Positions 1 to 64,000 are shown, numbered from the stretch's first letter. The stretch is DNA of 64,000 nucleotides from a virus (IMGVR_UViG_3300025876_000018:4646-68645), one strand, 5' to 3'. Notes: generated by a model from the sequence alone, not told the origin. Program-made: numbers and translations.

Positions 1-2
1 TT

Positions 3-872
3 AAAAATGATATTGACTTGTCTTTGGCGGGTGAAAAAGTACCCGTAATATTTTTAACAACCCAAAGGTGGGCAGAGTTTTCAAAAACATGGCAATATTC
101 AGATATAGATAAAAATATTACACTACCTTTCATCACTATTGTTAGAAAACCAGATCCACAACAAGGTACAAACTACGCAGGGTCTTTTAATATACCAGGA
201 AGACCAACATTTACTTATATGAAAATACCAACATGGGATGGTAACAGAAAAGGGTATGATATATATAAAATACCCCAACCTATATCTGTAGATATTATGT
301 ACGAAGTAAGGTTGTTTTGTAATAGAATGAGGGACTTAAATGTGATGAACAGGAAAATGCTAACTTCTTTTTCTGCATTAGAAAAATATATTAGGGTTAA
401 TGGTCATCCAATACCATTATTATTAGATGGTATTAGTGATGAAAGTCAAATTACTAATTTAGATGAAAGAAAATATTACGTTCAGACGTTTACTATTAAA
501 ATGATGGGATATTTATTAGACGAAGAAGACTTTGTTGTTACACCTGCGATTAGTAGGGGAATACAATTTTATGAAATTAGTGAAGAATTATATAGGGCTC
601 AATATCAAATCAATGTTGATGATCAAGATAAAACAATCTGTATCAACGTACTATTTAATAGTGGGGTAAGTAGTGTAACTATACCTATAGAGATAGATGC
701 GACTTATAACGATTCTAATTTCACAAACGCAAGTTCTGTAATATTAAAAGTCAATGGTGTTGATAAAACATTACCATTTACAGTAAGTAATGGTGATGAA
801 TTATACATAAAAGTAAATAAAGTAGATGGTAATTTATCATCTGATGTGAAAATAACTGGTACGATATTATGA
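3..872 (+). CDS. Tail completion / tail-terminator-like structural protein (5' truncated at window edge)
   Basis: The frame is open from position 3 (KNDID-LSLAGE...), so the TTG at 18 is probably not the true start. It lies directly upstream of the fibre genes. Function is inferred from context and overall character only. Confidence 0.45.
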   Translation, partial: KNDIDLSLAGEKVPVIFLTTQRWAEFSKTWQYSDIDKNITLPFITIVRKPDPQQGTNYAGSFNIPGRPTFTYMKIPTWDGNRKGYDIYKIPQPISVDIMYEVRLFCNRMRDLNVMNRKMLTSFSALEKYIRVNGHPIPLLLDGISDESQITNLDERKYYVQTFTIKMMGYLLDEEDFVVTPAISRGIQFYEISEELYRAQYQINVDDQDKTICINVLFNSGVSSVTIPIEIDATYNDSNFTNASSVILKVNGVDKTLPFTVSNGDELYIKVNKVDGNLSSDVKITGTIL

Positions 873-3800
873 GTAGTTGCGACAATTCTAACATAAGAAA
901 AAATTATATAGTATCTGGTGTAGAACAAGACATTTTAAGTGCTTGTACTGGATTCTATACGAATGACATTTATCCTTGTACTGGTGATACTATAATCGTA
1001 CATAGTGATATATTATCTGCGAACACAATTAATTCATCTGTATTTTTAAGTGGTGGTACAAATCTATTGGATATATTCGGTAGTATGGACACAAACACTT
1101 TTGTTACGGGTATGACATACGATAACTCTAATAACCTAAGTATTGGTAGAAATGATGGCGTCTCTTTTGGAGTTAATATTAGTGAGTTTAGTGGTTTAAC
1201 CATTAATGGTGTATTAAGTGCTTGTACTGGTGTATATACAACTAACATATATGGATGTTCACCAATAACAGTACACGATGAGTTAATATTTTTAAGTGGA
1301 CTAACTCTAAGTAGTATATCCCAAGACAATGGTTTAACAGAAATATTAGCTCGTGATAGTGGTACGGGTGAGGTTAAATATAGAGATGTTAGTTCCATTG
1401 CTCCAGCAGCAAAATTACAAAACACATATTTTGTTTCCTCATTAAGTGGTGATAATTCTACTGCCTTAGTCGGTGACATAAATAATCCTTGGAAAACAAT
1501 CACAGAAGCTAGAAATCAAGCCGTTGTAGATGGGTATTCAAATTCATTGATTCATGTTTATTCTGGTGAGTATTTAGAAGATGAGATTCAATATGAAAAT
1601 GGTAATTTTTACTTCGAACCAAACTCTAAGGTTACCACACAAAGAACGGCTAGTGGTGGTACTACATCTATTTTTAGATTAGGTCAAACTTTAGTTTATG
1701 AATCAAACACATATTCAGCTAACACTTGTAATGTTTATGGTTATGGTGATTTTTCAGTATCAGCTACAACGGATACAGATTCTTTTGGTGGTTTTATTTT
1801 AAGTATGTTAGGTGACTCTAATTCTTATTTTGAGTTTAATGATGCCTATGTACATAGTGGTGAAGCATTTTGGGCTGGAGGTAATTCTATACTAACTTTA
1901 GAAGGTCATGATATCTTACTAGACCCTAGTGGTAGTGATGGTTTAGATTTTAGTGACACATCAACTACGCTAATTAATGTAAATGATATTGTTGGTGGCA
2001 ATAGTCATTATAATATACATTATAGACAATCTTTTGCTGGTAAATCTGTGGTTAATTTTAATAAGCTAATTGGTTCGGACCAACTTATTGGATTTGATAG
2101 GTTTATGCAACCTACGGCTGAAATCACAATGAACTTTAACTTAATTGAACACACTGGAGGTTCTCGATATATAATAAACTCAGGAGATAATTTAGGGGCG
2201 AAAGTTACATTAAATGGTGATTTTTACGCACCTTATGGTAATGGTATATTGTTATATCATGATGCTGGTGAATATAATATAAATGGTAATATAACTTGTA
2301 GAGATACAGCGTTATTATCTGTAGGTGTTTTATCACCTAGTAATGATTTTGTTTTAAATTATAATGGAGATATTGTTACGAGTGGTGTAACATCAGAGCC
2401 GCCCCCCCTTAATTCTAATGGTGGTATCGAATTAAATAAAATAACCGCTAACTTAAATGGTTCATTAACTAATTTGTCTTTAGGTGATTTATCTAACGGT
2501 ATTAACATTGATGGTGATTCTATATTATCTATAGATAATTTTGATATTAATGTTGCTAGTGGTAATACTATAGGAACTTCATCATCTAATGTTGTAAACA
2601 TAAAACATTCATTGAATATTAATAAACCAATGAGTTCTGGCATTACAACAACTGGGTTGTTTAATTATACAGGAACAACAAATGTTGGTGATTTAGTAGT
2701 TTATAATACACCAACAAACGACAATTCATTAACTCAAATTTTAGGGAGAAATTCTACAACTGGAGATGTAGAATACAGAGATGTTAGTTCTATTATAAGT
2801 GCAGCAACATCACAAGACACATTTGTTAGTGGTGGCACATATAATGAAGGTACGACATCAATAGATTTTAGTGGTAATAGTATTGAGACTACATTTAGTG
2901 TTTCATTAAGTGGTATCAGTTCTAATATCGATATTTATAATACTTACTTCGTCTCACCAACAGGTGATGACTCAACTGCGGTTAGGGGTGATTTACATAA
3001 TCCATTTAAAACAATAACTGCAGCTAGGAATAAAGTGGTTTCTGAATTGTCAGCTTCAACAGTAACTGGTGACACGCTTATTCATGTTTACCCTGGTAGT
3101 TATGAAGAAGAAGAAATTCAATATGAAAATGGTAACTTTTATTTTGAACCAAATTCTATTGTAACAATGACGCCAACCCTTGTTGCTAACGCAAGTGCAC
3201 TATTTAAATTAGGTTCAACACCAACTAAAGTTTCTAATATTTATTCCGCAACAACTTGTAATGTTTATGGTTATGGTATATTTGTGGTTTCAGCAAGTAC
3301 AGATGGTAGTGTTGGTGGTACTGTTTTAGATTTGGAAAGCAATTCTGTTTCGTCTTTTGAATTCGATATTATTAATATCGAAAACGGATTAGGTATTAAC
3401 TCAAAAGATGTGTCTACATTACATTTAGAGGGTAATGATATAAATGTAGACATTAGTGCAGACTGTATTGCAATGCAAGATGGTTCTAAACATATTATAA
3501 ATGTAAATAAAGTAGTAGGTGGTAGTGGTCATTGGGGGTTCCATTATAGTAATTATTCGGGAACGTCTTTAGTAAATATTTCAGAAATATTAGGAAAACC
3601 ATCATTTCAACCTATAGGATTTAGTGACACTGAAGATGGGGCTGAAATTGTTGTTAATTTCAACAAGCTATCTCATGAACCAGTGGGTACCCAATTTGTT
3701 ATCAATAATAGCAACCAAAAAGGTGGTAAGATAACACTTAACGGTAATATAGAAGCACAAAGAGGTATTGTTTATGGGCAAACATGTACTGGTGGTGAGT

Positions 3801-6800
3801 TTAATTATAATGGTGATATAATTGTAAACGAATACCCTATTCTTAACTCTTTTACTGGTCCACATAATGGTAATACTTTTTTTTATAATGGTAATATCAT
3901 TTCAAATGGGGATAACGGTAACGGTTCTATATTACTTAAGGGTGGTACAACTATTTTAAATGGCTCTTTAACAAATAACACTTTTACTGGTAACACTAAT
4001 GGTGTTTCTATAACTTCAGACCCAACAGATTTAAAAATTGGTAATTTCGATATTAATGTTAATACTGAATCTATAACGTCTACCGCGTCTCAGACGGTGG
4101 AAATTTTACATTCTTTAAATGTAAATAAACCTATCAATTCCAACATAACAACAACTGGGTTGTTTAACTATACGGGAACAACAAATGTAGGTGATTTAGT
4201 AATATATAATACACCGACAAATGATAATTCATTAACAGAAATATTAGGAAGAAATTCTACAACTGGAGATGTAGAATATAGAGATGTTAATTCTATTATA
4301 AGTGCAGCAACATCAGCAGATACGTTTGTCACTGGATTTACTTATGACAATTCTAATAATTTAACTATCACTAGAAATGATGGTGTTGATTTAACTACCT
4401 CTATTAATATAATGTCTGCACTTACTGTTACATCATTATCTGGTGTAAGTACAATACAAGACGATGGTGGAGAATTAACTATTATTAGTGATGACTTTAA
4501 GATTAAAGGTGATGGTATTACTATACAAGATAATGGTGGGAATGATAAAATATCTATTGATACTACAACATCTACACCTGAATTATCAGGTGAAATATCT
4601 TTTAATGACAACCAAAATTTTAGTAGTAATGTTTTTGTTAGTAATGTTTTAACTGCAACAACAATATCAGCGACAACTTATTTTGGGGATGGATCGAATT
4701 TAACTGGGATATCTACTGATAATTTTTATGTTAGTGGTGGTTCCTATGATGTGGGAACAAATAATATTAATTTTAGTGGTAACAATGTAGTAACTACTTT
4801 TGATGTTGGTTTAAGTTCTTTAATCAGTTCGGTTAGTGGAGATACTTTTGTTGTTAGTGGTAACGCGGATGTTGCAACTTCACAATTAACATTTACATAT
4901 AATACTGGAGGTACATTTACTGTAACAAATTCTGCAGCGTTATTCTCAGACAATGATATTAACGTAACTGGTGGTACTTATAACCCATCATCAGGATGTG
5001 TCACATTCACCACAAATAGTGGGACAACTTTCGATGTTTGTGGTTTTGTTACAGGTATAACAGATACCTTTACCACTGGTTCTACTTTGGTTGGTGAGAC
5101 GATTCAATTCGATAGTAATATATTAGGTACCAATTATTATAATGTTAGTTTAAGTCCTGTGTTAAGTGGTAAAACAGATAATTTAACATTTAATAGTTAT
5201 ACATCTAATACTGAAACAATATTAAACTCAAAAGTAAGTGGGGCAACTAATTTGTCTACCACAGGATTATTTGCACAAAAGAATGGTGATAATTTAGAAT
5301 TTAAAGGTTTAACATCTACTGGTGGTACTGTCACAATTACTAATGATAGTACAACAGTCAATTTAGAAGTTTTGGATACTACTGATACTAACTCATTTAG
5401 TACTGGTGGTACGGTAACACAATCCGCAACAAGTGGTGATAGTGAAGTTATTGTGCAAATTGTAGGTAATTCAGGTTTTACACCATATAACATTACAGGA
5501 CTTACAGATACGTTTGTAAATGATTTTAGTATAAGTTCAAATACATTTACTATTTCACAAAACGATGGTACCTCATTTGTCGCTACCGCAGATACAATAG
5601 ACTTAGCGACTGTACTAAGTGCAGTTACTTTTGATATTGGTACATCTGGTAGTATATCCGCAACAACATTTAATGGTGGTACGTTTAATGGAACTTTTGT
5701 TGGTGATGGTAGTGGGTTAACAGGTATTACAGATAACAATACATTTGTCACTGGAACAACATTCGCATCCAATCAACTAACACTAACAAGAAATGATAAT
5801 GTAGATATATTTAGTCTATCTGGTGGTTCTAATGTCACCTTAAGTGAAACGGCAACAAATGATATATTGATAGATGTTTCATTACCATCTTCTATGAATA
5901 CATTTGTTACTGGTGGTACATATAACGAATCTACTGATACAATTACTTTAACTAGAAATGATGCGGCTACAGTAGACATTACTGGTGTTACAGATACTTT
6001 TACTACAGGATCTACATACGATAATGGAACTGCGTTAGCGACATTTACTAAAAATGATGGTACGACATATACTTTAGATTTATCAACAATAGATGTTAAT
6101 GATACATTTGTCACAGGATTCACTTACAACAATACAAATACGTTTACAATTAGTAGAAATGATGGTGTTGATTTAAACACCTCAATAAATACAATGACAG
6201 GTTTAACTGTTAATGGTGATATAACTGTCACAGGAACTTCTAACTTAAATGCGGTTACTGCTACCACAATTGATTTTGATTTAAACTATACTGGCGAGAC
6301 CGCTGAAGGTAGGTTATCTTGGAACTTTGAGGATGCTACTTTAGATTTAGGTATGGGTGGTGGAAACGTTACCCAACAGATTGGACAAGAAATATATTAT
6401 ATAGTTAAAAATCAAAGTGGGGCAACAATATCAAACGGTAGGGTTGTTAGGAACGCTGGCTCATTTGGTGCATCGGGTAGGATTTTAGGTGAATATATGA
6501 TTGCGGATGGTACATATCCTTTCGCAAAAACTTTAGGTATTGCAACAGAAGATATATTAAATGGTGAAGATGGTTTAGTTACTGAATTTGGTGTTGTTAG
6601 AGGTATAGATACCACAGGTTCATTATATGGTGAATCTTGGTCTGATGGTGACGTATTATACGTTTCACCAACAATACCAGGAGGATTAACCTCAGTAGAA
6701 CCAAGTGCTCCCAATCAAGTATTGGAGATGGGTGTTATTTTAAATGCAGCAGCTAACGGTTCTATATTTGTAGATAGACATTTATCAACTAAATTAGGGG

Positions 6801-8503
6801 ATATTAGTGATATTCAAACAACTGGAGCAACAAATGGTGATTTAATTGTTTATAACTCCGCAACTACTGTTTGGGATTATAGTAAAACACTCACAGGTGA
6901 TTATGACATAAATGGTGATTTAGATGTTACAGGTGATACAACACTTGGTCCACTAACCGCAACTAGTGTTACATCTAATTCCGCAATTAACGTATTTAAC
7001 GGACATATTAATATAAGGGATAATTCTTTCTTTTTACAAGGTAGGACGGTTGCGGACGCCAATGTTTCTTTAATAGGTGTAGATAATCAAGATAGAGTTT
7101 TCGTTGGTAATGCAGGATACGATACATACATAGATAGTGACACTATTGTAGATGGCGTATTATCAGCACAAACCGCATTCTTAACAACCACACCAACACT
7201 TAATAATTCCGCAACTGATATTTTAGTAAGAAATAGTAGTACAGGTGAAGTAGAATATCGTCCAGTTAGTGGTATAACACCCGATACGAATACATTTGTT
7301 ACAGGTTCTTCCGTTACATCAAATGTTTTAGAGTTAACAAGAAATGATTCACAACAAGTATTACAACTTAGTGGTGGTACAAACGCACAATTTATAGATA
7401 ATGGTAATAATTCTATAACTTTAAATGTTACTTCAGGTGGTGGAGGTGGTGCTTCGGTATCATTCCCTTGGAAATTTAAAGAACCTACTGCTAGTTCAGA
7501 CCCAGGTTCAGGACATTTTAGATTAAATAATACAGTTGCAAGTGCGATTACAGAAGTCTATGTTAGTGATGAAACTAATAATAGTATAGACGCTAGTAAC
7601 CTATTAAACATATTAGATGTTGGTGATGTAATTTACATTCAACAAAATGATGATGCAACTAGAGCACTTTTATTTACAGTAAGTGCTTCAACTGTAGATA
7701 ATACAGGATGGTTTACAATACCTGTTCAATATCAACAAGGTAGTACAATACCCAAAAAAGATAAGATTTGTGGTTGGATATTTGCATCCACAGGTGCGGA
7801 AGACAATACAGTCTCTAATGTAGGTGTTGGTCAAGGAGTATTTAAACAAAGAAATGTTGATGACTTTGAATTCTATTCCCTAAGTGGTGGTTCTAACACA
7901 ACATTAAGTTTAAATAATGACACAATTGTTATTGATGTTTCTCTTCCACCTTCTATGGATACTTATGTTACAGGTGGTACTTATAGTGATGCAACAGACA
8001 CAATTACTTTAACAAGAAATGATGCCACTAATGTAGACATCACTGGTGTAACAGATACATTTGTAACAGGAACGACATTTAGTTCTAATCAAGCAACAGT
8101 CACAAGAAACGATGGTACAGATGTTTTATTCTTAACTGGTGGTACAAATGTAACACTATCTAATCCTTCAACAAATCAAATTAAGATAGATGTGTCATCG
8201 TCATTAAGTGTGGTATCAGTTACAGGAACAACTTATTCCGCAACGACAAGTGATGATGTTATTGGTTTTGACACTTCTTCTGTTGAACCTACTTTATTCT
8301 TACCCGATTCTACAAGTAGTGGTACAAAAAGATATGAAGTAAAAGATATTGGTGTTAATTCTAGAAGAAATCCTATAACCATACAAGCCGCAGGTTCAGA
8401 TACCATAATAACAACATCAGTAGTTTCTTCCTTTGAATTATCCGCAGATGGTGGAGCGGTTATATTAGTTAGTACAGGAACAGGACAATGGTGGCAAATG
8501 TAA
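869..8503 (+). CDS. Giant (2544 aa) Thr/Gly/Ser-rich fibre or adhesin-like virion protein with two beta-helix-like modules
   Basis: About 16 D/N-T-F-V-T/S-G-x-T repeats. Two duplicated modules begin NTYFVS..GD.STA..GD..NP.KTIT.ARN, typical of the start of right-handed beta-helix domains. The C-terminal domain is of the fibre-tip type (TYSATTSDDVIG..TLFLP..YEVKD..NPITI). Confidence 0.75.
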   Translation: MSSCDNSNIRKNYIVSGVEQDILSACTGFYTNDIYPCTGDTIIVHSDILSANTINSSVFLSGGTNLLDIFGSMDTNTFVTGMTYDNSNNLSIGRNDGVSFGVNISEFSGLTINGVLSACTGVYTTNIYGCSPITVHDELIFLSGLTLSSISQDNGLTEILARDSGTGEVKYRDVSSIAPAAKLQNTYFVSSLSGDNSTALVGDINNPWKTITEARNQAVVDGYSNSLIHVYSGEYLEDEIQYENGNFYFEPNSKVTTQRTASGGTTSIFRLGQTLVYESNTYSANTCNVYGYGDFSVSATTDTDSFGGFILSMLGDSNSYFEFNDAYVHSGEAFWAGGNSILTLEGHDILLDPSGSDGLDFSDTSTTLINVNDIVGGNSHYNIHYRQSFAGKSVVNFNKLIGSDQLIGFDRFMQPTAEITMNFNLIEHTGGSRYIINSGDNLGAKVTLNGDFYAPYGNGILLYHDAGEYNINGNITCRDTALLSVGVLSPSNDFVLNYNGDIVTSGVTSEPPPLNSNGGIELNKITANLNGSLTNLSLGDLSNGINIDGDSILSIDNFDINVASGNTIGTSSSNVVNIKHSLNINKPMSSGITTTGLFNYTGTTNVGDLVVYNTPTNDNSLTQILGRNSTTGDVEYRDVSSIISAATSQDTFVSGGTYNEGTTSIDFSGNSIETTFSVSLSGISSNIDIYNTYFVSPTGDDSTAVRGDLHNPFKTITAARNKVVSELSASTVTGDTLIHVYPGSYEEEEIQYENGNFYFEPNSIVTMTPTLVANASALFKLGSTPTKVSNIYSATTCNVYGYGIFVVSASTDGSVGGTVLDLESNSVSSFEFDIINIENGLGINSKDVSTLHLEGNDINVDISADCIAMQDGSKHIINVNKVVGGSGHWGFHYSNYSGTSLVNISEILGKPSFQPIGFSDTEDGAEIVVNFNKLSHEPVGTQFVINNSNQKGGKITLNGNIEAQRGIVYGQTCTGGEFNYNGDIIVNEYPILNSFTGPHNGNTFFYNGNIISNGDNGNGSILLKGGTTILNGSLTNNTFTGNTNGVSITSDPTDLKIGNFDINVNTESITSTASQTVEILHSLNVNKPINSNITTTGLFNYTGTTNVGDLVIYNTPTNDNSLTEILGRNSTTGDVEYRDVNSIISAATSADTFVTGFTYDNSNNLTITRNDGVDLTTSINIMSALTVTSLSGVSTIQDDGGELTIISDDFKIKGDGITIQDNGGNDKISIDTTTSTPELSGEISFNDNQNFSSNVFVSNVLTATTISATTYFGDGSNLTGISTDNFYVSGGSYDVGTNNINFSGNNVVTTFDVGLSSLISSVSGDTFVVSGNADVATSQLTFTYNTGGTFTVTNSAALFSDNDINVTGGTYNPSSGCVTFTTNSGTTFDVCGFVTGITDTFTTGSTLVGETIQFDSNILGTNYYNVSLSPVLSGKTDNLTFNSYTSNTETILNSKVSGATNLSTTGLFAQKNGDNLEFKGLTSTGGTVTITNDSTTVNLEVLDTTDTNSFSTGGTVTQSATSGDSEVIVQIVGNSGFTPYNITGLTDTFVNDFSISSNTFTISQNDGTSFVATADTIDLATVLSAVTFDIGTSGSISATTFNGGTFNGTFVGDGSGLTGITDNNTFVTGTTFASNQLTLTRNDNVDIFSLSGGSNVTLSETATNDILIDVSLPSSMNTFVTGGTYNESTDTITLTRNDAATVDITGVTDTFTTGSTYDNGTALATFTKNDGTTYTLDLSTIDVNDTFVTGFTYNNTNTFTISRNDGVDLNTSINTMTGLTVNGDITVTGTSNLNAVTATTIDFDLNYTGETAEGRLSWNFEDATLDLGMGGGNVTQQIGQEIYYIVKNQSGATISNGRVVRNAGSFGASGRILGEYMIADGTYPFAKTLGIATEDILNGEDGLVTEFGVVRGIDTTGSLYGESWSDGDVLYVSPTIPGGLTSVEPSAPNQVLEMGVILNAAANGSIFVDRHLSTKLGDISDIQTTGATNGDLIVYNSATTVWDYSKTLTGDYDINGDLDVTGDTTLGPLTATSVTSNSAINVFNGHINIRDNSFFLQGRTVADANVSLIGVDNQDRVFVGNAGYDTYIDSDTIVDGVLSAQTAFLTTTPTLNNSATDILVRNSSTGEVEYRPVSGITPDTNTFVTGSSVTSNVLELTRNDSQQVLQLSGGTNAQFIDNGNNSITLNVTSGGGGGASVSFPWKFKEPTASSDPGSGHFRLNNTVASAITEVYVSDETNNSIDASNLLNILDVGDVIYIQQNDDATRALLFTVSASTVDNTGWFTIPVQYQQGSTIPKKDKICGWIFASTGAEDNTVSNVGVGQGVFKQRNVDDFEFYSLSGGSNTTLSLNNDTIVIDVSLPPSMDTYVTGGTYSDATDTITLTRNDATNVDITGVTDTFVTGTTFSSNQATVTRNDGTDVLFLTGGTNVTLSNPSTNQIKIDVSSSLSVVSVTGTTYSATTSDDVIGFDTSSVEPTLFLPDSTSSGTKRYEVKDIGVNSRRNPITIQAAGSDTIITTSVVSSFELSADGGAVILVSTGTGQWWQM
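1414..4330 (+). repeat. Tandem duplication of a ~450-480 aa module inside the fibre gene (about 1414-2830 and 2932-4330)
   Basis: Both copies contain EIQYENGNFYFEPNS, TCNVYGYG.F.VSA and a near-identical end (GLFNYTGTTNVGDLV.YNTPTNDNSLT.ILGRNSTTGDVEYRDV.SIISAATS.DTFV). DNA identity is visibly high at the ends (~2640-2830 vs ~4140-4330). Confidence 0.9.
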
Positions 8504-8512
8504 AATTAGAAT

Positions 8513-9394
8513 ATGGGTCGAAAGTTTATTTCATATAATGGTAGAATCGTTAGTGATAATCTTACTTTAAAGTTATTGGGTCAAGATGTTTCACCATCAG
8601 ATTGGGAACCTACAAATGTTAATGTAGTTGCTTGGATTGACGCTAGTGATACTAGTAGTTATACCACCGCAGGTTCGACATTAACATCTGTAACTGATAA
8701 GGCTGGAACTTATACAATGAATATCGGTAATACCCCAACGGTTGTTAGTGGGGGGCTTAATAGTTTAAATGTATTTGATTTTGATGGGAATGGTGAATAT
8801 TTACAAAGTTCTACATATTCAAATCAAACTAGTTCTGGTAATCATTGGGCAATAGGTGTATTTTTAGCGGATTTTGTTGATGGTGATAAAGATAGTTTTT
8901 GGTCATATGAAACAAACCAATCACCTAAAAGGGATTACGCAATATCTTCAGCGGGTGGTGGTTCTAACTCTTGGCCAGGTGAATTAGACTTAGATGCATT
9001 ATCATCTAATAGAATTAGTTCTACAATTGGTAATTTACAAGATTGGAATCTTCAAAGTGTTTCAATAGATAGTTGGGTGATTGTTTCTTGTTGGTTTAAT
9101 AAAACAGGAAATCAAATAGGTAATAGAGTTAATGGTAATAACGCATATACTCCTGTTAATGATTATGATAATTCTATTAGTTCAAATCAAGAATTAAGAT
9201 TAATGAGAAATAGAGCGTCACAAGAATTGGATGGTAGATTAGCAGAATTCTTTGCAGTTGCTGATATCACAGGTACAGGAGGAACAGATTTAACAGATTT
9301 AGAAAAGGCGGAAGGATATTTAGCGTGGAAGTGGGGGTTAGAAGGAAATCTACCCGTATCACATCCATATAAAAATTCTCCACCAACAGTATAA
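8513..9394 (+). CDS. LamG/concanavalin-like beta-sandwich virion protein (tail-associated)
   Basis: VVAWIDASD near the start and EKAEGYLAWKWGL at the end, both typical of phage LamG-like tail proteins. It sits between fibre genes. Confidence 0.6.
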   Translation: MGRKFISYNGRIVSDNLTLKLLGQDVSPSDWEPTNVNVVAWIDASDTSSYTTAGSTLTSVTDKAGTYTMNIGNTPTVVSGGLNSLNVFDFDGNGEYLQSSTYSNQTSSGNHWAIGVFLADFVDGDKDSFWSYETNQSPKRDYAISSAGGGSNSWPGELDLDALSSNRISSTIGNLQDWNLQSVSIDSWVIVSCWFNKTGNQIGNRVNGNNAYTPVNDYDNSISSNQELRLMRNRASQELDGRLAEFFAVADITGTGGTDLTDLEKAEGYLAWKWGLEGNLPVSHPYKNSPPTV

Positions 9395-9444
9395 AAAAAT
9401 AACAAATTAAGAAACTTTGATATTTATTTAAAAATAGAATTATT

Positions 9445-11718
9445 ATGGCATTTGTACCAGATTTTATAGGAAATGTTTTATGGGTAGATAGTATACATGG
9501 AAATGATAATACGGCTCAACCTGATAGACAAGAATACCCTTACTTAACAATCGCAGCAGCTTTAGCGGTAGCACCAACCACAGGTTCGACAGTGGTGGTT
9601 AGACCAGGTGTTTACCCAGAAGAAGGTTTAGTAGTTAATGGTAACGTATCTTTAATAGGTGAAGGTGGTTGGCAGGTAACAACTATTGGTCCTTCACCAG
9701 CTTCCGCTACTACAGATATTATAGAACTAAAACAAAACGCTTATGTAGAAGGTGTTAGTGTTAACGTACCACAAGGTAGTTTTAGTGGTATATTCGCTAG
9801 TAACGCTGCAGGTACAAATAGTGCATACAATGTAACTTTTTACGGTAATGGTACTACAGGTAGTACAGGTGTTGGACTTTTTAAAAGTGGTGGTGGAAAA
9901 CTTATCGGTACTGGTATTAGAGTAGAAGGTGGTGGAATACAAGATTGTTTAAAAGTAGATTCAGGGGTTTTAGCGTTAGAAGGTATTCATGTACCACAAT
10001 CTAGTGGTTCAATCGAAAATGTACTATTAGTTACAACTTCGGGAGGTACATTAGCAGGTAGAGCACAAATGTTAAGTTTTAACTCAGGTAACAATAACGT
10101 AACCAATGTAGTTAAAACTACTGGTGGTGTTACAGGTGTGATACCAACCGCATTAATATTTACACCAAATATATTTAACGCAACAAATGCATACACAGGT
10201 GACGGTGAGTTTGAAACTTTAAATATGTTAGGTGGTAGATTTGAGAATGTAACTTTATCGGTTAATTTGGATTTAGCTGGTACCGCACAGGAATCTACAT
10301 ACAGAATAAATGCAAATCACCAACCATTATATCTTTACAATAAGGAAGCTGCTGCGTTGGCAGAATTTAGTTTAACCTTTACACAACAATCAACAGATAT
10401 TTTTGATTCAAGTTTTAATGTTTTTGGTGCAGATCAAATGTCGGTTGGGTTTGCTGAAAGGGGTACTTCACTTTCCGTAGGTAGAGGATCACCTTATACT
10501 ACAGGTATGGTTGTTTTAACTACAGATAGTACCGCTAGTAGTACATCAGACGGTGGTAACTTAACTGATGTAACTGATGAGGCGACTAGTAAAACAGGTA
10601 GTACATTTACTTTTCAAGGGGCTGGCGCTAACCATACAATATTAGTAGGTGTTAGGAGACAAGATTTAAATGGTGACCCATTAAAATTTTATGGTTTAGA
10701 AACATTTGTTAGCTCACAAGCGTCATCTGGTGGAACTTATGTGTTTGAATCTTGGAATGGTTCTCAATGGGTTGAAACTATGGGAATGTGTAGTAGTGTT
10801 GATAAGGGTTTTTCATATGGTACGGATTATTTTATTAGACCTAATACCGATGAATTTGTTAGAGTAGGATTAGATGAATTTATTGAATCCCCAATTGCTG
10901 ATTTTGCGGTGTCCGCAGTTACATGGTCAAATAAAACTATTAATAGTGTAGACGCATATTGGTTAAGGATAAGAATTGATACGTTAGTAACAACTTTACC
11001 TAACTTCGAAAGATTTAAAATTTTAGATAGTATTTATTCTTTTTCTAAAAATGGTGTTCCTTCCGCAAAAGGTTTGGCACAATTTAGAAAAACTATAAAC
11101 TTAAATGGTAATATATGGTCTGGTAATGCTGCAGGTATGGGTACTGCATTGGCTAGTTATGATAGAACGGTGGGTACTGGCGGAAATGCTTACACACATT
11201 ATTTTAACGACTCTTTGATTGAAGGTGCATCAGATAGTGTTAGTATACAGTTCCCTTTACCTATTGGTACATGTACTGCTTTTCCATTAATACTTAAATT
11301 AGTTATGGAAGCTCCTAATGGTAGCGGCACCGCAATAGATGATGGTGGTAATACTATACAATTAACTACAAGTGTTTTACCACAACCATTAATAGGTACA
11401 TTAATTGCGGATTCTAGTGGTGGGACAGAACCAATAAAAAGAACCATTGCACAAACTAGTACCATTATATCTCAAAACCCATTCTCAAATACTGTAACTG
11501 TCTTACCTGAAGGTTATGTACCTACTACAACAACTTGGGAAGATTTAGATAACCAGATTTTTGAAATTGATTTAGGTCAAGTAAATGTTCAATCAATTTA
11601 TGAAGGGGACATTGTTTTGGTAAATATTAACGTTAGTACATTAGATTCTACAGGTGAAGTTGCCATTTATTCCTTAATTGTAGAAGGAGTATCACATCAA
11701 GACGGTAAAGGTATATAA
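9445..11718 (+). CDS. Beta-helix (pectin-lyase-like) tailspike / receptor-binding protein
   Basis: The N-terminus VLWVDSIHGNDNTA..YPYLTIAAAL..VVVRPGVYPE is the same beta-helix cap motif seen in the fibre modules. It is followed by Gly/Asn/Val-rich rungs. Confidence 0.65.
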   Translation: MAFVPDFIGNVLWVDSIHGNDNTAQPDRQEYPYLTIAAALAVAPTTGSTVVVRPGVYPEEGLVVNGNVSLIGEGGWQVTTIGPSPASATTDIIELKQNAYVEGVSVNVPQGSFSGIFASNAAGTNSAYNVTFYGNGTTGSTGVGLFKSGGGKLIGTGIRVEGGGIQDCLKVDSGVLALEGIHVPQSSGSIENVLLVTTSGGTLAGRAQMLSFNSGNNNVTNVVKTTGGVTGVIPTALIFTPNIFNATNAYTGDGEFETLNMLGGRFENVTLSVNLDLAGTAQESTYRINANHQPLYLYNKEAAALAEFSLTFTQQSTDIFDSSFNVFGADQMSVGFAERGTSLSVGRGSPYTTGMVVLTTDSTASSTSDGGNLTDVTDEATSKTGSTFTFQGAGANHTILVGVRRQDLNGDPLKFYGLETFVSSQASSGGTYVFESWNGSQWVETMGMCSSVDKGFSYGTDYFIRPNTDEFVRVGLDEFIESPIADFAVSAVTWSNKTINSVDAYWLRIRIDTLVTTLPNFERFKILDSIYSFSKNGVPSAKGLAQFRKTINLNGNIWSGNAAGMGTALASYDRTVGTGGNAYTHYFNDSLIEGASDSVSIQFPLPIGTCTAFPLILKLVMEAPNGSGTAIDDGGNTIQLTTSVLPQPLIGTLIADSSGGTEPIKRTIAQTSTIISQNPFSNTVTVLPEGYVPTTTTWEDLDNQIFEIDLGQVNVQSIYEGDIVLVNINVSTLDSTGEVAIYSLIVEGVSHQDGKGI

Positions 11719-11752
11719 TTTACAATATTTTTTTTTGTAGTATTATTGTAAA

Positions 11753-12157
11753 ATGAAAAATGTTTTATATAAGAACAAATCAATTGAACCTAGAAAAAGT
11801 GACGTACATGGTTGGGGTATATTCACAAAAGAAAAAATATCTAAGGGAGAAATATTAGAAGAATGTCATTGTTTATATATGACAGAAGATGACGCTTCCT
11901 ATACACACCATTTAAAACCAATAAGAATAAATACTATTAGAGTAGAAGATAATGGTACATTTCCTTATGTTATTCCTTTTGGTTATGGGGCGTTATTTAA
12001 TTCATCTAACGACCCAAATATAATTTATAAGTGGGATAATGAAAATAAAATATTAGTATTCTACACATTAAGAGATATAGATAAAAATGAAGAACTATTT
12101 TTAAATTATGAATTTAATAGGGTCTTAGCTAATACGGATTTATTTACTCTTAATTAA
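11753..12157 (+). CDS. SET-domain protein (putative protein lysine methyltransferase)
   Basis: SDVHGWGIFT..I.KGE (motif I), ALFNSSNDPN (motif III, normally NHS), TLRDIDKNEELFLNY (motif IV with the catalytic Tyr). Confidence 0.85.
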   Translation: MKNVLYKNKSIEPRKSDVHGWGIFTKEKISKGEILEECHCLYMTEDDASYTHHLKPIRINTIRVEDNGTFPYVIPFGYGALFNSSNDPNIIYKWDNENKILVFYTLRDIDKNEELFLNYEFNRVLANTDLFTLN

Positions 12158-12308
12158 CCTCATCACCATAGATATCAGTCTTAGGTTTACAAGTTTCTCT
12201 AATTAGTTTTTCCACAAATGCGAACATTTTTAAACCATTATTTTCACAATATTCTTTTAATAGTTTATGTGTTTGTGGTGTAATTTTTAAGTTTTTATCC
12301 CTTTTCAT
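12150..12308 (-). CDS. Ribbon-helix-helix (CopG/Arc/MetJ-like) small DNA-binding protein, 52 aa, absent from the ORF track
   Basis: Hand translation gives MKRDKNLKITPQTHKLLKEYCENNGLKMFAFVEKLIRETCKPKTDIYGDEVN*. It shows an alternating beta-strand (KNLKI) then helix-G-helix. The ATATTTATA motif lies 4 nt upstream on the same strand. Confidence 0.75.
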   Translation of the reverse strand: MKRDKNLKITPQTHKLLKEYCENNGLKMFAFVEKLIRETCKPKTDIYGDEVN

Positions 12309-12312
12309 ATTA

Positions 12313-12411
12313 TATAAATATGAAAGTATGACAAAAGTATGATAAAATTCATACTATTTTTTGTTGTATAACAACAAAAAGAAATTTTTCGAAAATATTC
12401 GCATATTTATA
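12313..12411. promoter_or_regulatory. Divergent promoter/operator region between the RHH gene and the sheath
   Basis: ATATTTATA occurs on both strands (12313-12321 minus, 12403-12411 plus). AAAGTATGA direct repeats at 12323 and 12334, an inverted TCATACT at 12349, and a perfect 10-bp inverted repeat TTTTTGTTGT-ata-ACAACAAAAA at 12358-12380. Confidence 0.6.
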
Positions 12412-12453
12412 ATTAAAAGAAATTAATAATAAAAATCAAAAAAATAAAATTAA

Positions 12454-15306
12454 ATGGCATCAACAGACAGAATTTTTGTAAGTCCAGGTGTATTTACATC
12501 AGAAAAGGACTTAACATTCGTAACGAGACAAGTCGGTGTTACAACGTTAGGATTATTAGGTGAAACCCCTAAAGGTCCAGCGTTTGAGCCCGTATTTATC
12601 TCTGACTACAATGAATTTATTAGTTATTTTGGTGGTCTTAACTCTGAAAAATTTAAAGGGACGGGATTCCAAAAATACGAATTAAATTATATCGCCAAAT
12701 CGTTTTTAACACAAACCAACCAACTGTATGTAAGTAGAGTTTTAGGGTTGTCGGGTTATAAGGCAGGCGATGCGTGGTCAATTACATTGGACTCCTCAGA
12801 AGATCCCGACACTGTAGGTAGTGCATCTACAGTTACCGATACGTTATTAACATATACTGCAGAAACTACTGGGGTACCAGTCGCGTTGGATTGGAACAAC
12901 AACAATTTAGAGGCATTATATAATGATGGACAATTCACATTATCAACATTAGGGTTATTAGATACAGGACAAACTATTTCACAAACCGACCCTATATACG
13001 TTAAAACAGAATGTGACTTCAGTGGTGCAACTTTCGATATGGAAGTAACTGCAACAGGAACAAGTGGAAGTTTTGTAACTGGTACTACAAGTGGTACGGT
13101 TGTAAGTTATACCGCAACTTGTTTAACAGACATAGATGGTAGTGTTATCGCAACATTGAGATCGAGAGGTACATATAACGCAAATGAAGAGTTAGTTTTC
13201 GAAGTTACTGGTACTTCAGCAACAATGAGTAATACTACAAATATTGTAAATAATGCATTGGCATCGTTTACTATAGGTGGAACCGCAACGAATGGTAACG
13301 CATTTAGTTATGACGTTTCATTAGATAGAACTAAAAAGAATTATATCCCTAGAGTATTTGGTAGTTCAGCACAAGATAAAGACACTGAATTATGGGTAGA
13401 AGAAATTTATGAAAATGTATTAGTTGATTTAATCTCTAAGAATCAAGTTAGAGGATTAGACGTTGACTTTAATACTATCCAAACTACAGATGCAAATGAT
13501 TTAGATAATTATCAAGAACAATGGAAGTCTGCGGTATCACCTTGGGTTCTCTCAGAACTAAAAGGTACTGGTTCAGGTGCAACATTACAAAGACTATTTA
13601 GATTTATTACAATATCTGATGGTAATGCAGCAAATGAAGACGTTAAATTTTCAATTATTAATATTAAACCAGGTGATAAGACATTTGATTTACTAATAAG
13701 AAATTTTAATGATACTGATGCTAACCCATCTGTTGTAGAGAAATTTTCTAATCTTAGTTTAGATATTAACGCAACAGGATTTATTGGTAGGAAAATTGGG
13801 ACAAACGATGGTGAGTTTCCGTTACGTAGTAAATATATTATGGTTGAGTTTTACGATAGTGAGACACAATCTTCTTATTTAGAAGATCCAGATTTAGGTA
13901 ACCATTTTCCTGCAGGTTTTGAGGGAGTATTAAATAGAACGTACATTGGTTCTAGAACTTCTTCTCCACCAAAAATTGAGTATAAAACACAATATACAGA
14001 TTTTAATACGTCAAAATTAAGAAAAACATACTTAGGTTTAAATAGTGAAATCGGTGTAGATCAAGATTTCTTTGACTACAAAGGTAAAAACGAAGTTAAT
14101 AATGGTGTTTATAGTGGGAGAACAGATGGTTTTCATTTAGACGTTAATGCTAATGGTGCAAATGTAGACTTAGGTAGTAACACATATTCACCTTCTTTAC
14201 AAGTTGGGGTGTCTGCATTTACAACAGAGACTAGCATACAAACTGGACCATATAGAAAATTAGCGGCTAGGAAATTTACGTTTACACCATTCGGTGGATG
14301 GGATGGATGGGACGTTTATAGACTACAAAGAACTAATGACGATAGATATACTATAAATGGTTCTAGAGGTTCTATTGGAGAAACAAATGGGACGTTTTCT
14401 TCTTTTGTTACATCTGAAGGTGATAGTGGGATTAATTCCGATTATTACGCTTATTTAGATGGTATTTACACATATAACAATCCTGAAGCAGTTAATATTA
14501 ACGTATTTGCAACACCAGGAATTGACTTAAGAGATAATATTAGTTTGGTTGAGAATGCGGTTGATATGGTGGAAGTTGATAGGGCGGATTCGCTTTATGT
14601 GATTACTACTCCTGATACTAGTGACGGTGGTATCGTATTATCACCAAGTGAGGCAGTGGACACCATAGAAGATTCTGGTATTGATTCTAATTATTCTGCC
14701 ACATACTGGCCGTGGTTACAGATGAATGATACAGAAAATAACAGATATGTATGGTTACCACCTACAGTAGAAGTTATGAGAAACATCGCCCTTACCGATA
14801 ATGTGGCGTTCCCTTGGTTCGCAGCGGCTGGTTTAAATAGGGGTACAACAAACGCAATCAAAGCGAGAGTGAAACTAAAATTAGATGATAGAGATGACTT
14901 ATACGAAGGTAGAATTAACCCAATGGCGACATTCTCAGATGTAGGAGTTGTAATCTTCGGTAATAAAACACTACAAGTTAAAGAAACCGCACTTAACAGA
15001 ATCAATGTTAGAAGATTGTTGTTACAAGCGAGAAAACTTATTTCAGCGGTGTCAATCAGATTGTTATTCGAACAAAATGATGATGTTGTAAGAAATCAGT
15101 TCTTAAGTTTAGTTAATCCAATTCTGGATAACATTAGAAAAGAGAGAGGTTTAACAGACTTTAGAGTTGTATTGGATGACACACCAGAATCTATTGATAG
15201 AAACGAACTTAATGGTAGAATCTTTATTAAACCAACAAGGTCGTTAGAATTCATTTCAATAGAGTTCAATATTACTAACACTGGCGCATCTTTTGACGAT
15301 ATTTAA
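12454..15306 (+). CDS. Contractile tail sheath protein (T4 gp18-like), 950 aa
   Basis: N-terminal SPGVFTSEKDL..GETPKGPAFEP. The C-terminal sheath domain has YSATYWPW, PWFAAAGLNRG, LYEGRINP, GNKTLQ...RINVRRLL and IKPTRSLEFISIEF. Confidence 0.97.
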   Translation: MASTDRIFVSPGVFTSEKDLTFVTRQVGVTTLGLLGETPKGPAFEPVFISDYNEFISYFGGLNSEKFKGTGFQKYELNYIAKSFLTQTNQLYVSRVLGLSGYKAGDAWSITLDSSEDPDTVGSASTVTDTLLTYTAETTGVPVALDWNNNNLEALYNDGQFTLSTLGLLDTGQTISQTDPIYVKTECDFSGATFDMEVTATGTSGSFVTGTTSGTVVSYTATCLTDIDGSVIATLRSRGTYNANEELVFEVTGTSATMSNTTNIVNNALASFTIGGTATNGNAFSYDVSLDRTKKNYIPRVFGSSAQDKDTELWVEEIYENVLVDLISKNQVRGLDVDFNTIQTTDANDLDNYQEQWKSAVSPWVLSELKGTGSGATLQRLFRFITISDGNAANEDVKFSIINIKPGDKTFDLLIRNFNDTDANPSVVEKFSNLSLDINATGFIGRKIGTNDGEFPLRSKYIMVEFYDSETQSSYLEDPDLGNHFPAGFEGVLNRTYIGSRTSSPPKIEYKTQYTDFNTSKLRKTYLGLNSEIGVDQDFFDYKGKNEVNNGVYSGRTDGFHLDVNANGANVDLGSNTYSPSLQVGVSAFTTETSIQTGPYRKLAARKFTFTPFGGWDGWDVYRLQRTNDDRYTINGSRGSIGETNGTFSSFVTSEGDSGINSDYYAYLDGIYTYNNPEAVNINVFATPGIDLRDNISLVENAVDMVEVDRADSLYVITTPDTSDGGIVLSPSEAVDTIEDSGIDSNYSATYWPWLQMNDTENNRYVWLPPTVEVMRNIALTDNVAFPWFAAAGLNRGTTNAIKARVKLKLDDRDDLYEGRINPMATFSDVGVVIFGNKTLQVKETALNRINVRRLLLQARKLISAVSIRLLFEQNDDVVRNQFLSLVNPILDNIRKERGLTDFRVVLDDTPESIDRNELNGRIFIKPTRSLEFISIEFNITNTGASFDDI

Positions 15307-15315
15307 AATAAAAAT

Positions 15316-15341
15316 ATGGGGGGGTTAATTTCCCCCCATTT
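15316..15341 (+). terminator. Intrinsic terminator after the sheath
   Basis: ATGGGGGG-gttaattt-CCCCCCAT hairpin followed by T's. Confidence 0.75.
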
Positions 15342-15367
15342 ATAATAATAATAATAATAATAAAGAG

Positions 15368-15694
15368 ATGAAAATTAAAAAAAACGGAAAAGTAATTAGA
15401 TTAACAGAAAGTGATTTACGTAGAATTGCAAAAAGATATTTAAATGAAAATAAAGACCCTAAACAGATTGTTATTGATTGTATTATGGAAAATACTACAC
15501 TAAAAGATATTACAAATTTACCTGAATCATGTATAAAAATGATAACAGAAAAAGATTATACTAAAGCGTTAGAATGTGGAACGGAAATGGATGCAAGCGA
15601 CGCTAAGATGATTATTTCTAAAATTGAGCCTATCGGAAAATGTGTTATGAAGAAGATTGGTGGTAGTGGCCCTATGGATGAAAAATTACCATAA
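15368..15694 (+). CDS. Hypothetical protein with the LTESDL leader (putative head-packaged protein)
   Basis: MKIKKNGKVIRLTESDLRRIAKRYLNE; the leader is shared with 16922. Confidence 0.8.
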   Translation: MKIKKNGKVIRLTESDLRRIAKRYLNENKDPKQIVIDCIMENTTLKDITNLPESCIKMITEKDYTKALECGTEMDASDAKMIISKIEPIGKCVMKKIGGSGPMDEKLP

Positions 15695-15714
15695 TATTAT
15701 AAATCTAATAAATT

Positions 15715-15741
15715 AACCCCTCACATATGTGGGGTTTTTTT
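15715..15741 (+). terminator. Intrinsic terminator
   Basis: AACCCCTCAC-atat-GTGGGGTT hairpin followed by a T-run. Confidence 0.8.
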
Positions 15742-15765
15742 ATGATCGGACAATATTTATAATAT

Positions 15766-16023
15766 ATGAAATTAATTATTACAGAAAAACAATTTAAAAA
15801 ACTTATTTTAAAAGAAAATAAGGAATCAGATTTAAAATTATTAAGTGAATTTTGTAGTCGTTGGGGAGAACTTACCGATGTATCTAAAAACAATTTTTTA
15901 AAAGACAAAGAAAATTTAAAAAGTGATGGTTTACCATTAGATCCTTTTATGTTTTGTCAATTACCATTATCCGTTGAGTGGATAACAGATATAGAAAGAA
16001 ACTTACTAAAAAAATTATTATAA
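15766..16023 (+). CDS. Hypothetical protein with the ITEKQ leader
   Basis: MKLIITEKQFKKLILKE; ATATTTATA lies at 15753-15761. Confidence 0.75.
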   Translation: MKLIITEKQFKKLILKENKESDLKLLSEFCSRWGELTDVSKNNFLKDKENLKSDGLPLDPFMFCQLPLSVEWITDIERNLLKKLL

Positions 16024-16027
16024 TTAG

Positions 16028-16879
16028 ATGAATATTAAACTTACAGAGTCACAATATAAATTATTAAAGGAATTTAAGAAAAAAGCGTATTCTTTTGATT
16101 GGGATGATAATATATTGATTATGCCCACAAGAATACATTTAGATTATAATGTTAATAGTAATGATATTGCGGATTTAGGTAGTGAAGGTAATAAAATTTG
16201 GGTACCTGTATCAGTATCAACAGAACAATTTAGAAGTGTTAGACATAAATTAGGAAAAGACTTTAGATATCCAAACAATGATATACTAAGTGCGTTTAAA
16301 GATTTTAGAGATTATGGTGCATTTATTGAAGATACAAAAAGGGCATTAAGTTATAGAAGTTACGGACCTAGTTTTAATAAGTTTAAAGAAGCTTTAATAA
16401 GTGGTAGTGACTTTTCTATTATTACCGCAAGATCTAATCCCCCACAAGCAATAAAAGAAGGTATAAAGTTAATAATTAGAGATATGAGTTGGGGTGAACA
16501 AAAAGAGATGGAAAAGAACCTTAATGGGTTAACAATAGACGAATATTTAAATCTACAAGATTATCATCCTGTGTCTTCAGAAGAATTCGCACAAAAGTTT
16601 GGTTTAGATAGTGTGGGGACAAATCCAGAAGAAGGTAAAAAAATTGCGTTTAAGAGTTTTGTAGATAGAATTGTGAGTCAGATATCTAAGATTAAAGATG
16701 ACAAAGACTTTGAGGGTATTAGTGTTGGGTTTAGTGATGATGATGAAGGTAATGTAGAAGTTATAGAAGATTTAATTAGAAATGAATTAAAACGACTACA
16801 CCCCGAAATTACTTTTACAGTTTATGATACTTCAGATCCAAAAGACACAAAAAAGAAAAGAATAATAATTAAAAAGTAA
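16028..16879 (+). CDS. HAD-superfamily phosphatase-like protein with the LTESQ leader
   Basis: Motif I FDWDDN, motif II IITARS, Lys in KKIAF, motif IV GFSDDD. The leader is MNIKLTESQYKLLKE. Confidence 0.7.
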   Translation: MNIKLTESQYKLLKEFKKKAYSFDWDDNILIMPTRIHLDYNVNSNDIADLGSEGNKIWVPVSVSTEQFRSVRHKLGKDFRYPNNDILSAFKDFRDYGAFIEDTKRALSYRSYGPSFNKFKEALISGSDFSIITARSNPPQAIKEGIKLIIRDMSWGEQKEMEKNLNGLTIDEYLNLQDYHPVSSEEFAQKFGLDSVGTNPEEGKKIAFKSFVDRIVSQISKIKDDKDFEGISVGFSDDDEGNVEVIEDLIRNELKRLHPEITFTVYDTSDPKDTKKKRIIIKK

Positions 16880-16921
16880 TTTTTAATAAAAAACTAAATA
16901 TTTATATAAAAATATATAATT

Positions 16922-17230
16922 ATGAAAATTAAAAAGAATGGGGAAGTTATAAATCTAACGGAGTCGGATTTAAAACGAATTGTGAAAAATAGTCTACTTA
17001 AAGAAGAAACTGTAGAATGGGATTTAGACAAAGAAAGATTAGAAAAAGATGAAAAAGATATTTTATCTATAGATAAAAGACTATCACTATTAGAAAAAGA
17101 AGTACATGGTAATATGGATGGAGAGAAGTTTACGGATCAATCATTGCAAGAACAAGTTGATTGGTTAAGTAGTGGGATGGATGAAATAGGTAAAACAGTC
17201 ACTAGAATATTAAAACATATAAAATTATAA
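16922..17230 (+). CDS. Hypothetical coiled-coil protein with the LTESDL leader
   Basis: MKIKKNGEVINLTESDLKRIVKNSLLKEE; ATATTTATA lies at 16898-16906. Confidence 0.8.
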   Translation: MKIKKNGEVINLTESDLKRIVKNSLLKEETVEWDLDKERLEKDEKDILSIDKRLSLLEKEVHGNMDGEKFTDQSLQEQVDWLSSGMDEIGKTVTRILKHIKL

Positions 17231-17313
17231 TAAAAAAATAGTTTTTTTTGAAAACTGAATATTTATATAATATACAAAGAATAACTATAATAAAAAATTA
17301 AAAAAAAGAAAAA

Positions 17314-17802
17314 ATGGCAGATTTATTAATGAGAATGCCTGTTCCTTACGAACCGTTAAGAAAGAATAGGTTTATTTTGAGATTCCCAGACGAATTAGGA
17401 ATTCAAGAATGGTGGGTTTCTACAACATCAAGACCTAAATATACGAGTGATGAGGTAGAGATTCCATTTTTAAATACGTCTACTTTTGTTATTGGTAGAT
17501 TTAAGTGGGAATCTATTTCCGTAACATTTAGAGACCCTATTGGGCCTTCTGCAACACAAGCGTTAATGGAATGGGTTCGTTTACACTCAGAATCAGTAAC
17601 AGGTAGACAAGGTTACGCTGCAGGATATAAAAAAGACGTAGAATTAGAAATGTTAGACCCAACTGGTGTTGTTGTTCAGAAATGGATACTACAAGGTACA
17701 CAATTAAATGACGCAGATTTTAGTGGGTTAGATTATAATTCTTCTGATTTAGCAGAAATACAGTGTACACTTCGTTTTGATAGAGCGATTAACGTATTCT
17801 AA
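17314..17802 (+). CDS. Tail tube protein (T4 gp19-like)
   Basis: PYEPLRKNRF..RP...EIPFLN...G+..WE...VTFRDPI...LMEW...DPTG.VVQKWIL.G...LDY...I..TLRFD, downstream of the sheath. Confidence 0.95.
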   Translation: MADLLMRMPVPYEPLRKNRFILRFPDELGIQEWWVSTTSRPKYTSDEVEIPFLNTSTFVIGRFKWESISVTFRDPIGPSATQALMEWVRLHSESVTGRQGYAAGYKKDVELEMLDPTGVVVQKWILQGTQLNDADFSGLDYNSSDLAEIQCTLRFDRAINVF

Positions 17803-17829
17803 AAAATTAAAATATTTAATTTTATAAAT

Positions 17830-17862
17830 AAATCCTTATCATTAGTTTGGTGGGGATTTTTT
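17830..17862 (+). terminator. Intrinsic terminator after the tube gene
   Basis: AAATCCTTATCA-ttagtt-TGGTGGGGATTT stem with G.U pairs, followed by a T-run. Confidence 0.7.
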
Positions 17863-17918
17863 GGTTTTTGTTTATATTTATATAATAAACACAATAAAAA
17901 AATTAAAAAAAAGATATT

Positions 17919-19256
17919 ATGAAAAAAAGATTTAATACTTTGAATGAAGAAATAAAAAGAATGAAGTCTTTGTTTACGGAAGAAAGGTTATTCGGTAATC
18001 TAGTTGGTACTGAAGGAGAAAAATATATAACAGAAGGTTCATTAAAAAATGGGTCTAAAGGAGAAGGTGTAAAAGCACTACAAACCCTTCTAGGTGTAAA
18101 ACCAGTCGATGGTAAATTTGGTCCGAATACAAAAAAAGCATTAGAGAAATTTCAAAAAGAAAATAATTTAACACCTGACGGTATTGCAGGACCTAAGACT
18201 TTAGAGGCTTTTAATAAAAAAGCTGGATTAGTTAATGAAAGTGGACCCATCACTACACATGGTATGATGGACGCCATTAAAACAATAAACAAAGTAATTG
18301 CTAACAAAACCGTTGACGTTGAGTCATTGTCGAAAAGCATTGGTATAAAGCCAAATCCTACAGACGGAAACAAAAAGTCTACAGGTGACGGAGATGCTAC
18401 ACTAGATAACCCATTTGCTCAGAAAGGAGATCTAAAAAGTCAGTTAGAGAAAAAAAACAAGGAAGATAAAGATGACGGTAAAACTTCTTCCACTAAAGTT
18501 ACCAAAGGTGAAGACGGTACAGAAACTACAGTTACCAAAGGTGAAGACGGTAAAACTTCTTCCACTAAAGTTACCAAAGGATCTGATAGTGGGAAAGACT
18601 CAGAAACTGGGACATATGATGATCAGAAGGGTGAGGATGATGACGGACCTAAAAAAGCGGGAACAAATAGACAAGGTACAGAGTTTTACCAAAAAGGAAA
18701 AAGAAAAAATACCGTTAAAAGTGTTTTAGCGAGTGTTAAAAGAGATAAGGGTGAAATTAATGATAACGTTAAAGCCTGTAAAAAAGGGATGAAAGAAATT
18801 TATAAACAAACTACTAAAATAGGTAATGCGGAGATGAATTTAACTGATGAGGAATTAAAAGGTCTTGATTGGTGTGTTAGTACATTTAAAAATAGATTTG
18901 GTAAATTAGGTATTGGTATTGGGATGGAAGAAATGGAACAAACTTATGATTTATTAAATAGAGAAATTCCTGAATTGGAATCTTCCGTTGAGGGTGAAAC
19001 ATATGAAGTAAAAGATAGTGGTGGATTAACAGTTGCGAAGTTAAAGATGGTTGGGCCTGGTAAGTATAAGTTTAATGGTAGAAAGGGTTATACTATCGCA
19101 TCTAAAAATAGGAAAAGTGGTAGAATGCAAATTAATAATGATTTTAAGGAATATTTTTTAAAGACATTACAAAAAGATCCTAGTACTTATAAAGTTGTAA
19201 CATTACATAAAAAAACGGGTAAAAACAATGGTTTTTTCGCAATAAGAAAAAAGTAA
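17919..19256 (+). CDS. Leader-bearing protein with a peptidoglycan-binding (PG_binding_1-like) domain and a low-complexity linker
   Basis: Leader LNEEIKRMKSLFTEERLFGNLV, then LKNGSKGEGVKALQ..L....DGKFGPNT..AL..FQ....L.PDGIAGPKT. Confidence 0.8.
   Translation: MKKRFNTLNEEIKRMKSLFTEERLFGNLVGTEGEKYITEGSLKNGSKGEGVKALQTLLGVKPVDGKFGPNTKKALEKFQKENNLTPDGIAGPKTLEAFNKKAGLVNESGPITTHGMMDAIKTINKVIANKTVDVESLSKSIGIKPNPTDGNKKSTGDGDATLDNPFAQKGDLKSQLEKKNKEDKDDGKTSSTKVTKGEDGTETTVTKGEDGKTSSTKVTKGSDSGKDSETGTYDDQKGEDDDGPKKAGTNRQGTEFYQKGKRKNTVKSVLASVKRDKGEINDNVKACKKGMKEIYKQTTKIGNAEMNLTDEELKGLDWCVSTFKNRFGKLGIGIGMEEMEQTYDLLNREIPELESSVEGETYEVKDSGGLTVAKLKMVGPGKYKFNGRKGYTIASKNRKSGRMQINNDFKEYFLKTLQKDPSTYKVVTLHKKTGKNNGFFAIRKK
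18474..18580 (+). repeat. Exact 35-bp direct repeat (period 72 nt) encoding DGKTSSTKVTKG twice
   Basis: GACGGTAAAACTTCTTCCACTAAAGTTACCAAAGG at 18474-18508 and 18546-18580. The intervening unit shares GTTACCAAAGGTGAAGACGGTA. Confidence 0.95.
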
Positions 19257-19269
19257 TTAGACTAACGTA

Positions 19270-22200
19270 GTGGGTAAAAAAATTGTTATATCGGAATCTC
19301 AGTATAAACGTGTTTTTTTAAATGAACAAAACACTAATAATAATGTAAATCCTAATGCAATAGACATACAAAAGTATTTAATAAAAAATGGTTATTTACC
19401 CGCATATAGATTAGAAAAAGGTAAATCTATTAGAAATGATGATGGTGATTTTGGAGATTTAAGTGCGGAAGCGTTTGCCAAATATTATTACGGTGATTTT
19501 AATAATATTAAAACTATAGAGGGGTTATATGATAAATTAAAATCTGATGGTTACGATTTAGGTTCTAAAACAGGTAAGATTTTTGGTGTTAAGATGGTAA
19601 AAGTTTTATCTGAAATTATAAATGAGAATAAAACCGATAAAGGTATTTTTAATAAAATATGGGATTCTTGGAAGGATGGAGTTAATTGGTTAGAACAAAA
19701 AAGATTAGATATAAGTAACGTATATTTAAATAAGCATATTAAAACAAATTCTGATGGTCAACAATTTAGAAAATGGGTTTATAAAAATGATGAAAGATTA
19801 AAAAAAGTTAACAATCTTTTTAAAAAATTAGGGTATTCTGAAAAATTTAGTAAAGTCGGTCCGATAGACAATAAATATTTTATGTCTGCATGGTACTTAC
19901 TATATAGTGAATATTTAAAAAATAGTGGGTTATTTCCTGAATATGAAAAGTATTTTTATATACCTGTGGATGGGTATAGTTGGAATATCGAAGAAGATAT
20001 TAATTCTGTAGAAGATGAAAATGGTGATTATATTCAAGTTACAGATGAATATTGGTATTTTGAACCGACAGATAAAAATAAATATAGAAATAGGGGTGGA
20101 TGGTCTACTAGTGAATGGGTTACAAGTTATTCGAAATCGATGGGGGAACAATTGACTGTTCAATCGATGGTACGGTTGGTGGAAAAAAGTTTTAAAAGTG
20201 CACCTGAAAAGGCAGGATATAAAAAAATGTACTGGGTAACTACAATTGGTGGATCAGTTTACGTTCCTCCTGTTAGTTCATATGAATACTTAAACGATCA
20301 AGGTGAATATGAGATAGTTAATGACACAATATCTCAACAGATGATGATGTATTCGTTTGTTGAAAGTCCTTATCCTTTAATTGAACATAATTATAAACGA
20401 TTTGATGATGATACTAATACACCTGTTTTTTGGTCATATGTACCCGATACATTTTATGAACAAGAGTATGAATACCATAAAGAAATTGGGGTGAAAGAAA
20501 AAGAAAGGGATGAAGACAGGGAAAAAGAAAGGGAAAAGGAAAAACAAAAAAACTCCTTATATAGTGATCAGAATACCTTATCAAAGGTTGATGTTGGTAA
20601 TTCTTTGTATTTACCTTTTAATGATATTAATGGTGGAGATGTTAAGAATCCCAGAACTGATAATTTGGCGACAATTAATTTAAATAGTTATATAAATGAC
20701 TATAATAAATGTCTTAACCATTGGAAAAGTGTTAAAGGTACATTTAAATGGAATGGTCAGGTAATTAATATGGATCAAAAACTTTTAGATACCTATAAAT
20801 TTAAAGATATTTACGATAGCAATAAAGATATTTATAATTTTGGGACTTTTGAAACTTTTTTAGAAAATAATGCCACTACTATTTTTAACCCTTCATATAT
20901 TATAAAACTTATTGGGGATATATATGAAAAAGTTTATATTTATGATCCAAATACTATAATGTCTAGAATTTGGACAATAAAATTTTTAGAAGAAAATGGT
21001 TGTCTAACAAATGTAAATTTAAGTGGTGATTATACAGAAAGTGATTTAAAAACTGCATTAAATTATACTTATATAGCGGTTGAGAATGGTGATTGCGCTA
21101 AAGATTCTTTGAATTTAATACAACAACACTATAATAAGAATCAATCTGATTCTGAAAAAACTTTAAACGGTTTGTTAAACCTATTAGAATTTGTTGATCA
21201 ATGGAACAAAAGGTTTTTAAGTCAAAAGAAAGAATATTATAAAGGCGCTTGTGAACAATGGATTAATTCTGGTGGGTCAACATCTTGGTCAAGATTTGTA
21301 ACTTCTTTTCAGGGACCTACAAAATTCATTGGGCAAAAATGGTCTGATTTTTGTCGTTACGAAGGAGGGGGAAATTGGTTATATTACCCACCTAGTTCGG
21401 ATGAATATGGTAACAAAGATTATATCTTAGGTTGTGGTTGTGTAAATATGAAACATAGTAACCCTCAAGGTTTACAAAAACACCCTAACACATTTTTTCT
21501 GTTAAACCCTTTAGCTGGGGGAGATATCCAATTAAGTACAACCAACGCAGAAGAAGGGTGGGGCAACGCAGGGGTAATAGATACAAGACCATTTTCTACA
21601 AAAGCTAAAGAATGGGCGAAGGAATGTAAATCAGATTGGCACTGTTGGGTAGATATTGCGTCGATAGCACTTTCACTAATTGGGTGTGTCTATACAGGTG
21701 CCGTTGGGTGTATAATTAGTGGTGGTAGGTTAATGATTGCGGCAGATACTATTAATGGGTTAGGATATACATATGAAGGTATAACTGACCCTAACAACCC
21801 TAAAAATAATGGTTGGAAATTGAATGCTGCTTTTAGTTTTATGCCAGTTATATTTAAAAGTGTTGGTAAATCTTATAAAATTTTAAAGGGAATACAAAAA
21901 TCAGGTGATTTAAAAACGTTTTCAAAAATAATAAAAAATGCAGAGGGAAAGTATAGTTCTTCTGTTTGGAAGTCTATGTCTGAGGAGGGAAAGAGTAAGG
22001 CAGTTGCGGAAGCATTTCAAGAGAGTTTTAAAGATTTAAGTGGTTCACAACTATCTAAAATGCAAGAAATGTATACTCAAACTTTAAATATACTTAAGAA
22101 CTCTGATTACCAAAAGTTAGTGGCGGCATTGGATGATGTTCCTTATAGTAAAGTTGGAGATTTAAATCAGTTAATGGTATTGGCATCTAAAGACGTTAAA

Positions 22201-22914
22201 GTTTCAAATAACGTACTTAAATTAATAAATGAAGGTAAAACATTTAATGATATTATTAAGATATATAAAATTAAACCTATAATAGATTTATCTAAAGGGG
22301 CAATAACAGATTTCTTATTCCAAAGCACACTATTCGCATTAACACAATTTTATCCTGAACCAGTCGCTAAACTAATTCTTAGTGGTATCCAATCATTTGA
22401 AGATGCAACAGGTGTACCATTAAAAAAATGGTTGGGTGTAAGTACCGATAAAAACCCTGAAGATGACATGTCTAAATCTATACAAAGAGGGATGGGATAT
22501 TTTGAAAATTGGTCAACAGTAACCACTGAAATATCTAACTATTTAAAAAATAGAATATCTCCGTTATTATTGAAATATAAAATTGATATTAGTAGTGGGA
22601 ATATTGAAGATTTTATTGTTAATGGTGTTAATTCTTTATTCGGTGAACCTTTAAATAATTTTAAGGCTAGGTTAGAACTTATAGTAAAAAGAACAGAGGA
22701 AAAAGAAGATGAAAAATTAGGTTTTGATGAGGTTAAATCCTTTTTACAAAAAATGTATGATTCAGAGATTGATTATTTAGAGAGTTATACTAAAGAAGAT
22801 AATGTTATAAAACAAATTAAAAGTGAGAGTGAGAAGAACCCACCTGATGAAGCAACTAAAGATTGGATAAAAACAAATAATATTGATATGGATCAATTTG
22901 ATATAGTATACTAA
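19270..22914 (+). CDS. Large (1214 aa) leader-bearing protein with a degenerate PG-binding region and a hydrophobic Gly/Ala hairpin (putative ejection protein)
   Basis: GTG start; leader IVISESQYKRVFLNE; IQKYLI.NGYL...DGDFG; WVDIASIALSLIGCVYTGAVGCIISGGRLMIAADTINGLGY at ~21645-21780. Confidence 0.7.
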   Translation: MGKKIVISESQYKRVFLNEQNTNNNVNPNAIDIQKYLIKNGYLPAYRLEKGKSIRNDDGDFGDLSAEAFAKYYYGDFNNIKTIEGLYDKLKSDGYDLGSKTGKIFGVKMVKVLSEIINENKTDKGIFNKIWDSWKDGVNWLEQKRLDISNVYLNKHIKTNSDGQQFRKWVYKNDERLKKVNNLFKKLGYSEKFSKVGPIDNKYFMSAWYLLYSEYLKNSGLFPEYEKYFYIPVDGYSWNIEEDINSVEDENGDYIQVTDEYWYFEPTDKNKYRNRGGWSTSEWVTSYSKSMGEQLTVQSMVRLVEKSFKSAPEKAGYKKMYWVTTIGGSVYVPPVSSYEYLNDQGEYEIVNDTISQQMMMYSFVESPYPLIEHNYKRFDDDTNTPVFWSYVPDTFYEQEYEYHKEIGVKEKERDEDREKEREKEKQKNSLYSDQNTLSKVDVGNSLYLPFNDINGGDVKNPRTDNLATINLNSYINDYNKCLNHWKSVKGTFKWNGQVINMDQKLLDTYKFKDIYDSNKDIYNFGTFETFLENNATTIFNPSYIIKLIGDIYEKVYIYDPNTIMSRIWTIKFLEENGCLTNVNLSGDYTESDLKTALNYTYIAVENGDCAKDSLNLIQQHYNKNQSDSEKTLNGLLNLLEFVDQWNKRFLSQKKEYYKGACEQWINSGGSTSWSRFVTSFQGPTKFIGQKWSDFCRYEGGGNWLYYPPSSDEYGNKDYILGCGCVNMKHSNPQGLQKHPNTFFLLNPLAGGDIQLSTTNAEEGWGNAGVIDTRPFSTKAKEWAKECKSDWHCWVDIASIALSLIGCVYTGAVGCIISGGRLMIAADTINGLGYTYEGITDPNNPKNNGWKLNAAFSFMPVIFKSVGKSYKILKGIQKSGDLKTFSKIIKNAEGKYSSSVWKSMSEEGKSKAVAEAFQESFKDLSGSQLSKMQEMYTQTLNILKNSDYQKLVAALDDVPYSKVGDLNQLMVLASKDVKVSNNVLKLINEGKTFNDIIKIYKIKPIIDLSKGAITDFLFQSTLFALTQFYPEPVAKLILSGIQSFEDATGVPLKKWLGVSTDKNPEDDMSKSIQRGMGYFENWSTVTTEISNYLKNRISPLLLKYKIDISSGNIEDFIVNGVNSLFGEPLNNFKARLELIVKRTEEKEDEKLGFDEVKSFLQKMYDSEIDYLESYTKEDNVIKQIKSESEKNPPDEATKDWIKTNNIDMDQFDIVY

Positions 22915-22927
22915 TGAAGAAAATATA

Positions 22928-22986
22928 GAATGGGTAAAAAAAATAACATTAATATGGATATATTTGATGTAGTAGATATTTATTAG
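22928..22986 (+). pseudogene. Degenerate, frameshifted copy of the last ~17 codons of the 19270-22914 gene
   Basis: The gene end DWIKTNNIDMDQFDIVY* is echoed by EWVK(-1 nt)NNINMDIFDVVDIY* in the intergenic space. Confidence 0.6.
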
Positions 22987-23000
22987 GAAAGGTAGTAATT

Positions 23001-23858
23001 ATGAAAAATTTAAATGAGGAAATAAAAAGAATAAAATCCCTTTTTACTGAAGATAGATTATTTGGTAATTTGGTTAATGAGGCAACAAATCCCGATACCA
23101 GTGGTGATGGTAAAATAGATTCTTCAGAATTTACTGCGTCTGGTAATGAAATAGATACAGATGAGGCTATGGAATTTTTAATTGCGTCAGGATACACTGT
23201 TACTAATCCAAATGATGTAGACGAAAAAGTAACTACTTTAGATATTTGTAGTCAAAAAACAAATATGAAATGGGTGTATAAATACTCTAAAAATAAAAAC
23301 CTACTTAATAATAGTGGGGTTCGTAATAATTTTAACGCTACTAATGGTGTTTGTTATTACTACTGGACTGACATTAATAGTCCGACACTAGGGGATTTAA
23401 AAGTTAAAAAAGTAGTTGCTTGGGATGATGATCAGATAACTTTTTACATACAATTACCATACGAAATAAACTTAGAGTCTATGAATGATGCATTAAAGTC
23501 TTTTAATGACTTAACTATGAAAATGAGAACGTTTGTAGAAACGTCAGAGTTATTTCCTGGTAGTATATCAAAACCACCTTTTTATATTAAGTTTAGTGGA
23601 AAGTTAGATTATAATAATATGAAGGTTAGAGATGTGGAATTTTTAAATTTTAGAGATAAAGATATGAAAAAAACTTCATTCAGTAGTACTCTTTTTGATC
23701 AGATTGAGGATAAGGGTTATAACCCTCTAGTTAATCAAAGTGGTCCATCTACTGGTGCTAGAAAATTTAGTTCTTCGATTGGTTTATTAGATATAATTAG
23801 TGAAGTGACTGGGTTGACGGATAGGTTCGTAATAGATAAATTGGTTGATAAATTATAA
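23001..23858 (+). CDS. Hypothetical leader-bearing protein (leader nearly identical to that of 17919)
   Basis: MKNLNEEIKRIKSLFTEDRLFGNLVNE. DTSGDGKIDSSE follows and resembles an EF-hand/dockerin-type DxxxDGxI loop. Confidence 0.8.
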   Translation: MKNLNEEIKRIKSLFTEDRLFGNLVNEATNPDTSGDGKIDSSEFTASGNEIDTDEAMEFLIASGYTVTNPNDVDEKVTTLDICSQKTNMKWVYKYSKNKNLLNNSGVRNNFNATNGVCYYYWTDINSPTLGDLKVKKVVAWDDDQITFYIQLPYEINLESMNDALKSFNDLTMKMRTFVETSELFPGSISKPPFYIKFSGKLDYNNMKVRDVEFLNFRDKDMKKTSFSSTLFDQIEDKGYNPLVNQSGPSTGARKFSSSIGLLDIISEVTGLTDRFVIDKLVDKL

Positions 23859-23864
23859 AATAAT

Positions 23865-26375
23865 ATGAAAAATAGGAAGACATTAAGTATTGATAGTAAG
23901 AATTTTAACCTACTGATTGAACGTATGAATAAAAAATATACATACGAAGAAAGTATAAATAAAATTAGAGATTTAATAGTAGAAGGTCCGGGTAAAAGGA
24001 TTAAAGAACTAATTATGGGTGGTGCTATTCATGTGGATATTCCAATATCTTTAAGAAGGATAAGTAATATTTTTGATGTTAATCGTTCAGTTGATATTGC
24101 TGATATAGATGGTGTCTTAAAAAGGGGTGTTGATGGTATTATAGAGGATTTCAGTAGTATGGGGAAGAATTTGACTCCTCTGGATCAAAAAAGTATTAGT
24201 AATTTATTTTCATATTTAGAAGGTATAAAAAGTGCTAGTGATAATGCAGGTGACGCATTAATAAGCATAAATAAAAATTTAAAAAATGGCACCAATTTAG
24301 ATTTAAACCAAAGAATAGATTTTATTGATGAGGTATATAAAGATAAACCATCGTTATTAGACGAGGTTTATCCAAATAAAACAGATTTAAACAAAGTAAA
24401 AAACAAAAATGGGGAGTTAAATAGTAGGGATGCAATTGAAAGTAGAATTAAAAATAACTTTTTAAGTTTAGATGTTGATGATATTAAATTTTTATATAAA
24501 AATGGTACTTATCGGGTAAGGTTTAACCCTAAAAAATTGTTTAGTAAACTTAATCTTAAAACAGGTGATTTAGTAGTTTGGAATAAAAATTGGGGTAAGG
24601 GAAATTATTATATAATACCTTTTGAAGATACTAACCCTTCAATGATAAAGGATTTGGAGAAAAATGGTTATAAAACGTATACAGAAGCTAATTATACTGG
24701 TATTGAGGGAACTATACCTAAAGGTGGGGAAGTAACCGCCATAACACAAAGCAAAGGCGCTAATTTCTTTTTAAGACTGTTGGTGGGTGCAAATAAAAAA
24801 GGTGGTGTTGGTGGTTTTTGGTTTAGAACTAAGTCAGGAAAACGGTTGTTTCCAGCATATACTTGGGTAGCTTCATCTAAATTAATGTTGTTGATTATAG
24901 AATGTGGGGTGCAGGATATTTTTGACAAACAAAAAATAAATCGTTTAGTATCTGGTGTGGAGAAAGAATACTCTTATACTTTTGCTGATTGTATGTTTGG
25001 TAGTGAATATCAAACTAAAGATGGATTAGTGTCATATGAGCCAGTGTTTTATGCGTGGCATGGATACAATATATTAATACCAGTAACTTTTCAAATTGTA
25101 TTTGGGGTAGCGGGGAAAGTTTTTAAGGAAGTACTTTTAAATCGATTAGAAAATAGAAAGGAGGAGTATATAAATAGGTTTAATAATAAAGTGGATGAAA
25201 TGATGGGGGGATTATCTATTAGGGGGGTGTTAAATTTTGATACTAAACTACAAGTAGAGGGTAGTGTTAATGAATTATTAGAGGATGAAGATGTTACAAT
25301 GTATTTTAAGGTCATTAAATGGGCCACTGGGATTGATTATAATGAGAATGATGTTAAAGAGTTTATTTTAAATACTATTGATGGAATCTCAGAGGCGGAG
25401 CTGGATTCTGAAAAGAAGAGAGATGAGGTTCGTAAGGATATTAATGAAAGGATTGGTAAAGAGATACAAATAAATAATGAAATATCTGTGGAAGGTGATA
25501 CCAATTATGATATTCAAATAGAAAATTTAAAGGAATTGTTCTATGAAAGTGCAAAAATGAAAAAAGGTAAAATTATTAACGAAAAACTAATTGCACATAA
25601 GAAAGAGTATGATGGTGAATCTGAGGAAATGAAAAAATTATGTATAGATTTGGAAGTAATGTTAGATTTATATTCTCTTGAAGGTTGGGAACCTGGTGAG
25701 AGTTTAGAAGGTTTAAGTGACGCCAATTGTATAGACAGTAAAGAAAAGTTGGAGGAGATAATTCTTGTGTTTTCAGAAAAAGAAGCAACAGGATATGAGG
25801 GGTTAAATGAATTTAATAAAGAAATAAATTGTAACTTATTAACCATTAAAGATTCATATAAAAATGGATGTATAAATAATCAAGGTACACAAGTGGTTGA
25901 TGTAAAAAAAGAAAAAATAAATGGGGTAATAACCACAATTACAATACCTGTGAAAGATTATACTTTTCAAGAGGTAAAAGAAGTTTCTGGGGAATATAAA
26001 ATTGTTGCGGGATTTGATGATACAGATTTATTGTTGAAGATGTTATCTATGTCAGGTTCTATTATTAAAGATACTAATAAAGGTATTAAATTTTTAAATG
26101 ATAATGGATTAGAGTATAAGGTAGGGACAAAAGGAATGCCCACTGAAGGAAAATTTTGTGTTAAATTAACGGAGAAAAATCTTAGAACATTAGAAACATA
26201 TGGAAAAGGAGGTTTTTGTGGAGGATCAGCAGATAAAGCAAAATGCATTAACACCTTAATTGAAACAATTAAAAATGATGAATATTTATCACAATCTATG
26301 GACACTTGGAACGGATGTGTTTATGACGATCTATGGACACTTGGAACGGATGTGAATATGGGTGGGAATGAATAA
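23865..26375 (+). CDS. Large hypothetical leader-like protein (836 aa) with hydrophobic segments
   Basis: The N-terminus has LLIE..YEESINKIRDLIVEG. Hydrophobic stretches such as YNILIPVTFQIVFGVAG are present. Confidence 0.75.
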   Translation: MKNRKTLSIDSKNFNLLIERMNKKYTYEESINKIRDLIVEGPGKRIKELIMGGAIHVDIPISLRRISNIFDVNRSVDIADIDGVLKRGVDGIIEDFSSMGKNLTPLDQKSISNLFSYLEGIKSASDNAGDALISINKNLKNGTNLDLNQRIDFIDEVYKDKPSLLDEVYPNKTDLNKVKNKNGELNSRDAIESRIKNNFLSLDVDDIKFLYKNGTYRVRFNPKKLFSKLNLKTGDLVVWNKNWGKGNYYIIPFEDTNPSMIKDLEKNGYKTYTEANYTGIEGTIPKGGEVTAITQSKGANFFLRLLVGANKKGGVGGFWFRTKSGKRLFPAYTWVASSKLMLLIIECGVQDIFDKQKINRLVSGVEKEYSYTFADCMFGSEYQTKDGLVSYEPVFYAWHGYNILIPVTFQIVFGVAGKVFKEVLLNRLENRKEEYINRFNNKVDEMMGGLSIRGVLNFDTKLQVEGSVNELLEDEDVTMYFKVIKWATGIDYNENDVKEFILNTIDGISEAELDSEKKRDEVRKDINERIGKEIQINNEISVEGDTNYDIQIENLKELFYESAKMKKGKIINEKLIAHKKEYDGESEEMKKLCIDLEVMLDLYSLEGWEPGESLEGLSDANCIDSKEKLEEIILVFSEKEATGYEGLNEFNKEINCNLLTIKDSYKNGCINNQGTQVVDVKKEKINGVITTITIPVKDYTFQEVKEVSGEYKIVAGFDDTDLLLKMLSMSGSIIKDTNKGIKFLNDNGLEYKVGTKGMPTEGKFCVKLTEKNLRTLETYGKGGFCGGSADKAKCINTLIETIKNDEYLSQSMDTWNGCVYDDLWTLGTDVNMGGNE
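26294..26354 (+). repeat. Exact 26-bp direct repeat with a 9-nt spacer at the 3' end of the 836-aa gene
   Basis: ATCTATGGACACTTGGAACGGATGTG at 26294-26319 and 26329-26354. The period is 35 nt, so the copies are read in different frames. Confidence 0.95.
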
Positions 26376-26403
26376 AATAATAACAAATAAAAAATAGTTT
26401 TAA

Positions 26404-27192
26404 ATGGAAGAAAATATGAATGACTCATTAATGAGTCCAAACTACATACCTGATGAGTTAAAAACACCTTATGATATTGTAGAGTTACCATCACAGGGTT
26501 TATTATATAAAAATAAAAAAAGTAAAGTTAAAGTAGAATACTTAACCGCTATGGATGAATCAATTTTGACTTCTCCTAATTTATCTAAGAATCCTAATCT
26601 TATGATAAATGTTTTATTAAAAAGAAAAATAAAAGATTTAGGTTTTGATCCTGAAGAATTGTTAGAGGGTGATAGAATCGCACTTTTATTATTTTTGAGA
26701 GTTACGGGTATAGGTGAAAAATACCCCCAAATAGTTTATGATGCAGAGTCAAACGACTTTGTGGAAGGGGAAATTGATTTAACCTCATTGGAACAAAAAA
26801 AATTATTAATAAAACCCGATGAAAGAGGTGAGTTTGATTTTACTTTACCGATAAAAAAACATAAGTTAAAATATAGATTATTAACTTCTAAAGATGAAGA
26901 AGAGATTAGTAAACAAGATGAAAATTTAATGAAAAGAGATCCCGATAAAGTATCTACACTAAATTTACTTAGGTTAGAAAGGTCAATAATGGGAATTAAT
27001 GGTGAAAGAGATAAAATGAAAATTTCTAATATTGTTAAAAATTTACCTCTAATGGATTCTAGGGCAATTAAAAGTCATATAGAAGAAATGGAACCAGGAA
27101 TAATATTAAAAACAGTTGCACGGATTCAGGGGGGAGAATCCGTAGATTGCTTTCTTAGAATCGGAGCGAATTTTTTCTTTCCTAAACTCTAA
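26404..27192 (+). CDS. Baseplate hub / tail assembly chaperone (T4 gp26-like)
   Basis: YDIVELPSQGLLY..VEYLTA.DE.ILTSPNL..LL+RKI..LL.GDR.A+L+FLR..G.G..Y; ends NFFFPKL; lies upstream of the tape measure. Confidence 0.75.
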   Translation: MEENMNDSLMSPNYIPDELKTPYDIVELPSQGLLYKNKKSKVKVEYLTAMDESILTSPNLSKNPNLMINVLLKRKIKDLGFDPEELLEGDRIALLLFLRVTGIGEKYPQIVYDAESNDFVEGEIDLTSLEQKKLLIKPDERGEFDFTLPIKKHKLKYRLLTSKDEEEISKQDENLMKRDPDKVSTLNLLRLERSIMGINGERDKMKISNIVKNLPLMDSRAIKSHIEEMEPGIILKTVARIQGGESVDCFLRIGANFFFPKL

Positions 27193-27325
27193 ATATTTAT
27201 CTTATCTTCATAAAGAAATTGGATTTTTAGTTAAAAGTGGAGGGTTTAGTTATTCAGATATAATGAATATGCCTACATTTTCGAGAAAGGTGTTTATTGA
27301 ACAAATTTTACCTAATAATGAATAA
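27173..27325 (+). CDS. Start-less +1-frame extension of the chaperone (gp51/TAC-GT-like segment), candidate programmed frameshift product
   Basis: The frame is open from 27146 to the TAA at 27323-27325 and reads ...FLNSKYLSYLHKEIGFLVKSGGFSYSDIMNMPTFSRKVFIEQILPNNE*. There is no ATG/GTG/TTG before 27263. It overlaps AAT TTT TTC TTT CCT of the upstream gene. Confidence 0.6.
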   Translation, partial: FSFLNSKYLSYLHKEIGFLVKSGGFSYSDIMNMPTFSRKVFIEQILPNNE

Positions 27326-27360
27326 TTATAATTTTTTAAATATTTATAATAAAAAGTAAC

Positions 27361-28476
27361 ATGAAAAAAGATATTGATTACATTAATAAAGAAATTGAAT
27401 TTATTAATATATATATTAAAGATTTAATTTCAGAACAAATAGATATAGATGATAGAGATGATAGTGATACCGAAGAAGATAGGATTGAGGATATTGAGGA
27501 TAGGGATTCAGGAAAATTGTCTATAGATGATAGAAGAAATGCACTATCAGACGCAATTGAAGGGTGCCCTCCCGATTGTGATGACTTTGATAAAATATTT
27601 ACTGAAGAAGAACAATCAAAAATCGATTCTACTGTTGAAAGTGTTGAGGAGTTAGCCCAATATACTATATCTTTCGGACCATATGCTGGTACAACTATAG
27701 GTCCTAGAGTAGCGAAAGCATATTGGACACTTAAAAAGGTTGGTAAATTAAAAAGTCCTTTTAAGAAAAAGGTTTCTCCTGATATATGTAGTTGTTACGC
27801 ACTTTCTAGAAAATATTCTTCATGTATGAGCGGTAATAGAGCTCAATGTTATAACGAAGTGAGCAGTAATTTTAAAGCTGATATTGCAAGATTAAGTGAT
27901 GATGAACAAGAATTAGCTGAAGATTATTTTAATAGTTGTCACGATAAATACGCAATGAAAGGTTTATATAATAAAGATAAAAGAGATAGTGCGGAAACTA
28001 AAAGAGGGTGTGATGAGTTTAAAAGTTTTTTAGGGTCTATCTCAGTTGTTAAATCCGAACTAACTAGTATGTTATCACAATATTTTAGAATTAAAAACCA
28101 AAAAGATTTATCTAAAAAAAGAAGTGGAAATGGTAGTGTTGCAGATAAACTTTCTTCATATAAAAAAATAACAATAAAATTTACACAAGATACTATACCT
28201 ATTAATAGTGGAACATTTACGGATTGTACTAGTTTTAAGGTGGATTTTGAAAATCTTGAAGATACTGAATTTGAGGTAATGTCTGCTAGCCCATTTAATG
28301 AAGGTAAAACTATATTATTAAAATTAGGTAGTAAATATTGTCTGATGACTTTTAATACAGAAATTAGGGGTGTAGAACAAAATGGTAATGTTGTTTGGGT
28401 AGATGAGAATGATAGTATGAAACCAAAATGTGCATCTTATAGTTGGAAAGGTAAAATAATAAATTTAGAGGTATAG
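27361..28476 (+). CDS. Hypothetical leader-like protein with an acidic N-terminal region
   Basis: MKKDIDYINKEIEFINIYIKDLISEQ followed by a D/E-rich stretch; ATATTTATA lies at 27340-27348. Confidence 0.75.
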   Translation: MKKDIDYINKEIEFINIYIKDLISEQIDIDDRDDSDTEEDRIEDIEDRDSGKLSIDDRRNALSDAIEGCPPDCDDFDKIFTEEEQSKIDSTVESVEELAQYTISFGPYAGTTIGPRVAKAYWTLKKVGKLKSPFKKKVSPDICSCYALSRKYSSCMSGNRAQCYNEVSSNFKADIARLSDDEQELAEDYFNSCHDKYAMKGLYNKDKRDSAETKRGCDEFKSFLGSISVVKSELTSMLSQYFRIKNQKDLSKKRSGNGSVADKLSSYKKITIKFTQDTIPINSGTFTDCTSFKVDFENLEDTEFEVMSASPFNEGKTILLKLGSKYCLMTFNTEIRGVEQNGNVVWVDENDSMKPKCASYSWKGKIINLEV

Positions 28477-28479
28477 AAT

Positions 28480-30528
28480 ATGACAATTGGAGATGATGGT
28501 TGGTCTGAGGATGAGTACCAAAAAGAAGTAAAGGCGTTAAGGGAACTTAGATCAGAAGCAACTAATTGGTATAAGGATATTGATGGTGTTAGTAGGAAGG
28601 CTAGGAAAGAGCAAATAGCGCAAATTAATGAGGAGATTGATAGATACAAAGAGTTATCTAAAGGTACGGGTAGACTAGCAGAACAAGCAAAAGTATTGTT
28701 GGATTTAAAAACCAAAGAACTAGCGGTAGCAAAACAACAAACTCAAGTATTAGGTAGGGTACAACAAGAAGCCAATGTTACATACAGACAGTTCTTAAAC
28801 TTTTTGACATCAACGGCAGCTCAATATAACTACGCACAACAAATCGCTAAAGAATATTTGTCAGTATCTAGAGATATTGGTGCGGGTGCAGGTGCTAGTG
28901 AAAGATTAACTCAAAATTATAAAGATTCATTAGAACAGGTAATGCAAATGGGTGGAAGTTTAGAAGATGTAACCAATATAATGAACACAATGGCTGAAGA
29001 ATCTGGTAGAGCGAAAATTTTAGATTCTGAAGATGTTATAAATATTGAATCAATATCTAAAGGTTTGAATATGAGTGCCTCTGATGCTGCCTCAATGGCG
29101 GAAAAATTTGATCTTATGGGTGTTTCCACAGACTCTATGGGAAACCATTTAGCAAACGTATATAAAGAATCTCAAGCAATAGGTTTAAATGCGAATATGG
29201 TGGTAAAATCATTAAGTAAAAATATGAATTCAATTCAATCGTATTCTTTTGCTAATGGTGTAAAAGGTATGACTGAAATGGCTAAACAAGCAGTTAAAAT
29301 GCGTTTAGATGTTTCAGATGTTTTACAAATGTCAGATAAATTTTATCAACCAGAAGCTGCAATTGAAGCGGCGGCGAACTTACAAATGTTAGGTGGTGAC
29401 ATTGCAAAGGCATTCGGTGATCCTTTTGAGACTATGTATATGGCTAGAAATAAACCAGAAGAACTAGCTAAAAAGGTTGGTGAGATGACTGAAAATATGA
29501 TGCAATTCAATGAAGAAACGGGTGAATATGAAATGCCCGCTGAAGCTAGAATGCAACTTAAATCTGCAGGTGAACAATTAGGTATAAATACCGAAAAAAT
29601 GGTAGAGATGGCTCGTCAAGCATCTAAAATTAAAGATGTAAAAATGAAATTTACTTCTATTGGGGATGATGATACTAAAGAAAATTTAGCATCTTTAGCG
29701 AAATATTCTGAAGAAAAAGGAGAATTTGTAATCAAACATGGGACTGAAGAACTTGGTTTAGATCAAATTAGTGATGGAATGGCGGAGGAAATTTTAAAGG
29801 CTAATGAAAATGAGGGAAAAGATGATAGTGAATTGTTTAAAAATATTGCGATTAATACTCAAACTATGTCGGAACAAATGGCTAGTCTTCAAAAGGCTAG
29901 TATGGCAACTGTCGCAACAAAAACAAATATGTATGAAGTTGCAGGTGCGGAAATAAAGGATAATCTTTTAGAACCTATGAAAAAAGGTATGGATGAAGCA
30001 GTTAAAAATTTTACAACTAGTTTCGACCCTAAAGCATTATTTAAAGAGGCTAAATGGGACACTACTTTTGGTAATGCAACTAAGGAAGTTAAAGAATTCA
30101 CAAAAGCATTAAAAGAGGATTTAGTAAAATATATTAAATCAGAATCTGAATCCAATGAAGGTAGTACACAAGATGAAGGAGAGACAGAAGATGATTTCTT
30201 AATGAGAGAAAACGGTTCTACTGTTTCTTTTTCTACAGAAGATGATATTATTGGAGCAAAAAGAGGTGGACCATTAGATAAATTAATGGATAAAGGGTTA
30301 CCTAACAAAATGGCGGGGGGTACAACAAATTCTAAAATGGAGTTTGGAAACTTAAATATTACAGGTAGAATAGAAATAGTTTCACCAGATGGGTCAGCAT
30401 CAAATATGGAAATGTCTTCTATTAAACCACAGATTGAAAGTATGATTATTAACCAATTAAACGGTACATTTAGAGAAGGAGGAGTACCTTCTAGTAAACA
30501 ATCTACTGATTATATGGGTCAAAAATAA
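28480..30528 (+). CDS. Tape measure protein (T4 gp29-like)
   Basis: Long helical Ala/Gln/Met-rich protein (PEAAIEAAANLQMLGG..FGDPFETMYMA), located between the chaperone and the baseplate genes. Confidence 0.75.
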   Translation: MTIGDDGWSEDEYQKEVKALRELRSEATNWYKDIDGVSRKARKEQIAQINEEIDRYKELSKGTGRLAEQAKVLLDLKTKELAVAKQQTQVLGRVQQEANVTYRQFLNFLTSTAAQYNYAQQIAKEYLSVSRDIGAGAGASERLTQNYKDSLEQVMQMGGSLEDVTNIMNTMAEESGRAKILDSEDVINIESISKGLNMSASDAASMAEKFDLMGVSTDSMGNHLANVYKESQAIGLNANMVVKSLSKNMNSIQSYSFANGVKGMTEMAKQAVKMRLDVSDVLQMSDKFYQPEAAIEAAANLQMLGGDIAKAFGDPFETMYMARNKPEELAKKVGEMTENMMQFNEETGEYEMPAEARMQLKSAGEQLGINTEKMVEMARQASKIKDVKMKFTSIGDDDTKENLASLAKYSEEKGEFVIKHGTEELGLDQISDGMAEEILKANENEGKDDSELFKNIAINTQTMSEQMASLQKASMATVATKTNMYEVAGAEIKDNLLEPMKKGMDEAVKNFTTSFDPKALFKEAKWDTTFGNATKEVKEFTKALKEDLVKYIKSESESNEGSTQDEGETEDDFLMRENGSTVSFSTEDDIIGAKRGGPLDKLMDKGLPNKMAGGTTNSKMEFGNLNITGRIEIVSPDGSASNMEMSSIKPQIESMIINQLNGTFREGGVPSSKQSTDYMGQK

Positions 30529-30557
30529 AAAAAGTTTTATTTTTATTCACTTTACTA

Positions 30558-30588
30558 TTGACTTTTTAATAATTTATTCCTATTATTG
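30558..30588 (+). promoter_or_regulatory. Sigma70-like promoter TTGACT-N17-TATTAT(TG)
   Basis: -35 at 30558-30563 and -10 at 30581-30586. It shares CTATTGACTTTTT with the promoter at 42799. Confidence 0.6.
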
Positions 30589-30717
30589 CTAGGACCAGAT
30601 TTAAACAAGACTTATACAAGATTTAAATATTAAATAATAAAAACAATTATAATAATTATTATTTAATTCTCCTGAATTTTATTGATGTAATATTTATATA
30701 GTAAGAAATTATTATAT

Positions 30718-33700
30718 ATGGCAGGAATATTAGACCATCAGGGAATATTTTATAAGTTAGGAGTATTATCAACACAACAGTTTAGAGATAGTATACTAGG
30801 AAGGAACTTACCACCACCTGTTAGTGATACATTAACACAATCAGGATTAGTATCTAAATTAGAAGATATAGGTAAAGTTATTAATGTACCCATATTTGGT
30901 ACTGCGGATGAGAATATACCTATACATTATAACGAAGAAGAAAGATTATTTCCTTTAGGTGGGTTTTTTCGGGAAACCCAAAACGTCAATTTAAACCCTT
31001 ATATCCCACAAGATGATGATTATATCACTTACAACCTAACAATTCCACCGAACCTACCTATACCTTCACCAGAAGGGTTTGGAGAGAGAGAAAGAGCCCC
31101 TTATCCCACATCATATGCACCTAATAGGTTTGATTTAATCAATAAAGGAGAAAAAAAAGGTGTTCCTTTTCCTTTTAATGTTATAAATAGATATAAATCA
31201 TTAAATTTTAAAACAGAAAGTTCTTTAGGATTAGTAGGTGGACAACAGTTAGAAAAAACAATTATTGACAAGATTGCGCAGATTGAGGACGAAATGAACA
31301 CAAATACAGATAGTACTGGGTACATTACTGAACCTTTAGGGAATATGGTAGACAATTATGTTGATACATTGGGTGGTTTCGCACAAATCTTTAATACATT
31401 ACCAAATGATGCGGTGGGTTGGAATGAGTATAATAGTAGTAATAAAATAAATGGTGGCGATGTTGATGTGGCGGAAGGGGTGGTACCCACAATGTCTACT
31501 GAAGTTAGAATGAAAACTTTATTAGGTAGAACTAGTGAAACCCAAATACAATTTACATTTAACCTATTAAAAACTAATAAATACCGACCATTATACAACG
31601 ATAGTAGATTTGTGGGTACTGAGGATGAAGGTACAAACGGAAGATATTATATCGGTACAGATAAAAATACTAATAGGGGTAGTTTAATTACTAAAACTTT
31701 TGATAGTGACGACCTTAATGGTGAAAATTCAACAGGGAGTAATACTAAAACTTCAATAGAGGGAATTGGAGAACCTTTTGGGGAACCTAATAAATTCTTT
31801 TGGGCTACTGGTGGTGAACAGAATTTCAACCCAAAAACGTTATTATATAAAACACAACAATTAGTAAATAATAGTCAAGATAGTGTTTATATAAATCAAA
31901 CAAAAAAATATTTTAAAGATAAAAAACAAAAAAAACTTATCAGTAGGGGTAATGCAATTAGTGAGATTTTATTATTTGACGCAGAGACCAACGGTAAATA
32001 CTGTAGAGTATGGACAGTAAATGATAGATATAGTTACTTTAATGCAATAAGAAATACGGGATTGTTTACTTCAGACTCAGGAACAGAAGGGTTCTCTGCT
32101 ACACAAGAAAAATCATCATTAAGTGTTTTACAAGATAATGGAATACCTAAATATCACCCAGTACTTAACGAATCAGAAAGTGATAGGAAAAAATTTATGT
32201 TTTCTATAGAAAATTTAGCGTGGGCAGATAATCTTGCGGATTTACCCGCATTTGAAATCGGTGGTGGCGATCCATTATCGGGTAATAAAGGTAGGTTAAT
32301 GTGGTTTCCACCATATGATTTAAAGTTTGATGAAAATACTGCGGCAAATTGGACATCTACAGAATTTATTGGTAGGAGTGAGCCAGTTTATACATATAAT
32401 AATAGTAAAAGAAGTGGTTCACTATCTTTTAAAGTTTTAGTAGATCATCCTAGAGTTATAAATTGTTATAGAGGGCAAAATAATAATTTAAACGAAAGAT
32501 TCTTTGCGGGTTGTGTAACACCTGAAGATTTTTTAAATGCTTTAGAATGTGTGGTTCCACAAACAGACTATGGTGAAATAGAAAAATTATTAGAAAAAGA
32601 AAAAAAACAAACTACTACAGTTTTAGATAAAATAAAAGATGAGGGTGTTGTAAAGTTAATAACTACAGTTGATTGTAATGTTGAACCTGAAAACTGTAGA
32701 AAGACAATGACATATGATCAACCTTCTTTAGATAGTATAATTACAAAGGTGACAGAATTTATTGAAAAACAAAACGGTAATACTAATCCAAAGTCAAAAA
32801 TAATTTTTAATGGTTATGTTGGAAGAACGGCAAATAGAGATAGTTTTGGAGAAGTATCAGGTGAAGGGAAGAATATAAGTAAAAAATATGCGGAAGAGGT
32901 GAAAACCGCAGTAGAAAGTGCGTTAAACTCTTCTGGAATAGATACTAAGATATTAAAAAATATAACTTATAATGTTATAGGTAATGATGCTTTTGATTCT
33001 GATACGGATGCCGACTATAGAGTTAGTGTAGAAATGGAATCTGATGTAGAAAATTCGGAAGAGACAAAAGTTAAAAAAGAAGTAAGTAAATCTAAGACAG
33101 GAACCTTAGATCCTGATCAAATTAAATTAGTCGATAATTTAATTATAGATGAAAGTGCCTATTTCGAATATATAGATGGTAATTATCCTAATTATTTTAA
33201 AACTATATCAGAAAAAATAAAATATTTTCAACCCGCATATCATAGTATTACACCTGAAGGGTTTAATAGTAGGTTAACATTTTTAAATCAATGTATGAGA
33301 CAAGGTCCTAGTATATACGATAAGAAAACAAATAAAAATGGAGTTGAGGTTGGAGTACAACCACAAAATTTATCTTTTGGTAGACCACCCGTTTGTATAC
33401 TTAGAATAGGAGATTTCTTTTATACTAAAATAGTTATTAATAGTTTGTCTATTTCATACGATGGACCACAATTTGACTTAAACCCAGAAGGGATAGGAGT
33501 CCAACCAATGATAGCTTCAATACAACTAAGTATTGATTTAATTGGTGGTCATTCATTAAGTGGACCATTAAATAGGTTACAAAATGCGGTATCGTTTAAT
33601 TATTATGCGAATACAGAAATGTATGATGTTAGGTCAGATACGACAAAAGATGGTGAAATAGTCGATGGTTTAAAATTAGGAGAAATAAAACGAAAATTAG

Positions 33701-34281
33701 CGGGCGAATCGGAAGATGAGTCTTTAAAAGATGATGTTGAGCTAGATCAAAATAGTGAGAATGCAAATTCAGGTAATCAAGAAAACACAGATGGTGAAGG
33801 TGAAATAATAATATCAAATCCAGGGGAAACAATAGTTGCACAATCGAAAACATCCCCTACCACTTATAGTGGAGGAACAAAACCAAATGAGGATAATCGA
33901 TTAATTTTAAAGGTTAAAACCAAATCTTCCGTAGAAGACATTGAAACTAGTACTAAAGCAGAAGTTGGACTATACTCTTCTGATAATAAAGATATACTCA
34001 ATCTAGTAACAGTGGTAGAATTAAAAGATAGGGTTGATGCAATCAATACGGCACAAACAGAATTAACAACCGCACAAAATATTTTACAAAGCAACCCTAG
34101 TTTAGAAAACCAAAATTTAGTATATACTGCTCAAAATAATTTAAAAAATGCCGAACAGAATCTTATAAATTTAAAGAAAGATAAAGAAACTAAAATTAAT
34201 GTAGAAGCTTATTTTAGTAAATTTAAAAATAAAACTAAAGTTAAAAAAACCTTTACTGTTACAGAAAATGGTATAGTATAG
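30718..34281 (+). CDS. Large baseplate / tail-tube-initiator-type protein (two gp48/gp54- or P2 gpU-like domains)
   Basis: MWFPPYDLKFDE...NW...EFIGRSEPVYTY.NS.RSGSLSFKVLVDHP and GRPPVCILRIGDFF.TKIVINSLSISYD...QPM.A.IQLS. Confidence 0.65.
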   Translation: MAGILDHQGIFYKLGVLSTQQFRDSILGRNLPPPVSDTLTQSGLVSKLEDIGKVINVPIFGTADENIPIHYNEEERLFPLGGFFRETQNVNLNPYIPQDDDYITYNLTIPPNLPIPSPEGFGERERAPYPTSYAPNRFDLINKGEKKGVPFPFNVINRYKSLNFKTESSLGLVGGQQLEKTIIDKIAQIEDEMNTNTDSTGYITEPLGNMVDNYVDTLGGFAQIFNTLPNDAVGWNEYNSSNKINGGDVDVAEGVVPTMSTEVRMKTLLGRTSETQIQFTFNLLKTNKYRPLYNDSRFVGTEDEGTNGRYYIGTDKNTNRGSLITKTFDSDDLNGENSTGSNTKTSIEGIGEPFGEPNKFFWATGGEQNFNPKTLLYKTQQLVNNSQDSVYINQTKKYFKDKKQKKLISRGNAISEILLFDAETNGKYCRVWTVNDRYSYFNAIRNTGLFTSDSGTEGFSATQEKSSLSVLQDNGIPKYHPVLNESESDRKKFMFSIENLAWADNLADLPAFEIGGGDPLSGNKGRLMWFPPYDLKFDENTAANWTSTEFIGRSEPVYTYNNSKRSGSLSFKVLVDHPRVINCYRGQNNNLNERFFAGCVTPEDFLNALECVVPQTDYGEIEKLLEKEKKQTTTVLDKIKDEGVVKLITTVDCNVEPENCRKTMTYDQPSLDSIITKVTEFIEKQNGNTNPKSKIIFNGYVGRTANRDSFGEVSGEGKNISKKYAEEVKTAVESALNSSGIDTKILKNITYNVIGNDAFDSDTDADYRVSVEMESDVENSEETKVKKEVSKSKTGTLDPDQIKLVDNLIIDESAYFEYIDGNYPNYFKTISEKIKYFQPAYHSITPEGFNSRLTFLNQCMRQGPSIYDKKTNKNGVEVGVQPQNLSFGRPPVCILRIGDFFYTKIVINSLSISYDGPQFDLNPEGIGVQPMIASIQLSIDLIGGHSLSGPLNRLQNAVSFNYYANTEMYDVRSDTTKDGEIVDGLKLGEIKRKLAGESEDESLKDDVELDQNSENANSGNQENTDGEGEIIISNPGETIVAQSKTSPTTYSGGTKPNEDNRLILKVKTKSSVEDIETSTKAEVGLYSSDNKDILNLVTVVELKDRVDAINTAQTELTTAQNILQSNPSLENQNLVYTAQNNLKNAEQNLINLKKDKETKINVEAYFSKFKNKTKVKKTFTVTENGIV

Positions 34282-34285
34282 TATT

Positions 34286-34612
34286 ATGGGAAAAGAATAT
34301 TTCGATAGATATCAGAGTTTTAAATTTGACGGTAAATATTTGCCGTTACCTTTTATAAAAATACCCCCTAAAGATAGTGACAAAACAATTGTTTATAATT
34401 CAGAAAGAAGTAGGTTAGATAAATTTAGTCAATTATATTATGGGAACCCTTATCATGGTTGGTTAATTCTTTTAGCAAACCCTCAGTATGGTGGAGTTGA
34501 AGAAAATATACCTAATAGAGAAATTATTCGAATACCCTTTCCTTTTAGAGATAGTATACAACAATATATTGACGAGGTGGAAAAATATAAAAAACTAAAT
34601 ATAAAAAAATAA
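34286..34612 (+). CDS. Baseplate wedge protein, gp53/LysM-like
   Basis: RLDKFSQLYYGNPYHGWLILLANP....IP...IIRIPFP. Confidence 0.8.
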   Translation: MGKEYFDRYQSFKFDGKYLPLPFIKIPPKDSDKTIVYNSERSRLDKFSQLYYGNPYHGWLILLANPQYGGVEENIPNREIIRIPFPFRDSIQQYIDEVEKYKKLNIKK

Positions 34613-34618
34613 CCTTAT

Positions 34619-37600
34619 ATGGCTAACGTAGAAGATTTAAGTTCTAATAAAAGAGGGGCTAAAACGGGTAATGTATTTGTTGTTGACCCTAACCCTCCAG
34701 GTATGGATATCATCCCACCTGAAGATATGTTTATCTACGTGAAATTTTCAGCATATCCGAGAAGTAGAACTACATATGGTGGTAACACATTAGAAGGTGA
34801 TCCAATTGTTTTTGATAGTGGTATTGAAGGAGAGGTAAATTTTATATCTACTAAAATAAAATATAAAGACGGAAAATTAGACCCACCACTACAAAAAAGT
34901 TATGCGACAACTGATTGGACTAACATTGGTGGGTTTAAAGACGAAAACAGTAGAAGTGCGGGTACATTAGAGGGATTTGGTATAAAAGATATTAGTATTA
35001 AATATAACGCTAGTTTAGTTCCCGTTGTAGATATTACATTTACAGATGTAAGAGGTTCCGGGTTATTTGACGTAATAAAAGACAATGATAGAAAGTCACC
35101 ATATAGTATATTTTTTAAAATGCCTTATCCAGTATTTAGACTATCCGTAAAAGGGTATTTCGGACAAAAAGTAGATTATTGTTTACATATGGTAAATTGG
35201 ACATCAAATTTTGATGGATCAACGGGTAACTTTGATATTACTGCCAATTTCTTAGGATTCCAACAGGCATTTTTAAATGATATGGTTTTAGGTAATATCA
35301 TTGGTACTATAAATACCCAAAAAGGGTTTAATAATCTTAATAGGATTTATGATGATAGGGGTTCAGATATTGGAACCGAAGGAGATTTTAATATTAGAAA
35401 AATAGATGAATTTTTAACAAAAATAAGTAGAATACAGATAGAAACAGAAATCATTAAATCTGATTTAAATAGTTTTGAATACCTTAAAGATTTAAATGGT
35501 AAGTTAAAATTATTAGAAAGTATACAATCTTTTATCGGAAAAGATATTGGTAAACAACCTATAAGTAATAGTAATGGTAGTGGTAACGAGTCTGTCACAG
35601 ATTCGGTGGATTATATTAAAAGAGAAAATAATAACACTAAAATTTTTACTTCACCTATTAAAGATAGTATTTTAAAAAATAAAGACAACTACCTTTCCAT
35701 AAGAGACTTTATAGTTATAAATTCAATCAACAGGGGATCTTTTAAAACGTACACTAATACATTAACAGATATAATTATTAAATATTTAGAATACTTAAGT
35801 GATGACGATAGAAAAGAATATAAACCTGAAAATACTTTATCGAAATTATCAGATAAGGTAAAGTCAAAAATATCTGGGGTACCCTCCAATGAAAATAAAA
35901 AAACTAATAAAGATGACGAATTAATTAAATCATTTTTTTTAAGTACAGACGATAAAAACTGGGAGAATTATGTGGTATCTACTAAAGATAAAAATGGTAA
36001 AATTGCAAAAAAACAATTAGAAGATATTATATCTGAGTTTCAAAACAAAAATAGTTCTATATATTTAAAAAATGACTATGATGGTAGCGATAAAAACGCA
36101 AATTACGAGTTATCTCTATTTAGTGCGGACACCCAAAAGTTTTACCAAACTTTAAGGCCTGAAACTAATGTTATTGTAGTAGATTTCCGTAAACAAAGAG
36201 AATTAGTGGAGTATAGGATTAGTGAATTAAAAACAATTATAAAAGATCAACAAGAGGCAGTACAATTAGAAATCAATGAAAAAATATTGAAAAATTTTAA
36301 CGATTTATTTGGGTTTAAACCTACAATAGATAAATGTTTTGAAATTTTATCTAATAATACTCAAGCAATGATTGAGACAATATATGATATTAGTAAAGAA
36401 TCTGAACAAGAAGATAAATCTAGTAATAGAAATAAAGTTTTAAAAGGGTATGAAACAGATGTACCTACAGGTATCAATAGAGTGGCTTGGCCAACAGTAT
36501 ATCAAAAAAATGGTGATGGTAGTCTAGAAGAAATCTATATTGGTGAAATCGGTGGGGTAAATTCTATAGATTTCCCTGAATGGAATTTTACTGAAGAAGT
36601 TTTTGATAATTTAGTATCTAAAAGTAAAGAACTAGAACAAGTAACTAAGGCTAGTGTATTAAAGAATGGGTTAGATACAGATAATTGGTTCCCAATAAAT
36701 CCGATAGATTATAAAATTAACCCTTGGATAAAAATAAATATTTTAAATGATAAAGATGAAATATATAATGAATTAATAAAACAGATTTTTTATAGAGTAT
36801 CCATACTCCAAAATTATAGTAGGTTTGATTTAAATACGGGATTAGGTAATGTACCTAAGTATGCGAATTTTGAGTCTATTGCAGCAAATAAAACAATTTT
36901 TAACAAAAATGTTAGGTCGATTTTATCAATCATTTTAAAAGAATTGGTAAATGGTGAAATTGACTATAAAGATAGTCTATTTTTTAAAGAAAACATTAAT
37001 CAGGTAGGGTCAAATTTTTATATTAAAGAAACAGATGATACTTTACCAGAGTATAACAATTTTAATTTAAGTGGTAAATATAATAGTAAGGCTAATTATG
37101 TGATATTTGATGATAATGATATTATTAATAATAGTAAAAAATTATTTTCAGAAATTCAAAAAGAAGATTCTTACGTAAAACTAACTGATCCTGATAATGG
37201 TGGTACTATAAATAAAAAAGAAACAGGTGATGAATTATATTATAAAAATAGTTATTCATCAGCAAATAATTTCACCACTAATAATATATTTAATGTTTGG
37301 GCAAAAACTGTTTCTAAAAATCTATTTATAAGTAATAATAACGATTTTAATACCGACTTAAGAAACTCAAAACTATTAGACTTTAATCCTTCTGCGACAA
37401 CCTTTGATAGTAAATATTTAAATAAAACTAATTTCACATTAGACAACTCAAGTAGTTGTGACTATGAAGAAATATTAACACAAAGTGAATTTTATACTAA
37501 ACAAAGTAGTAATTATAGTAGGGCGCTATTATTGTTATCTACGTTCCCATTTAGAACTTTCGAAGAGGGGTTTTTAAATTCTATATTTCCCAATAATTCA

Positions 37601-40255
37601 TATAAAGGTGCTAGGGTAGTAAAACTACCAAAGTTGTATATATTTTATTTAGGTGGTATTTTATGGAGATATGAACAAGGTTTAAATAGTAACGATAGTG
37701 TTGATTTTAATGTTAAATTATTAAAATCTGACGGAACGCCAGATAATAGTTGTAGTCACCAAAAATTCGAAACTTCTTATAAAAAATATTTAAATTCAGG
37801 TTATTTAAGAGGGGCATCATCTTCTAAAGATGTGAATATAGATATAGAAGATTCATTAACTTCATTACCCCCATCAGTTAAAAAAGAATTTATAAACGGA
37901 TTTAAAAATTGGGTAGATGGTAATGATAGGTTTAACGATAATTTAAGTGGTAAATTTGAATTGAATATGACTTATTATGTTTCTGATCCTGACGATTCTT
38001 TTAGTTCTAGTATTACAGAAAAACAAAAAAAGGATGGAGAAACTTTTATATTAAAAGAATTAAAAGAGACGACTAACCTAATAATTTTAAATCCTGAAAT
38101 ATTTAACCCTAATAGGGTAGAATCAGAATTAGAAATAAATGTTAGTAACATAAACCAGTACATAGAATCTTTTAGTTTAAAGTTTGATGAAATAGAAAAA
38201 AATAATACTAATGGATCTGAAACTAATACTGAAGAAGAAAAGAAAAGTAAAAATAAAAGTACTAATAAAATAAAATTAGAAATATATAACTATTTCAAAA
38301 ATATTAATAGTAAATGGGTTGGTGCAGAAAAAAAATCGTTTAATATATGTGGTGGATCAGACACAAAAGATTTAATAGATTATTTTAGATTTATTGATAG
38401 GGGTTGGCGTAATATAGGTGAAAAAGCAACATTTAACCTTAAAAGTTTTTTAACATTAGGTAGTAATTTAAATACTAGTGTTTATTTATTTATGTCTAAA
38501 CTTTTAAGGGATAGTAATTTCTTATTTCAGATATTACCAAACTACATTAATTTTAAAGATAGAACAGAAGTAGCTAAAATTTTCCAACCACAAACAACTC
38601 TACAAGCTAATGAATCTACTGGACCAATCTTTTGTTGTATCTATGTAGGGGGAGCATCTGAAGTTTTAGATATAGGTGAGAGGAGCAATTATTATTTTAA
38701 AGATGACGGTTTTAGTTTTAAAAGTGGGACAGAATTACCTTCAGATATGGTGGGTCCTGATGATTCATCTTTAGTAGCATTTAGAGTTGCTTTTGGTGCA
38801 CAAAATCAAACAATTTTTAAAAATGTTTCTTTAAACCAACAAGAACATAAAGAAACGGGTGAGTATTTTAGGGCACTATCAGATTTGGTAGATAAAAGAG
38901 GAGGAACCCAAAAAACGTATGTTGGTACAGATTTATTAAGATTGTTTAAAACTAGATCATACACATGTAAAGTTGACGCTTTAGGGTGTATGAATATTCA
39001 ACCACTAATGTATTTTGATTTACAAAATGTCCCATTCTTTAATGGTGCATATCTAATTACTAGTGTCAATCATAATATTTCACCAAATCATATGACAACT
39101 AATTTTCAGGGTGTTAGACAATCAAAATTCATATCTCCACCTACAGAAGAAATAACCGCAGATTTAGAAATAGATCTAAATGAATCTAGTGACATACCTA
39201 AAATAGAGTTCACTAATTTAAGTTCAGATAATCCTTTATATAGTATAGGTGTCAGAAATGATATAGAAGGTGGTGACGATTTTGACTTTAATAATTTTAA
39301 CGTTGCTAACTTTAAAACTTTAGGTATTAAAAGAGATAGTGATGAACAATACTCTGAATTATCTAAAAATTTAGAAAATATATTTAAAGGTAACAATATG
39401 TTAACCAATTCTCAAGTAACTATGGCACTTACTGCGATGTTGTCAAATTCGAGTAACTTAAATATAAAAGAAAAAGAAGTTGAAAGGGGTGCTGAAATAC
39501 GTGATGCAGATAATAATATTTTATATTATACTTCTAATATAACAGGTATAGATGACCCAATAGTTGTTAAATATGGTGAGTCTTATTTAGCATCATTACC
39601 ATTATCTGCATCGACAAAAGATGAACCCAATACCGCTTATACAATTAAATCCAATAAAAAATTAGATGAACAATCTCAAAATAATAGTATTGAAAATGAA
39701 AAAAATAGTATAAATAATCAAATAAGCGCTTTAGACAATACTGATTCTAATTATGCAAAAAATAAAAAATTGTTAGAGGAAAAACTATCAAAATTAAAAA
39801 AACAAGAAGAGGATTTAATAGAAACTACCACGTATTATAATATTTTACCTGGTGACGCATATAGATTTAAACCTAGAGGTTATTTATATTTGATTGGTAG
39901 GAAAAACTATTATGATTTTTATAATTCATATTTCCAAAGTAAAGTTGCGGGGGAATCAAACATTAAAACACCTAGTGTTAGTATAGAAACTGAAGTTGCA
40001 ACTATTAACACATCGTTAAGTGCTTGGATATTTTTACAAAAAGATAAAAGAACTGCATACGAACTATCATCAAATAAAAATGATGGATCTGCATTAACAT
40101 TTAAATCTTGTTTAGACATAGTTTATCAGGGATTTGGACCAGAGGATGAAGTATCGTTTAGTACCTTTGAAAAGGTATTAACTTTATTTACTGGTAAAGA
40201 TAAACAACCACTAATAGATTATAATAATGCTAGAGGAGGAATTAACGCCTCGTAA
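34619..40255 (+). CDS. Baseplate hub / central spike-associated protein (gp27/VgrG-like) with a degenerate GH19 lysozyme-like C-terminus
   Basis: GIKDISIKYNASLVP.VDITF.DVRG near the start; SYTCKVDALGCMNIQPLMYFDLQNVPFFNGAYLITSVNHNISP (hub-like); GDAYRFKPRGYLYLIGRKNY (GH19-like). Confidence 0.65.
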   Translation: MANVEDLSSNKRGAKTGNVFVVDPNPPGMDIIPPEDMFIYVKFSAYPRSRTTYGGNTLEGDPIVFDSGIEGEVNFISTKIKYKDGKLDPPLQKSYATTDWTNIGGFKDENSRSAGTLEGFGIKDISIKYNASLVPVVDITFTDVRGSGLFDVIKDNDRKSPYSIFFKMPYPVFRLSVKGYFGQKVDYCLHMVNWTSNFDGSTGNFDITANFLGFQQAFLNDMVLGNIIGTINTQKGFNNLNRIYDDRGSDIGTEGDFNIRKIDEFLTKISRIQIETEIIKSDLNSFEYLKDLNGKLKLLESIQSFIGKDIGKQPISNSNGSGNESVTDSVDYIKRENNNTKIFTSPIKDSILKNKDNYLSIRDFIVINSINRGSFKTYTNTLTDIIIKYLEYLSDDDRKEYKPENTLSKLSDKVKSKISGVPSNENKKTNKDDELIKSFFLSTDDKNWENYVVSTKDKNGKIAKKQLEDIISEFQNKNSSIYLKNDYDGSDKNANYELSLFSADTQKFYQTLRPETNVIVVDFRKQRELVEYRISELKTIIKDQQEAVQLEINEKILKNFNDLFGFKPTIDKCFEILSNNTQAMIETIYDISKESEQEDKSSNRNKVLKGYETDVPTGINRVAWPTVYQKNGDGSLEEIYIGEIGGVNSIDFPEWNFTEEVFDNLVSKSKELEQVTKASVLKNGLDTDNWFPINPIDYKINPWIKINILNDKDEIYNELIKQIFYRVSILQNYSRFDLNTGLGNVPKYANFESIAANKTIFNKNVRSILSIILKELVNGEIDYKDSLFFKENINQVGSNFYIKETDDTLPEYNNFNLSGKYNSKANYVIFDDNDIINNSKKLFSEIQKEDSYVKLTDPDNGGTINKKETGDELYYKNSYSSANNFTTNNIFNVWAKTVSKNLFISNNNDFNTDLRNSKLLDFNPSATTFDSKYLNKTNFTLDNSSSCDYEEILTQSEFYTKQSSNYSRALLLLSTFPFRTFEEGFLNSIFPNNSYKGARVVKLPKLYIFYLGGILWRYEQGLNSNDSVDFNVKLLKSDGTPDNSCSHQKFETSYKKYLNSGYLRGASSSKDVNIDIEDSLTSLPPSVKKEFINGFKNWVDGNDRFNDNLSGKFELNMTYYVSDPDDSFSSSITEKQKKDGETFILKELKETTNLIILNPEIFNPNRVESELEINVSNINQYIESFSLKFDEIEKNNTNGSETNTEEEKKSKNKSTNKIKLEIYNYFKNINSKWVGAEKKSFNICGGSDTKDLIDYFRFIDRGWRNIGEKATFNLKSFLTLGSNLNTSVYLFMSKLLRDSNFLFQILPNYINFKDRTEVAKIFQPQTTLQANESTGPIFCCIYVGGASEVLDIGERSNYYFKDDGFSFKSGTELPSDMVGPDDSSLVAFRVAFGAQNQTIFKNVSLNQQEHKETGEYFRALSDLVDKRGGTQKTYVGTDLLRLFKTRSYTCKVDALGCMNIQPLMYFDLQNVPFFNGAYLITSVNHNISPNHMTTNFQGVRQSKFISPPTEEITADLEIDLNESSDIPKIEFTNLSSDNPLYSIGVRNDIEGGDDFDFNNFNVANFKTLGIKRDSDEQYSELSKNLENIFKGNNMLTNSQVTMALTAMLSNSSNLNIKEKEVERGAEIRDADNNILYYTSNITGIDDPIVVKYGESYLASLPLSASTKDEPNTAYTIKSNKKLDEQSQNNSIENEKNSINNQISALDNTDSNYAKNKKLLEEKLSKLKKQEEDLIETTTYYNILPGDAYRFKPRGYLYLIGRKNYYDFYNSYFQSKVAGESNIKTPSVSIETEVATINTSLSAWIFLQKDKRTAYELSSNKNDGSALTFKSCLDIVYQGFGPEDEVSFSTFEKVLTLFTGKDKQPLIDYNNARGGINAS

Positions 40256-40291
40256 TCTAAACATAAATTTTCTTTTTTAAAAAAAAATTAT

Positions 40292-40299
40292 TATATTTG
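40292..40299 (+). promoter_or_regulatory. Bacteroidota-type -7 promoter element TATATTTG
   Basis: Matches TAnnTTTG 4 nt before the ATG at 40304. The -33 position is TTTT rather than TTTG. Confidence 0.45.
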
Positions 40300-40303
40300 T
40301 AAT

Positions 40304-40906
40304 ATGTATGTTGGAAATATAGTAACAGAATCTAAATTAGATGTTGAAAATTTTGGAATTTATAATAATATAGATGCAATTGATAATGACCTCCCCACAT
40401 TAATTATAGGGTGGAAAAAGGTTAAAAAATTATATGGTGATAAAGTTTCTATTTTACATAAACAATTAAATTTTAACACATATTGGACATTTTCACCTAA
40501 AGAAAGAAAATCGGAATATGAAACAGATACCGATTCTTTTTTCACCTATTGTTACAATTTCTTTGGTCAAAATATTCCTTATGTTTATTTAGATGTTTTA
40601 TTAGGTAAAAAAAGAGTTAATTTAAAAATAATAAAAAAAATACTAACCTTAAAAAACCCAATAACATATATATCAGAAAATAAAATGGTTTATATATATG
40701 GAGAAAATATTATTTTTGGGTTAGATTTAAATGTGGTAAAATTATTCGAAGGAAAATATGAAAAAATAGTAAATAAAATAAAGACTTTAGAAAATAATAC
40801 TTTGGTAGATTTAGAGATATTTAATAAATGTGAGGACCTTATTTTAAAATTAAAAAATAAGGATAAATACGTACCTTACATTTATGAATATGGACACAAA
40901 AGATAA
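40304..40906 (+). CDS. Hypothetical protein
   Basis: 200-aa ORF with genome-typical composition; no motif recognised. Confidence 0.75.
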   Translation: MYVGNIVTESKLDVENFGIYNNIDAIDNDLPTLIIGWKKVKKLYGDKVSILHKQLNFNTYWTFSPKERKSEYETDTDSFFTYCYNFFGQNIPYVYLDVLLGKKRVNLKIIKKILTLKNPITYISENKMVYIYGENIIFGLDLNVVKLFEGKYEKIVNKIKTLENNTLVDLEIFNKCEDLILKLKNKDKYVPYIYEYGHKR

Positions 40907-41300
40907 AATTATAACCTTAGCTTCATTTGTATACTTAGACAAAATTAATAGTTTTAAAAACTATCTCAATAAAAGATTTTCAATCAACGAAGATAATATT
41001 TTTCAATATTCCTTTACCGACAACGATAAAAAAATATTAACCTTTATGGTTAGACTCCACCAAAGTGAAAGAGTAGACACTCGTTCTTTTTACCCACCAA
41101 CAATAATAGTACATAAAAAAGGTGAATGTTTTTATACTATAAATGCACTTAATAAATTAATTGAGAGTAATACAGAATCAGAAATAGGTAATTTAAATTA
41201 TCATGATGTTAAAATAGATTGGGACAACTACCAAAATAAAATGATGATTACTAAAAACAATGAATTGAAAATATTCACTATAAATAGAGATTTTTCTTAA
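40884..41300 (+). CDS. Hypothetical protein
   Basis: 138-aa ORF overlapping the previous stop; the real start may be the second Met. Confidence 0.75.
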   Translation: MNMDTKDKIITLASFVYLDKINSFKNYLNKRFSINEDNIFQYSFTDNDKKILTFMVRLHQSERVDTRSFYPPTIIVHKKGECFYTINALNKLIESNTESEIGNLNYHDVKIDWDNYQNKMMITKNNELKIFTINRDFS

Positions 41301-41328
41301 TTTCTTAATATTTATTAATAAAAGTACT

Positions 41329-41514
41329 ATGGAAACAAATAAAGACAACAAAGAAAAAGAAACCTTAAAAAATAAATTAAACGACTTTTTAACTAACCAA
41401 AAAGAAGTTGAAGAGTGTGTCGGTGAAGAGTGTTTAATTAATGATGGTAAAGAGATTGTAGAAAGAGTTGAAAAAGTATATAAGACTAATGACGGTAGAC
41501 AATTATTAATGTAA
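41329..41514 (+). CDS. Small charged hypothetical protein
   Basis: 61 aa; ATATTTAT lies at 41308-41315; ends VYKTNDGRQLLM. Confidence 0.7.
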   Translation: METNKDNKEKETLKNKLNDFLTNQKEVEECVGEECLINDGKEIVERVEKVYKTNDGRQLLM

Positions 41515-41515
41515 A

Positions 41516-42262
41516 ATGAATAAGAAAAAATTACTTTCCGAAGATTTAAAAAGATACCAACAATTGTTGGAGTATACCTTTTATGTTCCAGAAGAAGAAG
41601 ATAGAGTGGACGACTTACTTTTAGATGATATGTTAACAGAGCAAGATCCCGCAGCGGATGAAGAAGATCCTTTTTTTGATGTTGGTGACGAAGATGAAGC
41701 ACCTGAAGGTGAAATTGAATCGACTGAAGACGAATTTTCGGAGGAAGAAGAAACTACTGAAGAAACACCAGAAGAAGGTGGAGAGACAGATCCTTTTGGT
41801 TCTGATACAGAAGTAGAAGATGAATTTGCAGATGAAGATATGGAAATGGGTGGTGATGATGAAACTGTAGAGGTAGACGTTACTGATATCGTAGATAAAA
41901 CTGAAGAAACTAAAGCGTCTGTAGATGATATGGGTAGTAAAATGGATGACTTACTATCTAAATTAAGTGACTTAGAATCACAAGTTACAGATATGGATGG
42001 AGTTATTAACAAAATTGATGACTTAGAAAAAGAAATTGAAAAAAGAAATCCTACACCTGTAGAAAGATTAGAAATGAGATCTATGGATTCATTTCCATAT
42101 AGTGTTAAACTAACTGATTATTGGAAAGATAAAGAAGGGTATGATGCGAGTGAACCTGAAGATGAATACACATTAACTCAGAGTGATGTTGACAATTTTG
42201 AAGATAAAGAAATAAGAGCTTCTTTTGAGTCTGATAACGAAGAAGAAAAAGAAGAATTATAA
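41516..42262 (+). CDS. Highly acidic coiled-coil leader-bearing protein (possible head core/scaffold-type protein)
   Basis: MNKKKLLSEDLKRYQQLLEY, a long D/E-rich region and heptad-like MDDLLSKLSDLESQV..IDDLEKEIEK. Confidence 0.7.
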   Translation: MNKKKLLSEDLKRYQQLLEYTFYVPEEEDRVDDLLLDDMLTEQDPAADEEDPFFDVGDEDEAPEGEIESTEDEFSEEEETTEETPEEGGETDPFGSDTEVEDEFADEDMEMGGDDETVEVDVTDIVDKTEETKASVDDMGSKMDDLLSKLSDLESQVTDMDGVINKIDDLEKEIEKRNPTPVERLEMRSMDSFPYSVKLTDYWKDKEGYDASEPEDEYTLTQSDVDNFEDKEIRASFESDNEEEKEEL

Positions 42263-42276
42263 AAAAACATTTTATT

Positions 42277-42753
42277 ATGAAAACAAGATTAGATGAAACA
42301 AATAAAATGAGAAAGTTAATGGGTTTAAACTTATTAACTGAAGAAGAAACCCCCACAGGAAGGACTCAAACATCATTATCTAAAGAAGTATCCGAAAAAG
42401 AGATTGAACAATTGGAGAAATTAATAAATGATATGGAGACTACTATTAAAGAGTTAAAATCTGAAAAAAAATATAATTATGGTAATATATTAACCAGACT
42501 TAAAAATAAACGAAAAATCGCTGGTATGACAAAAAAATCAGAAAAACTACAAGATAAGATTGATTCTTTAGTGAAAGATATGGAACAATACGATGAGGGT
42601 AAAGTAGTTAGTGGTTCAGATAAGAAAAAACTTAAAAGTGGTATTGGTATGGCATTATCTTATATCGCCGCAATTGTTGCACAAATAAATTTAGTAAAAC
42701 ATAGGGAAAGGATATCTAAAAGAGTACAAGGACTCATCGACTCAATAAATTAA
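42277..42753 (+). CDS. Leader-bearing coiled-coil hypothetical protein
   Basis: MKTRLDETNKMRKLMGLNLLTEEE; hydrophobic patch near the C-terminus (GIGMALSYIAAIVAQI). Confidence 0.75.
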   Translation: MKTRLDETNKMRKLMGLNLLTEEETPTGRTQTSLSKEVSEKEIEQLEKLINDMETTIKELKSEKKYNYGNILTRLKNKRKIAGMTKKSEKLQDKIDSLVKDMEQYDEGKVVSGSDKKKLKSGIGMALSYIAAIVAQINLVKHRERISKRVQGLIDSIN

Positions 42754-42759
42754 ATCATA

Positions 42760-42790
42760 AAAAACCTCACAAAAGTGGGGTTTTTCTTTT
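42760..42790 (+). terminator. Intrinsic terminator before the replication block
   Basis: AAAAACCTCAC-aaaa-GTGGGGTTTTT hairpin followed by T's. Confidence 0.8.
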
Positions 42791-42798
42791 ACCACCTA

Positions 42799-42829
42799 TT
42801 GACTTTTTGATAAAGTATTGTTATAATTG
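42799..42829 (+). promoter_or_regulatory. Strong sigma70-type promoter TTGACT-N17-TGnTATAAT for the replication operon
   Basis: -35 at 42799-42804, extended -10 TG at 42819-42820, TATAAT at 42822-42827. Confidence 0.75.
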
Positions 42830-42855
42830 TATATTATTAAATTAAAAAAAATACA

Positions 42856-43743
42856 ATGAGTAACAGTTTAGATGCAATTTTGGCTCAGTATGAGAAGAAT
42901 ACTGAACCAGTAAAAAGTGGAAAGAAAATTTCCAATGAAGACAGACTAAAAAAATACTTTACGGAAAAATTACCGAAAGGTGTTAAGTCACAAACTAAAA
43001 CTTTCAGAATATTACCATCGAAGGATGGTGGTTCTCCATTTACTGAAGTTTTTTATCACGAAAAAGAAGTTAATGGTAAATATGAAAAAATTTACTGTAA
43101 CCATTTAAATGATGGAGAACATTGTCCACTATGTGAGGCGAAAGATGCCTTATATGAAGATGGTTCAGAAAAGGCTAAACAATTAGCTAAAACATTCATC
43201 GCTAGAAAATTCTACGTAGTAAAGGGAATTGATAGAGATAATGAAGATCATGGTGTTAAATTTTGGAGATTTAAACACTACAGAAATGGAAATGGTGTTA
43301 TGGACAAACTAATACCCGTTTTTAAATTAAAAGGTGATATTAGTGACCCTAGAGAAGGTAGAAATATAGTTATCACTTCTGGGAGAGATCAAAATAATTA
43401 TTCTGTTGTTAATACAATTATGGCAGATGACGTATCTATCTTAACTAATGATAAAGATTACGCTAACGAATGGATGGGTAATGAAGAAACATTTAAAGAT
43501 GTTTACGCTAAAAAATCTAAAGAGTATTTAGAAATTGTTGCAACAAACAAAACCCCAGTTTGGGATTCAGAACAAAAGAAGTATGTAGCTGAAGAAGACA
43601 AAGAAGAAAAAGAAACTGCGTCACTAACAGAAGAAATCAATATGATGAGAACAGAAACTACTACATCTTTTGAAGATGATTATAGTTCTAAAGATAATGT
43701 AGAAGTTTCTAAGTTAAATGACGATGACGAGTTACCATTTTAA
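42856..43743 (+). CDS. Single-stranded DNA-binding protein (T4 gp32-like)
   Basis: FRILP..SPF.EV.YH, HCPLCE zinc ligands, FYVVKGIDR..VKFWRF, DPREGR, and an acidic tail ending DDDELPF. Confidence 0.9.
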   Translation: MSNSLDAILAQYEKNTEPVKSGKKISNEDRLKKYFTEKLPKGVKSQTKTFRILPSKDGGSPFTEVFYHEKEVNGKYEKIYCNHLNDGEHCPLCEAKDALYEDGSEKAKQLAKTFIARKFYVVKGIDRDNEDHGVKFWRFKHYRNGNGVMDKLIPVFKLKGDISDPREGRNIVITSGRDQNNYSVVNTIMADDVSILTNDKDYANEWMGNEETFKDVYAKKSKEYLEIVATNKTPVWDSEQKKYVAEEDKEEKETASLTEEINMMRTETTTSFEDDYSSKDNVEVSKLNDDDELPF

Positions 43744-43751
43744 TTAAAACT

Positions 43752-44807
43752 ATGGCAAAGAAACCTTTAAAAAAGAAAACGTCTGATTTTTCGTCTATAA
43801 GGAAAAAGTTTTCCTCCAAAGAAAAGTATAAAGAACAAAAATACTTTGATTTGGGGGAATCCTTCCAAAAGGCGACAGGTTTACCTGGTCCTGCTATGGG
43901 ACAAATTAATATGTTATTAGGACATTCAGACACAGGAAAGACAACTGCTTTAATACAAGCAGCGGTAGATGCACAGAAAAAAGGTATTCTACCAATATTC
44001 ATAATTACTGAACAAAAATTTAGTTTTGAACATGCTAAACAGATGGGGTTAAAAACTGATTATGTGGAAGAGATTGACGAAGAGACTGGTGAAGTAACTG
44101 GTTATTGGGATGGATTTTTACTATATAAGTTAGGTTTTGACTATATTGAACAAGCATTTGATTATGTGACTGAAGTTTTAGACGGTCAAAAGAACGGTGA
44201 GATACCACACGATATATTATTCTGTTGGGACTCTATAGGTACTATACCTTGTAAAATGAGTTTCGATGGTAAGGGGGGTAATCAACATACTGCTAGGACT
44301 ATCTCAGAAAAATGGGGAATGGGTATGGCGCAAAGAATTACTTCTTCTAGAAAAGAAACTGCACCATATACTAACTCTATGATTTTCGTAAACCAACCTT
44401 GGGTTGAGTTACCAGATAATCCTTTCGGTCAACCAAAGATACAACCAAAAGGTGGTCAGTCCATATACTTATCTTGTGCGTTAGTATTCTTATTTGGTAA
44501 CCAAAAGAATGCTGGAATATCTAAACTATCTGCCACTAATAAAGGTAGAAAAGTTAATTTCGCTATTAGAACTAAAGTGGGTATACACAAAAACCATATG
44601 AATGGTTTAGGTTATGCTGATTGTAGGATACTTGCAACCACACATGGATTTATCGAAGACGATAAAAAGGCTATTGATGAATATAAAGCCCAACATAAGG
44701 ATTATTGGGTTGAAATATTTGAGTCTGTAGGTGACGATGTAATGGACTTCGTTATTGAAAACGATGAAAACTATATTGAAGCACCTGTAGAATATTCTGA
44801 TGATTAA
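43752..44807 (+). CDS. uvsX: RecA/UvsX-like recombinase
   Basis: Walker A GHSDTGKT, Walker B LFCWDSIG, FVNQ, PKGG motif; directly after the SSB. Confidence 0.9.
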   Translation: MAKKPLKKKTSDFSSIRKKFSSKEKYKEQKYFDLGESFQKATGLPGPAMGQINMLLGHSDTGKTTALIQAAVDAQKKGILPIFIITEQKFSFEHAKQMGLKTDYVEEIDEETGEVTGYWDGFLLYKLGFDYIEQAFDYVTEVLDGQKNGEIPHDILFCWDSIGTIPCKMSFDGKGGNQHTARTISEKWGMGMAQRITSSRKETAPYTNSMIFVNQPWVELPDNPFGQPKIQPKGGQSIYLSCALVFLFGNQKNAGISKLSATNKGRKVNFAIRTKVGIHKNHMNGLGYADCRILATTHGFIEDDKKAIDEYKAQHKDYWVEIFESVGDDVMDFVIENDENYIEAPVEYSDD

Positions 44808-44836
44808 ATTATTTATTAACCTTTAATCATCTATGA

Positions 44837-45880
44837 GTGAAAATACCAAATAAAAAAAGAAATAATCAAAAAACTTTATTAGTCGATGGGGACTCGTTGT
44901 TAAAAACCGCCTATCATGGGGCTAAAAATCTTTACTATAAAGAAACCCATATAGGTGGTATTTTTCAGTTCCTAACAATGGTTAGAAAAATGTTAAACGA
45001 AAATAAGTTTGACAGAGTTTATGTATTTTGGGACGGAAAGTTTAGTGGTAGACTAAGGTACGAACTATATAAAGACTATAAATCTAATAGAGGGAAAGAT
45101 TTCTACAACGAAAAACCACCATCTGAACTTAGTTTATATTTACAGAAAGAAAGAGTTATTTCTTATTGTGAAGAGTTATTTATAAGACAATACAGAGATG
45201 ATATTGTTGAAGCGGATGACTCTATTGCATATTATGTAAAAAATACCCCAGATAACGAAAGTGTGGTTATTATGAGTAATGATAGAGATCTTTGCCAACT
45301 AATCACCAAAAAGGTAAGTGTGTATATCATTAACCTAAAAAAAATAGTTACTGAAGAAAATTATTTAGTAGATTTTGATCATCACCCATCTAATCTTAAG
45401 TTAATTAAAACAATTACTGGTGACAATAGTGACAATATAAAGGGGATATTAGGGGTTAGCGAAAAAACTTTATTAAAATTTTTTCCTGAAATAATGGAAA
45501 AAACTTTGACTTTAGAATATATTTTTAGTAAAATTGAAGTTATACAAAAAGAAAGAAAAAATAGATTGAAGTCGTTAGATAATATACTTAACAAAGTAAC
45601 TAAAGGTTCACAAAAGGAACTAATATATGAAGTTAATGATAAAATTATCGATTTAAAAAACCCATTGTTGACAGAAGATAGTAAATCAGAATTAGATTAT
45701 TTATTTACCACTTCTATTGATCCAGAAGGTAGAGAAACTAAAAATGTTATAAATATGATGATTGAAGATGGATTAATGTGGGCAATACCAGGAGGTAAGG
45801 ATGGTTATATTAATTTTTTACAACCATTTTTATCAATAATAAAGAAAGAAAAAAAATATTACAAAAAATTAAATGTTTAA
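44837..45880 (+). CDS. 5'-3' exonuclease / flap endonuclease (T4 RNase H, Pol I N-terminal family)
   Basis: LLVDGDS, VFWDG, R.ELYKDYK.NR, EADDSIA, SNDRDLCQL, GDNSDNIKGILGVSEKT. Confidence 0.93.
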   Translation: MKIPNKKRNNQKTLLVDGDSLLKTAYHGAKNLYYKETHIGGIFQFLTMVRKMLNENKFDRVYVFWDGKFSGRLRYELYKDYKSNRGKDFYNEKPPSELSLYLQKERVISYCEELFIRQYRDDIVEADDSIAYYVKNTPDNESVVIMSNDRDLCQLITKKVSVYIINLKKIVTEENYLVDFDHHPSNLKLIKTITGDNSDNIKGILGVSEKTLLKFFPEIMEKTLTLEYIFSKIEVIQKERKNRLKSLDNILNKVTKGSQKELIYEVNDKIIDLKNPLLTEDSKSELDYLFTTSIDPEGRETKNVINMMIEDGLMWAIPGGKDGYINFLQPFLSIIKKEKKYYKKLNV

Positions 45881-45883
45881 GTT

Positions 45884-46360
45884 ATGAAAAAAAAGTATCA
45901 AAATTATCCTTATGAGTTTTTATTTTTAATAAATGGAAACCCTATTGTGGGTAGAAACTTCCCCATAAAAAATTATAATAGAGAATCGTTAAAATCTTAC
46001 GAATTAAAAGAAACTATAGATGATGTGGTGGGCATAATTAAAAAACACTTTAAAAATAACACATATGAGTATATGGAAAAAATTAATCATTTCTTTGTTG
46101 CTAGTACAGATGAAAATGCGGAAGTTAGAGACATATATGAAAATGAAGATTTTTTCACATTACAAATTAAAGTAAAAGGAAGAGTAGTATGTGAAAGTAT
46201 TTTTAGTGGAAATGACTACCCACCAAATGTAAGATATGATGTTAATATAAGAAAAATTATACCAAAAATCATTGATCACATCCAACAGGGGTTAAGTCGT
46301 AAAAATTATACAAAAAATTTGTACGGTTATCAGTTAGATCGCATATTTATTAATAACTAA
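45884..46360 (+). CDS. Hypothetical protein in the replication block
   Basis: 158-aa ORF tightly packed between the exonuclease and the helicase. Confidence 0.75.
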   Translation: MKKKYQNYPYEFLFLINGNPIVGRNFPIKNYNRESLKSYELKETIDDVVGIIKKHFKNNTYEYMEKINHFFVASTDENAEVRDIYENEDFFTLQIKVKGRVVCESIFSGNDYPPNVRYDVNIRKIIPKIIDHIQQGLSRKNYTKNLYGYQLDRIFINN

Positions 46361-46373
46361 AATTAGAAAAAGA

Positions 46374-47762
46374 ATGGCAAAAAATGAGAGTTTAAATTTA
46401 GGTTATTTAGGGTATAGTTTTCAAGTTAAATTAGTTAAACAATTAGTAGAAGATCATAAATTTTCAGAAAGTATTGTTTCTATTATAGATCCAAATTATT
46501 TTGACAATGAATATATGAGATTAATTGTTGCGAGTTTAAAAGATTATTATGAAAAATATGAAACAATACCATCTTATGAGACTATATTTAATATAATTAA
46601 AAGTGAAGTAAGAAGGGAAATTGCTAAAGAATCTGCAACCGAATTAATCAAAGAAGTTAAAAATTCTGATAATAAAGATTGTTTACATATACAGGATGTC
46701 GCCATTAAGTTTTGTAAACAACAAGAACTCAAAAAAGCAACTCAAAAAATCCAAAAAATATTAGATACTGGTGATTTTGATAGGTATGATGAGTGTGAAG
46801 AATTAGTTAAACAAGCTATATCTGTAGGTACTGAAAAAGACGAAGGCGTTGATATATTTCACGCAATTGAAGATGTCCTTGCAGATGATTTTAGAGATCC
46901 TATTGCAACAGGTTTGGTTGGTATAGATAATCTTATGGGTGGAGGATTATCTAAGGGTGAGTTAGGTGTTATATTGGCAGCGTTTGGTGTGGGTAAAACT
47001 ACATTAATTACTAGAATGGCGAACACTGCTTATTTAGAAGGTAAAAATGTGGTACAGATTTTTTTTGAGGACAACGTTAAGGTAATCCAAAGAAAACATC
47101 TATCATGTTTTTCTGAAATAAATTTAAGTGAGTTAGGTGATAGAAAAGAAGAAGTAAAAGAACTTATCCCTAAATTCCAAAATTTAAATGGTAACTTAAT
47201 ACTTAAAAAAATGTCTAGTGATGGTACTACTATACCACATATAAAACAATACTTACGTAAACTAACTTCGTCAGGTGTAAAACCTGATATTGTATTTGTT
47301 GACTACATAGACTGTATCCAACCCACAAAACAATTTAAAGATGAATATAGTGGCGAAGGTAATGTTATGAGACAATTCGAAACTATGTTAGCAGAATTAG
47401 ATGTGGCTGGATGGACTGCAGTGCAAGGTAACCGAAGTGCTATCGGAGCAGATTTGGTAGAAGCTAACATGATGGGAGGATCAATCAAAAAAGGACAAAT
47501 AGGGCACTTTATATTGTCAGTTGCTAAAACTTTAGAACAAAAAGAAGAAGGTAGAGCAACTTTAGCCATTCTTAAATCACGTTTTGGTAGGGACGGAGTA
47601 GTTTTCGATGATATTGTATTTGATAATGGTACATTAGTTATAGATACTAGTCAAAGTAATGACGTAACACTTTTACAACATGGAAAAGGACAAAAGAAAA
47701 AGGAGTCAGACTTTATTAGTAGTACTATAGAGAAACGAAGAAGTTCTACAAATAATAATTAA
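46374..47762 (+). CDS. Replicative DNA helicase (T4 gp41 / DnaB family)
   Basis: GGGLSKGELGVILAAFGVGKT (Walker A), IVFVDYID (Walker B), WTAVQGNR, KSRFG. Confidence 0.93.
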   Translation: MAKNESLNLGYLGYSFQVKLVKQLVEDHKFSESIVSIIDPNYFDNEYMRLIVASLKDYYEKYETIPSYETIFNIIKSEVRREIAKESATELIKEVKNSDNKDCLHIQDVAIKFCKQQELKKATQKIQKILDTGDFDRYDECEELVKQAISVGTEKDEGVDIFHAIEDVLADDFRDPIATGLVGIDNLMGGGLSKGELGVILAAFGVGKTTLITRMANTAYLEGKNVVQIFFEDNVKVIQRKHLSCFSEINLSELGDRKEEVKELIPKFQNLNGNLILKKMSSDGTTIPHIKQYLRKLTSSGVKPDIVFVDYIDCIQPTKQFKDEYSGEGNVMRQFETMLAELDVAGWTAVQGNRSAIGADLVEANMMGGSIKKGQIGHFILSVAKTLEQKEEGRATLAILKSRFGRDGVVFDDIVFDNGTLVIDTSQSNDVTLLQHGKGQKKKESDFISSTIEKRRSSTNNN

Positions 47763-47843
47763 TTTAGGGTAACAAATCTTTGATTTATATGATAAGTCAT
47801 TATGGAATACTTACCCCCTAAAAAAAGAAAAAAATTTAAAAAT

Positions 47844-49706
47844 ATGGAGTTATCAAACAAAATTTTATCGGACATTACAGTACATATGAAGTACGCAAAA
47901 TATATACCAGAATTAAATAGAAGAGAAACTTGGGAAGAATTAGTCACTAGAAATAAAAATATGCATATTAAGAGATATCCTGAACTAAAAGAGGAAATCG
48001 AATTAAAATATAAATATGTGTACGAAAAAAAGGTATTACCATCTATGAGGTCAATGCAGTTCGCTGGTAAACCTATTGAGATATCACCTAATAGAGTTTA
48101 TAATTGTGCATTCCTACCTATAGATCACGTAGATGCATTTTCAGAAACTATGTTCCTACTTTTAGGTGGGACAGGTGTAGGATATTCAGTTCAAAAACAT
48201 CATGTAGAAACATTAATGCCAATCAATAAACCTTATAACAAAAGAAAGAGAAGGTTTTTAGTGGGAGATTCCATTGAAGGTTGGTCTGACGCAATTAAGG
48301 TATTAATGAAATCTTACATAGGAGATAAAAGAAGTTCTAAAATTGAATTTGATTTTTCTGATATCAGACCTAAAGGTGCTAGGTTGGTTACTTCTGGTGG
48401 TAAAGCTCCAGGACCACAACCATTAAAAGAGTGTATAGTTAAAATAACTGGAATATTAGAAAATAAAAATGATGGAGAAAAATTATCTACATTAGAAACA
48501 CATGATATTGTTTGTCATATTGCAGATGCAGTATTAGCAGGTGGTATTCGTAGAGCAGCATTAATTTCATTATTTAGTGCAGATGATGATGAGATGATTT
48601 CGTGTAAGTCAGGTAATTGGTGGGAATCAAACCCACAAAGAGGTAGGTCTAATAACTCTGCAGTACTTATAAGACACAAAATTACTAAAAAATTCTTTAT
48701 GGAATTATGGAAAAGAATTGAATTGTCGGGTGCTGGAGAACCAGGAATATACCTATCAAATGATAAAGAATGGGGAACAAATCCATGTTGTGAAATAGCT
48801 TTAAGACCATTCCAATTCTGTAATTTATGTGAAGTAAATGTTTCAAATATCGAATCACAAGCAGATTTAAACTATAGAGTTCAAGCGGCAGCCTTTATAG
48901 GGACATTACAAGCAGGTTACACTGACTTTCATTATTTAAGAGAAGTGTGGCAACAAACTACAGAGAAAGACGCTCTAATAGGTGTTTCTATGACTGGAAT
49001 AGGTAGTGGAGTTGTATTGGGTTATGATTTAGAAAAATCTGCAGATATTGTAAAAAGAGAAAATAGTAGAGTTTCTAAACTTATAGGGATTAATAAGTCT
49101 GCTAGATGTACAACAGTAAAACCTGCAGGAACTACTTCGTTAACTTTAGGTACATCTTCAGGAATACATGCTTGGCACAATGATTATTACATTAGAAGAA
49201 TTAGAGTTGGTAAGAATGAGTCAATTTACAAATATTTAATTGTGAATCACCCAGAGTTATTAGAAGACGATTTCTTTAGGGCTCATGATACTGCAATTAT
49301 TACCATACCACAAAAAGCACCAAAGGGTTCTATTTTAAGAACTGAATCACCTTTTGATTTATTAGAAAGAGTTAAGAAAGTTGCAACAGAATGGGTTAAA
49401 AGTGGTCACAGAACAGGATCTAACACACATAATGTATCTGCCACAATTTCATTAAGAGAGGAAGATTGGTATTTGGCGGGAGAATGGATGTGGACAAATA
49501 AAGAACATTATAATGGATTATCTGTATTACCATATGATGGTGGAACATATACTCAAGCACCTTTTGAAGATATTACGGAAGAAAAATATAATGAAATGAT
49601 TAACCATTTAAATAATATTGATTTATCCCTTATTGTTGAAGAAACTGATGAAACTGATTTAAGTGGTGAGTTAGCTTGTGCAGGTGGTGCCTGTGAAATC
49701 CAATAG
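47844..49706 (+). CDS. nrdJ: Class II (adenosylcobalamin-dependent) ribonucleotide reductase
   Basis: YNCAF, GTNPCCEI (thiyl-radical Cys), FCNLCEVN, TTVKPAGT, C-terminal ACAGGACEI. There is no ATP cone and no small subunit adjacent. The start at 47844 (MELSNKILSD) is preferred over 47802. Confidence 0.92.
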   Translation: MELSNKILSDITVHMKYAKYIPELNRRETWEELVTRNKNMHIKRYPELKEEIELKYKYVYEKKVLPSMRSMQFAGKPIEISPNRVYNCAFLPIDHVDAFSETMFLLLGGTGVGYSVQKHHVETLMPINKPYNKRKRRFLVGDSIEGWSDAIKVLMKSYIGDKRSSKIEFDFSDIRPKGARLVTSGGKAPGPQPLKECIVKITGILENKNDGEKLSTLETHDIVCHIADAVLAGGIRRAALISLFSADDDEMISCKSGNWWESNPQRGRSNNSAVLIRHKITKKFFMELWKRIELSGAGEPGIYLSNDKEWGTNPCCEIALRPFQFCNLCEVNVSNIESQADLNYRVQAAAFIGTLQAGYTDFHYLREVWQQTTEKDALIGVSMTGIGSGVVLGYDLEKSADIVKRENSRVSKLIGINKSARCTTVKPAGTTSLTLGTSSGIHAWHNDYYIRRIRVGKNESIYKYLIVNHPELLEDDFFRAHDTAIITIPQKAPKGSILRTESPFDLLERVKKVATEWVKSGHRTGSNTHNVSATISLREEDWYLAGEWMWTNKEHYNGLSVLPYDGGTYTQAPFEDITEEKYNEMINHLNNIDLSLIVEETDETDLSGELACAGGACEIQ

Positions 49707-49708
49707 TT

Positions 49709-49930
49709 ATGACAGTAAACGCATCAAAGGATTGGGTACAACAATTATATGTTAGGGAGTTTGGAAACAAGATCCTTTCATCTGATTACTATTATGACAA
49801 TGATGGTAGAATGGTTATGTCAGAAACATATCATAAAAAAAGAGGAAGTTGTTGTGGTAATGGTTGTTTACATTGTCCTTATAATCCACCACATGAAAGA
49901 GGTAGTGAAGAAATAAGAAAGTCATCGTAA
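49709..49930 (+). CDS. DUF5522-like small Cys-rich protein
   Basis: YYY.NDGRMV.SE.YH.KRGSCCGNGCLHCPY. Confidence 0.85.
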   Translation: MTVNASKDWVQQLYVREFGNKILSSDYYYDNDGRMVMSETYHKKRGSCCGNGCLHCPYNPPHERGSEEIRKSS

Positions 49931-49944
49931 GGTGACTTTTTTTG
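49918..49944. terminator. Bidirectional terminator between convergent genes
   Basis: AAAGTCATC-GTAA-GGTGACTTT stem with a GNRA loop, a T-run on + and an A-run upstream. Confidence 0.8.
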
Positions 49945-49946
49945 TT

Positions 49947-50516
49947 TTAAAATTTAAAATCTTTTGAATAAAGGTATTTAATCATTGATTCATCTTTTTC
50001 TGTGTAGTTTTCAGAGTGATAAATAATAGAATTACTTTCATTATGATGGTGTTTAAATCCTAACATATGAAACATTTCGTGTCTGATTACATACATTCGG
50101 TTATCTATATTCCAATCAACACCATTATCAATTTGTATTTCACAACCTATTAAAGTATGTTCATTGTATCTATCTATTTTATTGTAAGTATTACCAACAT
50201 TACCACTCTCATCAGAAAAAGAATAAATTTCTTTCATTTCTTCATCAGTAAGAAAATATATTATAGTATTTGAAGAATCTCTGTTGTCAACAATATTAAT
50301 AGATATGGTTTCTAACAAATTATTAATTTTTATTGATGTTTTTAAAACCTCTAATGAATCTTTTTTTGTATAATCACCGAATAAAAATATTTTGATATCA
50401 GATTCCCATCTACCGTCTTTTACCACATTATTTATTAAATGACTATGTGTAAAGTGATTTTGTGATAAAATATGGTTTGAAGTAAATATTAATAGTGTAA
50501 TGATTAAATTTTTCAT
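49947..50516 (-). CDS. Secreted metzincin-type zinc metallopeptidase (matrixin/DUF2927-like)
   Basis: HEMFHMLGFKH matches HExxHxxGxxH. The signal-peptide-like start MKNLIITLLIFTSNHILS-Q begins at the ATG at 50516; the track's TTG start at 50540 falls inside the promoter. Confidence 0.85.
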   Translation of the reverse strand: MKNLIITLLIFTSNHILSQNHFTHSHLINNVVKDGRWESDIKIFLFGDYTKKDSLEVLKTSIKINNLLETISINIVDNRDSSNTIIYFLTDEEMKEIYSFSDESGNVGNTYNKIDRYNEHTLIGCEIQIDNGVDWNIDNRMYVIRHEMFHMLGFKHHHNESNSIIYHSENYTEKDESMIKYLYSKDFKF

Positions 50517-50537
50517 AGTTGTTTTATATTTATATAA

Positions 50538-50569
50538 CAAATATACAGTTTTTATATTAAACTGCCAAA
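50538..50569 (-). promoter_or_regulatory. Bacteroidota primary-sigma promoter TTTG-N20-TATATTTG driving the peptidase
   Basis: On the minus strand, -33 TTTG is at 50569-50566 and -7 TATATTTG at 50545-50538, with a 20-nt spacer. Confidence 0.7.
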
Positions 50570-50575
50570 TTATTT

Positions 50576-52363
50576 ATGAAAAATTTAACAGAACAATTAA
50601 ATAGAATTAAAAATTTAATGGTATATGAGAAGGGTACACCTATTAATGAGATTTCTACATCTAATAATAAAACTATAAGAAAACCTTCAGAAGAAAGTGG
50701 TGAAACTAAATCTTCAGAAGAAAGTGGTGAAACTAAATCTTCAGAAGAAAGTGGTGAAACTAATCCCACAAAAGGTGGAGAAGATTGTTTTGAAGTCAAA
50801 GCTTCAGGTGAATTTGTAGTTAATGTAAATAAAGGTAGTAAGGCGGTAACTAATTTTATTGTAAATTTAGAGAATTCAATTAAGAATAACCCATCATTTG
50901 ATAAGTCTAAAGTTAAGGAGGGTTCAATGTATATCACTGATATAACACTACAAGGATTTGCTAGTAATTTTTATGGTAATGCAGTAGAACCTGATTTTGA
51001 TAATGATTGGTGTACAAAATGGGATAAAAGAGGTGGTTTATATGATGGGTTATGTTCTGAATGGAATATAAAACCATTTTCTGGAACAAAAAAAAGTAGT
51101 TATTCAGGAGATAAATCTACTAACAATAAATTAGCTGCCGATAGGGCAGTAAATGCGTATAATGCATTAAAAGACAAATTAACAGAAAAAGCAAAAGGGC
51201 AGGGTATAAAAATTTCACCAGATTTAAAACCTAAATATATAAAAGGGGGTACAATATATACTGAAGATAAAGTTGATGAAAATTGGAAAACTAGAATAAG
51301 TAACGGTAAAATAAATCCTGGACAAGTTGTCCTATGCACTGCAAAGGTGTGTTATTCACTAAAAGAAGAGGAAGAAGAAGAAGAAGAAGGTTGTCCTGAT
51401 AAATGTATGGAAAAAGACGCAAATGGGAAATGTGTATGTATAGAATCAAAAGGATTAAAAGAGGTAGATGGAAAATGTGTTTGTATAAGAACTGAAAAGG
51501 CACCTAATGAAAATTGTGAGTGTAAAGAAAAAGAAGAAGAAACCTGTCCTGACAGTTGTATGGAAAAAACAGAAGAAGGTAAATGTAAATGTCCTTCTGA
51601 TATGAAATATGATGAGGAAACAAAAAAATGTGTTTGTAAAGATGAAAATAAAGTAAAAGTGCCTGGTGGTTGTAAATGCGAAAATAAAAAACCACCATTA
51701 AAATGTGATTATAATAGAGGACCCATTCCAGGTAAAAGGGGTACAAAAGAAAACAACTACGTTGGTAAGTCATTAGAAACTTCATTTCCTGTTGGTGCAA
51801 ACGACTCAATAACAATAGATTTTGATTCAGTTGTAGTACCAGATGCATTTTATATTAAATATGGGGATCAAGAGTATTGGAGCGGTTTTATGGGTTCTAT
51901 ATATGATATGGGGTATAAACAAGTTGCTTTATCTATTGAAGATAGAAAATTAATGTTACCTATACAAAGTAAACAAACAAAGGCAGACATAAAAGATTCC
52001 TTATCAAAAGGAGATGATGACTATAGTGATATGACTAATACAATTAGAAATTTTGTGGGGGAGTTAGTTATGTACAAAAGAAATAAAGATTTAATTGGTG
52101 CTATTAATAGTGCGATTAGTGATGTAGAAGGTAAAATGAAAGTTAATTCATTATTTGAAAATGGTGACAACAACGCAGAGTCAGTTACAGATAATATTAT
52201 AAAAAGTGGTTCTATAAGAGATAACATTAAAAAATACGAAGGTATTATGAAAAGAAATGTTTCATTTACTATAGAAAAAGAAAATGAATCTTTACCATTA
52301 ACAGTTTTAGTGTTCTCACCTTTAGATAAAACAATTTTCACTATGAAAGTTAAATGTCAATAA
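50576..52363 (+). CDS. Leader-bearing protein with an OmpA-C-like segment, a poly-Glu linker and Cys-rich repeats
   Basis: MKNLTEQLNRIKNLMVYE..INE; ITLQGFAS...NNKLAADRAVNAYNAL; CPDKCMEK..GKCVC / CPDSCMEK..GKCKCP repeats. Confidence 0.75.
   Translation: MKNLTEQLNRIKNLMVYEKGTPINEISTSNNKTIRKPSEESGETKSSEESGETKSSEESGETNPTKGGEDCFEVKASGEFVVNVNKGSKAVTNFIVNLENSIKNNPSFDKSKVKEGSMYITDITLQGFASNFYGNAVEPDFDNDWCTKWDKRGGLYDGLCSEWNIKPFSGTKKSSYSGDKSTNNKLAADRAVNAYNALKDKLTEKAKGQGIKISPDLKPKYIKGGTIYTEDKVDENWKTRISNGKINPGQVVLCTAKVCYSLKEEEEEEEEGCPDKCMEKDANGKCVCIESKGLKEVDGKCVCIRTEKAPNENCECKEKEEETCPDSCMEKTEEGKCKCPSDMKYDEETKKCVCKDENKVKVPGGCKCENKKPPLKCDYNRGPIPGKRGTKENNYVGKSLETSFPVGANDSITIDFDSVVVPDAFYIKYGDQEYWSGFMGSIYDMGYKQVALSIEDRKLMLPIQSKQTKADIKDSLSKGDDDYSDMTNTIRNFVGELVMYKRNKDLIGAINSAISDVEGKMKVNSLFENGDNNAESVTDNIIKSGSIRDNIKKYEGIMKRNVSFTIEKENESLPLTVLVFSPLDKTIFTMKVKCQ
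50685..50763 (+). repeat. 27-bp tandem repeat, about 3 copies (SEESGETKS)
   Basis: CTTCAGAAGAAAGTGGTGAAACTAAAT at 50685 and 50712, and a 25-nt copy at 50739. Confidence 0.95.
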
Positions 52364-52421
52364 AAGATTTATATTTTACCATTTCTTTTCAAAAAATATA
52401 TAGTACAATATTTATATACAA

Positions 52422-52805
52422 ATGGCAAAGACTAGATATATAAATATTGATTTTCCTTTTAAAGATAGTAAAAAAGGTTTTTACTTAGAATTAAATCAAA
52501 CAGACAAAGATGCTATTAGGGCAGACTTACTTCACTTGTTGTTAACAAACAAAGGTGAAAGACTATATCTACCTGATTTCGGAAGTGATTTGAGAAAATA
52601 TATCTTTGAACCTAACGATAATGTAACACACTCAAGTATTAAAGACAATCTAAACGACACTATCTCTAAATATATACCTAACCTAACAGTAGATAGTATA
52701 AAGTTTGAGAATAATGATTTAGAGGAGGCAATAGTAGTGGTATTAACATATACAGTGTCAGAAGGAACATTTACTAATACTGATACTGTAACATTAACAT
52801 TTTAA
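52422..52805 (+). CDS. Baseplate wedge protein gp25-like (sheath initiator)
   Basis: INIDFPF..AIRADL.HLLLT.KGERLYLPDFGSDL..YIFEP. Confidence 0.92.
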   Translation: MAKTRYINIDFPFKDSKKGFYLELNQTDKDAIRADLLHLLLTNKGERLYLPDFGSDLRKYIFEPNDNVTHSSIKDNLNDTISKYIPNLTVDSIKFENNDLEEAIVVVLTYTVSEGTFTNTDTVTLTF

Positions 52806-52808
52806 AAT

Positions 52809-54638
52809 ATGATAAAAAAAATTGATTATAACGCTAGAAATTTTACAGATGTAAGGACACAATTAATTGAGTTCATACAAAAGTATTACCCAGAAACTTT
52901 TTCTGACTTTAATGATGCGTCAGTCGGAATGATGTTATTGGAGTTAAATGCGGCAGTAGGTGATATGTTATCATTCCACACCGATAGGATGTTTAATGAA
53001 ACACAAATTAATTATGCGCAAGAAAGGTCTTCAGTTTTAGAATTGGCTAGAACGTTTGGGTTAAACATACCAGGAAAGAGACCGAGTATTACAATTGTAG
53101 ATTGGACGGTGAGTAATGTACCAGTTAAGGGTGATACATTTGATATAAGTTATTTACCTAAAATACTAAAAGGTTCACAAGCCACAGGTGCTGGTAAAGT
53201 ATTTGAATTGGTAGAGGATAGTGATTTTTCTTCACCATTTACAACGGGAGGTATACCTAATAGATTGATTATACCTAACATTGATGGTAGTGGAATTATC
53301 CAAAACTACTCCATAACCAAAAGAGAAATCATGTTAAATGGTATAACTAAAACATATAAAAAAGTATTAACTAGGGGTGATTATACTCCATTTTTAGAGG
53401 TAGTTTTACCTGAAGACAATGTATTATCTATAGAAAATATTATAACCAAAGAAGGAACAAACTTAGTAAATCAACCAACGGAAGAAGAATTTAATGATTT
53501 TAATTTAAATTATTTTGAGGTACCCTCATTGGCGCAATCACAAATATATGTTGTTGATGAAAATGGTGTATCTGATAGAGAAGGTGTTGTTGTAGGAAAA
53601 TGGAAAAATGCTTCACAAAGATTTATAAAAGAATTTACTGATAATGGGTTTTGTAAAATTATCTTTGGTGGTGGTGACTCCGATGTCTCAGAATTAAATG
53701 AATTTATTGGATGTAGAGGTCAAATAGATAGAATTGGTAATACTATCAATAATCAGTCATTAGGTGATATCCCCCAACCAAACAATACGTTGTTTGTTAA
53801 ATATAGAATAGGTGGAGGTGAAGACAGTAATGTCGGACCAAATACAATTAACACTTTGGGTACTATAAGTACTGTTATAAATGGAGATTCTTCAGAGATT
53901 AATAGAATTATTAGAGATAGTATAAGTGTTAATAACCCTATTCCAGCATTAGGTGGTAAAGAGCAGCCTTCAGTAGAAGAGATAAAAAACTTAGTTAGAT
54001 ATAACTTTTCATCGCAAAATAGATGTGTTACTATAAAAGACTATCAAAGTAGAATCCCATTGATGCCGGGAGAATTCGGAGTACCATTTAGAAATGGTGT
54101 ATGGGAAGAAAGAAATAAAATAAACGTTTCAATATTAGCATTAGATGAAAATGGTAAATTAACAACACAATCTACCTCAGCCTTAAAAGAAAATATTGCT
54201 GAATATTTGGCGGATTTTAGAATGGTTAATGATTATGTTACAATAAAAAATGGTAGGGTATATAACTTATCTTTTGAAGTTGATATTTTTGCAGATAAGG
54301 CAGTACCTAAAGGTGATGTCATTAGTGGTGTGATAGAAAGTATTAAAACTTATTTTGATATTAATAAATGGGATATGGGTGACAATATCTATATTTCACA
54401 ATTAGTTGAGAATATTAACAATGTAGGTGGCGTATTAAATGTAACAGATTTAAGAGTTTTTAATAAAGTTAATGAAAATGGTAAATATTCATTAAATGAA
54501 ATCGCTCAACCGTATATTGATGAAGAAACAAAACAAATAGATTTGTTAGGTAGGTACACTTTGTTTGGAGAACCTAACGGAATGTTTGAGATTAAATATC
54601 CTAATAAAGATATAAAAGTAACAATTTCTACTTCATAA
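52809..54638 (+). CDS. Baseplate wedge protein gp6 / baseplate J-like
   Basis: DY.ARNF..VR.QL..F.Q..YPE..SDFNDASVGM.LLE, GG...E..EEIK...QNRCVT.KDY. Confidence 0.92.
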   Translation: MIKKIDYNARNFTDVRTQLIEFIQKYYPETFSDFNDASVGMMLLELNAAVGDMLSFHTDRMFNETQINYAQERSSVLELARTFGLNIPGKRPSITIVDWTVSNVPVKGDTFDISYLPKILKGSQATGAGKVFELVEDSDFSSPFTTGGIPNRLIIPNIDGSGIIQNYSITKREIMLNGITKTYKKVLTRGDYTPFLEVVLPEDNVLSIENIITKEGTNLVNQPTEEEFNDFNLNYFEVPSLAQSQIYVVDENGVSDREGVVVGKWKNASQRFIKEFTDNGFCKIIFGGGDSDVSELNEFIGCRGQIDRIGNTINNQSLGDIPQPNNTLFVKYRIGGGEDSNVGPNTINTLGTISTVINGDSSEINRIIRDSISVNNPIPALGGKEQPSVEEIKNLVRYNFSSQNRCVTIKDYQSRIPLMPGEFGVPFRNGVWEERNKINVSILALDENGKLTTQSTSALKENIAEYLADFRMVNDYVTIKNGRVYNLSFEVDIFADKAVPKGDVISGVIESIKTYFDINKWDMGDNIYISQLVENINNVGGVLNVTDLRVFNKVNENGKYSLNEIAQPYIDEETKQIDLLGRYTLFGEPNGMFEIKYPNKDIKVTISTS

Positions 54639-54686
54639 TAATTACTTTTTAAAAAAATGAATTAGTTTTATAATAAAATTAAAATT

Positions 54687-55169
54687 ATGGGATGTACAAC
54701 ATGTAAAAACAAAAAAAAGAAAAAAAATAATAAATTTGATACAAACAATAAATTTGAATCTAACAATAGTCCTGAAGATATGTTAGACGTAGATTTATTA
54801 CCTAAAAGCGTGCAGGAAGGTGGTTTTCAAAATGGAAGTATTGCTTTTAAAATAATCGCATTTTTAGTGGTAGTAATTGCAATACCTTTGGTGATAGTGG
54901 TATTGATATCACAAATGTTTATTCATTTTTTCATACCTAAAGCATTACCTAAAGCAACTAAAAAGTTTAAAGGTTTTTTATTAGGTATATTAAACCGATA
55001 CGCCAAATTTAAACACGATAGGGAAGTGAAAAAAAGAGAAAAAGAATTTTATAAAAATGCTACATATGAAAAAGAAAGTGAAATTGTAAATTCGGTAGAC
55101 TATGAAGAATATTCAGATAAGTTTAATGATATTGACGTACACGAAAATAATAATGATGTAAAAAAGTAA
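54687..55169 (+). CDS. Single-pass membrane protein with an N-terminal MGCxxC motif
   Basis: MGCTTCKNKKKK; hydrophobic IAFKIIAFLVVVIAIPLVIVVLISQMFIHFFI. Confidence 0.75.
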   Translation: MGCTTCKNKKKKKNNKFDTNNKFESNNSPEDMLDVDLLPKSVQEGGFQNGSIAFKIIAFLVVVIAIPLVIVVLISQMFIHFFIPKALPKATKKFKGFLLGILNRYAKFKHDREVKKREKEFYKNATYEKESEIVNSVDYEEYSDKFNDIDVHENNNDVKK

Positions 55170-55176
55170 ATTTTAA

Positions 55177-58100
55177 ATGTCTAAATCATATAGAATTAAG
55201 ACAACACCTGGTGAGGGTAATGGTTATTTAAAGGTTAATGTTGATCTTAATCAAAACTATGATTTTTTAGAAATCTTAAGTTTAAAAATATCCCAAAAAG
55301 ACGAATATCAGAACTTTTGTGCTGACTATGGTGTAGTTGCAGGTAGAGTAATAGTTAATGGTGGTTTCGGTGTTCCAAACGTTAAAGTATCTATATTTAT
55401 ACCCGTAGATGATAAAGACTCAGAAGACCCTGTTAAGTCTGCAATATATAATTATCCCACGCCCAACCCTAACAATAAAAATAGGAATGGTGTGAGGTAT
55501 AACCTACTCCCAAAAAGTCAACAAACTTTAGACCACACACCTGTTGGTACTTTTCCTAAAAAAAGAGAAATTTTAGATGATAGTACAACATTAGAAATTT
55601 ATCAAAAATATTATAAATATACTACCACAACAAACAAAGCGGGTGATTATATTTTATTTGGTGTCCCTGTTGGTGAACATACATTACATTATGATATGGA
55701 TGTCAGTGATATTGGTTTTTTATCTACACGACCATTTGAATTAATTAATAGGGGGTATAATGATAATTTATTTAAAAGTAGATTTAAGTTTAGTTCCTCT
55801 AATAATTTAGAAACCTTATCTCAGATATTTTCCGAAAATAAGCCAGTGACAGTAGAACCTTATTGGTGTGATAGCTTAAGTACGGGAAGTGTGTTAGGGA
55901 TTACTCGATTGGATATCGAACCAAATGTAGAAATTATACCAACATCGGTTTTTATGGGTAGTGTTTTTTCTGATGACGAAAAAGATTCATTGAATAAAAA
56001 CTGTAAACCTGATAGGCAGATGGGTAAAATGAATGAAGTCATTACAGGTTCGGGTAGATTAGAAGCTATAAGGAGAACAGTTGATGGTAACATTGAAAAA
56101 TTTAATTTTACGGAAAATAGTATAGATGATAATGGTAACTGGTCAGTATTAGTACCTATGAATCTTAGAAAAGTAGTTACAGATGAATTTGGTAACTTAA
56201 TACCCTCACCTGACGGTATAAAGGGTGTTGCCACTGAAGCCGATTTTAGATTTAGAATATCTATGGATACAACGTCTAACGATAAAAGACTTAGACAAAG
56301 AGCAAAATTCTTAGTACCAAATACTAATAATAATTTTGTATTTGATGAATTTTCTCCTAAAGAATTAGAAAATACTACTTTATTCACTAAAAATACTGAT
56401 TTGTCAACCATAACAAACAATACACCATATTCTGAAGATTTAAGAAATCAATATAACTATTTAGAAGAATTCTATTCTTTTAGGTGGAAAAAAGTTTATA
56501 CGGTTAAACAATATATTGGTAGGCTACAAAGGGTTGGAAGAGATGAAGCTAGAGGTTTTATCGGAATAAAAGACATATATAACGCAACTGGAGTTAATAA
56601 ATTCCCAAACAATAGATTTGACACTAATATAAATATTTTATATAGTATTATCTGCATTTTATTAACATTATTTGGTCATATTATTGGGATTATTAATGGG
56701 ATATTAAATATTATAAATGGATTAGTAACTCAGATATGTCAGATTAAAATTCCTGTGGGGATAAGAATTGCATTATCCTATTGTATACAGATTGCAGGGT
56801 GTGGAACATGTAGTCAAGCCTACAAAGATTCGTGTTGTTCGACTTATCAAGCCAATTCAGATAACTGCGGACCTGGAAGTTGCGATTCTAGAGATGGACT
56901 TGATGGCAATCATGCGGCGACAACACCTGAAGCATGTAGTCAAAATAAAGGATGTGGTTGTGGTAAATGTAAATGTAATGTTGAAAACGACAAAAGGGCA
57001 GAATTTAGTCTAAACCTATACTTCAAATGGAAATGTTTATTTGCGGGATTTTTATGTAAGAAATGTCGACCTTTATGTGACGATGAACAACTACACAGTT
57101 GTTGTCTTAATTCTCAAGAGTATGGTTGTGATTATGAACAGGATACTATTGAGGAACAGGTAACCTTTACTGGTTCTATTTGTCCAAGTTGTTGTGGACA
57201 ATGTTGTGTTAAAATACCTTTAATACCATTAAGGTGCGCTGAAGAAGATTTTACGGAGACGGTGACTATAATACCAACTCCCTTCGCCCCCTTAATATGT
57301 AACAGGAGGTATGCGATACCATTTGATTGTAAGAGTTGTGGTGGTTTTCAGACAAAAGTGATAAAGGATTGGGTATCGTGTACTTTAGAACCACTTGCGG
57401 TTTTCTTAAAGATGTTAAAATTTGACTTTTATAATGATTGGGTGGGGGGATCACTATATTTCCCATTAATAAAAAGAAAATATAAATTAAAGAAAAGAAA
57501 AAGAAAATTTGGACAAATTAAAAAAGATAAATTTTGTGATTTTGATTGTAGAATTAAGAAAACCACAAATTTCCAAGGTGACCCCACATATAACCAATGG
57601 AGAATTAAAATACCAAACTTATTGTTCACTAACCCCACTATTACAGTGGAGGGGTGTACCTCAAAAATTAAAGGTAAAAGGGTTACTGATTGGTACGGTA
57701 CACCTGAAAATGATGATGAAACCGACAACTTAAATTTGGCAGTTTTAGAGTTAAAATTTAATGGTAAAACTTCATCTGGTGAAGGTTGTATTATCAAATT
57801 CAATGAATTTTCTTTATTAGCCTCAACTTTGAATAGTGTTGGTGTTTCAACAAGCTTATTTAAAAACAGAGAAGTTCCTGGAACACATGGTAAACCAGAA
57901 TATGTTGAAACTGAAGATCCTAGTGGTTTTAGTAGTTGGGAAAATATTGGTGGTCATAGTCATCACAAAAATAAATGTAACGATACTAGGTTAATGGAAA
58001 GAAAAGAATTCACACTTACAACTTTAAATTGTACCGCAAATGAGGAGATTGATATAACAAACGAGTTGGCGTTCGGCACCAACGATGGAGATTTGCAAAA

Positions 58101-59466
58101 TGATGAAACGGCTTTTGAAGAGGATGAATGTAATAATGACTTACTAGAATCATGTATTCCTAGTTGTGCACCTGATTGTGGTAGTAATGGTGTTGCACCA
58201 TGTAAAGATATTCCACAAGCATGGGATAATTATAAACCTATAGTAGAACATGGGTTAGTTAGTTGGTATGAGGGTGAAATATATTATACACCATATATTC
58301 CGACTAATGATTTAAAACATAACAATTCCGAATATAAGGCAAATTTATTATTACCTACTACTATAATGGAATTGGGTAGTATGAATTATTGTGATATCGA
58401 TGATGTCCCATTCATAATGGATCAGTTAGAACCGACAACATTTCAAGTAAGTACTGAAGAGTTTAAATATAAAGGGGGAAGTCAAACTAGTGGTTATTCT
58501 GGCCCTGATAACATTAGTGGTAACGCAGATGATGGAACACTAATACAAATTAATAAACTAGAGGATAAGAAAGATGCTTCGTTAAATCTTAGGGCATATG
58601 TAGAATTTAGTTGTTTCGGTGTTGTATGTGCAAATACATTGGGGACAGTGAACCAATCCCAAATAGGTGTAGACTTAATTGATAAAAATGATATCGGTAT
58701 TGAAATAGGGACTTGTTTTATGAGGTTTGAACATGATGAAGACATACGTGAATATTTCTGTAGGAGATTTAATGGGTATAAAGATAACTTAAATTTCCAC
58801 CACACAAGACCAGGTGGTATAGATACAGACAATGTTTATAACACTTATCCCGAAATAACCTTAGTTGATGGTTTGGCAGGTGATAAAACATATTACCAAA
58901 TGCCTGATACAGGTGAAGTAATATTATCAGAATTTAATGACACAGATGCGTTTATAGCGGGAGACGGTTGCGGATTCAAAAGAAACGGAAACCCAATACC
59001 CGATTATTTTTATGGTATTGCTCCTGGATTTACAGGGGAATTTATAAATTACCCTAACGGTTCTACTACAATTGATTTTGGAAATGGTACACAAGGAAAT
59101 CTCATTGACGAAGTAAACGATGATGATAATCAAGAGCCTGGAGTATATGGAATTAGATTTAATAGGTCACAAACACCCTATCATCTATATTTCGGTTTAG
59201 TTCCAGGAAAAACCGCATTACATAAAACTGTTGCTAAGTTCTTTGCAGATAAAATAAATGCAGTAACTTTACAAGGTTTAGGTGCATCTAATGCAAATGT
59301 AGAAGCAACCACTAAAAATGTTCCACCTATTAATGGTGGTATAGAAAATAACTTTACAGTATTTAAAACTTGTTTAGGTGAAACCTTAATAAAACAAATA
59401 GATGTCGGTACGGTACAAACCATTACCCCACCTGATGGTCAAGCAAATAGTAACACATCAAGTTAA
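55177..59466 (+). CDS. Large baseplate-associated structural protein (1429 aa) with a hydrophobic segment and Cys-rich insertions
   Basis: Follows gp6/J. N-terminal YGVVAGRV..NGGFGVPNVKVSIF..TTTN.AGDY.LFGVP.G (prealbumin/carboxypeptidase-regulatory-like fold). Cys clusters at ~56740-57350 and ~58130-58200. Confidence 0.65.
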   Translation: MSKSYRIKTTPGEGNGYLKVNVDLNQNYDFLEILSLKISQKDEYQNFCADYGVVAGRVIVNGGFGVPNVKVSIFIPVDDKDSEDPVKSAIYNYPTPNPNNKNRNGVRYNLLPKSQQTLDHTPVGTFPKKREILDDSTTLEIYQKYYKYTTTTNKAGDYILFGVPVGEHTLHYDMDVSDIGFLSTRPFELINRGYNDNLFKSRFKFSSSNNLETLSQIFSENKPVTVEPYWCDSLSTGSVLGITRLDIEPNVEIIPTSVFMGSVFSDDEKDSLNKNCKPDRQMGKMNEVITGSGRLEAIRRTVDGNIEKFNFTENSIDDNGNWSVLVPMNLRKVVTDEFGNLIPSPDGIKGVATEADFRFRISMDTTSNDKRLRQRAKFLVPNTNNNFVFDEFSPKELENTTLFTKNTDLSTITNNTPYSEDLRNQYNYLEEFYSFRWKKVYTVKQYIGRLQRVGRDEARGFIGIKDIYNATGVNKFPNNRFDTNINILYSIICILLTLFGHIIGIINGILNIINGLVTQICQIKIPVGIRIALSYCIQIAGCGTCSQAYKDSCCSTYQANSDNCGPGSCDSRDGLDGNHAATTPEACSQNKGCGCGKCKCNVENDKRAEFSLNLYFKWKCLFAGFLCKKCRPLCDDEQLHSCCLNSQEYGCDYEQDTIEEQVTFTGSICPSCCGQCCVKIPLIPLRCAEEDFTETVTIIPTPFAPLICNRRYAIPFDCKSCGGFQTKVIKDWVSCTLEPLAVFLKMLKFDFYNDWVGGSLYFPLIKRKYKLKKRKRKFGQIKKDKFCDFDCRIKKTTNFQGDPTYNQWRIKIPNLLFTNPTITVEGCTSKIKGKRVTDWYGTPENDDETDNLNLAVLELKFNGKTSSGEGCIIKFNEFSLLASTLNSVGVSTSLFKNREVPGTHGKPEYVETEDPSGFSSWENIGGHSHHKNKCNDTRLMERKEFTLTTLNCTANEEIDITNELAFGTNDGDLQNDETAFEEDECNNDLLESCIPSCAPDCGSNGVAPCKDIPQAWDNYKPIVEHGLVSWYEGEIYYTPYIPTNDLKHNNSEYKANLLLPTTIMELGSMNYCDIDDVPFIMDQLEPTTFQVSTEEFKYKGGSQTSGYSGPDNISGNADDGTLIQINKLEDKKDASLNLRAYVEFSCFGVVCANTLGTVNQSQIGVDLIDKNDIGIEIGTCFMRFEHDEDIREYFCRRFNGYKDNLNFHHTRPGGIDTDNVYNTYPEITLVDGLAGDKTYYQMPDTGEVILSEFNDTDAFIAGDGCGFKRNGNPIPDYFYGIAPGFTGEFINYPNGSTTIDFGNGTQGNLIDEVNDDDNQEPGVYGIRFNRSQTPYHLYFGLVPGKTALHKTVAKFFADKINAVTLQGLGASNANVEATTKNVPPINGGIENNFTVFKTCLGETLIKQIDVGTVQTITPPDGQANSNTSS

Positions 59467-59486
59467 AAAACATATATTTATAGATA

Positions 59487-61649
59487 GTGAAAAAAACAAA
59501 TAAAATATTATTAAATAGTGTAAAGTTACCTGATAACGTTAATGTAACTACACAAGTTCAGGTAGGGTTAGAAAACACTAATAAGCCCATTCCTTTAAAT
59601 GATATTGATACTACTGTTGATCAATATGAACAATTTTTAAAAGAAAGAAAAAATAGTACAATATATAGATTTTACGGTGTAGTCAACCCAATTATAAGCA
59701 ACCCACTATTTAATGAAAATGTGAAAATATATAGGGATAGTCAAACAAACGAAATTAAGGCGAAAACTATTCTAAGTTCAGGAATTTTTGAAAAAGATGG
59801 ATGGATAGGTTATTATAATGATGAACCAGACCCAGACGCATTACAATTTAATGATAATAAAAGTGCATTATGTGATTTTTTTACATTTGATCCTGGTTAT
59901 GATAGACTTAAAATGTTAGATAGTGATGGTAAACAGAACTACTTATTAAAAATTACATATCCTTTTGAAAGTAGAGATGATATTGAAATTGCAAAGGGTG
60001 TACAACTTAAAGATGGTGTCCCTATAATAGATTTGTTTCCTTTAAAAATAAATGGTAGACTATATACGGGATTTAAAACACCGATGAATCATGGGTTAAC
60101 AGAAGGTAGTAGAATACAACTAATTAATTTTCAAGATTTAACACCTACTAATACATTAAATTTAAATAGTAAATATTATAGAGTGTTTAAACTGGGTGAC
60201 GAAAAAAATAATAAAAAATTTAGGACATTTGTTATAGATGTTAATCCTGATGATATAAATTTTACTGTGGGTAGTTCTACAGTAAAAAGAGTAGTAAGGG
60301 ACAAACCATCTAAATATTATGTTAGAAGGTATAAATCTTTAACTGTAGACTATAAAGATTATGATTTATATCCTGCAGCGTATGGGGTATCATATTTTAA
60401 TGATGACACTGCAGCGTATAATTTTAAGACAGATATTGATGTAAAAGGTTTAGTTGATAATTTGGGTAGACCTTTAACTGAATTATACTTAACAATAGTA
60501 AAAAATGATAGAGATACTGACCCCACATCTATTAATACAATATATTGGGATAATGTTCTTTCAGAGTCAAATCTAAGTTCTTTAATTACTACAAATTCTG
60601 ATGGTAGTACTAGATTTTGGACACCTATTTCTGGAGGGTATGATTTAGATGATACAACAGACGGTGTAGTAAACTATAATATTAAATCATACGGTGACCC
60701 CAACTATACCCCCTCTACATTTTACGAACTAATAGATGAATCGAATGAAATATTTGATGGGGATATTGTAGAGTATAACGACAATGAGTTATTTGAGAGA
60801 CCTTTAGAAAATGTATACCATAGAGTTAATACTATTTATAGGGAATATTTAAACACTATAAAACCACAATATGAAAATAAAAAAGAAGGTTACATTTATT
60901 CACCCTTTAATTTAATAAAAATTAGGGAATTTTCTAACACAATTAATCCTGTCGTCAACCTACAAACACTAATAGATAATTTTGGTATTACCTCACAAAC
61001 GGAAATTAACGACCTCAAAAAATCGTTTAAGATACCAAACTACGCAACGGAGATATCGACTAACGTATTTAAATGGAGAGATATATTAGATATAGGCTTT
61101 ATTGATAGTTCGGGTGGTGGTGTTGACTATCCTTTTGAAAGTGGTGCACATTATATGTATTTAAATAAAACATTTTACTTCCAAAGACAAGACCCGCCTT
61201 GTGAGTTTGTACTAATTTCTGAAGATTTAACATTAGGTGCATCTGATATAAACAATGTTGATCAGGATAAATTTTTAACATATTTAAGTGACCCAACATA
61301 CCTAAACTATAAAATAATCATACCAAGTTTATATCTGTATACAAATGCTGATCCGACTACGGAAGATAGTGGATTTTTAGTCTATAATACTAATGATAAT
61401 ATGATTAACGGTGACGGTGTTGGATACTACCAATGGAACGGTAGTGAGTGGAACAAAACGGTTTTTACTTTAGACTCTGTAGGTTCGGGAGCATTAGATC
61501 TTCTTAACTACAACGGTGCAGCCCCTTTAAATGTAGAAGTGACTTTGGCAGATTATATTGGGGAAAATGAATTAGGTAAAAGAGACATTGCTGGCGGATG
61601 TATAGACTTATCAATATTAGAAGAAAATACTTTAGACGATGTTTGTTGA
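59487..61649 (+). CDS. Putative structural (baseplate/tail) protein
   Basis: 720 aa with a GTG start; ATATTTATA lies at 59474-59482; located within the baseplate block. Confidence 0.65.
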   Translation: MKKTNKILLNSVKLPDNVNVTTQVQVGLENTNKPIPLNDIDTTVDQYEQFLKERKNSTIYRFYGVVNPIISNPLFNENVKIYRDSQTNEIKAKTILSSGIFEKDGWIGYYNDEPDPDALQFNDNKSALCDFFTFDPGYDRLKMLDSDGKQNYLLKITYPFESRDDIEIAKGVQLKDGVPIIDLFPLKINGRLYTGFKTPMNHGLTEGSRIQLINFQDLTPTNTLNLNSKYYRVFKLGDEKNNKKFRTFVIDVNPDDINFTVGSSTVKRVVRDKPSKYYVRRYKSLTVDYKDYDLYPAAYGVSYFNDDTAAYNFKTDIDVKGLVDNLGRPLTELYLTIVKNDRDTDPTSINTIYWDNVLSESNLSSLITTNSDGSTRFWTPISGGYDLDDTTDGVVNYNIKSYGDPNYTPSTFYELIDESNEIFDGDIVEYNDNELFERPLENVYHRVNTIYREYLNTIKPQYENKKEGYIYSPFNLIKIREFSNTINPVVNLQTLIDNFGITSQTEINDLKKSFKIPNYATEISTNVFKWRDILDIGFIDSSGGGVDYPFESGAHYMYLNKTFYFQRQDPPCEFVLISEDLTLGASDINNVDQDKFLTYLSDPTYLNYKIIIPSLYLYTNADPTTEDSGFLVYNTNDNMINGDGVGYYQWNGSEWNKTVFTLDSVGSGALDLLNYNGAAPLNVEVTLADYIGENELGKRDIAGGCIDLSILEENTLDDVC

Positions 61650-62538
61650 TAAAATAAAAATATTATTAGGTAGTTTAGGTAGTGGTACTACTATAAACAT
61701 ACCACTTAAAACAAACTTTTTTCCTGTAGATAATGCAGAATTGATAGAAGATAAGTTTGTTAAAGATGAGGTAGAAAAGTCTATAAACCCTATAGTGGAC
61801 TATAAAAAAATAATATTTAAACCCGCTAGAATTAATAGTGGTGGTGAATGGGAAATAATTGACAAATTTAAAATAAATTTAAATTTTTATACACCAGAAA
61901 CGATAGCCAATAATTCCCCGCAACATAGAGGTGCTGGTGCACAACCTGGAGTTTATAAAGACTTAAATTTTTTATTCGATGACGTTTTTTGTAGGACTAA
62001 TAGGTTTGTTAATAGCTTTATTAGGTTTTCATTATTTGATAACCCAAACAGTGGACAAAATGAATTACTTTCATTTGCAGAGATATATACACAAGTTGGT
62101 ATAGAACAAGAAAATGAGTTTGGATTTATCAAACCTATTGATGAATGTCCTATAAGTTTTGTTTTAGGTGATCCTGTCACCCAACCAGAAGAAGTACATG
62201 AAGGTTTTCATATATATTGGTTTAAAGATTTAGTTGATAATGCACCAAATCAAGAGTATGAACTTTATGGTGTTATGGAATTTAATAATTCTTTAAATGG
62301 TAGAACCTATCAGTTATCACCATATAAAATTACAAATCCAGATAATATTACTTTAGATAATATTGAAGGAGAAAGTGGTATATTATATTTAAAAATTATT
62401 TTAAAGAATGATAATGGAGTATATAAATATAGGTTCGCACCAAACTCACTACAGTCGTTAGTACCACCTCCAGGTGTAAATTTAAACCCTTCATCTGGTG
62501 GAATACCAACATTAACCTTTTGGCAAATTACACCTTAG
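61639..62538 (+). CDS. Putative structural protein
   Basis: 299 aa overlapping the previous stop; located in the baseplate block. Confidence 0.65.
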   Translation: MFVDKIKILLGSLGSGTTINIPLKTNFFPVDNAELIEDKFVKDEVEKSINPIVDYKKIIFKPARINSGGEWEIIDKFKINLNFYTPETIANNSPQHRGAGAQPGVYKDLNFLFDDVFCRTNRFVNSFIRFSLFDNPNSGQNELLSFAEIYTQVGIEQENEFGFIKPIDECPISFVLGDPVTQPEEVHEGFHIYWFKDLVDNAPNQEYELYGVMEFNNSLNGRTYQLSPYKITNPDNITLDNIEGESGILYLKIILKNDNGVYKYRFAPNSLQSLVPPPGVNLNPSSGGIPTLTFWQITP

Positions 62539-62554
62539 TATATTTATATGTAAT

Positions 62555-63433
62555 ATGAAGTATATAAGAAAAAAAATAAATTTAGAGAATTTCACCATCA
62601 GAAGTATACCTAAAAGCGTTTTAGTAAAAAATTCTGAGGGAAAAACTGTTATAGATACTGAAAATCCTAAATATTATTATGGTACAATACCTAATTTTAA
62701 AATTGATAATGAAGGGAATTTTATATTAAATCAGTTTGGACAAAAAATAAATAACACAATTAATGTAAATTTATTTTTAAGTCAAAAGTATGACGATATG
62801 GGTGTTTTCACAGATAAAAGTTATATTACTTATACGGGTAGTACTTTAACAAATAAACCTGTAGGGTTTAATTCTTTTGTTTATGGTAGGCTACCTGCTG
62901 CACCAATTAATTTTTACTACTCACCACCTAATTCTGTTTCTGGAAATACTGATGATTCTTTTTTACAACAAGTTAAATCATATAGGAAAACAAATGATGG
63001 TAAGGATATATACGTACCTAATCTAAATACCTCTAATAATACTAAAACAATATTTAACGGTACTTTATCTGATAATACTGAAAAAACAATATATAAAATA
63101 GGAGCATCAAATAACAACATATCAAATACGGGAGTAAAGTACACTACCTTTAAAAATAACTTTACAAAAAGTTTAGATGAATATGGTAATACAATTAATT
63201 ATAAAACTACAATTTTTGAAGTAAAGAATAGTGGTTGGGGGTTACCCAACGTATCACTTTTCGCATCATTAAAAAAAGAAGAATATTTAGGTGTAGTTTT
63301 TAAACCAGAAGTTAATAGTGTAGTATTTATTAATAGAGGAGTAGCTGATATCTTTGAAAGACATTCATTATTATCAGAAATAAAAACAACTAATGACATT
63401 GACACAAATAGGGGTGGATTTATAAGAACTTAA
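62555..63433 (+). CDS. Putative structural protein
   Basis: 292 aa; ATATTTATA lies at 62540-62548. Confidence 0.65.
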   Translation: MKYIRKKINLENFTIRSIPKSVLVKNSEGKTVIDTENPKYYYGTIPNFKIDNEGNFILNQFGQKINNTINVNLFLSQKYDDMGVFTDKSYITYTGSTLTNKPVGFNSFVYGRLPAAPINFYYSPPNSVSGNTDDSFLQQVKSYRKTNDGKDIYVPNLNTSNNTKTIFNGTLSDNTEKTIYKIGASNNNISNTGVKYTTFKNNFTKSLDEYGNTINYKTTIFEVKNSGWGLPNVSLFASLKKEEYLGVVFKPEVNSVVFINRGVADIFERHSLLSEIKTTNDIDTNRGGFIRT

Positions 63434-63443
63434 AAATAAAATT

Positions 63444-64000
63444 ATGGCAACAGGAAATTACGGAACAATTAGACCGGCAGACGTATCAGTAGAAGACGTT
63501 GAGATGTATTATAGCTACACCCCCAATAGGGAATCATTAACTGATGTGGACTTACTACCCTTAGATCCCCAACAAGTTTTAATTCCTGCAAAAGACCCTA
63601 ATAATACGAGCGAAATATTTGGTGGGTTATACACTTTAAAATTACCCACATCAATATTTGGGACTAAAGGTTATTATAGTATAGTTATAAGACCAAAACA
63701 GATTAGGGCAAAAATACAAGATTGTAGTGTTTTAATAGATAATCAAGATGTTAAAGGAATTGTTTTCAATATAAACCAAATACCATTAGAGGTACAAAAT
63801 AGATTTGAAAACGGTAACTTAGTTGGTTATAGGATTGAGTACTTAAAAGAAGAAACAAATACTGGACAAGATAAAATACAAAACTTATTTAGAATTGTGA
63901 CATCAAATAATAGAGCTTTACCCATAACACAAAATCAAGGTAATTCTAACGCTTCCGTAGCATATACTTTTAATGACAACTCAACCAGTGTGTTTTGTAC
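63444..64000 (+). CDS. Putative structural protein, 3' truncated (not in the ORF track)
   Basis: The ATG at 63444 gives MATGNYGTIRPADVSVEDVEMYYSYTPNRE..., and I saw no stop before the window end. Confidence 0.8.
   Translation, partial: MATGNYGTIRPADVSVEDVEMYYSYTPNRESLTDVDLLPLDPQQVLIPAKDPNNTSEIFGGLYTLKLPTSIFGTKGYYSIVIRPKQIRAKIQDCSVLIDNQDVKGIVFNINQIPLEVQNRFENGNLVGYRIEYLKEETNTGQDKIQNLFRIVTSNNRALPITQNQGNSNASVAYTFNDNSTSVFC

What the first reader, a model, noticed from the sequence alone, without database searches (positions are those of the whole stretch)
15368..52363. A family of 12 unrelated proteins sharing an N-terminal [LI]xE leader: candidate capsid-loading / injection signal system
Seen: ORFs with no similarity downstream begin with related leaders of two classes. 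Class A is [LI][TS]E[SK][QD][LYF]: 15368 LTESDLRRI..YLNE, 15766 ITEKQFKKLILKE, 16028 LTESQYKLLKE, 16922 LTESDLKRI..LLKEE, 19270 ISESQYKRVFLNE. Class B is L[NSTD]E.[IL].[RK]..L: 17919 LNEEIKRMKSL, 23001 LNEEIKRIKSL, 41516 LSEDLKRYQQLLE, 42277 LDETNKMRKLM..LLTE, 50576 LTEQLNRIKNL..INE, with looser forms at 23865 and 27361. Most have a second [LI]xE just before the unique domain. The sheath, tube, baseplate and replication proteins lack it. Known: T4 internal proteins carry a ~10-aa N-terminal capsid-targeting sequence, and prohead protease gp21 cuts after (I/L)-X-E. Inference: this is a modular packaging tag that loads a large, swappable set of cargo (phosphatase, PG-binding, OmpA-like, membrane-hairpin proteins) into the head for delivery at infection, and could be used for protein delivery.
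Basis: partly seen in the sequence, partly recalled or inferred. Interest (0 to 1): 0.88.

Follow-up and report, generated by a model that had tools for sequence, protein, structure and literature searches.

The report
Shared head-loading tags on phage proteins
An uncultured marine jumbo phage puts a few related 11-29-residue N-terminal tags, each ending at the cut motif of a T4-type head protease, on many unrelated proteins, most likely to load them into the capsid for injection as T4 does with its internal proteins; no experiment shows this yet.

Summary
The leaders are real. Profiles built only from relatives find 8 of the 12 named genes at the extreme N-terminus. Two more (41516, 42277) are plausible variants. 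Two (23865, 27361) are not supported. Residue shuffles of the contig's proteins give 0.005 such hits against 9 observed.

The window is a fragment (about 22%) of a roughly 300-kb marine T4-related jumbo phage. They sit on at least 69 unrelated body families. One leader subtype alone heads 1,221 protein clusters in public metagenomes.

Similarity stops right after a hydrophobic-x-Glu site. Homologous bodies carry different leader classes joined at that site. Relatives encode a T4 gp21-family protease, and T4's capsid-protein cut site (E65|A66) is invariant in their capsid proteins. Several leader genes share a promoter-like motif with the sheath, tube and baseplate genes.

Best reading, about 60% likely: a T4-type capsid-targeting propeptide system, greatly expanded. 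Cleavage, packaging and injection are inferred, not shown. The window's supposed phosphatase and OmpA cargo were not confirmed. This scan has reported similar leader families in other phage lineages.

The parts
15368..15694 (+). Class A leader gene (108 aa). The leader is residues 1-27 (nt 15368-15448): a beta-hairpin part MKIKKNGKVI, then LTE, a basic helix, and the end site LNE.
   Evidence: Leave-out profile 17.3 bits at residues 8-20. A second, weak internal copy (ITEKDY) lies at residue 59.
15766..16023 (+). Class A leader gene (85 aa). The leader is residues 1-17 (nt 15766-15816), with sites ITE and LKE.
   Evidence: Leave-out profile 21.0 bits at residues 1-17. ATATTTATA lies 13 nt upstream.
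16028..16879 (+). Class A leader gene (283 aa). The leader is residues 1-15 (nt 16028-16072), ending LKE. The body is a conserved enzyme-like protein with a DWDDN motif.
   Evidence: Profile 20.1 bits. In the AF2 model residues 1-18 have pLDDT below 50 and are detached from the folded body. There are 12 orthologues, all with the leader. A HAD fold is only weakly hinted.
16922..17230 (+). Class A leader gene (102 aa). The leader is residues 1-28 (nt 16922-17005), ending LKE.
   Evidence: Profile 20.2 bits. AF2 gives a beta-hairpin at 2-11 and a helix at 14-28, then a linker at 28-33 with pLDDT below 50, then the helical body. About 95 metagenomic proteins share only this leader. ATATTTATA lies 24 nt upstream.
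17919..19256 (+). Class B leader gene (445 aa). The leader is about residues 1-29 (nt 17919-18005). The body holds a peptidoglycan-binding domain.
   Evidence: Profile 38.4 bits at residues 6-24. PG_binding_1 E=3e-13 at residues 51-97. ATATTTATA lies 45 nt upstream.
19270..22914 (+). Class A leader gene (1214 aa). The leader is residues 1-19 (nt 19270-19326), with ISE and the end site LNE. The large body has one 24-residue apolar stretch near residue 796.
   Evidence: Profile 23.1 bits. Apolar stretch. In locus L009 this gene type is fused to the next one, with an internal class B leader.
23001..23858 (+). Class B leader gene (285 aa). The leader is residues 1-27 (nt 23001-23081), ending VNE.
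   Evidence: Profile 38.5 bits at residues 1-20. The leader is nearly identical to that of 17919, but the body is unrelated.
50576..52363 (+). Class B-like leader gene (595 aa). The leader is residues 1-25 (nt 50576-50650), with LTE, VYE and INE.
   Evidence: Profile 22.6 bits. ATATTTATA lies 50 nt upstream. No Pfam family matches the body.
41516..42262 (+). Weak candidate (248 aa, acidic coiled coil). The N-terminus has LSE and LLE.
   Evidence: Below the profile threshold. No second example in the relatives. No upstream ATATTTATA; SSB and UvsX genes follow within 1.5 kb.
42277..42753 (+). Plausible variant leader (158 aa), of the form L-x-E-T-N-x-M-R-x-L-M...LL-x-E-E.
   Evidence: The same N-terminal pattern sits on a 278-aa protein of G002. 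Below the threshold of the class B profile.
23865..26375 (+). Not supported as a family member (836 aa).
   Evidence: No profile hit. It only has [LI]xE sites in its N-terminus, as do 38% of control proteins.
27361..28476 (+). Not supported as a family member (371 aa).
   Evidence: No profile hit. ATATTTATA lies 21 nt upstream.
12403..12411 (+). One copy of the promoter-like motif ATATTTATA, here before the sheath gene. The same motif precedes the tube, the baseplate genes and the leader genes.
   Evidence: 22 copies against 7.9 expected. 11 of the 15 + strand copies lie 13-55 nt upstream of gene starts. None precedes the replication genes at 42856-49706.

Best explanation
The leaders are capsid-targeting propeptides of the T4 type.

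Proposed sequence of events:
1. During late infection each leader-bearing protein is made together with the virion proteins.
2. Its basic N-terminal unit docks on the scaffolding core of the assembling prohead. In the long form this unit is a beta-hairpin plus an amphipathic helix. In class C it is the helix alone.
3. The shell closes around the core.
4. The gp21-family prohead protease cuts after the hydrophobic-x-Glu sites inside and at the end of the leader.
5. The mature cargo stays in the head and leaves with the DNA at infection.

Because the tag is short and self-contained, any gene that acquires it becomes cargo. That would explain the very large and fast-changing set of bodies.

Shown here:
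- The tag is N-terminal, modular and under peptide-level selection.
- It ends at a hydrophobic-x-Glu site.
- The clade has the protease.
- T4's capsid-protein cut site is conserved in the clade.

Inferred only: docking on the core, cleavage, packaging and injection.
For: Position and significance:
- N-terminal hits against internal hits at 8 bits or more: class A 79/7, class B 33/5, class C 40/2.
- 9 hits in the contig against 0.005 in shuffles.

Junction at the cut motif:
- In 95 proteins that share only the long leader, information content is about 4.3 bits per position through residue 22. L and E are kept at +13 and +15, and information then falls to about 0.5 bits.
- 94 of the 95 have [LIVM]xE at the break.

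Modularity:
- 137 leader proteins fall into 69 body families. Recognised domains, each in a different relative's protein, are Fe/Mn SOD, an AAA_33/zeta-like kinase, a C39-like peptidase, GNAT, OmpA and PG-binding.
- Homologous bodies carry different classes joined at the Glu. In L008...ILTE|QRRP (class A) matches ...MLHE|QRRP (class B). Elsewhere ...IIKED|..DEF.W (A) matches MKNIIRKILKEE|QDEFEW (C).
- Worldwide, 1,221 clusters carry one leader subtype, and 146 of the best 150 match at residues 1-30.

Protease and its specificity:
- Peptidase_S77 is present in G002 and G005 at 90 bits.
- E65-A66 of T4 gp23 is invariant in an alignment with G002, G005, phage immuto and Mel-JY01.
- T4's own propeptides have the same form: MKTYQEFIAE|A...ITE|A, MAKINELLRE|S. 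The L/I-X-E specificity and CTS function are described in PMC9026906 and PMC5694885.
- The putative scaffold and core proteins have about twice the background LxE density.

Expression and gene context:
- The ATATTTATA motif is shared with the sheath, tube and baseplate genes.
- In G002, three profile-positive class A leader genes (30381, 31663, 33453) lie within 4 kb upstream of the terminase-portal-protease-capsid block.

Structure and fusions:
- AF2 places a low-confidence linker right after the terminal LKE, and the leader is detached from the body.
- Fused ORFs keep internal leaders, as a polyprotein would.
Against: - There is no proteomic, cleavage or packaging evidence for any member.
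- The own contig lacks the head module, so the protease is known only from relatives (tube protein 91% and 72% identical).
- The residue after the terminal Glu is mostly Q, E or D. The T4 sites seen here have A or S there.
- The long leader (27 aa, predicted to be structured) is much longer and far more conserved than T4's 10-residue CTS. It could therefore bind something other than a scaffold.
- Some bodies (SOD, a kinase) are unusual as capsid cargo.
- 15-18% of ORFs carry leaders in G000 and G002, which is a lot of cargo.
- The window's leader genes sit in the tail module.
- The putative scaffold has no detectable similarity to T4 gp22.
Confidence: 0.6

Rival explanations
1. The leader is an uncleaved docking module. 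It attaches diverse proteins to another virion part (tail lumen, baseplate, neck) or to another phage assembly, not to the head interior.
For: - In the window the leader genes lie between sheath and tube, and between tube and baseplate hub.
- One carries a peptidoglycan-binding domain typical of tail-associated lysins.
- The long leader is predicted as a small structured unit with pLDDT about 80.
Against: - This does not explain why the module boundary coincides with the T4 protease motif in 94 of 95 cases.
- It does not explain the class swaps at the Glu or the internal leaders in fusions.
- In G002 other leader genes flank the head genes.
- By general knowledge of myovirus tails, the tape measure fills the tube lumen. 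That leaves little room for hundreds of cargo types.
Confidence: 0.15
2. The leader is a recognition tag for some other enzyme or cellular machine, unrelated to virion loading. Candidates are a modifying enzyme, regulated proteolysis, or localisation to a membrane or compartment through a cationic amphipathic helix.
For: - An earlier finding of this scan (e1-127136) showed that a shared phage leader can be tied to a radical-SAM enzyme rather than to the capsid.
- The helix is basic and amphipathic.
- Some bodies are ordinary cytoplasmic enzymes, such as SOD and a kinase.
Against: - No radical-SAM gene occurs in G000, G001, G002, G003 or the 93%-complete G005.
- Near-invariant polar residues (N-G, T-E-S-D) argue for a specific protein partner, not generic membrane binding.
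- The upstream motif is shared with virion genes.
- The boundary lies at the protease motif.
Confidence: 0.12
3. There is no functional tag. The resemblance comes from AT-rich, Lys-rich N-termini, or from one paralogous family whose C-terminal parts diverged beyond recognition.
For: - MK-rich starts are common in AT-rich genomes.
- [LI]xE alone occurs in the first 35 residues of 38% of control proteins.
Against: - Shuffles give 0.005 hits against 9 observed.
- Leaders are 88-95% identical on bodies with unrelated Pfam folds.
- The same bodies carry different leader classes.
- 42% of codon pairs at identical residues differ synonymously.
Confidence: 0.02

Closest known systems
Phage T4 capsid targeting sequence (CTS) of internal proteins IPI, IPII and IPIII (and the propeptides of Alt and gp24), removed by prohead protease gp21 (Mullaney & Black 1996; reviews PMC9026906, PMC3012670, PMC5694885)
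   Same: - A short N-terminal peptide shared by otherwise unrelated proteins.
- It begins MK and ends at L/I-x-E.
- The phage has a gp21-family protease and a gp23-family capsid protein with the same cut site.
- The cargo genes are variable. The T4 literature already suggests the CTS is a way for T4-like phages to recruit new cargo.
   Different: - The leader sequence is unrelated to MKTYQEFIAE.
- It comes in three related classes of 11-29 residues, often with two or three cut motifs and a predicted beta-hairpin plus helix.
- It sits on dozens of genes per genome and on at least 1,221 clusters worldwide, against T4's three IPs plus Alt.
- The residue after the terminal Glu is usually Q, E or D.
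- Function is untested.
Propeptides of head, inner-body and ejection proteins of giant phages phiKZ, 201phi2-1 and SPN3US, cut by gp21-related proteases at S/A-x-E (PMC5694885, PMC9026906)
   Same: - These are jumbo phages that load many proteins into the head.
- The propeptides have several cut sites.
- The paralogues gp53 and gp54 share an identical 15-residue N-terminus.
   Different: - Those propeptides are mostly over 100 residues and are not one portable tag.
- The cut motif is S/A-x-E, not L/I-x-E.
- This clade has T4-like structural genes, not the phiKZ type.
N-terminal packaging signals of extracellular contractile injection system (PVC) payloads, which load cargo into the tube lumen (from my own knowledge, not tested here)
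   Same: An N-terminal, transferable signal on diverse effectors of a contractile machine. The window's genes lie next to the sheath and tube genes.
   Different: - PVC signals are about 50 disordered residues without a protease motif.
- Here the tag ends at a head-protease motif.
- The element is a DNA-packaging phage with terminase, portal and capsid genes.
Shared N-terminal tag of phage RB43-type proteins linked to a radical-SAM/SPASM enzyme
   Same: One conserved N-terminal peptide on many unrelated small phage proteins.
   Different: No radical-SAM gene occurs in five genomes of this clade. The sequence is different, and here the tag ends at the protease motif.

Membership tests
T4-type capsid-targeting propeptide system (CTS plus gp21 processing) | A short conserved peptide at the extreme N-terminus of otherwise unrelated proteins | tested here: met
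   - Profile hits are N-terminal: 79/7, 33/5 and 40/2 for classes A, B and C.
- There are 69 body families.
- 146 of the 150 best global hits match at residues 1-30.
T4-type capsid-targeting propeptide system (CTS plus gp21 processing) | The peptide ends at the protease motif (L/I)-x-E | tested here: met
   - 94 of 95 have [LIVM]xE at the point where similarity ends.
- Class swaps join at the Glu.
- Caveat: the next residue is mostly Q, E or D rather than A or S.
T4-type capsid-targeting propeptide system (CTS plus gp21 processing) | The phage encodes a gp21-family (Peptidase_S77) prohead protease | tested here: met
   PF03420 matches at 90 bits in relatives G002 and G005. The own contig is a 22% fragment without a head module, so this is shown for the clade only.
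T4-type capsid-targeting propeptide system (CTS plus gp21 processing) | The protease keeps L/I-x-E specificity, seen in a known substrate (the major capsid protein propeptide) | tested here: met
   E65-A66 of T4 gp23 is invariant: LTE|A, INE|A, VSE|A and ISE|A in the relatives. This shows conservation of the site, not cleavage.
T4-type capsid-targeting propeptide system (CTS plus gp21 processing) | A gp22-like scaffolding core that the tag binds | tested here: inconclusive
   An acidic, LxE-rich 500-aa protein lies between the protease and capsid genes. It has no PHROG hit and no BLAST similarity to T4 gp22.
T4-type capsid-targeting propeptide system (CTS plus gp21 processing) | The tagged proteins are present in mature heads with the tag removed, and are ejected into the host | not testable with these tools
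   This needs virion proteomics with a semi-specific search, or reporter fusions.
T4-type capsid-targeting propeptide system (CTS plus gp21 processing) | Sequence similarity of the tag to the T4 CTS (MKTYQEFIAE) | tested here: not met
   The window's leaders share only the MK start and the terminal hydrophobic-x-E. One protein of the cultured relative immuto does resemble the T4 CTS.
Radical-SAM-linked shared leader (RiPP-like recognition tag) | A radical-SAM/SPASM enzyme encoded in the same genome | tested here: not met
   PF04055 is absent from G000, G001, G002, G003 and G005. The control genomes were all positive.

The most novel reading that the evidence does not exclude
These abundant marine jumbo phages carry a sequence-predictable 'injectome'. 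A small set of interchangeable tags would load hundreds to thousands of different, fast-turning-over proteins into the head and deliver them with the DNA. The cargo includes enzymes such as SOD, kinases, papain-like proteases and acetyltransferases, plus many small orphan proteins. This would be by far the largest repertoire of virion-delivered effectors known, readable directly from metagenomes, and the tag would be portable for loading foreign proteins.
Probability: 0.45. Interest if true: 0.8.

Novelty: new variant of a known kind. Interest (0 to 1): 0.62.

Why it matters
If the tags work as in T4, one can list from sequence alone which proteins an uncultured, widespread marine phage group injects into its host. 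That is normally impossible without purified virions.

The cargo list would be a rich source of candidate anti-defence and host-takeover proteins. One subtype alone gives 1,221 clusters, most of them small orphan proteins. The list would also show that capsid loading by a portable propeptide is a general and expandable strategy of T4-related phages, not a T-even curiosity.

The tag is longer and more conserved than T4's, and has an apparently flexible junction. That would make it a candidate handle for packaging foreign proteins.

I found no paper that describes these leaders. This scan has already flagged analogous leader families in several other phage lineages, so the general theme is recurring rather than unique to this window.

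Tried and rejected
- Pfam and PHROGs on the leader genes gave no family except PG_binding_1 and endolysin-type hits in 17919. No family covers the leader itself.
- tblastn of a 30-residue leader against 50,697 phage records gave no match. The query is too short for that database.
- A full-text search for the motif strings found no relevant paper.
- Foldseek of the 16028 model against PDB gave nothing at E<=0.001. There were only weak rows for ISN1/IMP-nucleotidase (HAD superfamily), so the 'phosphatase' label stays unconfirmed.
- PHROGs on ten head-region proteins of G002, including the putative scaffold, gave no hits. BLAST of the putative scaffold against T4 gp22 gave nothing.
- The radical-SAM rival was tested and the gene is absent.
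- Microcystis phage Mel-JY01, a cultured relative, shows no such leaders in its first 50 kb, which include the head and tail modules. Flavobacterium phage immuto has only variant forms. No cultured phage with the exact leaders was found.
- A look-up of earlier findings by sequence gave nothing.
- A DNA-level explanation (recombination site or RNA element) was rejected because of the high synonymous divergence.

Full report
**What the window is.** The window is positions 4646-68645 of a 71,485-bp linear virus contig. CheckV's estimate is about 22% complete. All genes I call in the window lie on the + strand, and GC is about 30%.

The contig encodes:
- a 950-aa tail sheath and a tube protein;
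- baseplate hub and wedge proteins, an SSB and a UvsX-like recombinase.

The tube protein has more than 597 relatives in IMG/VR on contigs of up to 297,623 bp. The window therefore belongs to a large uncultured group of jumbo phages. The closest cultured phages are Microcystis phage Mel-JY01, Flavobacterium phage immuto and Rhodothermus phage RM378, at 34-38% tube identity. Leader-bearing proteins occur in Tara Oceans surface samples.

**Checking the observation.** I built profile HMMs for each class from relatives only, leaving out the contig's own sequences. These hit 15368, 15766, 16028, 16922 and 19270 (class A, 17-23 bits) and 17919, 23001 and 50576 (class B, 23-38 bits). All hits are at the very N-terminus.

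With the full profiles the contig has 9 N-terminal hits and no internal ones among 49 ORFs. 200 residue shuffles give 0.005 per replicate.

The other four named genes fare less well:
- 41516 and 42277 fall below threshold. 42277 has a matching N-terminus on a protein of different length in relative G002.
- 23865 and 27361 are not supported as members.

The bare [LI]xE tripeptide means little by itself, since 38% of control proteins have one in their first 35 residues. The extended leader is far beyond chance, and a second site is present in 64% of leader proteins against 9% of controls.

At identical residues of the long leader, 42% of codon pairs differ synonymously. The conserved object is therefore the peptide, not a DNA or RNA element.

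**Extension to relatives.** I scanned 80 related loci plus two long relatives, G002 (127 kb) and G005 (298 kb, 93% complete). At 8 bits or more the profiles give N-terminal against internal hits of 79/7 (A), 33/5 (B) and 40/2 (C).

One copy lies on the same contig just outside the window.

The classes are related:
- Class C aligns with the second half of class A.
- The second half of class B aligns with the start of class A.

So the leaders are built from one to three short units, each ending in hydrophobic-x-Glu. Some proteins carry tandem leaders.

Leader genes make up 9 of 49 ORFs in the contig, 18 of 119 in G002 and 11 of 301 in G005.

**Modularity.** The 137 distinct leader proteins fall into 69 body families by BLAST. 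Pfam finds unrelated folds among the bodies: PG_binding_1, Fe/Mn superoxide dismutase, an AAA_33/zeta-like kinase, C39-like peptidases, GNAT, OmpA, L5 gp82 and DUF4314.

A word-based search with the 102-aa protein of 16922 returned about 95 metagenomic proteins. They share only the 26-27-residue leader at up to 95% identity, and their bodies differ.

Anchored on LTES, information content behaves as follows:
- about 4.3 bits per position through residue 22;
- L and E are kept at +13 and +15;
- from +17 onward it is about 0.5 bits.

94 of the 95 have [LIVM]xE at that break. These proteins were retrieved by shared words with the query, which inflates leader conservation. That bias does not explain the sharp boundary.

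A profile of this one leader subtype, searched against 1.84 billion cluster representatives, found 1,221 clusters at E<=0.001 and 242 at E<=1e-10. 146 of the best 150 match at residues 1-30.

Homologous bodies also carry different leader classes, and the splice point is the Glu:
- Within one genome (L008), ...GGGILTE|QRRPLQSL (class A) pairs with ...NTSMLHE|QRRPFQSL (class B).
- ...KIIKED|..DEFSW (A) pairs with MKNIIRKILKEE|QDEFEW (C).
- ...ENLNE|GLK (B) pairs with ...ENLDE|GIK (A).

**Link to the head protease.** The contig itself has no head module. Relatives G002 (tube 91% identical) and G005 (72%) encode a Peptidase_S77 (T4 gp21) protease at 90 bits, above the curated cut-off.

The gene order is T4-like: terminase, portal, a small core-like protein, protease, an acidic LxE-rich protein, then a gp23-family capsid protein.

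I aligned the capsid-protein N-termini with T4 gp23, taken from NC_000866. E65-A66 of T4 is the residue pair after the 65-residue propeptide (PMC5694885). It is invariant in the alignment: FLTE|AE in T4, LLTE|AT, LINE|AT, IVSE|AN and LISE|AN in the relatives.

T4's own propeptides, read from the record, have the same general form as the leaders here:
- MKTYQEFIAE|A (IPII and IPIII);
- ...STITE|A (IPI);
- MAKINELLRE|S (gp24);
- MEGLIE|A (gp67).

The literature states three relevant points:
- gp21 cuts after L/I-X-E.
- The first 10 residues of IPIII suffice for head targeting.
- Propeptides often hold several sites.

The putative scaffold and core proteins of the clade have about twice the background LxE density.

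**Expression and gene context.** ATATTTATA is enriched in the window, with 22 copies against 7.9 expected. 11 of the 15 + strand copies lie 13-55 nt upstream of gene starts:
- structural genes: sheath, tube, and the genes at 30718, 52422, 59487 and 62555;
- leader genes: 15766, 16922, 17919 and 50576;
- also 27361.

None precedes the replication genes. This fits co-expression with virion proteins, provided the motif is a late promoter. I did not test that.

In G002, three profile-positive class A leader genes (30381, 31663, 33453) lie within 4 kb upstream of the terminase. The set of leader genes between sheath and tube differs between the window and G002; only the 16028-type gene is shared.

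**Structure.** AF2 of the 102-aa protein predicts the following:
- a beta-hairpin at residues 2-11 and a helix at 14-28, at pLDDT about 80;
- a linker at residues 28-33 with pLDDT below 50, right after the terminal LKE;
- a helical body after that.

In the 283-aa protein, residues 1-18 are of low confidence and lie apart from the folded body.

Fusion ORFs keep internal leaders. L009 fuses the window's 19270-type and 23001-type genes, with a class B leader at about residue 1013. P0126 and P0153 have the order leader-body-leader-body. This is what a protease-processed polyprotein would look like. Assembly or gene-calling artefacts are not excluded.

**Rivals.**
- Chance, or a diverged paralogous family, is excluded.
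- A radical-SAM-linked tag, the outcome of a similar case in this scan, does not apply. No radical-SAM gene occurs in five genomes of the clade.
- An uncleaved docking module for the tail or another structure remains possible. So does a tag for some other machinery. The window's genes sit in the tail module, the long leader looks structured, and some bodies (SOD, a kinase) are odd as capsid cargo.
- Neither of those explains why the module boundary, the class swaps and the internal leaders all coincide with the head-protease motif.

**Verdict.** The capsid-targeting reading is the best supported, at about 0.6, but it rests wholly on indirect evidence.

It works like the T4 CTS. It meets the family's tested sequence-level criteria except similarity to the T4 tag itself. 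The scaffold partner, the cleavage and the packaging are untested.

It is a new variant of a known kind: different tag sequences, three interchangeable classes, and a cargo repertoire orders of magnitude larger than T4's. Similar leader families were reported earlier by this scan in other T4-like and jumbo phage lineages, so the theme recurs. I found no publication describing it.

Noticed in passing
contig positions 1510-1890 (outside the window, upstream of window base 1): A 126-aa ORF starts with a third leader class (MMKNVIKKILKEE...). In relatives this class heads many tandem small genes, for example four in G002 between 7011 and 10018.
   Followed up: partly
L009:13242-17207: A 1322-aa ORF fuses the window's 19270-type and 23001-type genes and keeps a complete class B leader internally, near residue 1013. 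P0126 and P0153 are similar leader-body-leader-body ORFs. These may be polyproteins or assembly artefacts.
   Followed up: partly
G005 15538-18398 (L083:15541-18398, minus strand): Four consecutive leader genes. They include an Fe/Mn superoxide dismutase whose class C leader ends ...LLTE just before the SOD N-terminus, and an AAA_33/zeta-toxin-like kinase with a class A leader.
   Followed up: partly
window 12403, 15753, 16898, 17259, 17874, 27340, 30690, 50526, 52408, 59474, 62540: ATATTTATA lies 13-55 nt upstream of virion and leader genes, and upstream of none of the replication genes (22 copies against 7.9 expected). It is a candidate late promoter.
   Followed up: partly
L105:16611-17693, L105:10664-11964: In Flavobacterium phage immuto, a protein between portal and protease begins MRTLQEKYNAIQE...HFIAEA, close to the T4 CTS. 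Two adjacent genes upstream of the terminase share another leader, of the form ..NF.L..FL.ENKLT.N...LKE.
   Followed up: no
window 15368-15694: This small protein has a second, weak internal copy of the class A core (ITEKDY) at residue 59.
   Followed up: no
L020:7376-9217, L021:10481-12844, L047:12102-13673, P0203: Tandemly duplicated leaders, with two class A units in a row, precede the body. P0203 then continues into a peptidoglycan-binding-like region.
   Followed up: no
window 869-8503: A 2544-aa ORF upstream of the sheath contains two internal LTEIL.R matches at residues 156 and 1122.
   Followed up: no
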